Below are positions 1 to 64,000 of a stretch of DNA of 64,000 bases, one piece after another. This DNA comes from Squalus acanthias (lineage: Eukaryota): positions 558,001 through 622,000 of the forward strand of contig CM059432.1 in assembly GCA_030390025.1 (NCBI GenBank), in the 5' to 3' direction. The translations under genes were made by a program, and so were the position numbers. Position 1 is the stretch's first letter. Each line of letters starts with the position of its first letter. The notes under the pieces were generated by a model. The model ran no database searches, was not told the origin of the DNA, and saw only the letters and a list, made by a program, of their open reading frames with translations.

Positions 1-160
1 CAAAACTCTGCCTCTCTTTCTCTCCCCCCGCCTACATAACCCGCCCCTGTTGCTATCCAGGCCTATTATTCTGTTTATCTGACCACCAGTGTCTATTAAA
101 GACCCAATGATTGGAACGATCCATTCATTATTATGCTGGTGATTTCATGTTTATTAGAAG

Positions 161-996
161 ATACAAGCAAGATCTGGACGACATTCTGGCTTGGGCTGAT
201 AAGTGGCAGGTAACATTCGGGGCACACAAGTGCCAGGCAATGACTATCTCCAACAAGCGATCATCTAACCACTGCCCAATGACATTCAGTGGCATTGCCA
301 TCGCTGAATCCCCACCATCAATATCCTGGGGGTCACCATTGACCAGAAACTTAACTGGACCAGCCACATAAATACTGTGGCAACAAGAGCAGGTCAGAGG
401 CTGGGTATTCTGCGGCGAGTGTCTCACCTCCTGACTCCCCAAAATCTTTCCACCATCTACAAAGCACAAGTCAAGAGTGTGATGGAATACTCTCCACTTG
501 CCTGGATGAGTGCAGCTCCAACAACACTCAAGAAGCTCGACACCATCCAAGACAAAGCAGCCCGCTTGATTGGCACCCCATCCACTACCTTAAACATTCA
601 CTCCCTCCACCACCAGCGCACCGTGGCTGCAGTGTGTACCATCTACAAGATGCACTGTAGCAACTCGCCAAGGCTGCTTCGACAGCACCTCCCAAACCCG
701 TGACCTCTAGCACCTAGAAGGACAAGGGCAGCAGGCGCATGGGAACACCACCACCTCCACGTTCCCCTCCAAGTCACACACCATCCTGACTTGGAAATAT
801 ATCGGCCGTTTCTTCATCGTCGCTGGGTCAAAATCCTGGAACTCCCTCCCTAACAGCACTGTGGGAGCACCTTCACCACACGGACTGCAGCGGTTCAAGA
901 AGGTGGCTCACCACCACCTTCTCAAGGGCAACTAGTGATGGGCAATAAATGCCGGCCTTGCCAGCGATGCCCACGTCCCAGGAACAAATAAAAAAA
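161..996 (+). mobile_element. LINE 3' fragment (CR1/L2 group, RT C-terminus)
   Basis: DLDDILAWADKWQVTF...KCQAMTIS and YKAQVKSVMEYSPLAW, ending in an A-rich tail. A related degraded copy lies at ~59270-60250 on -. Confidence 0.8.
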
Positions 997-1413
997 TTAC
1001 AGCTCATAACTTGCTGTTTTTTAAAAAAAAACATTCTCCTCATCTCGCCTCTGGTTCTTTTGCCAATTATATTAATTCTGTTTCCTCTGGTTACCGACCC
1101 TCCTGCCACTGGAAACAGTTTCTCCTTATTTACTCTATCAAAATCCCATATAATTTAGAAAGTTTGCTGTGTTCATTTCATACTTGTTTTTTTTTCCTAA
1201 GTTAAATCCTGATGTAGAAACTATATCTCAGCAAGAGTTTAATTCCGTGTAATATTGTATTAATGTCTTGAAATTCTGTGTCCAGGTCCATCAGCTGTGA
1301 CAACACAAAGCCCTGTCCCTTGTGAACTTTGTATCCTTCAGAGTGAATCAGTTGTACGCCAGTGTATAATGGTGATTAAAATTAGTTTCTTGGGAATTTC
1401 AGGATAAACTCTA

Positions 1414-2045
1414 AAACAAAAGCAAAATACTACAGATGCTGGAAACCTGAAATCCGAAGGGAGAATGCTGGATAACACTCGGCATCCGTGGAGAGAGAAA
1501 CAGCGTTAACGTTTCATCAGAACCGGCAGAAGTTAGAGATTTAACAGCTTTTAAGTTGGGGGGTGGGGGGACAAAAGGAAGGTCTGTGATAGGGTGGAGG
1601 GCAGGAGTGATTGGAAGGAGGGATGGGGTCAGAAGAAAGTGAAGGGGAAGGAGGATCCGGAGGGCGTTGGTAACTAGGAGTCGTTGAAGCTCGCGGTCCT
1701 TGACACCTGAAAGGAAGTTTTTTGTTAAAGCGGCGGATGAGGTGAACGATGAAATGGAACGGCGGGCCAGATAGAGTGAGTCGGTGCTGCTGGAGAGAGA
1801 GGTCGAGAGCGTGCATGTGGCGGTGCATAGCGTTGAGCCTGGATCTCGGGGAAGCGGTGAGAGCAGTGGTTTGAGGAATGCTGAATATCGCGGAGATATC
1901 TGTGATCAAGGGTGGATCGGAAACATGAAGAGTGGAATTTAAGTTGGAATCCACGTGGGAGACGGAGACGGTTGATGAGGATAGAGAGGTGGCTGTGAAA
2001 GAGAGTTTTAGCAGACATGCGGTCAGATACGAGAAGGGAAACCAT
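1414..2045 (-). mobile_element. Penelope-like element remnant (ORF N-terminal piece plus terminal repeat)
   Basis: RLRLPRGFQLKFHSSCF...MHALDLSLQQHRLTLS, followed by the same terminal sequence as 10720-10815. The hammerhead is collapsed (ctgatgaaacgttaac). Confidence 0.6.
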
Positions 2046-2133
2046 TACTAAGGCTCAACTCTAAAACCGTGTACCAATACATTCAGTGAAGCGTTGTCTT
2101 GTCAATGGCATCCATGTTTTCTTTAACTTTTAG

Positions 2134-2187
2134 ATTCTTCCTCGTGGAGTGTGTTTCAGCCTGATATTATAATTAATGCGAGCGAAG
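2134..2187 (+). CDS. RMC1: RMC1 (C18orf8/MIC1) internal exon, ~exon 12
   Basis: ag|...|gtgagt. Encodes YSSSWSVFQPDIIINASEG, matching human RMC1 YSSSWIVFQPDIIISASQG. Upstream exons lie outside the window. Confidence 0.9.
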
Positions 2188-2499
2188 GTGAGTGGATTCT
2201 GGAGGGGGAGTTCTTGCAGTATTTGTATCCTGGGCCATTTATAGATTTATTTCTTTGTGCAAAGTGTCATATAAAGTGTTTTGCAATAATCTCTCACTAA
2301 CCCAGCCTGTACAGGTTTTGAATCTTGGAGAAAGGACAGTGAGCTGTTTCTTTTGTGGCCAAATGTTATGAGGGCAGTGTGCAGTGGCACATTTGGGGCT
2401 GAGGATTATTTGTTCTTCCTTTCTCCCTCATTCTCTCTCTTTCCCCCCACCGCCCCCTGCCTCAGTCATCTGCCTGCTGCTATCTTGTAAGTCTTCCGG

Positions 2500-3560
2500 C
2501 AACAAGGTAATTGGCAAAAGAACCAGGGGGGGAGATGAGGATTTTTTTTACGCAGCGAGTTGTGATCTGGAATGCGCTGCCTGAAAGGGCGGTGGAAGCA
2601 GATTCAATAGTAACTTTCAAAAGGGAATTGGATAAATACTTGAAGAAATTTGCAGGGCTATGGGGAAAGAGCAGGGGGAGTGGGACTAATTGGAGAGCTC
2701 TTCAAAGAGCCGGCACAGGCAGGATGGACCATTGCCCCCGCCCCCCCGCTCTTTCCCCATAGCCCTGCATCGCTCTCCTTTTCAAGTAGCGTATTCCAGA
2801 TCATCATAACTCGCTGCATAAAAATAATTCGCCTCATCTCTTCCCCCCCCCCCCCCCCTGATTCTTTTGCCAATTATACTCATTGGAATTTAGAAGAATG
2901 AGAGGTGATCTTATTGAAACATATAAGATACTGAGGGGGCTCGACAAGGTAGATGCAGAGAGGATGTTTCCCCTCGTGGGGAAATCTAGAACTCGGGGGC
3001 ACAGTTTCAGAATAAAGGGTCGCCCTTTTAGAACTGAGATGAGGAGGAATTTCTTCTGAGGGTTGTAAATCTGTGGAATTCTCTGCCCCAGAGAGCCGTG
3101 GAGGCTGGGTCATTAAATACATTTAAGGTGGAGATAGACAGATTTTTGCAAGATAAGGGAGTGAAGGGTTATGGGGAGCGGGCGGGGAAGTGGCTTTGAG
3201 CCCAAGATCAGCCATGATCTCATTGAATGGCGGAGCAGGCTCGAGGGGCCAAGTGGCCTATTCCTGCTCCTATTTCTTATGTTCTTATCTTAAATCTGTG
3301 TCCTCTGGTTACCGACTGGAAACAGCTTCTCTTTATTTACTCTGCTGTAAGGAGAACAATCCCAGCTTCTCCAGTCTCTCCACGTAACTGAAGTCCCCCA
3401 TCCCTGGTTCCATTCTAGTAAATCTCCTCTGCACCCTCTCCAAGGCCTTGACACCCCTTCCTAAAGTGCGGTGCCCAGAATTGCACACAATACTCTAGCT
3501 GAGGTCGAGCCAGTGATTTATAAAGGTTTAGCTGTAACCTCCTGGCTTTTGTTACCTCTA
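2500..3560. mobile_element. Cluster of CR1-type LINE 3' fragments, one + copy (2878-3287) nested in a - copy
   Basis: RRMRGDLIETYKI and FFTQRVV..WN motifs. The minus-strand element breaks at ttttgccaattat and resumes at cttaaatctgtgtcc. Confidence 0.8.
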
Positions 3561-3621
3561 TGCCCTTATTTATAGCTTTCCGTAGCTTTTTAATTGACTG
3601 GCTTGTGTGAATTCTGGACAG

Positions 3622-3750
3622 GTTACTTGTGGTGTCTGCAAATGAAGCTGCAGCCGATTGTGCACATGCTTCAAGACAAGGGGCGGCTGATGGATTTCCT
3701 TCTGCAGAGGAAAGACTGCAAGATGGTCACCTTGTCGGTGTGCTGTCAGA
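3622..3750 (+). CDS. RMC1: RMC1 exon ~13
   Basis: cag|...|gtgagt. GYLWCLQMKLQPIVHMLQDKGRLMDFLLQRKDCKMVTLSVCCQ, in frame with neighbouring exons. Confidence 0.93.
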
Positions 3751-3916
3751 GTGAGTACCGCACCGCGCTTGGAACGCATCGTATCCATTCGTGTTGTTTT
3801 TAGTTTGGAATACATGGATAATAAAGGAGAGAGTTTCTCATTTTAATACGAACCTTTAGCATTTTGGTCAGGTTATTTTCGTCGCTGGTCAAGTCTCTTT
3901 ACTGCATTTGTGCATG

Positions 3917-4231
3917 ATGCGGAGATGCCGGTGTTGGACTGGGGTGGACAAAAGTGAGAAGTCGCACAACACCAGGTTATAGTCCAACAGGTTTATTTGA
4001 AATCACCAAGCTTTCGGAGCGGCTGCTCCTTCGTCACTTGGCCCCTCGAGCCTGCTCCGCCATTCAATAAGACCATGGCTGACCTTGGGCTCAAAGCCAC
4101 TTCCCCGCCCGCTCCCCATAACCCTTCACTCCCTTATCTTCACCTGACGACGGAGCAGCCGCTCCGAAAGCTTGTGATTTCAAATAAACCTGTTGGACTA
4201 TAACCTGGTGTTGTGCGACTTCTCACTTTTA
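3917..4231. mobile_element. Short fold-back Penelope-like insertion with a CR1 fragment as spacer
   Basis: Inverted arms ~3950-4036 and 4145-4230, a tail on one side only, and a direct repeat catttgtgcatg at 3905-3916 and 4232-4243. Confidence 0.8.
4140..4177 (+). ncRNA. Minimal type I hammerhead ribozyme motif
   Basis: tcac-CTGACGA-c-ggagc-agcc-gctcc-GAA-AGCT-T-gtga: stem I tcac/gtga, stem II ggagc/gctcc, palindromic stem III. Confidence 0.7.
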
Positions 4232-4329
4232 CATTTGTGCATGTAGAGAGCAGCATGGGTTCAACAATGTAAAACAAGAAGTGCCTGCTTTGTAACATCC
4301 ACCCTTGTTCCAGTACTCATCGGAAACGT

Positions 4330-4790
4330 AGGGGCTTAGAGGGTTAAATTATGAAAGCAGGTTGCATAGACTAGGCTTGTATTCCCCTGAAGAAAGAAGA
4401 TTAAGGGGTGATCTCATTGAGGTGTTTAAGATGATTAAAGGAGTTGTTAGGGTCGATAGAGAGAAACTATTTCCTCTGGTGGGGGGAGTCCAGAACAAGG
4501 GGGCATAAACTTAAAATTGGAGCCAGGCCGTTCAGGGGTGATGTCAGGAAGCATTTCTTCACACAAAGGGTAGTGGAAATCTGGAAAACTCTCCCCCAAA
4601 AAGCTGCTGAGGCTGGTGGGGCCAATTGAAGGTTTCAAATCTAAGATTGATAGATTTTTGTGAGGCAAGGCTATTAAGGGTTACGGAACCAAGGCGGGTA
4701 AATGAAGATAAGATACAGATCAGCCAAGATCTAATTGAATGGCGGAATAGGCTCGAGGGGCTGAATGGCCTCCTCCTGTTCCTAACGCCA
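4330..4790 (+). mobile_element. CR1-type LINE 3' fragment
   Basis: RTRGHKLKI...RKHFFTQRVVEIW plus the gatcagcc...gaatggc 3'UTR. Confidence 0.8.
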
Positions 4791-4850
4791 TGTTGCATGG
4801 GACTTTGCTAAATATTGTTGCAGTAATTCTGTTACATCTTTTTATTTCAG

Positions 4851-4957
4851 TGCTGAGTGCCGCAGAGCGCGGTAGTTTGCCTGTGATTGCTACCATATTT
4901 GATAAACTCAATCAAGTGTACAAAGAATACCTAGAAGCTGAGCAAAACTATACCTTG
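4851..4957 (+). CDS. RMC1: RMC1 exon ~14
   Basis: ttcag|...|gtgagg. MLSAAERGSLPVIATIFDKLNQVYKEYLEAEQNYTL. Confidence 0.93.
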
Positions 4958-5124
4958 GTGAGGACTGCCTGCAGTATTCACTGTCCATAACACTTCTCGT
5001 CATGTATGCTGTTCTGTGGGAGGGAGTTTAATTTATTGCTGGAAGATGTACAGCGAGAACTGCAGTCAAGAATCTCTCTGCTCTTCGATTCCTCTATAAC
5101 TGGTAACCCTCCTGTAAAATTCAA

Positions 5125-5714
5125 AGCATTACTACAATTGTACAGGGCCTTAGTGAAACCACACCTGGAGTACTGTGCACAGTTTTGGTCTCCTTATCTA
5201 AGGAAGGATATACTTGCCTTGGAGGCGGTGCAACGAAAGTTCACTAGATTGATTCCTGGGATGAGAGGGCTGTCCTATGATGAGAGGTTGTGTAGAATGG
5301 GCCTATACTCTCTGGAGTTTAGAAGAATGAGAGGTGATCTCATTGAAACATACAAGATTCTGAAGGCGATTGACAGGGTAGATGCTGAGAGGTTGTTTCC
5401 CCCTGGCTAGAACTAAGGGACACAGTCTCAGGATAAGGGGTCGGCCATTTAAGACCGAGATGAGGAGGAATTTCTTCACTCAGAGGGCGGTGAATCTTTG
5501 GATTTCTCTGCCCCAGAGGGCTGTGAATGCTCAGTCGTTGAGTATATTCAAGGCGGAGATCGATAGATTTTTGGACTCTAGGGGAATCAAGGGATATGGA
5601 GATCGGGCGGGAAAGTGGAGTAGAGGTCGATGATCAGCCATGATCTTATTGAATGGCGGAGCAGGCTCGAGGGGCCGTATGGCCTACTCCTGCTCCTAAT
5701 TGTTATGTTCTTAT
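5125..5714 (+). mobile_element. CR1-type LINE 3' fragment containing the left duplication breakpoint
   Basis: LYRALVKPHLEYCAQFWSPYLRKDI...RRMRGDLIETYKI. Confidence 0.85.
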
Positions 5715-6179
5715 AACCGGGTTGCCAAATGGATGAATTACTCAAATATTTTGAGACACGTTTGTCCACATCTCTTTAAAAGAAGGAAAGAAAGGACTTT
5801 GCATTTATATGGCCTGGGGACGTCCCAAAGAGCTTTGCGACCAATGAAGTACTTTTTGGAGTGTAGTGACTATTATAATGTAGGAAACGCGGTAGCCAAT
5901 TTACACACAGCAAGAGCCCACAAACAGCAATGTGATAATGACCAGATAATTTTTTTTCAGTGATGTTGATTGAGGGATAAATATTGGCCAGGACACCGGG
6001 AGAACTCCCTGCTTTTCTTCAAAATAGAGCCATGGGATCTTTTACCTTTGCATAAGGTCCCACGTCTACCTTTTAGGCACACTCTTCTTTTCTCTCTACC
6101 TCCAGCCGCTTTTGAAAGTAATTGTTTTGAGTTTTAATAGCCTGCAATGCAGTGATTGAGGCTTTTTTCTTTTGCGTAG

Positions 6180-6299
6180 GCTATGGAGTCTGGAGCAAGT
6201 CGCAGCAGCTCGACTCAGAAGAGGCCGGTGCGGACACAGGCTGTCATTGACCAGTCCGACATGTACACACATGTCCTGTCCGTGTTCACCGAGAAAAAG
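6180..6299 (+). CDS. RMC1: RMC1 exon ~15 (duplication copy 1)
   Basis: tag|...|gttagc. AMESGASRSSSTQKRPVRTQAVIDQSDMYTHVLSVFTEKK. Confidence 0.92.
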
Positions 6300-7254
6300 G
6301 TTAGCAGCGCCGAATGAGATTCGCCTGATTTTGGAAAAGGAAAAACTGACAAAAGCAAAGTGAACAGAAGCTCATTCTGTTACGATGGGATTACTGTAAA
6401 ACTGATCCCAAAGAGACAAGTCACATTAATGGGGATAATCTGAGAGGCCAACTCGGAAAACCTTTGATTCTGATACCCAACACCAATCTAATTGGTGTTG
6501 ACGAAATTGAGGTGGAGTACCACAAAGAAAGACTTGCATTTCTATAGCGCCTTTCACAACCTTAGGATGTCTCAAAGCGCCTTACCGCCAGTGAAATACT
6601 TTTTGAAGTGTAGTCACTGTTGTAATGTAGGGAAACGCGGCAGCCAATTTGCGCACAGCAAGGTCCCACAAACAGCAATGTGATAATGACCAGATAATTT
6701 TTTTTTCGTGGTGTTGATTGAGGGATAAGTGTTGTACAGAAAGCAGAATAAAGATTGGGAAATACTGATGGAATTAAAAGAGACAGACAGAAAAAGTTGA
6801 AAAGAAAATGATTTTAATTTAAAAAATTCTCCAACACTAATTAACTTCTGAAGGAATGAGAGTCCACACTTGTAAAATAAAATTTTGAGGGCCAGAGAGG
6901 TTGTTCAGCAGTAATTATCAATTATGACGCCGTTAAAAAATCACTTGCTCCTGAATGCACCAGCCCTAACTTTTTATGGCGTGTTTAGTGTGGAACTAGT
7001 GGGCAAGTAGCCCAAGTTCACGCCATTGTAATCATTTCAATGCCGAGTCTATCGGCGAGGACTGCAATAGCGCATCGTGTGGTGGAGCAGGGAATCTCTG
7101 ACAGCAAATTCTGGATTTCTGCGTTTAACTGCGCATGTAATCCAGAGGTTGCTGTCAGATTTACCCTGTAATAACGGTGATCGCTGATCGCCTCACCGGT
7201 ATTATTACCGCAGATTCCTGGCCAATATATTTTAAAAAGTGAGAGTTAAATTAG

Positions 7255-7740
7255 GGTACAGAAGAGATTTATTAGAATGGTTCCAAGGATGAGGGAATAC
7301 GGTTATGTGGAAAGACTGGAGAAGCTGGGGTTGTTCTCCTTTGGAGCAGAGAAGGCTAAGAGGAGATTTGATAGAGGTGTTCAAAATTATGAAGGGTTTA
7401 GATGGAGTAAATAAAGAGAAACTGTTTCCAATGGCTGAAGGGTTGACGGCCAGAGGGCACAGATTTAAGGTGATTGGCAAAAGAACCAGAGGCGACATGA
7501 GGAAAAACTTATTTACGCAACGAGTGGTTAGGATTTGGAATGCGCTGCCTGATAGGGTGGTGGAAACAGATTCAATAGTAGCCTTCAAGAGGGAATTGGA
7601 TAAATACTTGGAGAAAAAATTGCAGGGATATGGGGCAAGAGCGGGGAGTGGGACTAACTGGATTGCTCTTCGAAAGAGCTGGCGCAGACTGGATGGGCCG
7701 AATGGCCTCCTTCTGTGCTGTACTATTCTATGATTCTATT
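7255..7740 (+). mobile_element. CR1-type LINE 3' fragment (duplicate at ~24030-24517)
   Basis: LEQRRLRGDLIEVFKIMKG...FTQRVVRIWNALP, with (attctatg)-like tail. Confidence 0.85.
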
Positions 7741-7955
7741 GTGATCCTGGAGTTTCTGCTGGTTAGGATAGTATTTATCAGACTTTTATCCTGCAAGCTT
7801 TACGTGTAGGTATTTAGCATAAGTTAGAGTCCACAATACTGCAGGTTTTACCTGGGCTGCTCGGAGCGGGCTTGATGGGCTGAATGGTCTCATTCCATAC
7901 TTGTGTTCTGATGCGTCTCTGCCATGTGATTTTCTACAACTTCTTCTTTTAGCAG

Positions 7956-8033
7956 GACCTTCCCCACAAGTTCATTAGTGCAGTATTGATGGAATACATC
8001 CGGTCTCTCAATCAGTACCAGATCACAGTCCAG
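7956..8033 (+). CDS. RMC1: RMC1 exon ~16 (copy 1)
   Basis: tagcag|...|gtaatc. DLPHKFISAVLMEYIRSLNQYQITVQ. Confidence 0.92.
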
Positions 8034-8125
8034 GTAATCCGTGCCCTTCACTTCAATTAACAATATTGAGATTGGTGTACTTTGATTCTTGTCTGCTTGC
8101 TTTAAAACGTTGTATTTTATTCCAG

Positions 8126-8230
8126 CATTACCTGTACGAATTGGTCATAAAGACCCTAGTCCAGCACAGCCTATTCTACATGCTCCATCAGTTTCTACAG
8201 TACCATGTGCTCAGTGACTCCAAACCACTG
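8126..8230 (+). CDS. RMC1: RMC1 exon ~17 (copy 1)
   Basis: ccag|...|gtgaga. HYLYELVIKTLVQHSLFYMLHQFLQYHVLSDSKPL (Mic1 domain). Confidence 0.94.
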
Positions 8231-9234
8231 GTGAGATACCCGACTTCCTGAAGAATTCACCAGACTGTTGAACTGGCCTTTGACTGAGTAAACCATACTT
8301 TTATATCTTGTAATAAAAATATCCCTGAAAATATCTTGGATGTAAAGGCAAGGCAAGAACATTCACGTCATCTTAGAAAGTTAGAATTACATCAGAAATA
8401 TGAGCAGCAGTAGGCCACGCGGCCCCTCGAGCCTGCTCCGCCATTCAATAAGATCATGGCTGATCCTCGACCTCAACTCCACTTTCCCAAATTGCACGAG
8501 GATCAGAGATAACCACTAAAGTTAAAAGACTAAGAAAGAAAGACTTGCATTTCTATAGCGCCTTTCACAACCTCCGGACATCCTAAAGCGCTTCACAGCC
8601 AATGAAGTACTTTAGCAGTGTAGTCACTGTTGTACTGTAGGCCTCGCCCCCCCATTACCTCCGCCCCCCCCACCCATCTCTGTCACCTTCTCCAACCCAC
8701 AACCCTCCGAGATCTCCGCGCTCCTCCAAATCTGGCCTCTTGAGCATCCCCGATTTCCATCGCTCCCCCATTGGCGGCCGTGCCTTCAGCTGCCAAGGCC
8801 CTAAGCTCAGGCATTCCCTCCCTAAACCTCTCCGCCTCTCATTCCTCCTTTAGGTCGCTCCTTAAAACCTACCTCTCCTGTCCTAATACCTCCTTATGCG
8901 GCTCGGTGTCAAATCTTGTCTGATAACACTCCTGCGAAGCATCCTGGGATGTTAAAGGCGCTATATAGATGCAGGTTCTTGTTGTTGGAGGCAGTACTCT
9001 TTATGACCCCTTAAAGTTTGAGGATGATGCTCCCTTGTGTGTTTCTACCCTGTGTCACACACCATCTGCTCCTGGGCTGGTGGGTGACCTATTGTGAGTG
9101 CAGTGCTGCTCTAAAATCGACCTTTGGGAGGTGTGCGAGAGGCGCCCCATTTAATAAATCGTACGACAATCATTTGAAACTTTGGAGCTGCATGCAGACA
9201 TTATATCGATTTTACACGAGCTTTTATCTTCCAG

Positions 9235-9303
9235 GCCTGTCTGCTTCTATCGCTGGAGAGCACCTACCCTCCTGCACATCAACTGTCCCTTGACATGCTA
9301 AAG
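9235..9303 (+). CDS. RMC1: RMC1 exon ~18 (copy 1)
   Basis: ccag|...|gtagga. ACLLLSLESTYPPAHQLSLDMLK. Confidence 0.93.
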
Positions 9304-10356
9304 GTAGGAACTCGCTTGTCTTTACATTCACTTGGCAGGTCTCTAAAGCCTCCACAGGTGAAATAATCCCTAAATGCTTTCTGGCAGCCTCTTACTTGCT
9401 TAATCTTGTTCCGCCCCCCCCCCCCCCCCCCGGCCCATTCAAGCACTAAAAGAGCCAAGATGGGATGGAGTTCTTTTTTACAAAACATGACGAACGCCCC
9501 TTAATGGGTCCTTTTACAACTGAATGATTGGTGTAGAAAGTTGTTCAGTATGGAGTGTGTTCCCTTACCCATTCTCTAAAGCAATCTTTTTCACAATCAT
9601 AGAATGATACAGCACAGAAGGAGGCCATTCGGCCCATCGTGCCTGTGCCGGCTCTTTGAAAGAGCTCTCCCATTAGTCCCACTCCCCCTGCTCTTTCTCC
9701 AAAGCCCTGCACATTTTCCTTTTCCAGTCCACCTGGCCTAATATTTCCTTATGAGGCTCGGGGTCAGATTTTGTCTGATAACGCTCCTGTGAAGCTCCTT
9801 GGGATGTTTTACTACGTTAAAGGTTCTATATAAATACAATATATATCGCCAATGCAGCACCTGTGTGACTACGTGAACGTGACTTCTCTGTGATATTACC
9901 ACAAGCAAAATCTTCAACATTATGGCTCAGATGTCAAAAAAAACTTAAAACCTGCTTCATCGAATGGCTTACTGATTGAAGCAATGCCTGGTTGTGGAGC
10001 TGTGAAATCCTGGGATGAGAGGTGTTGTCCTGTGAGGAGAGATTGTATAGAATGGGCCGATACTCTCTGGAGTTTAGAAGAATGAGAGGTGATCTCATTG
10101 AAACACACAAGATTCTGAGGGGGATTGACAGGGTAGATGCTGAGAGGTTGTTTCCCCCTGGCTGGAGTGTCTAGAACAAGGGGGCATAGTCTCAGGATAA
10201 GGGTTCGGCCATTTTAGACTGAGATGAGGAGTAATTTCTTCACTGAGGGTTGTGAATCTTTGAAATTCTCCAGCCCAAAGGGTTGTAAATGCTGAATCGT
10301 TGAGTATATTCAAGGCTGAGATAGATTGATTTTTGCACTCTAGGGGAATCAATATA

Positions 10357-10818
10357 TGTGTATACAGCACCTCATCTTTCGTTTAGGCACTTTACAGCCT
10401 TCTGGACTCAATATCGAGTTCAACAATTTCAGGTCAAAACCTCGGCCCCTACCTATCCACCCTTTTGGTTCATGCCTTTTTCCTTTTTTTCTCTCTCTCC
10501 CCCCACGGCAGCTGTCTCTCATTCTGCCAGCATTTCACACTTCACACTTCTAGCCACCTTTTTGTTTCTTAACCTGTCCCATTACCATCTCGTCTTGCCT
10601 TGAGCATCTCTTATCTACTTACCATAGTTATTCCTCCCCCCAGCCTCCCCCTTGCTTTTTTATCTGTTTCATTTCCTGCTTTTTTCTCAGTTCTGACGAA
10701 GGGTTTCGACCTGAAACGTTAACTCTGTTTCTCTCTCCACGGATGTTGCCTGGCCTGCTGAGTTTTTCCAGCGTTTCCTGTTGTTTCAATTTTCCAGCAT
10801 CCGCAGTATTTTGCTATC
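10357..10818 (+). mobile_element. Penelope-like element 3' end (duplicate at ~27128-27628)
   Basis: QHLIFRLGTLQPSGLNIEFNNFR (GIY-YIG C-terminus), then a pyrimidine-rich UTR and a hammerhead motif. Confidence 0.75.
10689..10724 (+). ncRNA. Minimal type I hammerhead ribozyme motif
   Basis: agtt-CTGACGA-agggt-ttcg-acct-GAA-ACGT-T-aact: stem I agtt/aact, stem II closed by a UUCG loop, palindromic stem III. Confidence 0.7.
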
Positions 10819-10954
10819 GTATCCTATTTTTATGTTTATCTAGCTTCCCCTTAAATGCATCTCTGCTATTGGACCTCATGTCACCAAAGATATGGGGCAA
10901 AGTGCCCAGCCACTCTGCAGGAGTCGGGTTTCGATTCTTGGACACTACAGCAGA

Positions 10955-13177
10955 GGCACTGGGGTGACAAACCTCTGAACAATTCTGGTCGCCATATTAT
11001 AAAAAGGATATAGAGACACTGGAAGAGGGTGCAAGAAAGATTTACAAGGAGGATACCAGAAATGCGAGGGTATACCGATCAGGAAAGGATGAACAGGCTG
11101 GGTCGCTTTTCTCTTGAAAAGAGAAGTATGACAGATGCCAGGTCGAGAATACGGCTAAATATAGAAAGTTCAGAGGAGAAGTGAAAAAGAAAATGAGAGG
11201 TTATGAGAATAGAATGGCAGCTAACATAAAAGGTAATCCAAAAGTCTTCTATAGGCATATAAATAGTAAACGGGTAGTAAGAGGAGGGGTGGGGCCAATT
11301 AGGGACCAAAAAGGAGACCTACGCATGGAGGCAGAGGGTATGGGTGAGGTACTAAATGAGTACTTTGCATCTGTCTTCACCAAGGAAGAAGATGCTGCCA
11401 TAGACATGGTGAAAGAGGAGGTAGAGGAGATACTGGATGGGATAAAAATTGATAAAGAGGAGGTAATAGAAAGGCTGGCTGTACTTAAAGTTGATAAGTC
11501 ACCAGGACCAGATGGGATGCATCGTAGGCCACGGAGGGAAGTAAAGGAAGAAATCGCAGAGGTACTGACCATAATCTTCCAATCCTTCTTAGAAACGCGG
11601 GTGGTGCCAGAGGACTGGAGAATTGCAAATGTTATACCCTTGTTCAAAAAAGGTTGTAAAGATAAACCCAGCAACTACAGGCCAGTCAGTTTAACCTTGG
11701 TAGTAGGGAAGCTTTTAGAAACAATAATCAGGGACAAAATTAAGTCACTTGGACAAGTGTGGATTAATTAAGGAAAGCCAGCACGGATTTGTTAAAGGCA
11801 AATCGTGTTTAACCAACTTGATCGAGGTTTTTTGATGAGGTAACAGAGAGGGTTGATAAGGGCAATGTAGTTGATGTGGCGTACATGGATTTCCGAAAGG
11901 CGTTTGACAAAGTGCCACATAATAGGCTTACCAGCAAAGTTGAAGCCCATGGAAAAAAGGGACAGTGGCAGCATGGATACGAAATTGGCTAAGTGATAGG
12001 AAAGAGAGAGTGGTGGTGAACGGTTGTTTTTCCAGACTTGAAGGTATACAGTGGTGTTCCCCAGGGGTCGGTTCTAGGACCACTGCTTTTCTTGATATAT
12101 ATTAATGACTTGGATGTGGGTGTACAGGGCACAATTTCAAAATTTGCAGATGACACAAAACTTGGAAGTATAGTGAACAGTGAGGAGGATAATGATAGAC
12201 TTCAAGAGGACATAGACAGGCTGGTGGAATGGACGGACACATGGCAGATGAAATTTAACGCAGAAAAGTGCCAAGTGATACATTTTGGTAGAATGGGGAG
12301 AGGAAATATAAACTGAAGGGTATAATCCTAAAAGGGGTGCATGAACAGAGAGACCGAGGGGTATATGTGCACAAATCGTTGAAGGTGGCAGGGCAGGTTG
12401 AGAAAGCGATTAAAAAAAGCTTATGGGATCATGGGCTTCATGAATATAGATAGAGTACAAAAGCGTGGAAATGATGAACCTTTATAAAACACTGGTTCGG
12501 CCTCAACTGGAGTATTGTGTCCAATTCTGGGCACCGCACTTTAGGAAGGATGTGAAGGCCTTCAAGAGGGTGCAGAAAAGATTTACGAGAATGGTTCCAG
12601 GGATGAGGGACTTCAGTTACGTGGATAGACTGGAGAAGCTGGGGTTGTTCTCCTTGGAGCAGAGAAGATTGAGGGGAGATTTGATAGAGGTGTCCAAAAT
12701 CATGAGGGATCTGGACATAGTAGAGAGAAACTGTTCCCATTGGCAGAAGGGTCGAGAACCAGAGGACAGATTTAAGGTGATTGGCAGCAGAACCACAGGC
12801 GACATGAGGAAAAACTTTTTTACGCAGCGAGTGGTTAGGATCTGGAATGCACTGCCTGAAAGGGTGGTGGAGACAGACTCAATCACGGCTTTCAAAAGGG
12901 AGAAGTATCTGAAGGAAAAAAATTTGCAGGGCTACAGGGAAAGGGCAGGGGAGTGGGACTAGCTGAAGTGCTCTTGGAGAGTTGACCGAATGGCCGCCTT
13001 CCATGATGTAACTATTCGATGGAAGGCCGAGGGGTGACCGAATAGAGGTCTTTAAAATTATGAAAGGTTTTGAGAGTGGATGCAGAGAGAGTGTTTCCAC
13101 TTGTGGGGAAGAGCAAAACTAGAGGCCATCAATATAAGATAGTCACCAAGAAATCAAATAGGGAATTCAGAAGAAAC
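10955..13177 (+). mobile_element. CR1 LINE ORF2 (RT) fragment nested in another CR1 3' fragment (duplicate at ~27765-30230)
   Basis: KSPGPDGMH, VPEDWRIANVIPLFKKG..NYRPVSLT and SGVPQGSVLGPLLF..FADDTKL, with frameshifts. Confidence 0.9.
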
Positions 13178-13608
13178 TTCATCAATGCCCACACTGGAGG
13201 TTGTGTTATGGGAGCTTTGTTACAGTCCGCTGGTTTGCTCATATTCAGATGTTGGTTAAACCTCTTCCAAAAATTCAGCCATGGCTTTAGAGACAATCGG
13301 CCAATGCCTGTCGTTTGGTCGGGAGAGTCTCCCACCTGGCTCTTCAGAAGTGAAACAGAGCAGCAGTGCACTAAATAATGGAGACTGACTCTTTCCATTA
13401 ATGAATGCTTTGGTAGCATCTCCTAATCTGAACATGAAATCCAGAATTCATGTTGGTGAGGCAGAGGGGGGGGGGGGGAACATTGCTCATTTACTACAAA
13501 GCACTGGACACTGCATGGATTGTACATGGTTGGCAACATGATCAACTTTGCTATGGATATGTGCCAAATGTTCTCTTAAACAAGCTCTCTCCCCTTTCAC
13601 TATTGCAG

Positions 13609-13834
13609 CGACTCTCCACAGCCAACGATGAGATTGTGGAAGTGTTACTGTCCAAACACCAGGTTCTGGGTGCACTGAGGTTTATTCGAAGTGTTGGCAG
13701 CCATGACAACATATCGGCCCGGAAATTCTTGGATGCAGCGAGACAGACTGGAGATGCAATGCTGTTCTACACCACCTTCAAGTTTTTTGAACAGAGGAAT
13801 CAGAGGTTACGAGGAAATTCACAATTTACACCAG
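13609..13834 (+). CDS. RMC1: RMC1 exon ~19 (copy 1)
   Basis: gcag|...|gtgagt. RLSTANDEIVEVLLSKHQVLGALRFIRS...FFEQRNQRLRGNSQFTP. Confidence 0.94.
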
Positions 13835-14918
13835 GTGAGTACAACCCAGAAGTGCTTTTGTAGAGAACTGGGGGGACTGGTAGGGAGAAAATAAGCATAG
13901 GTTCTCATCGATTACTGCAATACCTCACCTACAATGGTGGATTAACCACTCACTTACCCATAATTCATACAAGATCAGGAAAGAATGAGTTTACCAAATG
14001 AGTACTTTCATAGCAGTCTTTAATGAACAGCAAGTCACATTACAAAATTGCAGCTTTAAGTGTATTTACATGTTTAATCAATCAAGAACTGAAACTCAAT
14101 TCTACTTTCCCCTATTTTGTTTTGGATCCAATGAGAGAGAGGTCCCATCTGCTCCCTCAGATGGGCCTAAGATCCTATGGCATTTTGAATAGGACTTTCT
14201 GGTGAGCTGGTGAATATTGATCCCTGAACCAGCATCAAAAACAGATTCTCTGGTCATTTATCTTTGCACGTGGGAGCTTGCCGTATGGTTGCCCCATTGC
14301 CCTTCATTACAACTGACATGGCTTTGTAGCACTTTGGGATGTCCCAAGGTCTTAAGGCAGTATAAATACAAGTGTTTTTTCCCTGTGATTAGCTTGCTTT
14401 TTGGCAGTGAAAAATATGCAAAGTTGATCATTTAAAAAACATTAACTCCTGAGATCTGCTGGTATTAATTTGGGTAAATTGTTTTAAGTGTGGCTGTTTT
14501 TTAAAAACTAACCTGTCCCTCAGTTTAGATTAAAAGCTCATTTAGTGGGGTGGGGGGGGGGGGGAAGTATTGCTGTGTTACACATCAGCATTTAAGCCAG
14601 CTTGAGTCACACTTGTGTCCTTCTGATTTACCTTTTATGCAGCATCAGTATGACATTTATGCCAAGTGTCAAATGGCATCCTTACTTCGATAGGAAGGAG
14701 CTTGGGCAGCAGTAGCAAGCATGTGCCATAAAGCATTCTCTGCTACCACTCCTTCAATTGGAACAGGGTTTTTTTTTTAAAAATGGCACATCCTTCAGTT
14801 GTTGGGTTTTTAGATCCTTGTGGAAGGGGATTTTTTAGCTTACTTTGATATCAACTCCCTCATGGAAATGCATTGTACTTGAGCACCATTAATGAGAATT
14901 CTTTTTTTTAATTTTTAG

Positions 14919-14998
14919 GAGAGCATTGCGAAGAACACATCTCCCATTTCAAAAGCCTTTTTGGAGAACAAGCACTTCTGACACCTGTGGCTGTATGA
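14919..14998 (+). CDS. RMC1: RMC1 terminal coding exon ~20 (copy 1)
   Basis: tttag|GA GAG CAT... gives GEHCEEHISHFKSLFGEQALLTPVAV*, with TGA at 14996-14998. Confidence 0.92.
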
Positions 14999-15058
14999 AC
15001 TCTCAGGACTGTTAGCACAGAAAAGCAATGCACCATTAGTTATTGAATGTCTAGAAAC

Positions 15059-15064
15059 TTTATT
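15059..15064 (-). terminator. Candidate NPC1 polyadenylation signal (copy 1)
   Basis: TTTATT on + is AATAAA on -, about 370 nt downstream of the NPC1 stop. Confidence 0.45.
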
Positions 15065-15244
15065 TGTGTATTATAAAAGGAGCATAAAAAATGTACACAA
15101 TTTTGGCATGTATTAAAAATATGCATTAGTCACTTCCCAGTGTCATTCTTTTAACTAGTCAGCTGGAAAGAGTAAACTAGCATTGCAATTACCAGTTACA
15201 GATCCACATCTCTGCTGAATTACCAGTTAAGGTATTACTAATCC

Positions 15245-15283
15245 AATAAAACTGGAAACAGTCAGGAACCTTCAATAAATAAA
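15245..15283 (+). terminator. Candidate RMC1 polyadenylation signals
   Basis: AATAAA at 15245-15250 and overlapping AATAAATAAA at 15274-15283. The equivalent first signal in copy 2 is at 32791-32796. Confidence 0.55.
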
Positions 15284-15433
15284 GTAGTCTGTTCTGTAGC
15301 AAACTAGCCAATTTCCTGAGTTCAAAGTACTAAGAAACTTCTGCATTAAACTGCAAAGACAGTTCGAAATCCTTTGAATTTCATCAGAATCTGTATGGGG
15401 TCAATAGTCCGCTCTTGATTCTGAAGCTCTTGG

Positions 15434-17532
15434 TCAATGCTGGTTTAACAGTCGCTCCCGTTCTGTGCCCTTGTACAGGTTGTGCAGTGCAGAAACTTTT
15501 CCTCGGTTTACAGTTGGTCCTAAACACATTTAAACTAGTTAGCAATGAAGACGGTGGCATAGTGGTTAGCACTGGTGCCTCACAGCGCCAGGGACCCGGG
15601 TTCAAATCTGACCTCGGGTGACTGTCTGTGTGGAGTTTGCACATTCTCCCCGTGTCTGCGTGGGTTTCCTCCGGTTGCTCCGGTTTCCTCCCACAGTCCA
15701 AAAATGTGTGGGTTAGGTTGATTTGGCTATGATAAATTGACCCTTAGTGTTAGGGGGGGATTAAATATGTGGGGTTATGGGGATAGGATGGGATATGTTA
15801 GGGGGAATTAAATACGTGGGGTTACGGGGGTAGGGTGGGATATGTGTACTGTGGGGATTAAAGCAGGGACAGGGTACTGGATTTGGATGATCAGCCATGA
15901 TCGTATTGAATGGTGGAGCAGGCTCGACGGGCCGAATGGCCTACTCCTGCTCCTAGATTCTATGTTTCTAAGACAATATTTGTAAACACAGTATAAAATC
16001 TCCAACTTAGATGTACTGGAATGCAGAGTGCAAAGCAAGAATTCTCAGCTCAAACTACAATTGTCTGCTAGTGTACAAGTTAAACAATGCCTCATTCAGT
16101 TGGTTACATGGAAACCACACTTCAGGACAAGGCTCAGGTTGTGAGCATTTTTAGAAAATGACTTCACTCCATTTCCTCAATCTTGTGGCATTGCTCATGA
16201 GGCAGTCTTCAAGGCCAGAGCAGAACAGGGATATTCAGCTGCTACAATGAGTGGTGCTTAATCTGACCTGTAAATTACTGCTGTGGAAACTAGTCTCATC
16301 CACAGACCAGGAAATTGTACAATAAAAAGGTGCTTGTAATAACCCAGCTTCTCCTCAAAGGCCATAGGAGTAGACTATTCAGCAGAGTCTGTTCTGCCAT
16401 TCATTCAGATCATGGCTGATCTGTAAACTCCATCTACCCACCTCTGCTCCATATCCTTCAATACCATGGTGAGCAATTGAACCCCAGCATCTACTGCTGA
16501 GGGAATTCCACACTTCTACCATCCTTTGCATGGTGTTTCCCCAACTTCTCTAGCCAGCAGATGCATGGGTTTCCCAACTTCTCCCCATCTATTCCTTTCA
16601 AAATCCCCAAAAGCTCAACTCATCCCTTAACCTTCTATATTACAGGGAATACAGACTAGTTTATGTAACCCCTCAATTTAACCCTTGGAGTCCTGGCAAT
16701 ATTCTGGTGAATCTGCACTGCACTCCTTCCAAGGCCAATACATCCTAAGGTGTGGTAACTTTAGCTTGAATAAGTGACAATAGGCACAGGAATTGATAGT
16801 ACTGTAACAAGAGGAAACCAAATTAATATAATATGCTCTCCGTGTCAGCAGTGCAAGAATGGCTTAATTGGTTGAATTAAGCATTTAAGATAAAGTTCAA
16901 ATGGACAGCCAGATAGTGATGAATTTGCTTTCATAAACAAAAATGGATTTGAACAATCTTACCTATATAACTAAGCATTACAGGAAGGAATACGAGGCCG
17001 TGAGCAGCTCCCAAAAGCACGATCGCCAAGTACATCCTGAAGTAGAAGATCTGGAAAATCTGGGATTTGGCAAATGCCAAGACCACAATACCTCCAAACT
17101 TAGTTAGTGTGATGCCACTAAATACCTGGAGAGAGAGGGAGAAAGTTGTAAGCCCAGGTCCTGAGATATACACATGCAGGAGCAGCACAACAGCTACAGT
17201 ACTGATTACCCATCTTTCATGTTGGCAGCAGCTATGAGAAAGGGCAGGCTCCTGTGGTGGGCCAAGTTAATTCCAGTGCTATCTGAAGTATGTTCAAGAT
17301 TTAAAAGAATTGTCCTTTAGGATGGCAAAGTTCTAAATAACCCAGATAGTTTGTCGATTTGTTTAGCTAAACATCATGGATCCCGAGGTGATGCTAGATG
17401 CCACATTAAGTTACTTACCGAACTCCCCATATTGGCCAGTGCTTCCTCGGCACGTTCCACCCTGGTTTTCTTCATACTGACAGAAAATGCTCGAACTATA
17501 TGGCTGCAGAACTCAACTGAAATACCACAACA
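15434..17532 (-). pseudogene. NPC1: Orphan duplicate of NPC1 exons 23-25 (intact but detached from exon 22)
   Basis: Exons 17419-17532 ([11 protein letters not shown]...MGSS), 16963-17125 ([32 protein letters not shown]...SYI) and 15434-15519 (GPTVNRGK...ERERLLNQH*). Identical by eye to 34532-34645, 34076-34238 and 32980-33065, with splice sites intact. Confidence 0.85.
15552..15968 (+). mobile_element. tRNA-derived V-SINE (HE1-like), present in copy 1 only
   Basis: A/B-box head (tggcatagtggtt...ggttcaaatc), V-domain ctgtgtggagtttgca..ttctcccc.tgtctgcgtgggtttcc, CR1-type tail, aagac flanking repeat. The empty site is at ~33091. Confidence 0.85.
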
Positions 17533-18139
17533 CTACAAGGGGATAAAGAAAAAACTCCATTAATGGCAAATCAATATTTATTCTATTGTCCCAGATTGCA
17601 AGACTGGACCCCATTATTCCTTCAACTGAAAATCAAACTAGTTCTATTACAGCACCATTTGCAGTATTAGGAGCATGAACGCTCACTCACTGCACTTTGT
17701 ACTCCTAGAAACACCCATAAAATAACTTTCCACACCCTTGTCCTCCAACACTGGTCCATTATTGCAGGGCAAGATGAAGAGGGTGAGCACAGAAGACCAA
17801 TGACCTGCACAAAGTGACTGGCCAGAGCAAGCTGGAGGCAAATGCAATAATTGCAGATTCAAATTAAAGTACATACCAGGAGTAGTTGAGTTACAAGAAA
17901 GAAAATTGGGAGAGGGGAACTGGGACTGCTGGTTGAAAGTGGAAGAGAAAGGGAGTGAGCAATAGGGACAGATTAAAACAAGGTGCTTGACACCAAAAGA
18001 AGGTAAGAGTCACAAAGCACAACATATGGTGAAGGGAGAAGGAACCTTGGAGCTCGAGGGATCAAACCTACACATGCCCACATTTACCAAGTACCTGCAG
18101 GATCAGTCACAGCAACAGCTCTCCACAGGCAGCGAAATC

Positions 18140-19167
18140 AGTCATAACGGCACAGAAGGAGGCCATTTGGCCCATTGAGTCTATGCCGGCTCTGAGCGAT
18201 CCAGTCAGTCCCATTCCCCCGCTCTATCCCTGTAGCCCTGCAAGTTTATTTCCCACAAGTGCCTATCCAGTCTCCCCTTGAAAACATGGAGTGTCTCCAC
18301 TTCCACCGGCAGCAGGTTACAGGTCCTCACCACTCACTGCGTAAAAAAGTTCACATCACCCTGTATCTCTTGCCCAATACCTTAAATCTGTGTCCCATAG
18401 TCCTTGTACCATCAACTAGTGGGAACAGCCTTTCCCTGTCTAGCCTATCCAAACCAGTCATAATCTTGTTCACCTCTATCAAATCAGCCCTCAACCTCCT
18501 TTGCTCTAATCAAAACAAATCCGGCTTCTCCAACCTGTCCTTGTAGCCAAGATCCCCCATCCCCGGAACCATACTGTTAAATCTCCTCTGCACCCTCTCA
18601 AGGGCCTTCACATCCTTCCTAAAGTGTGGTGACCAGTCCAAACCAGCACTTTATAAAGATTCAGCATAACTTCTCTACATTTGTACTCAGTACCTCTATT
18701 TATGAAGCCCAAGATCCCATATGCTTTGCTAACCATTCTATGTCCTGCCACCTTCAGGGACCTATGCACATTATCTCCCAGGTCCCTCTATCCCTGCACC
18801 CTTTAAAACTGTGCCATTAAGTGTATATTGCCTCTCCCTGTTCCTTCTGCCAAAATGCATCACCTTACACTTCTCTGTATTAAACTCCATCTGCCACTTG
18901 TCTGCCCATTCTGCTAGCCTGTATGTCCTGTTGCAGTCGATTGGTATCATTCTCACCTTTTCCAACACCCCCAAGTTTGGTGTCATCAGCGAATTTAGAA
19001 ATTCTATTGTATTCCAATGTCCAGGTCATTTATATACATCAAAAAAAAGTAGTGACCCCAGCAATGACCCTTGGGGAACACCACTACCATCCTCCAGTCT
19101 GAAAAAGCGCCATTTACCACAACTTGCTGATTTGTCCTTAAGCCAATTCCTTATCCAAGCTGCCACT
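18140..19167 (-). mobile_element. Degraded CR1 LINE fragment (duplicate at ~35330-36313)
   Basis: RLAEWADKWQMEFNTEKCKVMHFG on the minus strand. Confidence 0.8.
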
Positions 19168-19820
19168 GACCTCAATGGGAATGGGACCAATATCCTTGCA
19201 GGGGGGTTTGCTAGTGCTGTTGGGGAGGGTTTAAACTAGCTTGGCAGGGGGATGGGAACCCAAGTATAGAGTCAATAGGGAGAGAAGAAAAACAAAAGCG
19301 TAGAAAGTAAGTTGGAAGGACAGAGGAATCAAGGGCTAGCTAGTAGTCAACAAGGAGGTTTGCCTGTACTAAATGGTATATACTTCAATGCAAGGAGTAT
19401 AGCGAACAAGGCAGGTGAGCTGAGGGCACAGGTAGATACTTGGGACTATGATATTATAGCTATTACAGAGACGTGGCTGAAAGAGGGGCAGGTATGGCAG
19501 CTTAACATTCCTGGTTACAGGATTTTCAGACGGGATAGAGAGGGAGGTAAAAAGGGAGGGGGGGGTGTCGCAGTATTGATTAAAGAAACTATTACAGCTG
19601 TGAGGAGGGACGATATGTTGGAGGGATCATCAAACGAGGCCATATGGGTCGAATTGAAAAACAAAAAAGGGGCGATCACACTGCTGGGAGTGTACTACAG
19701 ACCCCCAAACAGTGAGAGGGAGATAGAAGAACAAATATGTAGACAAATTTCTGAGAAGTGCAAAAACTATAGTGAGAAGTCGCACAACACCAGGTTATAG
19801 TCCAACAGATTTATTTAATT

Positions 19821-19858
19821 TTACAAGCTTTCGGAGCTATCGCTCCTTCGTCAGGTAA
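19821..19858 (-). ncRNA. Minimal type I hammerhead ribozyme motif
   Basis: Reverse complement reads ttac-CTGACGA-a-ggagc-gata-gctcc-GAA-AGCT-T-gtaa. Confidence 0.72.
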
Positions 19859-20862
19859 GTTAGCAATGAGAGAATCTCCCAGAATTCACAATTTAAACCC
19901 AGACAAAATCTATTCACATTATTCGCTACAACAAAGAGCACAGCCAAGACAATGAGATGTGTCCCAGGGGGTCCAGCGTGTCAAACCACCTGCTGGCTGC
20001 ATATCCTGTCAATTTGTGTTCTTGCGTTTTTTAAAAAAAAAAAAAAAAACACCTGGGAAGACCGGCCATGATGTCAAGTAACGTTCTGTATCATGACATG
20101 AACCCGATATCGCGATTGAGGCCATCCTCATGAGTGCGGAACTTGGCTATCAGTTTCTGCTCTATGATTTTGCGCTGTCGTGTATCTCGAAGGCCGCCTT
20201 GGAGAACGCTTACCCGCAGATCCGAGGCTGAATGCCCCTGGCTGCTGAAGTGTTCCCCGACTGGGAGGCAACCCTCCTGCCTGGCGATTGTTGCGCGGTG
20301 TCCGTTCATACGTTGTCTCAGTGTCTGCATGGTCTCGCCGATGTACCATGCTCTGGAGCATCCTTTACTGCAACGTATCAGGTAGACAACGTTGGCCGAG
20401 TCACATGAGTATGTACCGTGTACCTGGTGGGTAGTGTCCTCACGCCAGGCAGGAGGGTTGCCTCCCAGTCGGGGAACACTTCAGCAGCCAGGGGCATTCA
20501 GCCTCGGATCTGCGGGTAAGCGTTCTCCAAGGCGGCCTTCGAGATACACGACAGCGCAAAATCATAGAGCAGAAACTGATAGCCAAGTTCCGCACTCATG
20601 AGGATGGCCTCAATCGCGATATCGGGTTCATGTCACGATACAGAACGTGACTTGACATCATGGCCGGTCTTCCCAGGTGTTTTTTTTTTAAAAACACAAG
20701 AACACAAATTGACAGGATATGCAGCCAGCAGGTGGTTTGACACGCTGGACCCCCTGGGACACATCTCATTGTCTTGGCTGTGCTCTTTGTTGTAGCGAAT
20801 AATGTGAATAGATTTTGTCTGGGTTTAAATTGTGAATTCTGGGAGATTCTCTCATTGCTAAC

Positions 20863-20900
20863 TTACCTGACGAAGGAGCGATAGCTCCGAAAGCTTGTAA
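20863..20900 (+). ncRNA. Minimal type I hammerhead ribozyme motif
   Basis: ttac-CTGACGA-a-ggagc-gata-gctcc-GAA-AGCT-T-gtaa, with stem I ttac/gtaa. Confidence 0.72.
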
Positions 20901-21345
20901 AATTAAATAAATCTGTTGGACTATAACCTGGTGTTGTGCGACTTCTCATTTTTGTCCACCCCAGTCCAACGCCGGCATCTCCACATCAAAAACTATAGGG
21001 CAGTAATAGTAGGGGATTTCAGCTACCCCAATATTAACTGGGATAAAATTAGTGTGGAGGGTATAGAAGGTGCAGAATTCCTAAAATGCATCCAGGAGAA
21101 CTTTTTTAGCCAGTATGTAGCAAGCCCAACAAGGGAGGGGGCGATTCTGGACTTAGTTTTAGGGAATGAAGCTGGGCAGGTAGAAGGCGTATCAGTGGGG
21201 GAACATTTTGATGCTAGTGACCATAATTCTGTTAGATTTAAGGTAGTTATGGAAAATGACAAGGATAGACCAGGAATAAAAAATCTAAATTGGGGAAAAG
21301 CAAATTTTGCTAAGCTCAGAGGGGATTTAGCCACAGTGGACTGGA

Positions 21346-21938
21346 ACATAAGAACATAAGAACATAAGAAATAGGAGCAGGAGTAGGCCAATCGGCCCCT
21401 CGAGCCTGCTCCGCCATTCAATAAGATCATGGCTGATCTGATCCTAACCGCCAATCTACTATCTATCACAGAACCATCTCCTGCATCTAACAGAATTGCA
21501 CACACGAAATAGGAGCAGAATCAGGCTACACGGTCCCTGGGCCCGCTCCACTACCCACAGGGCCATGACCGATCCGAACCTAGACTCATGTCCAAATTCC
21601 TGCCCGCTCCCCGTAACCCTTAATGCCCTTTACTTCTAGGAAACTGTCTATTTCTGTTTTAAATTTAATTAATGTTGTAGCTTCTACAGCTTTTTGTGGC
21701 AGCATATTCCATGGACCTACCACCCTCTGAGTGAAGTAGTTCCTCCTCATCTCAGTTTTGAAAGAGCAGCCCCTTATTCTAAGACTATGTCCCCTAGTTC
21801 TAGTCTCACCCGTCATCGGGAACATCCTCCCCGCATCCACCCGATCCAACCCCTTCACAATCTTATATGTTTCAATAAGATCGCCTCTCATTCTTCTGAA
21901 CTCCAATGAGTAGAGTCCCAATCTACCCAACCTCTCCT
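21346..21938 (-). mobile_element. CR1 3' fragment with (aacataag)n tail, copy 1 only
   Basis: RLGLYSLEFRRMRGDLIETYKI on -. Copy 2 reads gactggaaacagctacttg uninterrupted at ~37190-37208. Confidence 0.85.
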
Positions 21939-24900
21939 CAGCTACTTGAAGGTAAATCAGTGTCAAAGCAGTGGGAGGCATTCAAGGAGGAGATCCGGAG
22001 GGTTCAGACCAAACATGTGCCCTTAAAGAAAAAAGGTGGGACTAACAAATCTAGAGCCCCCTGGATGTCTAGAGATATACAGGGTAGGAGAAAGAAAAAA
22101 AGGGAGGCGTATGACAGATACCGAGGGCTAAATACTCCAGAATCTTTAGAGGAGTACAGAAAGTGCAGGGGTGCAATTTAAAATGATTTGGAAAGCAAAC
22201 GGGCACAGTCTCAGGATAAGGGGTCGGCCATTTAAGACCGAGATGAGGAGGAATGTCTTCACTCAGAGGGCTGTGAATCTTTCGAATTCTCTGCCCCAGA
22301 GGGCTGTGAATGCTGAGTCTTTGAGTATATTCAAGCTGAGATTGATAGATTTTTGGACTCTAGGGGAATCAAGGGATATGGAGATCGGACGGGAAAGTGG
22401 AGTCGAGGTCGATGATCAGCCATGATCTTATTGAATGGCGGAGCAGGCTCGAGGGGCCGTATGACTTACTCCTGCTCCAATTCTTATGTTCTTATAACAG
22501 GGTTGCCAAATGGATGAATTACTTAAATATTTTGAGACACGTTTGTCCACATCGCTTTAAAAGAAGGAAAGAAAGGACTTTGCATTTATATGGCCTGGGG
22601 ACGTCCCAAAGAGCTTTGCGACCAATGAAGTACTTTTTGGAGTGTAGTGACTATTATAATGTAGGAAACACGGTAGCCAATTTCTGCACAGCAAGAGGCC
22701 ACAAACAGCAATGTGATAATGACCAGTTAATTTTTTTTAAGTGATGTTGATTGAGGGATAAATATTGGCCAGGACACCAGGGAGAACTCCCCTGCTTTTC
22801 TTCAAAATAGAGCCATGGGATCTTTTACCTTTGCATAAGGTCCCACGTCTACCTTTTAGGCACACTCTTCTTTTCTCTCTACCTCCAGCCGGTTTTGAAA
22901 GTAATTGTTTTGAGTTTTAATAGCCTGCAATGCAGTGATTGAGGCTTTTTTCTTTTGCGTAGGCTATGGAGTCTGGAGCAAGTCGCAGCAGCTCGACTCA
23001 GAAGAGGCCGGTGCGGACACAGGCTGTCATTGACCAGTCCGACATGTACACACATGTCCTGTCCGTGTTCACCGAGAAAAAGGTTAGCAGCGCCGAACGA
23101 GATTCGCCTGATTTTGGAAAAGGAAAAACTGACAAAAGCAAAGTGAACAGAAGCTCATTCTGTTACGATGGGATTGCTGTAAAACTGATCCCAAAGAGAC
23201 AAGTCACATTAATGGGGATAATCTGAGAGGCCAACTCGGAAAACCTTTGATTCTGATACCCAACACCAATTGGTATTGACGAAATTCAGGTGGAGTACCA
23301 CAAAGAAAGACTTGCATTTCTATAGCGCCTTTCACAACCTTAGGATGTCTCAAAGCGCCTTACCGCCAGTGAAATACTTTTTGAAGTGTAGTCACTGTTG
23401 TAATGTAGGGAAACGCGGCAGCCAATTTGCGCACAGCAAGGTCCCACAAACAGTAATGTGATAATGACTAGATAATTTTTTTTTCGTGGTGTTGATTGAG
23501 GGATAAGTGTTGTACAGAAAGCAGAATAAAGATTGGGAAATACTGATGGAATTAAAAGAGACAGACAGAAAAAGTTGAAAAGAAAATTATTTTAATTTAA
23601 AAAAAAATCTCCAACAATTGACTTCTGAAGGAATGAGAGTCCACACTTGTAAAATAAAATTTTCAGGGCCAGAGAGGTTGTTCAGCAGTAATTATCAATT
23701 ATGACGCCGTTAAAAAATCACTTGCTCCTGAATGCACCAGCCCTAACTTTTTATGGCGTGTTTAGTGTGGAACTAGTGGGCAAGTAGCCCAAGTTCACGC
23801 CATTGTAATCATTTCAATGCCGAGTCTATCGGCGAGGACTGCAATAGCGCACCGTATGGTGGAGCAGGGTACCTCTGACAGCAAATTCTGGATTTCTGCG
23901 TTTAACTGCGCATGTAATCCAGAGGTTGCTGTCAGATTTACCCTGTAATAACGGTGATCGCTGATCGCCTCACCGGTATTATTACCGCAGATTCCTGGCC
24001 AATATATTTTAAAAAGTGAGAGTTAAATTAGGGTACAGAAGAGATTTATTAGAATGGTTCCAAGGATGCGGGAATACGGTTACGTGGAAAGACTGGAGAA
24101 GCTGGGGTTGTTCTCCTTTGGAGCAGAGAAGGCTAAGAGGAGATTTGATAGAGGTGTTCAAAATTATGAAGGGTTTAGATGGAGTAAATAAAGAGAAACT
24201 GTTTCCAATGGCTGAAGGGTTGATGGCCAGAGGGCACAGATTTAAGGTGATTGGCAAAAGAACCAGAGGCGACATGAGGAAAAACTTATTTACGCAACGA
24301 GTGGTTAGGATTTGGAATGCGCTGCCTGATAGGGTGGTGGAAACAGATTCAATAGTAGCCTTCAAAAGGGAATTGGATAAATACTTGGAGAAAAAATTGC
24401 AGGGATATGGGGAAAGAGCGGGGAGTGGGACTAACTGGATTGCTCTTCGAAAGAGCTGGCGCAGACTGGATGGGCCGAATGGCCTCCTTCTGTGCTGTAC
24501 TATTCTATGATTCTATTGTGATCCTGGAGTTTCTGCTGGTTAGGATAGTATTTATCAGACTTTTATCCTGCAAGCTTTACGTGTAGGTATTTAGCATAAG
24601 TTAGAGTCCACAATACTGCAGGTTTTACCTGGGCTGCTCGGAGCGGGCTTGATGGGCTGAATGGTCTCATTCCATACTTGTGTTCTGATGCGTCTCTGCC
24701 ATGTGATTTTCTACAACTTCTTCTTTTAGCAGGACCTTCCCCACAAGTTCATTAGTGCAGTATTGATGGAATACATCCGGTCTCTCAATCAGTACCAGAT
24801 CACAGTCCAGGTATCCGTCCCCTTCACTTCAATTAACAATATTGAGATTGGTGTACTTTGATTCTTGTCTGCTTGCTTTAAAACGTTGTATTTTATTCCA

Positions 24901-27226
24901 GCATTACCTGTACGAATTGGTCATAAAGACCCTAGTCCAGCACAGCCTATTCTACATGCTCCATCAGTTTCTACAGTACCATGTGCTCAGTGACTCCAAA
25001 CCACTGGTGAGATACCCGACTTCCTGAAGAATTCACCAGACTGTTGAACTGGCCTTTGACTGAGTAAACCATACTTTTATATCTTGTAATAAAAATATCC
25101 CTGAAAATATCTTGGATGTAAAGGCAAGGCAAGAACATTCACGTCATCTTAGGAAGTTAGAATTACATCAGAAATATGAGCAGCAGTAGGCCACGCGGCC
25201 CCTCGAGCCTGCTCCGCCATTCAATAAGATCATGGCTGATCCTCGACCTCAACTCCACTTTCCCAAATTGCACGAGGATCAGAGATAACCACTAAAGTTA
25301 AAAGACTAAGAAAGAAAGACTTGCATTTCTATAGCGCCTTTCACAACCTCCGGACATCCTAAAGCGCTTCACAGCCAATGAAGTACCTTTGCAGTGTAGT
25401 CACTGTTGTACTGTAGGCCTCGCCCCCCCATTACCCCCGCCCCCCCACCCATCTCTGTCACCTTCTCCAACCCACAACACTCCGACAGCTCCACACTCCT
25501 CCAATTCTGGCCTCTTGAGCATCCCCGATTTCCATCGCTCCACCATTGGCGGCCGTGCCTTCAGCTGCCAAGGCCCTAAGCTCAGGCATTCCCTCCCTAA
25601 ACCTCTCCACCTCTCATTCCTCCTTTAGGTCGCTCCTTAAAACCTACCTCTCCTGTCCTAATACCTCCTTATGCGGCTCGGTGTCAAATCTTGTCTGATA
25701 ACACTCCTGCGAAGCATCCTGGGATGTTAAAGGCGCTATATAGATGCAGGTTCTTGTTGTTGGAGGCAGTACTCTTTATGACCCCTTAAAGTTTGAGGAT
25801 GATGCTCCCTTGTGTGTTTCTACCCTGTGTCACACACCATCTGCTCCTGGGCTGGTGGGTGACCTATTGTGAGTGCAGTGCTGCTCTAAAATCGACCTTT
25901 GGGAGGTGTGCGAGAGGCGCCCCATTTAATAAATCGTACGACAATCATTTGAAACTTTGGAGCTGCATGCAGACATTATATCGATTTTACACGAGCTTTT
26001 ATCTTCCAGGCCTGTCTGCTTCTATCGCTGGAGAGCACCTACCCTCCTGCACATCAACTGTCCCTTGACATGCTAAAGGTAGGAACTCGCTTGTCTTTAC
26101 ATTCACTTGGCAGGTCTCTAAAGCCTCCACAGGTGAAATAATCCCTAAATGCTTTCTGGCAGCCTCTTACTTGCTTAATCTTGTTCTGCCCCACCCCCCC
26201 CCCCGGCCCATTCAAGCACTAAAAGAGCCAAGATGGGATGGAGTTCTTTTTTACAAAACATGACGAACGCCCCTTAATGGGTCCTTTTACAACTGAATGA
26301 TTGGTGTAGAAAGTTGTTCAGTATGGAGTGTGTTCCCTTACCATTCTCTAAAGCAATCTTTTTCACAATCATAGAATGATACAGCACAGAAGGAGGCCAT
26401 TCGGCCCATCGTGCCTGTGCCGGCTCTTTGAAAGAGCTCTCCCATTAGTCCCACTCCCCCTGCTCTTTCTCCAAAGCCCTGCACATTTTCCTTTTCCAGT
26501 CCACCTGGCCTAATATTTCCTTATGAGGCTCGGGGTCAGATTTTGTCTGATAACGCTCCTGTGAAGCTCCTTGGGATGTTTTACTATGTTAAAGGTTCTA
26601 TATAAATACAATATATATCGCCAATGCAGCACCTGTGTGACTACGTGAACGTGACTTCTCTGTGATATTACCACAAGCAAAATCTTCAACATTATGACTC
26701 AGATGTCAAAAAAAACTTAAAACCTGCTTCATCGAATGGCTTACTGATTGAAGCAATGCCTGGTTGTGGAGCTGTGAAATCCTGGGATGAGAGGTGTTGT
26801 CCTGTGATGAGAGATTGTGTAGAATGGGCCGATACTCTCTGGAGTTTAGAAGAATGAGAGGTGATCTCATTGAAACACACAAGATTCTGAGGGGGATTGA
26901 CAGGGTAGATGCTGAGAGGTTGTTTCCACTGGCTGCAGAGTCCAGAACCAGGGGGCATAGTCTCAGGATAAGGGTTCGGCCATTTTAGACTGAGATGAGG
27001 AGTAATTTCTTCACTGAGGGTTGTGAATCTTTGAAATTCTCCACCCCAAAGGGTTGTAAATGCTGAATCGTTGAGTATATTCAAGGCTGAGATAGATTGA
27101 TTTTTGCACTCTAGGGGAATCAATATATGTGTATACAGCACCTCATCTTTCGTTTAGGCACTTTACAGCCTTCTGGACTCAATATCGAGTTCAACAATTT
27201 CAGGTCAAAACCTCGGCCCCTACCAC

Positions 27227-27251
27227 ATATATATATATATATATATATATA
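27227..27251 (+). repeat. (AT)n microsatellite, copy 2 only
   Basis: An atat run of about 25 nt, absent at the equivalent position ~10452. Confidence 0.9.
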
Positions 27252-27498
27252 CACATTTTATCCACCCTTTTGGTTCATGCCTTTTTCCTTTTTTTTCTCT
27301 CTCTCCCCCCACGGCAGCTGTCTCTCATTCTGCCAGCATTTCACACTTCACACTTCTAGCCACCTTTTGTTTCTTAACCTGTCCCATTACCATCTCGTCT
27401 TGCCTTGAGCATCTCTTAATGTCTCTACTCACCATAGTTATTCCTCCCCCCAGCCTCCCTCTTGCTTTTTTATCTGTTTCATTTCCTGCTTTTTTATC

Positions 27499-27534
27499 AG
27501 TTCTGACGAAGGGTTTCGACCTGAAACGTTAACT
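27499..27534 (+). ncRNA. Minimal type I hammerhead ribozyme motif (duplicate of 10689-10724)
   Basis: Identical sequence agttctgacgaagggtttcgacctgaaacgttaact. Confidence 0.7.
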
Positions 27535-30500
27535 CTGTTTCTCTCTCCACGGATGTTGCCTGGCCTGCTGAGTTTTTCCAGCGTTTTCTGTTGTTTCAAT
27601 TTTCCAGCATCCGCAGTATTTTGCTATCGTATCCTATTTTTATGTTTATCTAGCTTCCCCTTAAATGCATCTCTGCTATTGGACCTCATGTCACCAAAGA
27701 TATGGGGCAAAGTGCCCAGCCACTCTGCAGGAGTCGGGTTTCGATTCTTGGACACTACAGCAGAGGCACTGGGGTGACAAACCTCTAAACAATTCTGGTC
27801 GCCATATTATAAAAAGGATATAGAGGCACTGGAGAGGGTGCAAGAAAGATTTACAAGGAGGATACCAGAAATGCGAGGGTATACCTATCAGGAAAGGTTG
27901 AACAGGCTGGGTCGCTTTTCACTTGAAAAGAGAAGTATGACAGATGCCAGGTCGCGAATACGGCTAAATATAGAAAGTTCAGAGGAGAAGTGAAAAAGAA
28001 AATGAGTGGTTATGAGAATAGAATGGCAGCTAACATAAAAGGTAATCCAAAAGTCTTCTATAGGCATATAAATAGTAAACGGGTAGTAAGAGGAGGGATG
28101 GGGCCAATTAGGGACCAAAAAGGAGACCTACACATGGAGGCAGAGGGTATGGGTGCGGTACTAAATGTGTACTTTGCATCTGTCTTCACCAAGGAAGAAG
28201 ATGCTGCCATAGACATAGTGAAAGAGGAGGTAGAGGAGATACTGGGTGGGATAAAAATTAATAAAGAGGAGGTAATAGAAAGGTTGGCTGTACTTAAAGT
28301 TGATAAGTCACCAGGACCAGATGGGATGCATCGTAGGCCACGGAGGGAAGTAAAGGAAGAAATCGCAGAGGTACTGACCAAAATCTTCCAATCCTTCTTA
28401 GAAACGCGGGTGGTGCCAGAGGACTGGAGAATTGCAAATGTCATACCCTTGTTCAAAAAAGGCTGTAAAGATAAACCCAGCAACTACAGGCCAGTCAGTT
28501 TAACCTCGGTAGTAGGGAAGCTTTTAGAAACAATAATCAGGGACAAAATTAAGTCACTTGGACAAGTGTGGATTAATTAAGGAAAGCCAGCACGGATTTG
28601 TTAAAGGCAAATCGTGTTTAATCAACTTGATCGAGGTTTTTTGATGAGGTAACAGAGAGGGTTGATGAGGGCAATGTAGTTGACGTGGTGTACATGGATT
28701 TCCGAAATTGTTTGACAAAGTGCCACATAATAGGCTTGCCAGCAAAGTTGAAGCCCATGGTAAAAAGGGACAATGGCAGCATGGATACGAAATTGGCTCA
28801 GTGATAGGAAACAGAGAGTGGTGGTGAACGGTTGTTTTTCCAGACTTGAAGGTATACAGTGGTGTTCCCCAGGGGTCGGTTCTAGGACCACTGCTTTTCT
28901 TGATATATATTAATGACTTGGATGTGGGTGTACAGGGCACAATTTCAAAATTTGCAGATGACACAAAACTTGGAAGTAAAGTGAACAGTGAGGAGGATAG
29001 TGATAGACTTCAAGAGGACATAGGCAGGCTGGTGGAATGGACAGACACATGGCAGATGAAATTTAACGCAGAAAAGTGCCAAGTGATACATTTTGGTAGA
29101 ATGGGGAGAGGAAATATAAACTGAAGGGTATAATCCTAAAAGGGGTGCATGAACAGAGACACCGAGGGGTATATGTGCACAAATCGTTGAAGGTGGCAGG
29201 GCAGGTTGAGAAAGCGATTAAAAAAGCTTATGGGATCATGGGCTTCATGAATATAGATAGAGTACAAAAGCGTGGACATGATGAACCTTTATAAAACACT
29301 GGTTCGGCCTCAACTGGAGTATTGTGTCCAATTCTGGGCACCGCACTTTAGGAAGGATGTGAAGGCCTTCGAGAGGGTGCAGAAAAGATTTACGAGAATG
29401 GTTCCAGGGATGAGGGACTTCAGTTACGTGGATAGACTGGAGAAGCTGGGGTTGTTCTCCTTGGAGCAGAGAAGATTGAGGGGAGATTTGATAGAGGTGT
29501 CCAAAATCATGAGGGATCTGGACATAGTAGAGAGAGAGAAACTGTTCCCATTGGCAGAAGGGTCGAGAACCAGAGGACAGATTTAAGGCGATTGGCAGAA
29601 GAACCAAAGGCGACATGAGGAAAAACTGTTTTACGCAGCGAGTGGTTAGGATCTGGAATGCACTGCCTGAAAGGGTGGTGGAGGCAGACTCAATCACAGC
29701 TTTCAAAAGGGAGAAGTATCTGAAGGAAAAAAATTTGCAGGGCTACAGGGAAAGGGCAGGGGAGTGGGACTAGCTGAAGTGCTCTTGGAGAGTTGACCGA
29801 ATGGCCGCCTTCCATGATGTAACTATTCGATGGAAGGCCGAGGGGTGACCTAATAGAGGTCTTTAAAATTATGAAAGGTTTTGAGAGTGGATGCAGAGAG
29901 AGTGTTTCCACTTGTGGGGAAGAGCAAAACTAGAGGCCATCAATATAAGATAGTCACCAAGAAATCAAATAGGGAATTCAGAAGAAACCTCTTTACCCAG
30001 AGAGTGGTGAGAATGTGGAACTCACTACCACAGGAGTGGTTGAAGCGAATAGTATGGATGCATTTAAGGGGAGGCTAGATAAGCATATGGGGGAGAAGGG
30101 AATAGATAGTTATGCTGATGGATTTAGATGAGGAAAGACAAGAGGAGGCTCGAGTAGAGCATAAACACCAGCATAGACTGGTTGGCCTGGCCTGTTTCTG
30201 TGCTGTATATCCTATGTAAACCTGTGTATGTAATATACTGGGCTGTCCTTTTCAGGAGAAACATGCAAAGAAAAACACTGCTTTTGAGGTTGTTCTGTAA
30301 CAGTATTGACCAACCTATTCTGTCTGTGCCCATCTAAACATCAATTAAAGCAGCAAATATTAGCACTGGGGCTAAAATTGGAATTGATATTCAGCACAGA
30401 TTGTGCTCCAGTTGCCCCCGTTGTCTGGTGTTATACACTCCCGAGCTGACCTGTGAATTACATCATGTGCTCCAATAGTGGGCTGAGTGAGCCTGCCTCA

Positions 30501-32604
30501 ATAGCTACCCAAGGCTTTCAATACTGTACAAAATGTAATGTTCCATTTATAAACTTAGAAAACACCCGAGATTGGACAAAATCTCTTCTGGGACTCGACT
30601 AGGAATCTTTACTCATGTTAGTGTTGCGATGGACACCAGTCTCCACCTTTGCTTACCTAGATGCATGTTCTATCAGTTATAGTTTCCTTGACTGACTCCT
30701 GCTGGGTTAGGGACCTCTGCCATCAATGCCCACACTGGAGGTTGTGTTATGGGAGCTTTGTTACAGTCCGCTGGTTTGCTCATATTCAGATGTTGGTTAA
30801 ACCTCTTCCAAAAATTCAGCCATGGCTTTAGAGACAATCGGCCAATGCCTGTTATTTGGTCGAGAGAGTCTCCCACCTGGCTCTTCAGAAGTGAAACAGC
30901 AGCAGTGCACTAAATAATGGAGACTGACTCTTTCCATTAATGAATGCTTTGGTAGCATCTCCTAATCTGAACATGAAATCCAGAATTCATGGTGAGGCAG
31001 AGGGTGGGGGGGGGGGGGGGGGGGGGGAGAAGAGAACATTGCTGATTTACTACAAAGCACTGGACACTGCATGGATTGTACATGGTTGGCAACATGATCA
31101 ACTTTGCTATGGATATGTGCCAAATGTTCTCTTAAACAAGCTCTCTCCCCTTTCACTATTGCAGCGACTCTCCACAGCCAACGATGAGATTGTGGAAGTG
31201 TTACTGTCCAAACACCAGGTTCTGGGTGCACTGAGGTTTATTCGAAGTGTTGGCAGCCATGACAACATATCGGCCCGGAAATTCTTGGATGCAGCGAGAC
31301 AGACTGGAGATGCAATGCTGTTCTACACCACCTTCAAGTTTTTTGAACAGAGGAATCAGAGGTTACGAGGAAGTTCACAATTTACACCAGGTGAGTACAA
31401 CCCAGAAGTGCTTTTGTAGAGAACTGGGGGACTGGTAGGGAGAAAATAAGCATAGGTTCTCATCGATTACTGCAATACCTCACCTACAATGGTGGATTAA
31501 CCACTCACTTACCCATAATTCATACAAGATCAGGAAAGAATGAGTTTACCAAATGAGTACTTTCATAGCAGTCTTTAATGAACAGCAAGTCACATTACAA
31601 AATTGCAGCTTTAAGTGTATTTACATGTTTAATCAATCAAGAACTGAAACTCAATTCTACTTTCCCCTATTTTGTTTTGGATCCAATGAGAGAGAGGTCC
31701 CATCTGCTCCCTCAAATGGGCCTAAGATCCTATGGCATTTTGAATAGGACTTTCTGGTGAGCTGGTGAATATTGATCCCTGAACCAGCATCAAAAACAGA
31801 TTCTCTGGTCATTTATCTTTGCACGTGGGAGCTTGCCGTGTGGTTGCCCCATTGCCCTTCATTACAACTGACATGGCTTTGTAGCACTTTGGGATGTCCC
31901 AAGGTCTTAAGGCAGTATAAATACAAGTGTTTTTTCCCTGTGATTAGCTTGCTTTTTGGCAGTGAAAAATATGCAAAGTTGATCATTTAAAAAACATTAA
32001 CTCCTGAGATCTGCTGGTATTAATTTGGGTAAATTGTTTTAAGTGTGGCTGTTTTTAAAAACTAACCTGTCCCTCAGTTTAGATTAAAAGCTAATTTCGG
32101 TTCAGGGGGAAGTATTGCTGTGTTACACATCAGCATTTAAGCCAGCTTGAGTCACACTTGTGTCCTTCTGATTTACCTTTTATGCAGCATCAGTATGACA
32201 TTTATGCCAATTGTCAAATGGCATCCTTACTTCGATAGGAAGGAGCTTGGGCAGCAGTAGCAAGCATGTGCCATAAAGCATTCTCTGCTACCACTCCTTC
32301 AATTGGAACAGGGTTTTTTTTTTTAAAAATGGCACATCCTTCAGTTGTTGGGTTTTTAGATCCTTGTGGAAGGGGATTTCTTAGCTTACTTTGATATCAA
32401 CTCCCTCATGGAAATGCATTGTACTTGAGCACCATTAATGAGAATTCTTTTTTTTAATTTTTAGGAGAGCATTGCGAAGAACACATCTCCCATTTCAAAA
32501 GCCTTTTTGGAGAACAAGCACTTCTGACACCTGTGGCTGTATGAACTCTCAGGACTGTTAGCACAGAAACGCAATGCACCATTAGTTATTGAATGTCTAG
32601 AAAC

Positions 32605-32610
32605 TTTATT
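32605..32610 (-). terminator. Candidate NPC1 polyadenylation signal (copy 2)
   Basis: TTTATT on + is AATAAA on -, lying inside the duplicated RMC1 3'UTR. Confidence 0.5.
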
Positions 32611-32979
32611 TGTGTATTATAAAAGGAGCATAAAAAATGTACACAATTTTGGCATGTATTAAAAATATGCATTAGTCACTTCCCAGTGTCATTCTTTTAA
32701 CTAGTCAGCTGGAAAGAGTAAACTAGCATTGCAATTACCAGTTACAGATCCACATCTCTGCTGAATTGCCAGTTAAGGTATTACTAATCCAATAAAACTG
32801 GAAACAGTCAGGAACCTTCAATAAATAAAGTAGTCTGTTCTGTAGCAAACTAGCCAATTTCCTGAGTTCAAAGTACTAAGAAATTTCTGCATTAAACTGC
32901 AAAGACAGTTCGAAATCCTTTGAATTTCATCAGAATCTGTATGGGGTCAATAGTCCGCTCTTGATTCTGAAGCTCTTGG

Positions 32980-33065
32980 TCAATGCTGGTTTAACAGTCG
33001 CTCCCGTTCTGTGCCCTTGTACAGGTTGTGCAGTGCAGAAACTTTTCCTCGGTTTACAGTTGGTC
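32980..33065 (-). CDS. NPC1: NPC1 exon 25 (terminal)
   Basis: tttag|GA CCA... gives GPTVNRGKVSALHNLYKGTERERLLNQH*, retaining the dileucine lysosomal sorting motif. Confidence 0.92.
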
Positions 33066-34075
33066 CTAAACACATTTAAACTAGTTAGCAATTAAGACAA
33101 TATTTGTAAACACAGTATAAAATCTCCAACTTAGATGTACTGGAATGCAGAGTGCAAAGCAAGAATTCTCAGCTCAAACTACAATTGTCTGCTAGTGTAC
33201 AAGTTAAACAATGCCTCATTCAGTTGAGTACATGGAAACCACACTTCAGGACAAGGCTCAGGTTGTGAGCATTTTTAGAAAATGACTTCACTCCATTTCC
33301 TCAATCTTGTGGCATTGCTCATGAGGCAGTCTTCAAGGCCAGAGCAGAACAGGGATATTCAGCTGCTACAATGAGTGGTGCTTAATCTGACCTGTAAATT
33401 ACTGCTGTGGAAACTAGTCTCATCCACAGACCAGGAAATTGTACAATAAAAAGGTGCTTGTAATAACCCAGCTTCTCCTCAAAGGCCATAGGAGTAGACT
33501 ATTCAGCAGAGTCTGTTCTGCCATTTCTACCCACCTCTGCTCCATATCCTTCAATACCATGGTGAGCAATTGAACCCCAGCATCTACTGCTGAGGGAATT
33601 CCACACTTCTACCATCCTTTGCATGGTGTTTCCCCAACTTCTCTAGCCAGCAGATGCATGGGTTTCCCCAGCTTCTCTAGCTAGTGGAAAAACTTCTCCC
33701 CATCTATCCCTTTAAAAATCCCCAAAAGCTCAACTCATCCCTTAACCTTCTATATTACAGGGAATACAGACTAGTTTATGTAACCCCTCAATTTAACCCT
33801 TGGAGTCCTGGCAATATTCTGGTGAATCTGCACTGCACTCCTTCCAAGGCCAATACATCCTAAGGTGTGGTAACTTTAGCTTGAATAAGTGACAATAGGC
33901 ACAAGAATTGATAGTACTGTAACAAGAGGAAACCAAATTAATATAATATGCTCCGTGTCAGCAGTGCAAGAATGGCTTAATTGGTTGAATTAAGCATTTA
34001 AAATAAAGTTCAAATGGACAGCCAGATAGTGATGAATTTGCTTTCATAAACAAAAATGGATTTGAACAATCTTAC

Positions 34076-34238
34076 CTATATAACTAAGCATTACAGGAAG
34101 GAATACGAGGCCGTGAGCAGCTCCCAAAAGCACGATCGCCAAGTACATCCTGAAGTAGAAGATCTGGAAAATCTGGGATTTGGCAAATGCCAAGACCACA
34201 ATACCTCCAAACTTAGTTAGTGTGATGCCACTAAATAC
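34076..34238 (-). CDS. NPC1: NPC1 exon 24
   Basis: 163 nt, ag/gt. [54 protein letters not shown]. Confidence 0.95.
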
Positions 34239-34531
34239 CTGGAGAGAGAGGGAGAAAGTTGTAAGCCCAGGTCCTGAGATATACACATGCAGGAGCAGCA
34301 CAACAGCTACAGTACGGATTACCCATCTTTCATGTTGGCAGCAGCTATGAGAAAGGGCAGGCTCCTGTGGTGGGCCAAGTTAATTCCAGTGCTATCTGAA
34401 GTATGTTCAAGATTTAAAAGAATTGTCCTTTAGGATGGCAAAGTTCTAAATAACCCAGATAGTTTGTCGATTTGTTTAGCTAAACATCATGGATCCCGAG
34501 GTGATGCTAGATGCCACATTAAGTTACTTAC

Positions 34532-34645
34532 CGAACTCCCCATATTGGCCAGTGCTTCCTCGGCACGTTCCACCCTGGTTTTCTTCATACTGACAGAAAA
34601 TGCTCGAACTATATGGCTGCAGAACTCAACTGAAATACCACAACA
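34532..34645 (-). CDS. NPC1: NPC1 exon 23
   Basis: 114 nt. [38 protein letters not shown]. Confidence 0.95.
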
Positions 34646-34669
34646 CTACAAGGGGATAAAGAAAAAACT

Positions 34670-35011
34670 CCATTAATGGCAAATCAATATTTATTCTATT
34701 GTCCCAGATTGCAAGACTGGACCCCATTATTCCTTCAACTGAAAATCAAACTAGTTCTATTACAGCACCATTTGCAGTATTAGGAGCATGAACGCTCACT
34801 CACTGCACTTTGTACTCCTAGAAACACCCATAAAATAACTCCATTAATGGCAAATCAATATTTATTCTATTGTCCCAGATTGCAAGACTGGACCCCATTA
34901 TTCCTTCAACTGAAAATCAAACTAGTTCTATTACAGCACCATTTGCAGTATTAGGAGCATGAACGCTCACTCACTGCACTTTGTACTCCTAGAAACACCC
35001 ATAAAATAACT
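34670..35011 (+). repeat. 171-bp direct tandem duplication in NPC1 intron 22, copy 2 only
   Basis: ccattaatggcaaatc...cacccataaaataact occurs at 34670-34840 and 34841-35011, but once at ~17557-17727. Confidence 0.92.
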
Positions 35012-36313
35012 TTCCACACCCTTGTCCTCCAACTCTGGTCCATTATTGCAGGGCAAGATGAAGAGGGTGTGCACAGAAGACCAATGACCTGCACAAAGTG
35101 ACTGGCCAGAGCAAGCTGGAGGCAAATGCAATAACTGCAGATTAGAATTAAAGTACATACCAGGAGTAGTTGAGTTAAGAAAATTGGTAGAGGGGAACTG
35201 GTCACAAAGCACAACATATGGTGAAGGGAGAAGGAACCTTGGAGCTCGAGGGACCAAACCTACACATGCCCACATTTACCAAGTACCTGCAGGATCAGTC
35301 ACAGCAACAGCTCTCCACAGGCAGCAATATCAGTCATAACGGCACAGAAGTAGGCCATTTGGACCATGTTGGCTCGGAGCGATCCAGTCAGTCCCATTCC
35401 CCCGCTCTATCCCTGTAGCACTGCAAGTTTATTTCCCACAAGTGCCTATCCAGTCTCCTTGAAAACATGGAGTGTCTCCACTTCCACCAGCAGCAGGTTA
35501 CAGGTCCTCACCACTCACTGCATAAAAAGTTCACATCACCCTGTATCTCTTACCCAATACTTTAAATCTGTGTCCCATAGTCCTTGTACCATCAACTAGT
35601 GGGAACAGCCTTTTTGTCTAGCCTATCCAAACCAGTCATAATCTTGTACACCTCTATCAAATTACCCCTCAATCTCCTTTGCTCTAATCAAAACAAATTC
35701 AACTTCTCCAACCTGTCCTTTTAGCCAAGATCCCCATCCCCAGAATCAGTTAAATCTCCTCTATACCTTCAAGAGCCTTCACATCTTTCCTAAAGTGTGG
35801 TCACTAGTCTGAACTTTATAAAGATTCAGCATAACTTCTCTACTTTTGTACTCAATACCTCTATTTATGAAGCCCAAGATCCCATATGCTTTGCTAACCA
35901 CTATGTCCTGCCACCTTCAGGGGGCTTATGCACATTAACTCCCAGGTCCCTCTGTCCCTGCACCCTTTAAAACTGTGCCATTAGTATATATTGCCTCTCC
36001 GTTCCTTCTGCCAAAATGCATCACCTCACACTTCTCTATTAAACTCCATCTGCCACTTGTCTGCCCATTCTGCTAGCCTTTGTCCTGTTGCAGTCAATTG
36101 GTATCATTCTCACCTTTTGCCACCCCCAGTTTGGTGTCATCAGCAAATTTAGAAATTCTATTGTATTCCAATATCCATGTCATTGATATACACAAAAAAA
36201 AGCAGTGACCCCAGCAATGACACCACTACCATCCTCCAGTCTGAAAAAAAGCACCATTTACCATAACTTGCTGATTTGTCCTTAAGCCAATTCCTTATCC
36301 AAGCTGCCACTGA

Positions 36314-39213
36314 CCTCAATGGGAATGGGACCAATATCCTTGCAGGGGGTTTGCTAGTGTTGTTGGGGAGGGTTTAAACTAGCTTGGCAGGGGGATGGGA
36401 ACCCAAGTATAGAGTCAATAGGGAGGGAAGAAAAACCAAAAACGTAAAGTAAATTGGAAGGACAGAGGAATCAAGGGCTAGATAGTCAGCAAGGAGGTTT
36501 GCCTGTACTAAATAGTATATACTTCAATGCAAGGAGTATAGCAAACAAGGCAGATGAGCTGAGGGCACAGGTAGATACCTGGGACTATGCTATTAGAGAC
36601 GTGGTTGAAAGGGGCAGGTATGGCAGCTCAACATTCCTGGTTACAGGATTTTCAGATGGGATAGAGAGGGAGGTAAAAGGGAGGGGGGGGGGGGTCACTG
36701 TTAATCAAGAAACTATTACAGCTGTGAGGAGGGATCAAACAAGGCTATATGTGTTGAATTGACAAACAATAATGGGTGATCACACTGCTGGGGAGTACTA
36801 CAGACCCACAAACAGAGGGAGATAGAAGAACAAATATGTAGACAAATTTGAAAAGTGCAACAACTATAGGGGATTTCAACTACCCCAATATTAACTGGGA
36901 TAAAAATGAGAGAAGGTATAGAAGGTGCAGAATTCCTCAAATGCATCCAGGAGAACTTTTATAGCTAGTATGTAGCAAGCCCAACAAGGGAGGTGGTGGT
37001 TCTGGATTAGTTTTAGGGAATGAAGCTGGGCAAGTAGAAGGCGTATCAGTGGGGGAGCATTTTGGTGCTAGTGACCATAATTCTGTTAGATTTAAGGTAG
37101 TTATGGAAAAGGACAAGGATAGACCAGGAATAAAAATTCTAAATTGGGGAAAAGCAAATTTTGCTGAGCTCAGGGGATTTAGCCAGTGGACTGGAAACAG
37201 CTACTTGAAGGTAAATCAGTGTCAGAGCAGTGGGAGGCATTCAAGGAGGAGATCCGGAGGGTTCAGACCAAACATGTGCCCTTAAAGAAAAAGGTGGGAC
37301 TAACAAATCGAGCCACCTGGATGTCTAGAGACACAGGGTAGGATAAAGAAAAAAGGGAGGCGTATGACAGATACCAAGGGCTAAATACTGCAGAATCGAG
37401 AGTACAGAAAGTGCAGGGGTGCAATTAAAAGTTAGGAAAGCAAGAAAAATTCTTGAAGTAAAATCAAGGAAAACCCAAAGATGTTTTATATATTAAGAGT
37501 ACGAGGATAACTAAAGGGTAGGGCCCATTAGAGATCATGAGGGCAATCCGTGTGTGGAAGCAGGAGATGTCAGTAGGGTTCGTAATGAATACTTTGCATC
37601 TGTTTTCACAAAGGAGCGGGGCGAAGCAGACATTGTTATGGGGGGGGGGGGGGGGGGAAGGAGGAGAAGTGTGTAATAGAGAGAGGGAAGTATTAAAGGG
37701 TTTAGCAGCTTTAAGAGTGGATAAATGCCCAGACCCAGATGAAATGTATCCCAGGTTGTTAAGCAAAGCAAAAAAAGTAGCAGCGGCCCTGACCATCATT
37801 CTTCAATCCTCTGGCTTCAGGTGTGGTGCCTGAGGACTGGTAGTGTGGTACCCTTGTTTAAGGGAGAAAAGGATAGACCGAGTAATTACAGGCCAGTCAG
37901 CCTAACCTCGGTGGTGGGAAAATTATTGGAAAGAATTCTGAAGGACAGGACAAGTCTTCATTTCAAAAGACAGATTAATCAAGGATAGTCAGCACAGATT
38001 TGTTAAGGGAAGGTTGTGTCTGACAAACTTGATTGAATTGAGGTAACGAGGGTAGTGCATTTGATTTAGTGTATATGGACTTTAGCAAGGCTTTTGATAA
38101 GGTTCCACATGGCAGACTGGTCACAAAGTAAAGCCCATGGGATCCAGGGCAAAGTGTCAAGCTGGATTCAAAACTGGTTCAGAGACAGGAAGCAGAGGGT
38201 AATGGTTGATGGGTGTTTGTGACTGGAAGGCTGTTTCCAGTGGGGTTCTGCAGGGCTCAGTACTAGGTCCCTTGCTTTGTGGTATATATCAACGATCTTG
38301 ACTTGAATATAGGGCGTATGATTAAGAAGTTTGCAGATGATACTAAAAATCGGCTGTGTGGCGGATACTGAAGGAAGCTGTAGACTGCAGGAAGATATAA
38401 ATAAATTGGTCAGGTGGGCAGAACAGTGGCAAATGGAATTCAATCCGGAGAAGTGAGGTAATGCATTTGGGGAGGGCTAACAAGGAAAGGGAATACACGT
38501 TAAATGGTAGGACACTGAGTAGTGTAGAGGAACAAAGGGACCTTGGAGTGCATGTCCACAGATCCCTGAAGGTAGCAGGCCAGGTAGATAAGGTGGTCAA
38601 GGCAGCATACAAATGCTTGCCTTTATTAGCTGTGGCATAGAATACAAGAGCAGGGGGGGGGGGGGGGGTTATGCTTCAACTGTATAAAACACTAGTTAGG
38701 CCTCAGCTAGAGTACTGCGTGCATCTGGTCACCACATTACAGGAAAGATGTGATTGCACTAGAGAGGGGACAGGGGAAATTTACAAGGATGTTGCTGGAA
38801 GTAGAGAATCTTAGCTATGAGGAAAGACTGTTTTCCTTGGAACAGAGGAGCAACTTGGTGTATAAAATTGAGGGGCATAAAGTGGATAGAAAGGACCTAT
38901 TTCCCTTAGCAGAGGGGTCAAAAACCAGGGGGCACAGATTTAAAGTAATTGGGGGAAGGTTTAGAGGGGATTTGAGGGGAAATTTCTTCACCCAGAGGGT
39001 TTTGGGGGTCTGGAACTCACTGCCTGAAAGGGTGGTAGAGGCAGGAACCCTAACCACATTTAAAAAGTGCTTGGATGTGCACTTGGGATGCTCTAACCTG
39101 CAGGGCTACAGACCAAGAGCTGGGAAGTGGGATTAGGCTGGATAGCTTTGTTGGCCGGCAGACACAATGGGCCGAAATGGCCTCCTTCTGTGCTGTAACT
39201 TAATGATTCTATG
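36314..39213 (+). mobile_element. Long degraded CR1 LINE (ORF1 end, endonuclease, RT, 3' end)
   Basis: YFNARSIANK, SDHN, NYRPVSLT-like and FFTQRVLGVWNSLP motifs with many small deletions. Confidence 0.88.
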
Positions 39214-40233
39214 ACCCACCTATTCCATGAGCCTCAATTTTGTTAACCAGCCTTCTATGTGGTACTTGGTCAAACACTCTGAAAATCCATGTAGACAACA
39301 TCCATTGCATGCCCTTCATCAATCCTCTTACTTCATCAAAATATTCAATTAGATTCATCAACACTCTGCCTTTTACAAATCAGTGTTGGCTCATTAATTA
39401 GCTTAAACCTCAAATGCCCATTAATTTTGTTTCTAAAACTTTACCCACCACTGATGTTAAACTGACCAGCCTTTAGTTACTCAGATTGTCCTTACACCCT
39501 TTCTTGAACAATGGCGTCAGTTGCCACTTCCCAATCCTCAGGCACCTCCCCCACATGTAGGGAATATTGGAAAATTATAGCAAGCCCTTCTGCTATCTCC
39601 TCCCCCAATTCCCTTCACAACCTGGGATGCAAGCCATCTGGACCAGGTGACTTCTCCACTAAGCATACCCAGCTGTTCTAGTACATCCTGTCTATCAATT
39701 TTCACCTTCCATTGCTACTGATATTTTGTCAGCATCCACCTCCTTAGTAAACAGATACAAAGTACTCAGAATTCTAGCCATGCCCTGTGCCTCTATGTAT
39801 CACCTTTTGTCTAATAGGCCCCACCCCACACTACCCATTAATATGCTGGTAGAAGATTTTTGGGTTCCTTTGTTAACTGCCATTCTACTAATATTTTAAT
39901 CTTCACATCCTCAACTTACTGTATTTGGTCTGGTTCTCCAAAGACTAATTCTGGTATGGTATAAATCTAACTTCAATCCCACTCTGCAGTAGGTAAATCT
40001 CAATTGAGCAGCATTAGCCAAGTACAAGATACAGAACACTGCATTCTAAACTCCCAGGGGGACAGAAAATATTCAATTTGTTATTGTTAAAATACAAGAC
40101 CAGTTAAGCATGGATGATAACCATCCAGAGTAGGTGTGCTATCCCCACCCTGTGCATCAGAACAAGACTACTAGATATAGCTATTAGAGAGCAGCTTGTA
40201 AATGCAGCAAGTTGACAGACAGAAGGGACTTAC

Positions 40234-40465
40234 CATAACCAGGTTTACTAGCGAGACTGCATTCAGGCTGATGTTCCACAACCACATAACTCCAAACATG
40301 TTTGTGATGATCATAGCAATAGTGATGCACACCATCACAGCAGACCAGACCTCACAGCCCAGCAGGATTGTAGTCACTACAAACACAGCTCCCAGTGATG
40401 TGCAGAGGTTGAAAATTGTGTCATCCACAATTGTGAAATATTGTTCATAAAAGACATAAAACACA
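40234..40465 (-). CDS. NPC1: NPC1 exon 22
   Basis: 232 nt. [21 protein letters not shown]...[14 protein letters not shown]. Confidence 0.95.
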
Positions 40466-41242
40466 CTGTAAACAAAAAACAATTCCAGTATTAGTGTGCC
40501 ATTTGCTAAACAAGATTCCCAAGAATGTGGGTTGGCATTTAAAGACAAGTAAACTTGGTGAAAGGTTATAGAAGAGGACAATAAACACTGCAGAGGCTGG
40601 AAATCAAACAGCAGAAAATACTGGAAGCACATTGGCCAGAACGACCCAACATTTCAGATGCTTTAGAACTGAAAGAGGTAGACATTATACAATTAGTGTA
40701 AAGGGGGTATGATCCATTACATCACTTAGTGAAATAGTGGACAGAGGTTGAAGGGTGTGAAAATAGCCAAGGAAGTGGGAGCCAGTGGGCTCCCACCCCC
40801 ACAGCTGACCTTCCCCATGTAAATGCAAGAGAAGAAACACCAGTCCATTCACCTACACAACTGCTCAAAGCCCCAAAACACTCCTGCCGAAAGACAGCAA
40901 TTTGTGCATTTCCACTAATCTAGTACAACATGTTCACAGCTCACCGTCTCCTCCAGTTGTTTCCCCAGAGATGCAGATTAGATGACCACCACAAGCTACT
41001 TGTGGCTTGCCATCAATTCCCTCAGTTCCAGTCCAACCCCTTGCCAACAGATTATAAATTGTCTAATTAGAATCCCAGTAATTAAAAGTGGAGGAAAGTA
41101 GTTTAAAAAAGTGACAGAACTCACCACGGGTCTGGTCATATACACAAATTTTTGTACATTTGCACTCGTTAGAGATTCCTTCTCAGGAAATGATCAAGGT
41201 TCCGAATTAAAAAAGCATTGCTGTCCGAGGGAGTATAGTTAC

Positions 41243-41443
41243 CTGTATGGAAAGACACTATAGCCTTTGTGAGAAATGCCCATGGATTCGGTGATGTTTT
41301 GAGCTAGAATGCGTGCCTCCTTGGCTGCAGCAATGAAGTCAGATGATGTTCTCAGTATTGTATGGTAAGTCATAAAGTAAGTGGCTCCCACAGCTGTATT
41401 GTTATCAATCAAGTCCACTGCAGAGCCATATGCTGCGTGGCCA
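41243..41443 (-). CDS. NPC1: NPC1 exon 21
   Basis: [67 protein letters not shown], ag/gt. Confidence 0.94.
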
Positions 41444-42304
41444 CTACAGAATAGAAAGTTGGTTAGCTGTTAGTCAAGTAATTTTCTATTGTCTTTACAC
41501 ATCATCCTCCTGCCAATAATTTCTCCCCCACACCCCAAAACATTTAAATGTGTTACAACTCCCCCCACATCTCCCATCAGGGGGAATATTCAGTGACAAG
41601 GTCAATTTAAACAAAGTGTGTAAGGAAGAGGTTAGGGGAAAAACTGACTACACTGGAAAAGTTCATGGGCTCTAAAGCACTTTAGGACAGAGGTTGTGAA
41701 AGGTGCTATAGAAATGCATGTTTCTTTTTAATGCAGGCATTGGAGCATGGAATGCTTCTGCTACAGGAAGGGGGGGGTGGAAGACAAGACCACTACATTT
41801 TTATATAAAGTGGATAAGTAATTTTTCCAAACAGGAAAACAGCAAGGCACTGAGCACAGATGTGCAGTTTTGGATTGTCAATAGGACCAAATAACTTCCA
41901 CAAGTGGAAAGGAAAAGTGTATAGTTTACACAAAAAAGCCATCTCTTGCTATATCACATGCAGCTAGGTTTATATTTGAAGCCAGCCTTAAGAGCTAATC
42001 CAGCATCCCAGAAGTGATCAGACCCAATGAATTGTAGAAAGGACAGACCAACCAGCCAGCATTGCTGTTCATCCTTCCAACTCCATGTGTCCCCAGAATC
42101 CCTTTTCCTTCAAGCCACCCATCTAACCTATGGCATTGCTCCAAGACTTGCCCAGTGGCATTACAGGGCGGCTGCGCAGTAAGGAAAAGAGATGGAGGCA
42201 GAAAGTAATGGGGCAAATTTTGGTAAATACAAGTACTAAAGTTCTCCCTAAAAACCATTGCTTCTCTACTACCAAACACTACATGGGAACAAGGGTTAAT
42301 ATAG

Positions 42305-44335
42305 GGCCCTGGTGAGACCACACCTGGAGTATTGTGTACAGTTTTGGTCTCCTTACCCAAGGAAGGAAATACTTGCCATCGAGGGAGTGCAACGAAGGTT
42401 GACCAGACTGATTCCTGGGATGGGGGGGATTGTCCTATGAGGAGAGATTGAGTAGACTAGGCCTATATTCTCTGGAGTTTAGAAGAATGAGGTGATCTCA
42501 TTGAAACATACAAAATTCTTACAGGGCTCGACAGGGTAGATGCCGGGAGAATGTTTCCCCTGGCTGGGAGTCTAGAACTAGTATTAAGGGGTTTAGCAGC
42601 TTTAAAAGTGGATAAATCCCCAGGCCCAGATGAAATGTATCCCAGGCAGTTAAGCAGAGCAAGAGGAAATAGCAGAGGCCCTGACCATTTTTCAATCCTC
42701 TGGCTTCAGGTGTGGTGCCAGAGGACTGCTAATGTGGTACCCTTGTTTAAAAAAGGGAGAAAAGGATAGACTGAGTAATTACAGACCAGTCAGCCTAACC
42801 TCGGTGGTGGGAAAATTATTGGAAAGAATTCTGAAGGACAGGACAAGTCTTCATTTAGAAAGACAGAGCAATCAAGGATAGTCAGCACTGATTTGTTAAG
42901 GGCAGGTTGTGTCTGAAACTTGATTGAATGAGGCGGTAACAAGGAGGGTAGAGCATTTGATGTAGTGTATATGGACTTTAGCAAGGCTTTTGATAAGGTT
43001 CCACATGGCAGACGGGTCACAAAGTTAAAAGCCCATGGGATCCAGGGCAAATTGGATTCAAAACTGGCTCAGACAGGAAGCAGAGGGTAATGGTTAATGG
43101 CATTTGACTGGAAGGCTGTTTCCAGTGGGGTTCTGCAGGGCTCAGTACTAGGTCCCTTGCTTTGTGGTATACATCAACAATCTAGACTTGAATATAGGGG
43201 GTATGATTAAGAAGTTTGCAGATGATACTAAAAATCAGCTGTGTGGTTGATATTGAAGGAAGCTGTAGACTGCAGGAAGATATCAATAATTGGTCAGGTG
43301 GGCAGAACAGTGGCAAATGGAATTCAATCCAGAGAAGTGAGGTAATGCATTTGGGGAGGGCCAACAAGGAAAGGGAATACACATTAAATGGTAGGACACC
43401 GAGTAGTGTAGAGGAACAAAGGGACCTTGGCATGCATGTCCACAGATTTCTGAAGGTAGCAGGCCGGTAAGGTGGTTAAGGCGGCATACGGAATGCTTAC
43501 CTTTATTAGCCGCGGCATAGAATACAAGAGCAGGGGGGGGGTTATGCTTCAACTGTATAAAACACTAGTTAGGCCTCAGCTAGAGTACTGTGTGCAGTTC
43601 TGGTCACCACATTACAGGAAAGATGTGATTGCACTAGAGGGTACAGAGGAGATTTACAAGGATGGTGCCAGGAGTAGAGAATCTTAGCTATGAGGAAAGA
43701 CTGGGTCTGTGTTCCTTGGAACAGAGGAGGCCGAGGGGAGACCTTAGAGGTGTATAGAAAGGACCTATTTCCCTTAGCAGAGGGGTCAAAAGCCAGGGGG
43801 CACAGATTTAAAGTAATTGGTGGAAGGTTGAGGGGATTTGAGGGGAAATGTCTTCACCCAGAGGGTTGTGGGGGTCTGGAACTCTGCCTGAAAGGGTGGT
43901 AGAGGCAGAAACCCTAACCACATTTAAAAAGTACTTGGAATGCTCTAACCTGCAGGGCTATGGACCAAGAGCTGGGATTAGGCTGGATAGCTCCTTGTTG
44001 GCTGGTGCGGACACGATGGTCTCCTTCTCTGCTGGAACTTTATGATTCTATGAACCAGGGGGTCAGTCTCTGAATAAGGGGTTGGCCATTTAGGACTGAG
44101 GGGAGGAGAAATTTCTTCACTCAGATGGTGGTGAATCTTTGGAATTCTCTACCAGAGGGCTGTGGTTCAGTCTGAGTATATCCAAGGCGGAGCTCAATAG
44201 ATTTGTGAATATTAAGGGAATCAAGGGATATGGGGAATAGCACAGTTCAGGTAGATGATCAGCCATGATCTTGTTGAATGGCAGGGCAGGCTTGAAGGGC
44301 CAAATGGCCTACTCCTGTTCCCATTTCTTATGTTA
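42305..44335 (+). mobile_element. 5'-truncated CR1 (42580-44053) nested in another CR1 3' fragment
   Basis: The outer element breaks at gagtctagaac and resumes at gaaccaggggg. The inner element is colinear with 37689-39213. Confidence 0.82.
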
Positions 44336-45120
44336 CTCAATTGCAGTTACAAAAACATTTACACTTGAAGTTATGCAATGGCTCAATTATTTACAGGAGT
44401 TCAATCTGCCCTCAAGTGATGCTGCTGCTAAGACACCTGCCAGGAACACAACACCAATGACAAGCTAACTGGTTCACGTGAGTGTAAAGTGAATAAGCAT
44501 CTGTTATGCTTAGAGCATTCAAATCTTGGAGCTAGCATACATAAAACCCTGCACTAGACTCATGTTAAAAATCAGCTATAGACAAGTGGGTAAATCCACT
44601 GAATGTTTAAAGTCTGTGCAACAGTAACTAGCCTCCAATTGACCACTGGATGCACCCATTTAGGAGCACCTTCAGTAGGGAGCACTGAACAGGTTAAAAC
44701 ACATTTTTGCTTGGTCACAGACTGGCTTTAAAAGAGTGCCATGTTAAACCCATCCAATTAGAATCTTCTCCAGCCAGTCCTAGTGTCCAAAGACACTTGT
44801 AATAAATCATGTTACATGGTGACAGGCAGCTGTCAAAACAGCAAAAGCTGCAAGTCACAGGGGCACCTGCTCAAGCAGAAGAGGAGGAGTTTCTCCAAAC
44901 ACAAGTGGATTCAAAAGGCAACAGCACCTAGTGCCCATGGATCATACAAAAGTTTAGTATGGGAAAATTCTACTTTCAGATTTAATTTCCAAAAGTGTAA
45001 GTGCAGTTAACAATGTCACTATAAATCAGTGGCCTTGCTCAAGTGTCACTGACTTAAAACAAATCCATTAAACACTCCTTAATCTTTGTATTTGAAGCCA
45101 AAAGGATTGTCGCTCCTCAC

Positions 45121-45250
45121 CCTTTGGCACATTTGGGAGTTGGGTTGTCAGACAGAAACATGGGGAGAAAGGTCATGAAGTCTTCTCCATATGGCCTTTG
45201 TTTTCCCTCTGGAGTTAGCGGACGACAGCGAACACATGATGGATCATCAA
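45121..45250 (-). CDS. NPC1: NPC1 exon 20
   Basis: 130 nt. [44 protein letters not shown]. Confidence 0.95.
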
Positions 45251-45816
45251 CTACAAGAGCAGAGAGTGAACATGTTAATTTTTCCCACCTCCTTGCCAAG
45301 AAACTTCTGAAGTTCAGGTAGAATCCTCACTTTTCTTTCCACCTCCCTCCAGAAGACTTGCCTACCTGGGCAGCAAGCACTGCAGGTTCTACAACCCTAG
45401 AGAATCACCTCCATCTCAGCCAGGGCTTATTCACAAAAATCAGACTGCCAGGAGGGTCCCAAAATGGCATCATGAACAGAAAAACCTTGGCCAATCTACC
45501 CAGTGCCCTGGGGTTCCAGAAGCCACTCTGCCCACCCCACCAATCTACATCAGCAGACATGCCAGGAGGACACCCACCCCCCCAATAACAGGGAAGGGAG
45601 GAGGAGAAAGATCTAGATTTCCACTACCCTTTGTTGACATGCTTCCCGACATCACCCGTGCTCTAATTTTAAGGTTATGCCCCCTTGTTCTGGATGCCAC
45701 TGGAGGAAATAGTTTCTCTATCTACCCTATTAAATCATTTCTACTTTTTGGTTTTGTCCCATTAACTCTGGGCAACCAAATCACAAAGTACAACCGGGCA
45801 AACAGTGCACAGTCAC

Positions 45817-45932
45817 CTGTCGCATTGCAGAACTTCTCCGAACTATTGTAGACTCTGCAGCAGGTCGATAGTGGCTTCACCCAGTCAAAGTAATCATCAA
45901 TCCACGACGATGGTGGGAAACCAATTCTTGTA
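45817..45932 (-). CDS. NPC1: NPC1 exon 19
   Basis: 116 nt. [38 protein letters not shown]. Confidence 0.95.
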
Positions 45933-46797
45933 CTGAGGGAAATTGAAGAGTTACAAAACCAGTTGAAAACACTGGACTTGACAGCAAAAGTCATTTATAA
46001 AAGTGTGGAAAAATCTTGAAGGTGGCAGGATAAGTTGACAAGGCCATTTATAAAAACTGTATGGAAATCCTTGGCTTTATAAAAATGGAGGCAGAGTAGA
46101 AAAGCAAGGAAGTTACACAAAACCTTTATAAAATCAATCACTGATGCCCCAGCTGGAATGTTGGTCTAATTCTGGGCACTACACTTTAGGACATCAAGGC
46201 CTTGGAGGATGCAAAGGAGATTTACTAGAATGGTACCAGAGACTTCAGTTATGTGGATTACAATTTACCAATACAAATTGGTCCCACATTCATTCTGGTT
46301 AAAAAATCCCAATAAAGAGACTACTGCAATCCAAGACAAGAATGAACAATGAGAACTGTTCTCTTGATCAAGGAGCCAAAATTCACACACTGCCTCTAGT
46401 TTACATCTTTGGACAATTCAGAATACAGTCCCCACTGCAGTGGGAAAGTTTGTACAATTTGCTTGCTATATGCAGTTAAGACAGTAAAACCATCTGAAGC
46501 CACCAGATGTCTCCACTTTCCAAATGCTTCTAGTTAACAGTGCACTCGGCCAGAAATCAACTAAGCTTTTTAAAATTAAATAGACAAGTACCTGTATAAA
46601 ATAGCTGGCCCACTTAAGTTTTAAACAGCACCTTTGTAATTGACACTGATGACAAATGGCTAGTGCCATGCCAGATATAGGCAGGGACAGCAAGTTGGAG
46701 GGAGTGTCCCAAGGAAATCAGTTATGTGATTGGCAAGTATTAAGTGATTATAAATGCCACAAAAGGTACAAAATCCAGTGCTCCCGCTGGAACTTAC

Positions 46798-46988
46798 TAG
46801 TTGTCCAGCAGAGCCGCAGTGTAGATTTGTTGGATGAGCGAGTCATTGTTGCAGCCAACACCACCGCACACAGCATTCTGTCCTTCACGAGAAGTGTAGT
46901 TATGTCCTTCTTCGACCACAAAGTATACAGGAGGGCCTGCATGAAAATATTCTGCCATCGATTCAAAATAGGGCAGAATGTAAGAGTC
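46798..46988 (-). CDS. NPC1: NPC1 exon 18
   Basis: 191 nt. [63 protein letters not shown]. Confidence 0.94.
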
Positions 46989-47070
46989 CTGGGAAGGGAA
47001 TAATTCACTTGGATCAGAAGTGTTATACCGCAGCAGTTCAGAAAGGAGAGAGTCAGTGTTTTGTACTTAC

Positions 47071-47160
47071 ATCAGGCATCGAATAACTCTGATTCAACCC
47101 AATCTCCACTTTGTTTACTACTGCAATACTGAATGCCAAGATGCCAACAAATACAGATAT
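47071..47160 (-). CDS. NPC1: NPC1 exon 17
   Basis: 90 nt. [30 protein letters not shown]. Confidence 0.93.
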
Positions 47161-48591
47161 CTATGGAGCAAAATAAAGTTTAGTTCAGTACCAACAGGTC
47201 TGGACACAAGTGATCAGATTACTACAAGACAAAAATTTGTAAACTTGAAATAGCAATGAGTATACTCCATGCTTCAGAGAAACAATTGACTATTTGTAAA
47301 ACCTAGTAAAGTTAGAAAGTATTACCAACAGGCACGTAGAATTAGAAAACTCCCATCTCCTGGCAACATATGCAAAGTTCTGAGCCAGCAAAGGCTCATT
47401 TACATTGAATATCCAATTCAAATCCTTGCATATTTGATTTCCTCATGTCTCATCACAAAAGTAGAGCACCATTTTAAAAAGGTCATTTCAACACGAAAGT
47501 GGAATATTTACTCAATCTGTTGGCGGTGGGGGGAGGGGGGGGGTCAATTGAAAATTTCAAAACAGGTGTTAGGCAAGAGTAGGAGTGTTTTGAAACCAAG
47601 GTAGGTAGATGGAGTTACAATACAGATCAGCCATGATTAAATTGAATGGCAGAACAGGCTCAAGTTCTTATGATATTAATGTGCTGAACAGCATATTACA
47701 ATAGTGCACATCATTTACTTCAATACTATTGGTTTCCTCTTGAATCCCATTACCATTCAATTTTTCTGTCTGCCTCAATAGCATTATGTTTTAATAACCC
47801 TTGGGAGGAAAAATGATTGGGTCTAACAGAAGGATGTAGACTCTAACATCACTATCCTCATCCTTTGGACAAACCCCCATAACTCAATTGAATTTAAAAA
47901 ACCCTTTAGAACTTATTTAAACCCATGGTTCCCAAAGCTCTCCACTGGGGTTCTCCCCTCACCTCCTGTCTGGGTCTGTTGTGGACTGAGATTGATCAAC
48001 AACTCCATTATTGTATCATGCAACTACCAGGATGGTAGAAGGTGAACAAGATGGACCCTGATCTTTCATCCAGCAATTCCCATTTTCATTGTGAATCTTC
48101 ACTACCCTTTCCATGACATGAATATCCTTCCACTAATGGGTGCCTAGAACTCCATACAACATGGAGTTTAGGGTGCATTTCTTTTCATAGTTCTCATCTT
48201 CCTCCCACATCAATTTACCCCCACTCTGCTGTACACAACCCACTAACCCACTGATTTAATTTGCATTAAATAACAAACATTCAGCTCTACTGATTGAAAC
48301 CATCAGAGAGAATTACAAAGCTGACCAGATTAGATTCAGGTGGAGCCCAAACTACACAGTACTCCAACAGAGGTCAAAGTTTTATATAGATTTGCCATTG
48401 CACCAACTCTTGCATTCTATACCTCTACAAAACCCAGTATCCATTTGTGCCTTGCAACAAACTCCCAGGCTAATCAAGACAGCTATTCACAGGAATCCCA
48501 CAACTGAACCAGTGCTGTATTAGACATAAAAATGTAGCTTTAACCAAACTTTAAAAATGTTTGATAAAAAAAATGTTCTTCCTCCCATTCT

Positions 48592-48991
48592 GGGCAACAC
48601 AGTGGCATAGTGGTTAGCACTGGTGCCTCACAGCGCCAGGGACCCGGGTTCGAATCTGGCCTCGGGTGACTGTCTGTGTGGAGTTTGCACATTCTCCCCG
48701 TGTCTGCGTGGGTTTTCTCCGGGTGCTCCGGTTTCCTCCCACAGTCCAAAAATGTGCGGGTTAGGTTGATTTGGCTGTGATAAATTGACCCTTAGTGTTA
48801 GGGGGGGGATTAAATATGTGGGGTTACGGGGATAGGATGGGATATGTGTCGGTGCAGGCTCGATGGGGATTCTGTGTGAGAAAGCAGGGACAGGGTACTG
48901 GATTTGGATGATCAGCCATGATCGTATTGAATGGTGGAGCAGGCTCGACGGGCCGAATGGCCTACTCCTGCTCCTAGTTTCTTTGTTTCTG
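48592..48991 (+). mobile_element. V-SINE (HE1-like)
   Basis: Same head, V-domain and tail as 15552-15968. Confidence 0.85.
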
Positions 48992-49158
48992 TAAGCTTAC
49001 ACAAAACAGCTAATAACTGAATTCACCATCACAGCAACATTGATGGGCAATGAAATTTACCACATTTTGCACTACTGAAATGCAAGAATGTGATAGCTAG
49101 TCTGTTGGTTAGTGGAATAAAGGAGCTCTGAGAGCCCATATAGAATTCCAATACTTAC

Positions 49159-49293
49159 CACAATGGGCCGCACCCATTTAGTTAATAAAAATGGTGCATA
49201 GATATGTTTGAAGCATCTGAAGAGGAGTTCTTCTGAATGGCCTGTATCAGCTTTTTCCTGTTTCACACAACACACTATATCCATACGATTACT
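49159..49293 (-). CDS. NPC1: NPC1 exon 16
   Basis: SNRMDIVCCVKQEKADTGHSEELLFRCFKHIYAPFLLTKWVRPIV, ag/gt. Confidence 0.93.
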
Positions 49294-49717
49294 CTGCAAC
49301 AATGAAGATACATAAGAACTTTCATTTACATAGTGCCTTTAACATAGTAAAACATCCCACAGTGCTTTACAGGCACATTCAGACACAATGACAGCCATGG
49401 AGATATGAGGACAGGTGACCAAAAGCTTCGTCAAAGAAGTAGGTTTTAAGGAGCATCTTGGAGGTAGAGGGAATTCCAGGGCTTAGGGTCCAACCGCCAA
49501 TGGTGGTGATAGAAATTGGAAGCGCGAGCGATGCCAGAGAGGCCATGGAAGAATTTGTACATGAGAATTTTTTTTATAAAGGCATTGCTGGACTGGGAGC
49601 CAATGTAGGTCAGTGAACACAAGGTGATGGTGAATGGGACTTGGAGTTAGGATATGAGCAGCAGAGTTTTGGATGAGCTCAAGTTTATGGAGGGTGGAAG
49701 ATGGGAGGCCAGAGGTT

Positions 49718-50063
49718 CTGTGTGGAGTTTGCACATTCTCCCAGTGTCTGCGTGGGTTTCCTACAGGTGCTCCGGTTTCCTCAGTCCAAAAATGTGCGGG
49801 TTAGGTTGATTTGGCTATGATAAATTGACCCAGTGTTAGGGGGGGATTAAATATGTGGGATTATGGGGATAGGATGGGATATGTTAGGGGGAATTAAATA
49901 TACGTGGGGTTATGGGGTAGGGTGGGATATGTGTACTGTGGGGATTAAAGCAGGGACAGGGTACTGGATTTGGATGATCAGCCATGATCGTATTGAATGG
50001 TGGAGCAGGCTCGACGGGCCAAATGGCCTACTCCTGCTCCTAGATTCTATGTTTCTATGTTTC
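49718..50063 (+). mobile_element. 5'-truncated V-SINE
   Basis: Starts within the V-domain. The tail matches 15552-15968. Confidence 0.8.
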
Positions 50064-50111
50064 AGACAGGAGTCAATTGGAGCTTCATTCCAACATGTAG
50101 ACTCAACTCAC

Positions 50112-50239
50112 CTCTTGCCGCTGGATATCCAGCCCAAAGAGACTTACAAAGCAGGTTATCTGGAGTATGAAGTCTATAAATACAGCCATTCCTGCAAATA
50201 GGGAGAAGGTGCGGACTGCTGGCATCGTGGATAACGAAC
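50112..50239 (-). CDS. NPC1: NPC1 exon 15
   Basis: 128 nt. [43 protein letters not shown] (end of the sterol-sensing domain). Confidence 0.94.
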
Positions 50240-51564
50240 CTAAAAAAGACCCAAATGTACATTATAGAACACAAACAGGCCATCCAGCCCAACAGGTCTA
50301 TGCTCTACACAAGCCTCATTTACTTCATCTCTCCTTAGACATCCTACCATTCCTCCTGCACTAACCAGCCTCCCCTTAAAAATGCATTTGTTAATTGCCT
50401 CAACTGCTCCATGTAATTAGTGACCAACAGTAAAGCACACAGTTTGAACCATGCAAGTGTATTTTAAAAAAAAGATATTGGCTCATTCCTAAGCAAAATT
50501 ATTCCAACTGCTATACTTATTGGTAGACACTCAGCACTATTTACCCATCATTTTCTCCTAATTGTGTACAGGACACTGCACATTTCCCTTGCTGGGAACT
50601 GAATGCAGTATTCAAAGTACAGCCTTATCAAAGCACTATGGCTCCAGAATGATAAATTCAACACATGCACTGAACAGGCAATACAGCTCATTGCTTCCTG
50701 ATCTCAGCTGGTCATTGAAGATTAGGTCTTCCATTTCTGTCTTACTTTTGCAGTATCTTTTCAATTTCATCTGCCATAAGATTTCTTCACTTGCAAATAT
50801 CATCCAGGTCTTTCTATGGTGACTATAGTTCCTTAGCCACTTAATCCACCCATAACATCTGAATGACAATCTAGGTAATGCTGCTGGTCAACTTTGTCAT
50901 GCTTATTTCAATACAATAGCATCTTTAAAACTATTGTACAAATATTTACTTTAAGGGTTTTGTGGTACAGGGGCATCCTATAATGGATTGTTAGGCTTTA
51001 GCATAAGACTCAACATGCATCTCCTGCAGGAATTATGCAAGTGGATGAACAAGGATGTTGGAGAAAGCTTAGCATATATTCAATTTCATAGCAATTTTTG
51101 CTAGTAAGTGAACAGTACAGATGTACCTCACTAATGATTGTCATAGACCAAGTTATTAGTACTTGGATATGCACTTGCAATGTTTAACCTACAATGCTAT
51201 GGACAAAGCTGGAAAGTGGGATTAGGCCTGATGTCAGTTCTAGCCAAACCTTCTGTGCCATAAATCTCTAATTCTGTGAACAAAGGGTGACAAAACAGAC
51301 CTCAAAGCAAAACAGAAAAATGGAAATACCCAAGATTAGTTAGCAACTGTTGACCCAAAACAAGAGCTATGTGAAACATTTAGTTCTCTCCAGAGGTTGA
51401 CCGACTTGAATGCTTCCAGTACTATTAGTTTCAGATTTCCAGGTTCTTAAAGAGTTTTATTTCCAAGCTAACCATTTGTACTTTGAATTACAATTTGCAT
51501 TCCTTGCATCAAATGCTTCATGAACAAAAAACAATCTCTTGCAGCATTGCCTCCCTCACATGTA

Positions 51565-52138
51565 GTCATACAGCACAGAAAGAGGCCCTTTGGCCCATCG
51601 TGTCCGCGCCGGCCATCAAGCCCCGTCTATTCTAATCCCATTTTCCAGCACTTGGTCCGTAGCCTTGTATGCTATGGCGTTTCAAGTGCTCATCTAAATG
51701 CTTCTTGAATGTTGAGGGTTCCTGCCTCTACCACCCTTTCAGGCAGTAAGTGCCAGATTCCAACCACCCGCTGGGTGAAAAAGTTTCCTCAAATCCCCTC
51801 TAAACCTCCTGCCCCTTACCTTGAAACTATGCCCCCTGGTTATTGACCCCTCTACTAAGGGGAAAAGTTCCTTTCTATCTACACCCCTCAATTTTGTACA
51901 TCTCAATCAGGCCCCCTCAGCCTTGTCTGCTCTAAGGAAAACAACCCCAGCCTGTCCAGTCTCTCTTCATAGCTGAGGTGCTGCAGCCCAGGTAACATCC
52001 TGGTGAATCTCCTCTGCACCTTCTCCAATGCAATCACATCCTTCCTATAGTGTGGCGACCAGAACTGCACATTATGCCAGCTGTGGCCTAACTAGTGTTT
52101 TGTACAGCTCCATAACCTCCCTGCTCTTATATTCTATG
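51565..52138 (-). mobile_element. CR1 LINE 3' fragment
   Basis: Reverse complement of the CR1 end seen at 38640-39210. Confidence 0.75.
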
Positions 52139-52173
52139 TAAAGAAAGTATTTTCCCATCAGTGCACCACATAC

Positions 52174-52288
52174 CCAGAAAGAATGCCACAGTCTCAGAGA
52201 AGGACGACAGGAATATACTCGGCGCTACTGCCCCCAGTACTCTGCCAATCTGCTGGTCGAGTGGTTCATTCGGTAACCGTCTGTCTCT
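52174..52288 (-). CDS. NPC1: NPC1 exon 14
   Basis: 115 nt. [38 protein letters not shown]. Confidence 0.95.
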
Positions 52289-52388
52289 CTGGATAGGAAG
52301 AAGAGGAAGATAAGTGTACTCCATGCATGCGGTCCAAGTTAAGCATATGCTGGTGAAAACATTCAGAACACTAAAATAGCATCAATAC

Positions 52389-52571
52389 CCGAAATGTCTG
52401 AACGATGATAAAGATGTTGTCTACACCAACTGCCAACACCAAAAAGGGGATGACTTCAATCACGATCAGTGTGAGGGAAAGACCAGCGTAGCTGAAAATC
52501 CCCAGAGAGCAGGCCACTGAGCTCAGGACAATCACAATACCAGCAACTCCAAGAGAAATCTTCGAGTCCAC
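52389..52571 (-). CDS. NPC1: NPC1 exon 13
   Basis: 183 nt. [24 protein letters not shown]...[23 protein letters not shown] (sterol-sensing domain). Confidence 0.95.
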
Positions 52572-54115
52572 CTACAAAAGATTGTAAAGACGATAGCAAA
52601 ATTGCTGGCACAATATGCAAAACTCACAGCAAGAAATCAGTTTACATCAATATGGCTATGGAGTACTTCTGCAACATTATAAAGATTCAGTTTATCCCAC
52701 TTCAATCAAATGCTTGGTATAATCTGAAGAAAATCCTAATCTAAAAGTATCCATGTCTTAAATCACTGAAAGCCAGTGGAGCTTTCAAAAATTCTGGTCA
52801 CCTGGCCAATGCTCCCTGTAAGCTGCACTTTGTTCTGCGCAGCCTGTTTTAGTGTACAGTCCCTTTAAATTTCTGTGCACATGCAGTATTCACAGAGCAG
52901 GGCTTGCATGGAACCTTTCCCATTACTGCACACCCCACAGCTTAGAGGGAAAACATTGCTTGTGGGGTGGCAACAGTGAAACCTTCTGACTATTTGCATG
53001 CAACAGTTTGCCAACCATTTTAGAAATCCAGAACCAAGCCTTTATACATTACCAGAATTCAGTTTTATTAATTTAGAACCATGAAAATTAGTTGCATTGA
53101 AGTAGACAAGTTACTGACAGCACTTGTTAAAATCCATGTTGTGTGTTTTACAAAATGCTAATGAAAGCATTTCCATCAGTTATCATCTGCTGTTAAGCAA
53201 CTGAAATTCAAGTTGTGTCAAGTTAATCCTCAAATTATTAATGGTGAAACTGTTACTCCTGTTGGTTGAAGGTTTATTTGCCTGAAATGTTATAATTATG
53301 AACTTAATCTTTGCAATAGCTGTGTAAATTCATTTTGGCAGGAGATATTTAAAAGTGGAAGAAATAATCCAATTCTATTAGCAGGCAAAGCTTAATGAGT
53401 GGGGTTTTAATTAATGTGTAGTTAGGTCTGAATATTTTAAAGAGTAGAATGCTTGTTACGCAAGGTGGATGGCTTATTTAGGAAACACTGATCAAGGTCC
53501 TTCAACTCATCACCATGCCCATTTGTCCTCACTTAACCCTCCAGTCTGGCTCCTGCCCTAACTAGTCACAAACATCCTTAGGCTGTGGTGCTTCATCACT
53601 CTTCAATTTGACACCATCCCACCAACTCCTCTACCTTATTGCTCAGTGAGTGACTGAACTGGCAGGGTTCCATTACTATCCAAATGTAGTCAGGCCATCT
53701 CTAGCAATGGCTTCTCTTTCCAACCTGCAGTCACATCCCAAAGATACCTTTGCTCCCTCCTCATGTTACTCCTCAGGTGATGTTATCTGTAGACAGTGTC
53801 TGCTTCCACATGCATGTTGCTGACACCCAATTCCAACCACCCCTCATGTCCAACTGCTTATCTAAAGCACCATGGGAAACTTTAAAAACCATTAAAGGCA
53901 ATGTATGAAAGGAAATAATGAAAATGCTGGAAACACTTGGCATCTGGGGAGAGAACTGTTTCTCTCCAGATGTTGCCTGACCTGCTGAGTGTTGCCAACA
54001 TTGTCATCTGCAGTATTTTTCTTTTGACATAACAGAAGTGGTTGACTGGAGGCCACCCAGTGTTAGGAGGAGCATATCTTGCCTGCCTCAGGTCTGCTAG
54101 CTGATTTTACAAGAA

Positions 54116-54546
54116 AAAAGACTTGCATTTATATAGCACCTTTCACGACCACTGGACATCTCAAAGCACTTTAGTCAATGAAGTACTTTTGAAGTGGAGT
54201 CACTGTTGTAATGTGGGCAACACAGCAGCCAATTTGTGCACAGCAAGCTCCCACAAACAGCAATGAGATAATGACCAGATAATCTGTTTGTTTTGTTGGT
54301 GGAGGGATAAATATTGGCCCCAGGAATAACTCCCCTGCTCTTCAATAGTGCCATGGGGGTCTTATGGCCACTTGCGCACGCAGATGGGGCCTCGGTTTAA
54401 CGTCTCATCCGAAGGACGGTACCTCTGACAGTGCAGCACGCCACTGGAGTTTCAGCCTAGCTTTGTGCTCAAGTCCCTGGAGTGAGACTTGAACCCACAA
54501 CCTTAGGACTCAGGAAAAGTGTGCTATCCACTGAGCCACAGCTGAC
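54116..54546 (-). mobile_element. Deu-domain SINE (SacSINE1-like); partial copies at ~5790-6045, 6527-6730, 22570-22830, 23306-23508
   Basis: tRNA-like head (gtcagctgtggctcagtgg...gggttcaagtc on -) and a core tgctgtttgtgggagcttgctgtgcacaaattggctgc. The family name is from memory. Confidence 0.6.
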
Positions 54547-54805
54547 AGTGAAGCAACAGTGTACTACTGCTGCTGGGAATGCAAATCTTCCATTGCCAAC
54601 TACTGATCTAGAACACCAATCCAATAATTTAACAAGTCTTTGCTGATGGACATTAGAGGATTACACTGAAAAGCAGGTTTTTTTTGGCCTAGTGCCTTGG
54701 CTAATCTTTCTTGCTCACCCAACAGCAAACGCTTGCTCTCAATAGAAGCTTCATATTCCACTAAAAACAAAACCCATTGAAATAGTGCATTCCAGCTACA
54801 CCCAC

Positions 54806-54995
54806 CAGGAGAGTTGTGCAGCTCTTGATGTGCCCCAAGGCAATGGAGATGTACACAAACATGATCACATAGCTAATGAGAATTGTATTGATGTCACTGC
54901 TACTTTCACGATTTATCTCGTCTTCAATGCTTCGTTCAGAGGAGAATGCAATGGTCAAGTTGGAATCATTATAATTTTTCAGGAAATTAATAAAT
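54806..54995 (-). CDS. NPC1: NPC1 exon 12
   Basis: 190 nt. [34 protein letters not shown]...[12 protein letters not shown]. Confidence 0.95.
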
Positions 54996-55147
54996 CTGAA
55001 GAAAAAACAAATGTCAGTCCAATTAATGTGTTCCACAAAAGTTTATTTATCTTAATAGGAGGCACAATCTAGCTATAAAAAAGGAACTACTGGTTTACTT
55101 ATGCATTCCAGTCAAATATAACATTTTCCCAAAAGAAAATTACTTAC

Positions 55148-55250
55148 TCCTTCTCCCAAGCCAAAGCTTTGTTGAGTTTCTCGGAGTCATTGTGATAATT
55201 ATTGACAGGGAAAGTGATCACTAGTGCTGTAGCATTGTTATAATCATCAT
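55148..55250 (-). CDS. NPC1: NPC1 exon 11
   Basis: 103 nt. [35 protein letters not shown]. Confidence 0.94.
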
Positions 55251-56649
55251 CTGTGGGGTCAAAAGAGAAAGTCACTACTCTACTAGAATATCAAAATGTG
55301 CAGCCAGTGTCAGATTCCAACATTTTGAAGCAATTGTTAATTTCTCCCCTGCCCAGTTGCCCATGAATTAGAACACTAGTACTCGTGATATCAGAAGGTC
55401 CTTCTGTTCTGATATGAAGTAGAGGTGTAGGAGGAAACATGTTTTCATGCAATTTAGCAGGAAAGAATGGTTTTCTCCTTCCTCTTAACCCCTTCCAACT
55501 CCTGCCTTCTCAAAAAAATACCCCCTTGCATTGTCAAATACTAAAAAACATCCCAAGTCAACTTGCCTAGACTGAAAGTACACTAGAGGCCACTTGCTAG
55601 CCCATGATCTTGCTCATTCATTTCCAATGGGCAGGAGAATGGTGGGCTGGCAGAATGAGAAAGCCTGGAGTCTAACTATGTAACTACCATGCAGACAGAA
55701 TCCAATTTGTTCTGCACCAGTTTCTTCAGTCACTGCTAGTTTAAGGAAAAGGATGGCTTAGTTTTAGTTTCCCCATAATAGTGGCAAAATATCCAATTAT
55801 TTGTAAGCCAAGAAATTCCTAAATTGTGAACATAGCAAGTATCTATTCACCAGTGAAAAATCAGCATGGCTCAGTTAATGCACTCACCTTGGAGTCAGGC
55901 ATTGGTGGGTTCAACCTACAGCAGGATGAGTATACAATCCAGGCCAACACTTGCAGCACTGAGGGCGTTCTGCATAGTCAGGTGAAATGTTTAAATGAGA
56001 CATTAACCCAAGGCCCTGACTGCTTGTTCCTACAGTGTTCTTTGGAAGAGCAGAACTTACATGTCTTTGCCAACATTCCTTCCTCAACCAATACCAAAGA
56101 TTCACTGCTTAATTCATCTCATTTGCTACGTAGCATGGAGTGCAAACTGGCTGCTAGTTGACTGCTAGGTAACTACTTCAAATAGTAATTGTTTTCAATC
56201 ACTTGGCAGGTCCCAAAAATAAAGCACTGAATTTTTGAAATGCACCTGGTTATAACTGGGAAGGAATCTAAACATGTACTAAAGTCCCTTTCTTTCTCTA
56301 TGGGAACGAAATGTCTATCCTCAACTTCCCTGGCACTTACTGCTGAACAGCCAGTACCATTGTTCCAGCCAAGCTGCGCAGCAGTCTGGAGGTCCTGCAC
56401 ACAAAAGAGGGAACATTGGCCAGCACCCCAATTCAATTGATTACACAATTTAAACTCCCTCCTTTTATTTCCAACAGCATTAGATCTGAACTGGAGTGAA
56501 ATGGATCTCTGCTTCAAATGCATTTTACACCAAAAATAGAGCTATTTAAGGAAGAAAGTTTGTGGTTCCAATGGCAAGAGGGAAACCCCTTACTGCTAGT
56601 CAAGTTTGTGGAGGGTTTAAAAAAGTTGAAGTACAGCAAACCAATTAGA

Positions 56650-57810
56650 CAACAATTTGTATTTATATAGCACCTTAAATGTAGTAAAACATCCCAAGGT
56701 GCTGCACAGGAGTATTTTAACAAAAAATGACACCAAGCCACAAGGATACATTAGGGCAGGTGACCAAAAGCTTGGTCAAAGAAGTAGGTTTTAAGGAGCA
56801 TCTTAAAAAAGGAGGGGAGCAGAGTGGTTTAGGCAGGGAATTCCAGAGCTTGGGGCCCAGGCAACAGAAGGCATGGCCACCAATGGTTGAGCAATTATAA
56901 ATCAGGGATGCTCAAGAGGGCAGATATCTCGGGGGGGGGGTGGCTGAAGGAGATTAGAGATAGGAAAGGGAGAGGCTATGGAGGGATTTGAAAGTGAGAA
57001 TTTTGAAAAGAGAGGTGCTATTTAACTGGGAGCCAATGTAGGTCAGTGAGCACAGGGGTGATGGGCAAACAGGTTTTGGTGCAAGTTAGGACACAGGCAG
57101 CAGAGTTTTGGATGACCTCAAGTTTATGTAGGGTGGAATGTGGGAGGCCAGCCAGGAGTGTGTTGGAATAGTCAAGTCTAGAGGTAACAAAGGCATGGAT
57201 GAGGGTTTCAGCAGCCGATAAACTGAGGCAAGGGTGGAGACGGGCGATGTTACGAGGTGGAAGTAGGCGGTCTTTGTTACGCTGCAGATAGGTGGTCAGA
57301 AGCTAATTTCAGGGTCAAATATGATAAGGTTGCGAACAGTGGTTCAGCCTCAGACAGATGTTAGAAGGATAGAGGCAGTGGCTAGGGAGCAGAGTTTGTG
57401 GCAGGGACTGAACACAATGGCTTTGGTCTTCCCAATATTTAACTGGAGAAAATTTTTGCTTATCCAGAACTGTCGGACAAGCAGTCTAACAATGATGTCA
57501 CCAAGGGGCAACATGTAGGTGAGAAATAGGAGGGGGCCAAGGATAGATCCAGGGTAATGGTGTGGGAGCAGAAGAGAAGCCGTTGCAGGTGATTCTCTGG
57601 TTACAAGTAGATAAAGAATGGAATCAGGAGAGTAGTCCCACCCAGCTTGACGACAGTGGCGAGGCATAGAAGGATGACGTGGTCAACTGTGTCAAAGGCT
57701 GCAGACAAGTCAAGAAGGAATAGTTTACTTTTGTCAGTCACAAAGGATGTCATTTGTGACTTTGAGTGCTGTTTCAGTACTGTGGCAAGGGTGGAAACCT
57801 GATTGGAGAG
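56650..57810 (-). mobile_element. L2-type LINE fragment
   Basis: GSILGPLLFLTYMLPLGDII...NFLQLNIGKTKAIVF. Related 3' ends lie at ~8640-8985 (+) and 49315-49712 (-). Confidence 0.75.
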
Positions 57811-57900
57811 AAGTTAACCCAACACAAGAAAATCCCACACATAGCAATTAAGTGATGCATCAGAAAGTTTGTTGCAATTCCAAATTGAAGATTGGCTTAC

Positions 57901-58001
57901 CATTATATCCTCCTACAACCAGCCATGGAAAAACTGGTCCACCAAATGTGCCCAAGCAGGGGTCATGGAGCATAGTTGTATCATTCAGTGAAGTTGGAGC
58001 C
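57901..58001 (-). CDS. NPC1: NPC1 exon 10
   Basis: 101 nt. [33 protein letters not shown]. Confidence 0.94.
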
Positions 58002-60748
58002 CTGTTTAAAAAGTCAATGTTTTAGGATTGGTTAATTGGAGTTGCAGCAGACATGGGGGGGTCTAAATTGGAACTGTTCTGCTCCAATGTAAAATAAACT
58101 GAAGTTTTGTAGTTATCACACTGTACAAAGTAAAAACATTGTTAACTGATGTTTAGCAAAAAGTGTTTGATCAGCCCCAAATATGAGCCAATGCCAACAC
58201 TTCACCCTGCCACCACATCCTGCAACTCAAACACCACAGGAAATACACATTTATTACACTTCAACACCCTCCACCATCCCCAAAAAATCATTCATCAAGA
58301 CTTGAAGCAAATTTACTTGGGACTATTTTGAACAATTTAAAAGGAAATTTACTTTAGAGTTAAAGGATTTTGGGCACAACCTTTAGGTTAGAAAGGCATT
58401 TGAGAATTAGTGTAGCGCATATCAGATATTTTGAAATCTGTGGGATAAATACTGGATAGGCTAAAGGGCACTTAATACTAAATTCCTAGACTAGATGGCA
58501 TGCATCTTGGTGGAAACAGACTAGGTATGGTGAACACTTGTTAATCTATATTTAACAAATCAGGTGCATGGATTCAAGGTCCATAAAACCAATGGAGCCC
58601 ATTGCAACCAGTGAGCTCTAGGAGCACCTGTAGAGCAATAGGTTTCCAATCTAGGCCACAAAAATGTGACCCACTGTGGAAACAAAATGCAACAGTCAAA
58701 TGTGAGTGATTACAGGGAGAGGATGCAGTTGTATGTTCCCATGTCAAATGAGTTAGGAAATTAGATAAATGGCAATTTAAAACCTGAGTATTGTACATGG
58801 GGTGGCAGAGCACAGGGACCTGGGTTAACATTAAACCAATATGGACCAGACAATGGAAAACAAATAAATCCATATCCCAAACAGTGGGTACAATTTGAGA
58901 TTGACAAAGTAAACAATTCAGTGGTTAGAACTGTGGCTGAGTACAATTCTGCTGGTCCCTTGGGATTAATTAACACATCATATACCAGCCATTACAACCC
59001 AAAGAACCAATTTAAGCAATACTACAAGGATCCTTGTAGCTTTCGGTACCACCTTAGCTAGGATCCCCCTGCAAAAGTCTAGAACCCACTGCTGTTGAAC
59101 ACAAAGTATATGCAGGTCTCAAAATCCTATTCACTAGGCAAGAAAATCTGGTGGTCCTTGACAGATCATCAAATTGCACAGCAGGTGGTCATTTGGCCCA
59201 TTGTGCTTGCTCTTTGAAAGCTATCCAGTTAGTCCCACTCCCCTGCTCTTGCCCCATGGCAGCAAGTTAAAAAAAAATGTTCATGGGAGGTAGGCATCAC
59301 TGGCATGGCCAGCATTTATTGCCCATCCCCAATTGCCCTTGAGGTGGCGAGTCATCTTGAACCACTACAGTCCTTGTGGAAACAATACTCCCACAATGCT
59401 GTTAGGGAGGGAGTTCCAGGATTTTGACCCAGTGACAATGAAGGAACAGAGATATTGCCAAATCAGGATGGTATACAACTTGGCGGGGGAACTTGGTGAT
59501 TGTGTTCCCACATGCCTGCTACCCTTGTCCTTCTAGGTGGTAGAAGTCACAGGTTTGGGAGGTGCTGACAAAGCAGCCTTAGTGAGTTGCTGCAGTGCAT
59601 CTTGTAGATGGCACACTGCAGCCATGGTGCACTGGTGGTGGAGGGAGTGAATGTTTAAGCTGGTGGATGGGGTACCAATCAAGCAGGTTGCTTTGTCCTG
59701 GATGGTGTCGAGCTGCAAGTGTTGTTGGTGCTGCACTCATCTAGGCAAGTGGAGAGTATTCCATCACACTCCTGACTGATAGTAGAAAGGCTTTGGGGAT
59801 TCAGGTGGCAATATATTTGCTGCACAATACTCAGTCTCTGACCTGCTCTTGTAGCTACAGTATTTATGTGGCTGGTTCAGTTAAGCTTCCTGTCAATGGG
59901 GACCCACCAAGATGTTAATGGTGGGTGATTTGAAGATGGTAATGCTGTTGAATGGCAAGGAGAAGTGGTTAGACTCTTGGATAGTCATTGCCTGGCACAT
60001 GTGGCATGAATGTTACTTGCCACACATCAGCCCAAGCCTGAATGTTGTCTAGGTCTTGCTGCATGAGGGCATGGACTGCTTCATTATTTGAGTTGCAAAT
60101 TGAAATATTGTAATCAGCAAACATCCCCACTTCTGACTTGGTGGGAAGTTCATTGGGCCAAGGACACTGCCCTGAGGAACCCTGCAGCAATGTCCTGGGA
60201 CAGAGATGATTGGCCAACAACTGCAACCATCTTCCTTTGTGCTAGCATGAGTCCAGCTAGTATCTAGCCAATTCCCTTTTGAATCTGCTTCCACCACCTG
60301 TTCAGGCAGCACATTCCAGATCACAACTCTAAACATCTCCCTTCTGGTTCTTTTGCCAATTATCTTAAACCTGTGCCCTCTGGTTACCAACATTCCTGCC
60401 AATAGTTTTTCCTTATTTACTTTATCTAAAGCCTTCAGCATATGGTTTAGCAATTTTAAGGTAGTTTGACACCCCTCCCATGAAGTCCCCAAGCACAGAT
60501 ATTATTCAAAAAAATCTTGGGCTACAAAGTAAAAGGAGTAACAAACTAAACCTTGAGGCCCCACCCAAGTCTATGCAATGAGGAATCTACAAATATCACC
60601 ATGCAAGATTTAGATGCCTTGAATTTCCACTGGGGTTTATCCAGCAAGAGATCAGTGGAACACCTGACGTTATGGTAGGAGACAGATAACACCCCTGTGG
60701 AGATTCAGGGCTGGAACATTTATTACACCCTAGTCAATGGTCACATAC

Positions 60749-60975
60749 CTAGTGCAGTACAGAAAGTGACTATGGTAGTCAGCGTACACATAAAAGTCAT
60801 CACCAATAAAATGATCAAGGACAGTGTGACTGTTTTGAAAGTAGTTCAAGACACTCAAGATGGTACAGTTGTTGTTATATGGAGCCAAAGGTGCCAAGCA
60901 GATGTCCTGCAGCATCACAGTTTCATTCTTGTAAGGGGCTTCTAAATCTTGAATTGCATCCTGCAAATCCAGCAC
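60749..60975 (-). CDS. NPC1: NPC1 exon 9
   Basis: 227 nt. [30 protein letters not shown]...[18 protein letters not shown]. Confidence 0.95.
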
Positions 60976-61419
60976 CTAAATCAAAAGTACTTGGTCTTAA
61001 ATTGGAACCAGTGCTGTGCACATCATTGTGGCAAAAAACAAGTTACATAGAATCATACAGCAGAAGGAGACTATTCAGCTAATGCCTAGTCCCACACCCT
61101 TGCTCATCCCCACAGTCCTGTAATTTTCTCAAGTATTTATCAAATTACCTTTTGAAAGTTATTAATCGGTTTCCACATCACAACATGCCATGTAAAAAAA
61201 ATTCTCATCTCACTTTTAGCCAATTACCTTAATTCTGCTCTGGTTACCAACACTTCTGCAGTTGAAACAGCTTCTCCCAATTTATCAAAACCCTATTAAA
61301 TCTCAACATTTTCTGCTCAAAGAACAATCCCAGCCTCTAGTCTCAATGCAACTGCAGGCCCTCATCCCTGGTACCATTCTAGTAAGAGTCTCCTAAAGTG
61401 ATTCTAAAACAGAACAAAC

Positions 61420-61787
61420 CTGGTGTAGGATGTCTTTGTCCAATGGAGGGCCAAATGGCACATCTGACCCAGAGGGATAAGGTGAGTAAGTGCTCCACGA
61501 GCTACTTGGGGCTGTAATAATCAGCTGCTCGGTGCGGAAAAAAGGTCCAAAGTGGGTGTCAAAATAATACTTTTCCCTGCGAGCTTGGCTGGAAGGGGCA
61601 GACCAGATTTCAACTGGATCGGTAGTGATCTTCATGAATATCAAGCCAGAGGAGCAGACTGCTATGGCAATAACAGTCAACATTATAACAGGAGCAGGAT
61701 TTCTCACACAGAAGGACCCCCACTTGGTGAATAGGTCACGCAAGAGAGCCTCTGATTTTGCACCAAGTTGTTCACAATAAGATATAT
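61420..61787 (-). CDS. NPC1: NPC1 exon 8
   Basis: [12 protein letters not shown]...[37 protein letters not shown]...DILHQ. Confidence 0.95.
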
Positions 61788-62029
61788 CTGAGGAGAGAAT
61801 GAGGAAAGTTATCAGACCAGGAAAGGGGGAAAAAAAAAAACACATGAGCCCCCACCCCCAAATAAAACTAAAGTTTTCCAATTTGTTAGCTGCAGAAGCA
61901 GGTTGGTTAATGAGACCCATGCCTTTAAAGAATCAACTATACAACCAAAATGGGTCAGCTTTAGTGACAAATTCCCTGCTGAATTAGATCACAGTTCATG
62001 CGCAGACACTAGCAAATGGAATAACCTAC

Positions 62030-62109
62030 CTAGATCATGACTGATGTTGACTGAATGATTTGCACTGGTGTCAATAATTGGGGCATATTCAGAAACAATA
62101 CGTGGTTTC
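62030..62109 (-). CDS. NPC1: NPC1 exon 7
   Basis: cag|...|gtaggt. RKPRIVSEYAPIIDTSANHSVNISHDL, phase-compatible with exons 6 and 8. Confidence 0.88.
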
Positions 62110-62408
62110 CTGTAGAAAAATATTGAATTGTGAAACATGAGATTCACCCAGTAAACAGACATTGTTTGAAAAAACCTACTCGAGTGACAATTGAATTCTT
62201 GCTCAAGTTTGTAGCTCGCATTTACATCAGCACAACTTTAACAACCAAAGATTGCTTTGACAAGTACTCAAGTTGTAGTTCAACATCAGTAAGGCAAGAC
62301 AAAAAACACATTTCATTGCTGCATTGTAAATCTCAGTTAACAGTTGCAAATAGATATTTTTTTTTTATATAAAAGGAGTTCAGGCTTTACTTCCTTTAAG
62401 ATTGTTAC

Positions 62409-62658
62409 CTGCAATACCACACACCAACGACTGCTCCCCCAAAGACAGCCAGGAAGATCAGATAGCAGATCCACATTATAACAGCCATAGCATCCAAACC
62501 AAAAATGGTCCATGGGGTAATAGGTGGTGGGGGTACTGGCTTTGGGCCACAAACTAGTGCACAGTCCTGGCAACTACATGGTGGGGAACCATCATCCAAG
62601 GTCTCATTGCAGCCTCTGGTTGCGTTATTCATTGGAATCATTCTTCCAACTGGATGAT
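62409..62658 (-). CDS. NPC1: NPC1 exon 6
   Basis: 250 nt. [18 protein letters not shown]...[20 protein letters not shown]...GVWYC. Exons 1-5 lie beyond the window. Confidence 0.94.
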
Positions 62659-62689
62659 CTACCAAAAAAAAAAGCCAGCCACTAGTATT

Positions 62690-63305
62690 GAAGACATGTC
62701 TAGTACAATACTGATACCATACTGACGCCCTGCTGTATGCCTCAGAGACATGGACCATGTACAGCAGGCACCTCAAAGCACTGGAGAGGTACCAACGCTG
62801 CCTCCGCAAGATCCTGCCAATCCATTGGCAGGAAAGGCACACCAACGTCGGTGTTCTCACTCAGGCCAACATCGAAGCTTTGACCACGCTCGATCAGCTC
62901 CGATGGACGGGGTCACATCGTCCGCATGCCCGATACGAGACTCCCAAAACAAGCGCTCTACTCGGAGCTCCGACATGGCAAGAGCCCCCAGGTGGACAGA
63001 GGAAACGCTTCAAGGACACCCTCAGCCTCCTTGAAAAAGTGTAACATCCCCACCGACACCTGGGAAATCCCTGGCCCAAGACCGCACAAAGTGGAGGAGA
63101 AGCATCCGGGAAGGCGCCGAACAGTCTCTTTGCCGGAGCAAGCGCAGGCAGTGCACGTCAACCCAAGCACCCCACCCGCCCCCTTCAACCACTGTCTGCC
63201 CCACCTGTGACAGAGACTGTAGGTCCCGCATTGGACTCAGTCACCCGAGAACTCTTAATATGGAAGCAAGTCATCCTCGGTTCTGAGGGACTGTCTAAGA
63301 AGGAG
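62690..63305 (+). mobile_element. RTE-clade LINE 3' fragment
   Basis: [29 protein letters not shown]...LRW.G...MPDTRLPKQALYSEL...GGQRKRFKDTL. Confidence 0.8.
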
Positions 63306-64000
63306 GCTACCACGAAGTAACAGTTTCAACTCCCACTTGCTCCCTTGACTATGCATATGCTTCTACTAGAAACTGGATTGGGGAAGTCCTCTCCATTAAT
63401 GTAGACTCAAACCACTAGCATCTCTTGCACTGCCCTCTCATTTCCTTCTGTTTCCTCTGCAGAGATTTGGATTGACATTTGGGTCATCCCACATAGTATT
63501 GTGGATATGGATTAAAGCAAAATGGCTTGGTGTGCTCAGCTTTTATTGCAAGCTACAGTACAGCTTACTTAAAATACAAGGTAATGAGAAGTCTAAAGAT
63601 ATTTAAGGCACATTAGAATTTCTATTTATTATGGGCCACAATAGGAAAGAGGCCAGAACTTTTAAACATAGGGGCGGTTTGCCAATTTTAGTGGTTACCA
63701 TTGTGACAACTCTGCTTATGATTCATGCAAGAGTGGTTTTTATAATAAGCTTCATTACTGACTGATTTGGTCTTTTATATTAATGGTATGCAAATACTAC
63801 AAGCTGGTTCCCAGGCTCCATCTACTTCAGAGAACACTGGTCAGTACATCACAAGTCCTGGAGTGACCAGTTCCCACCTTCTTGCAGTGGCATTGCTCCT
63901 GACCCGAGAACACTGACGTCAAGGGGACCTGGTTCTATTCTTATACTACAATACAACCTTGGCCGGTGCGTAATACATAGGTATGAATATGTAGTGTGCA

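Follow-up and report, generated by a model that had tools for sequence, protein, structure and literature searches.

A tandem repeat of the shared RMC1/NPC1 tail in Squalus acanthias probably records a duplication that left each gene with a spare 3' end

The convergent genes RMC1 and NPC1 have their shared tail twice in direct tandem in the window analysed here, a 64,000-nucleotide stretch of the Squalus acanthias assembly GCA_030390025.1 (contig CM059432.1, positions 558,001 to 622,000). We regard this tandem duplication as very probably real. Comparison of the copies makes it reasonably likely that the duplication is also old, that its breakpoints lay in LINE pieces within RMC1 and NPC1 introns, and that it provided each gene with one full and one spare, likely passive, end.

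Results

Self-BLAST of the window returned a direct tandem repeat with alignment bounds 5415-22198 vs 22198-37443. Copy 1 (5419..22198) is continuous on its left side with the single upstream RMC1 exons, and copy 2 (22199..37443) on its right side with the single upstream NPC1 exons. Identity is mostly 96.5-97.6%, with right-end blocks at 89-93%; the copies thus stand in direct tandem, exceed 1 kb and are more than 90% identical. The window holds no letter N, and the copies are not separated by an assembly gap. Searches of the window by tblastn with shark RMC1 and NPC1 located six RMC1 exons (+) and three NPC1 exons (-) per copy, and the upstream exons of both genes once each. Together with self-BLAST, this confirms the original prediction that the tail block occurs twice in tandem while upstream exons are single. 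Both breakpoints lie in LINE pieces within introns of the two genes, so that truncated 3' ends result. At the gapless junction (22186..22201), mid-LINE ORF2 is fused to the 3' part of another LINE; inspection of the junction established no microhomology at 22198/22199.

The last six RMC1 exons on the plus strand occupy 6180..14998 in copy 1 (6180-6299, 7956-8033, 8126-8230, 9235-9303, 13609-13834, 14919-14998) and 22963..32544 in copy 2 (22963-23082, 24733-24810, 24902-25006, 26010-26078, 31165-31390, 32465-32544), the latter without adjoining upstream RMC1 exons. Conversely, the last three NPC1 exons on the minus strand lack adjoining upstream NPC1 exons in copy 1 (15434..17532; 17419-17532, 16963-17125, 15434-15519) and recur in copy 2 at 32980..34645 (34532-34645, 34076-34238, 32980-33065). 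Exon numbers used below, such as RMC1 exon 19, follow the numbering of the original prediction. Both copies have AG/GT splice sites and an open spliced RMC1 tail (226 codons, single terminal stop), and the coding exons differ at a single position in ~1,040 bases. The spare exons are intact throughout, as are their splice sites and poly(A) hexamers, and only the 5' parts of the genes are absent; we found no disabling change in the spare exons, and the truncated copies are thus not disabled as pseudogenes. The A at RMC1 13817 in copy 1 encodes Asn, where 40 of 47 named shark or ray records have Ser and the other 7 lack the motif. This Asn is not clearly harmful, being present in 68 of the 127 retrieved proteins that have the motif. 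The two stops lie 435 nt apart within one copy (inter-stop region 14999..15433; 32545-32979 in copy 2), and the copy-1 RMC1 stop lies ~18.0 kb from the copy-2 NPC1 stop. Exon layout and stop spacing agree with the earlier proposal that full RMC1 ends in copy 1 and full NPC1 in copy 2. In the human genome, RMC1 and NPC1 are presumably tail-to-tail neighbours as well.

We mapped contigs of 4 of 24 listed sequencing runs (DNA runs X3 and X5; RNA-like runs X6 and X10) to 20460-34600 at likeness 90, a stretch inside the two copies that takes in no single-copy flank, with X5 read to ~55%. The RNA-like status of X6 and X10 is an automatic guess, as none of the 24 runs is recorded as RNA; one X10 contig does join two NPC1 exons. 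Depth over the shared part was 25-40 in X5 and 5.3-9.3 in X3, compared with 21-27 and 6-11, respectively, in low-depth contigs from other loci (4 and 5 hand-picked contigs, higher-depth ones being left out), hinting that these two samples are single-copy. Total contig content (~1.4 billion 31-mers in X3, ~2.2 billion in X5) hints at low coverage in X3, which points in the opposite direction. None of the matches listed bridges 22198/22199; a further 531,331 pieces fall outside the listing, and the absence therefore cannot count as a negative. LINE contigs swamp this set, so that junction and loose-end tables are uninformative. The best-matching listed runs cover shares of 0.71-0.73 of the stretch, but about half of the stretch is repeat, and these shares therefore cannot tell whether the runs contain the copy-1 tail.

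Divergence between the copies is uneven, with 4-6% at both edges and 0.4-1.5% in the centre, a pattern that would be expected under gene conversion and has been described for it in the accessible text of one source (PMC2588116). The left edge has 16 differences in 340 positions, as opposed to 76 in 4,248 across other repeats (P 0.001), and both lineages have contributed changes. Even, allele-like divergence on both lineages is present in the centre and absent at the right edge. In the contig-covered part, copy 1 differs from copy 2 by 0.75-0.79% and each of the 4 runs from copy 2 by 0.55-0.58%; run contigs mix copy-1, copy-2 and third letters, and graph contigs cannot phase these. The copies differ at 10 of 1,715 columns across the last two NPC1 introns plus UTR, though copy 2 lies in a fast regime (see below), and at 3 of 438 columns in the 3' UTR. 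The spare exons carry 0 private changes vs 7.8 expected at the intronic rate (P 4e-4) and 2.9 expected if the rate is taken from sequence up to 100 bp away from exons (P 0.054), so that strong conversion has to be assumed. Neither the uneven divergence nor the strongly asymmetric right edge had been mentioned in the original prediction.

Copy 1 alone carries three insertions. That at 19773..20998, which we take to be Penelope-like, has inverted arms of 514 bp, an 11-bp target-site duplication and a frame without a Pfam match; the others are a LINE 3' piece on the minus strand (21347..21938) and a SINE-like element on the plus strand (15548..15969), 28 nt before the last NPC1 exon. X3 and X5 contigs are unbroken across the SINE site at 33092, a point against the duplication. 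Specific to copy 2 are 730 bp at 29991..30720 and a 171-bp tandem duplication at 34662..35011. Since a LINE runs on into the 730 bp, they were likely deleted from copy 1. Both forms of this indel occur in the DNA runs X3 and X5 (2/2), a point in favour of the duplication, the copy-1 form being deduced from contig ends exactly at 30721; RNA-like run X6 does not cover the 730 bp, which on its own is not evidence. Copy-specific insertions are a weak mark of orphan status: copy 1 has three of them in its spare part, yet likely owes its lack of the 730 bp to a deletion.

The right edge consists of a nested LINE pair from an NPC1 intron. Its copy-1 version (18147..22185) comprises an older inverted piece (18147-19170) and a younger forward element from 19171, whose endonuclease frame is still open; the copy-2 version inside NPC1 (35339..39887) has an identical 5' join, a forward element that extends to 39218, and is heavily deleted and frameshifted. 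Over 2,087 aligned columns, copy 2 has 38 gaps and copy 1 has 2 (binomial P 1.5e-9); CpG losses number 15 and 0, respectively (P 6e-5). The gap skew is 22:0 within the younger element alone and 18:2 in the older element plus flank (P 4e-4), and the ORF2 frame is open in copy 1 and frameshifted in copy 2. When polarized against other LINEs of the window, 28 substitutions are copy-2-derived, 12 copy-1-derived and 12 unclear. Sequencing error is rejected as the source of the copy-2 gaps: NPC1 exons right of 40 kb have no evident frameshift, some gaps are as long as 86 bp, and they come with CpG transitions. Nor is copy 1 a polished family consensus, because it has private letters against the family majority, e.g. 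at 21022 and 21203.

This skew has a counterpart in the gene at large. CpG observed/expected is 0.05-0.29 in 16 of 16 2-kb bins across the NPC1 body (30001 to 62000), while all 7 bins between 1 and 14000 give 0.36-0.59. We also compared 10 repeat pairs split between the two genes: the NPC1 members carry 40 gaps and the RMC1 members 11 (P 6e-5), whereas gaps are even in same-zone control pairs (26:27, 12:10). NPC1 introns are generally deletion-rich and CpG-poor, a mutational regime distinct from that of the RMC1 side, and in combination with the tail skew this implies that the copy-1 tail has likely been outside NPC1 for long. Of the 39 tail gaps sized, 21 are 2-5 bp long, 15 of them 2 bp; TN*T occurs at 11 of the 21 vs 6.8 expected (P 0.04), a weak enrichment not beyond microhomology. 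The tail LINE may represent a paired in-gene and out-of-gene record, the inside copy exceeding the outside one 19x in short gaps and accounting for every one of the 15 CpG losses. Our confidence that it would directly show strong transcription-driven germline deletion in a shark falls slightly short of even; position and transcription effects on mutation cannot be told apart in a single window.

A single continuous RNA-like contig covers the inter-stop region in 2/2 RNA-like runs (contigs listed), making it likely that the RMC1 and NPC1 3' UTRs overlap. RNA-like contigs extend as far as 31567 and 31663; minus-strand ATTAAA motifs are close by, at 31574 and 31628.

Discussion

Could the repeat have been created by assembly? 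Two haplotypes of a single locus set in tandem would resemble false heterotype duplications (Ko et al., 2022, PMC9516828), which, in the part of that article available, likewise comprise adjacent near-identical copies and partial genes in heterozygous, repeat-rich regions, and of which 61-92% lie on the same scaffold in long-read VGP assemblies. The allele-level centre, the mixing of both copies' letters in other samples, the near-identity of the coding exons, the location of both breakpoints within repeats and the possibly single-copy depth of X3 and X5 would all fit. However, alleles of one intron should decay alike, which is at odds with a one-sided right edge (gaps 38:2, CpG losses 15:0); because the skew extends beyond the young element, a jump into another copy of this LINE is no explanation either. 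Moreover, the accessible text of the same source has false duplications most often with a gap between copies, whereas the shark copies are gapless, even if a gap might have been wrongly closed. We therefore judge such an artefact improbable. It would amount to an ordinary assembly error, yet the 38:2 skew would need a separate explanation. A real duplicate located elsewhere in the genome, e.g. as a circle that carried the same junction and was re-inserted, and misplaced by the assembler would reconcile an old junction fragment with allele-like centres and possibly single-copy depth. Such a scenario requires two gapless mis-joins, and a dispersed copy should diverge along its entire length; we consider it very unlikely.

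How might a real tandem duplication have produced this pattern? We envision that breakpoints in intronic LINEs would have created a truncated spare 3' end for each gene. Gene conversion or unequal exchange may then account for the allele-level similarity of the central ~12 kb and for the intact spare exons, the edges lying beyond its reach. The copy-1 tail would have left the deletion- and CpG-loss-prone NPC1 body at duplication and decayed slowly thereafter. Because unequal crossover would rebuild the ordinary single locus, copy number may vary between individuals. The deep split of the edges would predict the duplication in closely related species too.

The cis separation of the gene ends would be a by-product of this geometry. 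The original prediction went further, assigning the duplication the role of removing overlap and polymerase collision. This claim is left unsupported; the RNA-like contigs do not sort cleanly by copy. Conceivably, selection might nevertheless have kept the duplication for freeing both genes in this way: their 3' ends probably overlap (inter-stop contigs in 2/2 runs; contigs ending near ATTAAA), the duplication seems to have lasted despite possible collapse, and in X10 the RMC1-side intron letters are mostly those of copy 1 (7 of 8 listed) and the NPC1-side letters those of copy 2 at 3/3 sites. Against this, RMC1 mRNA-like contigs have the copy-2 base at 31373 (exon 19) in 2/2 runs, an X6 NPC1 intron contig has the copy-1 base at 34316 (1/2 runs), and X10 covers the 730 bp absent from copy 1. 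With so few UTR differences, the mRNAs would still pair in trans, at >99% complementarity, and no such role is reported in the accessible portions of articles on the matching human layout. We found no evidence of selection for cis separation, and a literature search that took in few subscription papers returned nothing that dealt with the locus or with duplication as a means of uncoupling; selective retention appears unlikely. The published MON1-CCZ1-Rab7-NPC1 link, also part of the original prediction, holds as far as the available text of its source extends (PMC7642327). As unlikely as selective retention is a combined scenario in which an old duplication common to related sharks was kept for separate 3' ends and the paired LINE control shows transcription-driven deletion. 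Finally, the spare exons might serve each gene as an alternative 3' end, reached through read-through and splicing into a second in-register set ~17 kb downstream. Their intact exons, splice sites and poly(A) hexamers and the copy-1 letter in the X6 NPC1 intron contig would be compatible with such use; conversion alone could preserve the exons, though, and an inter-copy splice is absent among the contigs listed, which, being unstranded, cannot show one. We give this idea very little credence, and favor spare ends that are likely passive.

If true, the duplication would be a clean form of the layout known from human GBA1/MTX1 and RCCX, with no whole gene inside. GBAP1 of the former locus is near full length; the shark spare copies differ in being short 3' ends without disabling change, and nothing would be lost on their collapse. 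According to the available sections of two articles, MTX1-GBAP1-MTX1P-GBA1 (1q21) is a convergent pair duplicated in tandem ~16 kb apart at 96-98% identity, with conversion and unequal crossover between copies and a 55-bp exon deletion in GBAP1 (PMC8255797, PMC12064688). There as in shark, the working genes each stand opposite a copy of the partner gene, and one partner is lysosomal. RCCX (STK19-C4A-CYP21A1P-TNXA-STK19B-C4B-CYP21A2-TNXB) is portrayed, in the accessible part of its source, as a tandem duplication truncating both flanking genes, with STK19B comprising 914 bases of 3' end, TNXA truncated, opposite-strand genes overlapping 3', and one-, two- and three-segment haplotypes segregating (PMC8362596). 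Truncated ends of both flanking genes and 3' overlap of opposite-strand genes are thus shared with the shark locus. Unlike the shark spare ends, TNXA carries a disabling 120-bp deletion. Whole genes (C4, CYP21) lie inside the RCCX unit, and dosage therefore changes there, whereas in shark nothing but the shared UTR separates the ends. Because collapse would be harmless and dosage unchanged, comparing one-copy and two-copy haplotypes could test the cost of tail-to-tail overlap.

The deletions inside NPC1 are reminiscent of the transcription-associated ID-TOP1 signature, in which short deletions are likewise enriched in gene bodies (Reijns et al., 2022, PMC8866115), but differ from it in their weak TN*T enrichment, 6-86-bp deletions and CpG loss. 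The data suggest that rates of deletion and CpG loss vary widely between gene bodies in this shark, and with the same LINE insertion inside and outside NPC1, element age and sequence no longer confound the comparison as they usually do. On our analysis, the shark locus appears to match the known MTX1/GBA1 and RCCX type in layout, and the newer point would be its paired in-gene and out-of-gene mutation record.

Results

Self-BLAST and tblastn bore out the original prediction that the shared tail of RMC1 and NPC1 stands twice in direct tandem, with the upstream exons single. Positions 5415-22198 (copy 1) match 22198-37443 (copy 2); each copy holds six terminal RMC1 exons and three terminal NPC1 exons with intact splice sites, the upstream exons of both genes occur once each in the window, and the 64 kb contain no N bases. 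The genes were identified by comparing one exon of each with Pfam, PDB and named proteins: the RMC1 exon matches Pfam RMC1_C (E 1e-29) and PDB 9l0d, its closest named proteins being those of several sharks (96% identity), and the NPC1 exon matches PDB 3jd8 and, most closely among named proteins, that of Pristiophorus japonicus (97% identity over 77 aa). Across about 1,040 coding columns the copies differ once (13817 A, Asn, vs 31373 G, Ser). Within one copy 435 nt separate the two stops; from one copy to the other the distance is about 18 kb.

Divergence between the copies is uneven. Substitutions affect 4.7% of the first 340 columns and 1.5% of the RMC1 part; they fall to 0.4-0.7% over the UTR and the terminal NPC1 exons, the UTR copies having 3 differences in 438 columns, and reach 5.9% in the right-edge LINE. 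At the left edge, divergence of about 4% is kept over 750 bp, exceeds that of other repeats of the RMC1 part (P 0.001) and involves both lineages (eight changes in copy 2, five in copy 1, four unclear).

Nested in an older inverted LINE at the right edge is a younger LINE, presumably a CR1, that encodes an endonuclease domain; its 5' join is identical in both copies, and it is thus one insertion. The decay of the right edge is one-sided: copy 2 has 38 gaps and 15 CpG losses, whereas copy 1 has two and none, and the ORF2 frame is still open in copy 1 and frameshifted in copy 2. Other LINEs of the window place 28 substitutions on the copy 2 lineage and 12 on that of copy 1, leaving 12 unclear. 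The gap skew (copy 2:copy 1) is 22:0 within the younger element and 18:2 in the older element together with the flank. That the copy 1 tail is a family consensus was ruled out, because its private letters differ from the family majority.

The NPC1 body is a mutational zone of its own. CpG observed/expected is 0.05-0.29 at 30001-62000 vs 0.36-0.59 at 1-14000, and among ten pairs of related repeats the NPC1 members carry 40 gaps and the RMC1-intron members 11, whereas same-zone pairs have gaps evenly. The ratio is about 0.15 at 32983-62000 vs 0.5 at 1-14998; the sole NPC1-body 2-kb bin above 0.3 holds an apparently young, CpG-rich retroelement piece in an intron (62700-63300). Adjacent NPC1 introns contain two members of a single LINE subfamily (37689-39218 and 42580-44057; 87% identical), whose deletions are independent (10 and 17 gaps). 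Either transcription or position may underlie the zone. The motif of the TOP1 deletion signature (PMC8866115), TN*T, occurs at 11 of 21 short deletions vs 6.8 expected (P 0.04), a weak signal with no excess beyond microhomology.

Among other elements, the insertion at 19773-20998 (514-bp inverted arms 98% identical, 11-bp target-site duplication) we take to be Penelope-like; smaller inverted pieces of its family lie at 3915-4230. A near-perfect 171-bp tandem duplication (34662-35011) occurs in copy 2 only, just upstream of an NPC1 acceptor. Two of three related SINE-like elements (15548-15969, 48596-48990 and 49717-50057) have an internal 47-48-bp tandem unit.

Two public runs, X6 and X10, are unstranded and RNA by a guessed label. 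In each, a single contig spans the inter-stop region in full, and that of X10 splices onward into the next NPC1 exon. Contigs extend to 31567 and 31663, inside the RMC1 last intron and near minus-strand ATTAAA sites, and may represent a long NPC1 3' UTR covering the RMC1 last exon; those at 31567-32492 are about one third as deep as the UTR contig next to them.

Discussion

Is the duplicate real, or were two haplotypes assembled in tandem? The best evidence for the latter is the allele-like centre, and the public runs point to a centre of this kind. Among 24 runs listed, five DNA-type runs from two samples contain 0.71-0.73 of the words. Four runs were aligned to 20460-34600, as graph contigs throughout, and among the contigs listed none crosses the junction. 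At 25 listed differences in low-copy sequence, the runs carry the copy 1 letter at 19 and neither copy's letter at six; divergence from copy 2 is 0.55-0.58% for every run, over sequence in which the two copies themselves diverge by 0.75-0.79% (inflated by G-run alignment), and the central differences are therefore not fixed copy markers. Both forms of the 730-bp indel (29991-30720) are present in DNA runs X3 and X5, the copy-1 form being read from contigs ending exactly at 30721, the first shared base. Depth in X5, about 16-19 over the copy-2-only part vs 25-40 over shared parts, fits a duplication or a heterozygote alike. Because shared-part depth resembles that of hand-picked low-depth contigs from other loci, and X3 and X5 contigs pass the SINE site (33092) without break, these samples may be single-copy or may lack the SINE-like insertion.

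Two alleles of one NPC1 intron, however, would not predict the one-sided right-edge decay. We infer that since the split the copy 1 tail has spent most of its history outside NPC1, as a real duplication predicts, and mainly for this reason we consider the duplicate very probably real. The weak point of this reading is that it requires strong conversion. Both breakpoints lie inside non-matching parts of two LINEs, and the junction may have arisen by a non-homologous or template-switch event. Conversion would then keep the centre alike and overwrite changes in the spare exons, which carry no private changes vs 2.9-7.8 expected if drifting; a homogeneous middle with raised edges is described for converting duplicates in passages of PMC2588116. 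Unequal crossover could restore an ordinary single locus. The paired mutation contrast, the same LINE in two copies, is the part that deserves pursuit.

The proposal that the duplication functions to free the two genes from cis overlap is unsupported. Sorting of RNA by copy is mixed: in its favour, 32570 has the copy 1 letter in both runs, 32884 the copy 2 letter in X6, and X10 NPC1 introns copy 2 letters; against it, exon 19 has the copy 2 letter in both runs, 34316 in an X6 NPC1 intron has the copy 1 letter, and X10 covers sequence absent from copy 1. These letters neither prove nor refute copy-specific use. Moreover, the near-identity of the UTR copies means that the mRNAs would still pair in trans. 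Separation of the ends in cis is a consequence of the geometry. A literature search turned up neither work on this locus nor any on duplication as a means of uncoupling; the pathway link between the proteins is published (PMC7642327), in passages silent on gene positions.

Elsewhere, a 312-aa 'NPC1-like' model of Rhincodon typus spans the C-terminal part only, and Amblyraja radiata has NPC1-like models of 1,277 and 851 aa; they may represent split models, false duplications or partial copies of a similar kind.

The locus is likely a real duplication, of an already known layout. The convergent pair GBA1 and MTX1 is duplicated in tandem at a distance of about 16 kb, both pseudogenes lying in between (PMC8255797, PMC12064688), and RCCX, variable in copy number, leaves truncated STK19 and TNXB ends (PMC8362596). 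The RMC1-NPC1 locus shares this layout; it encloses no whole gene and carries no disabling change.
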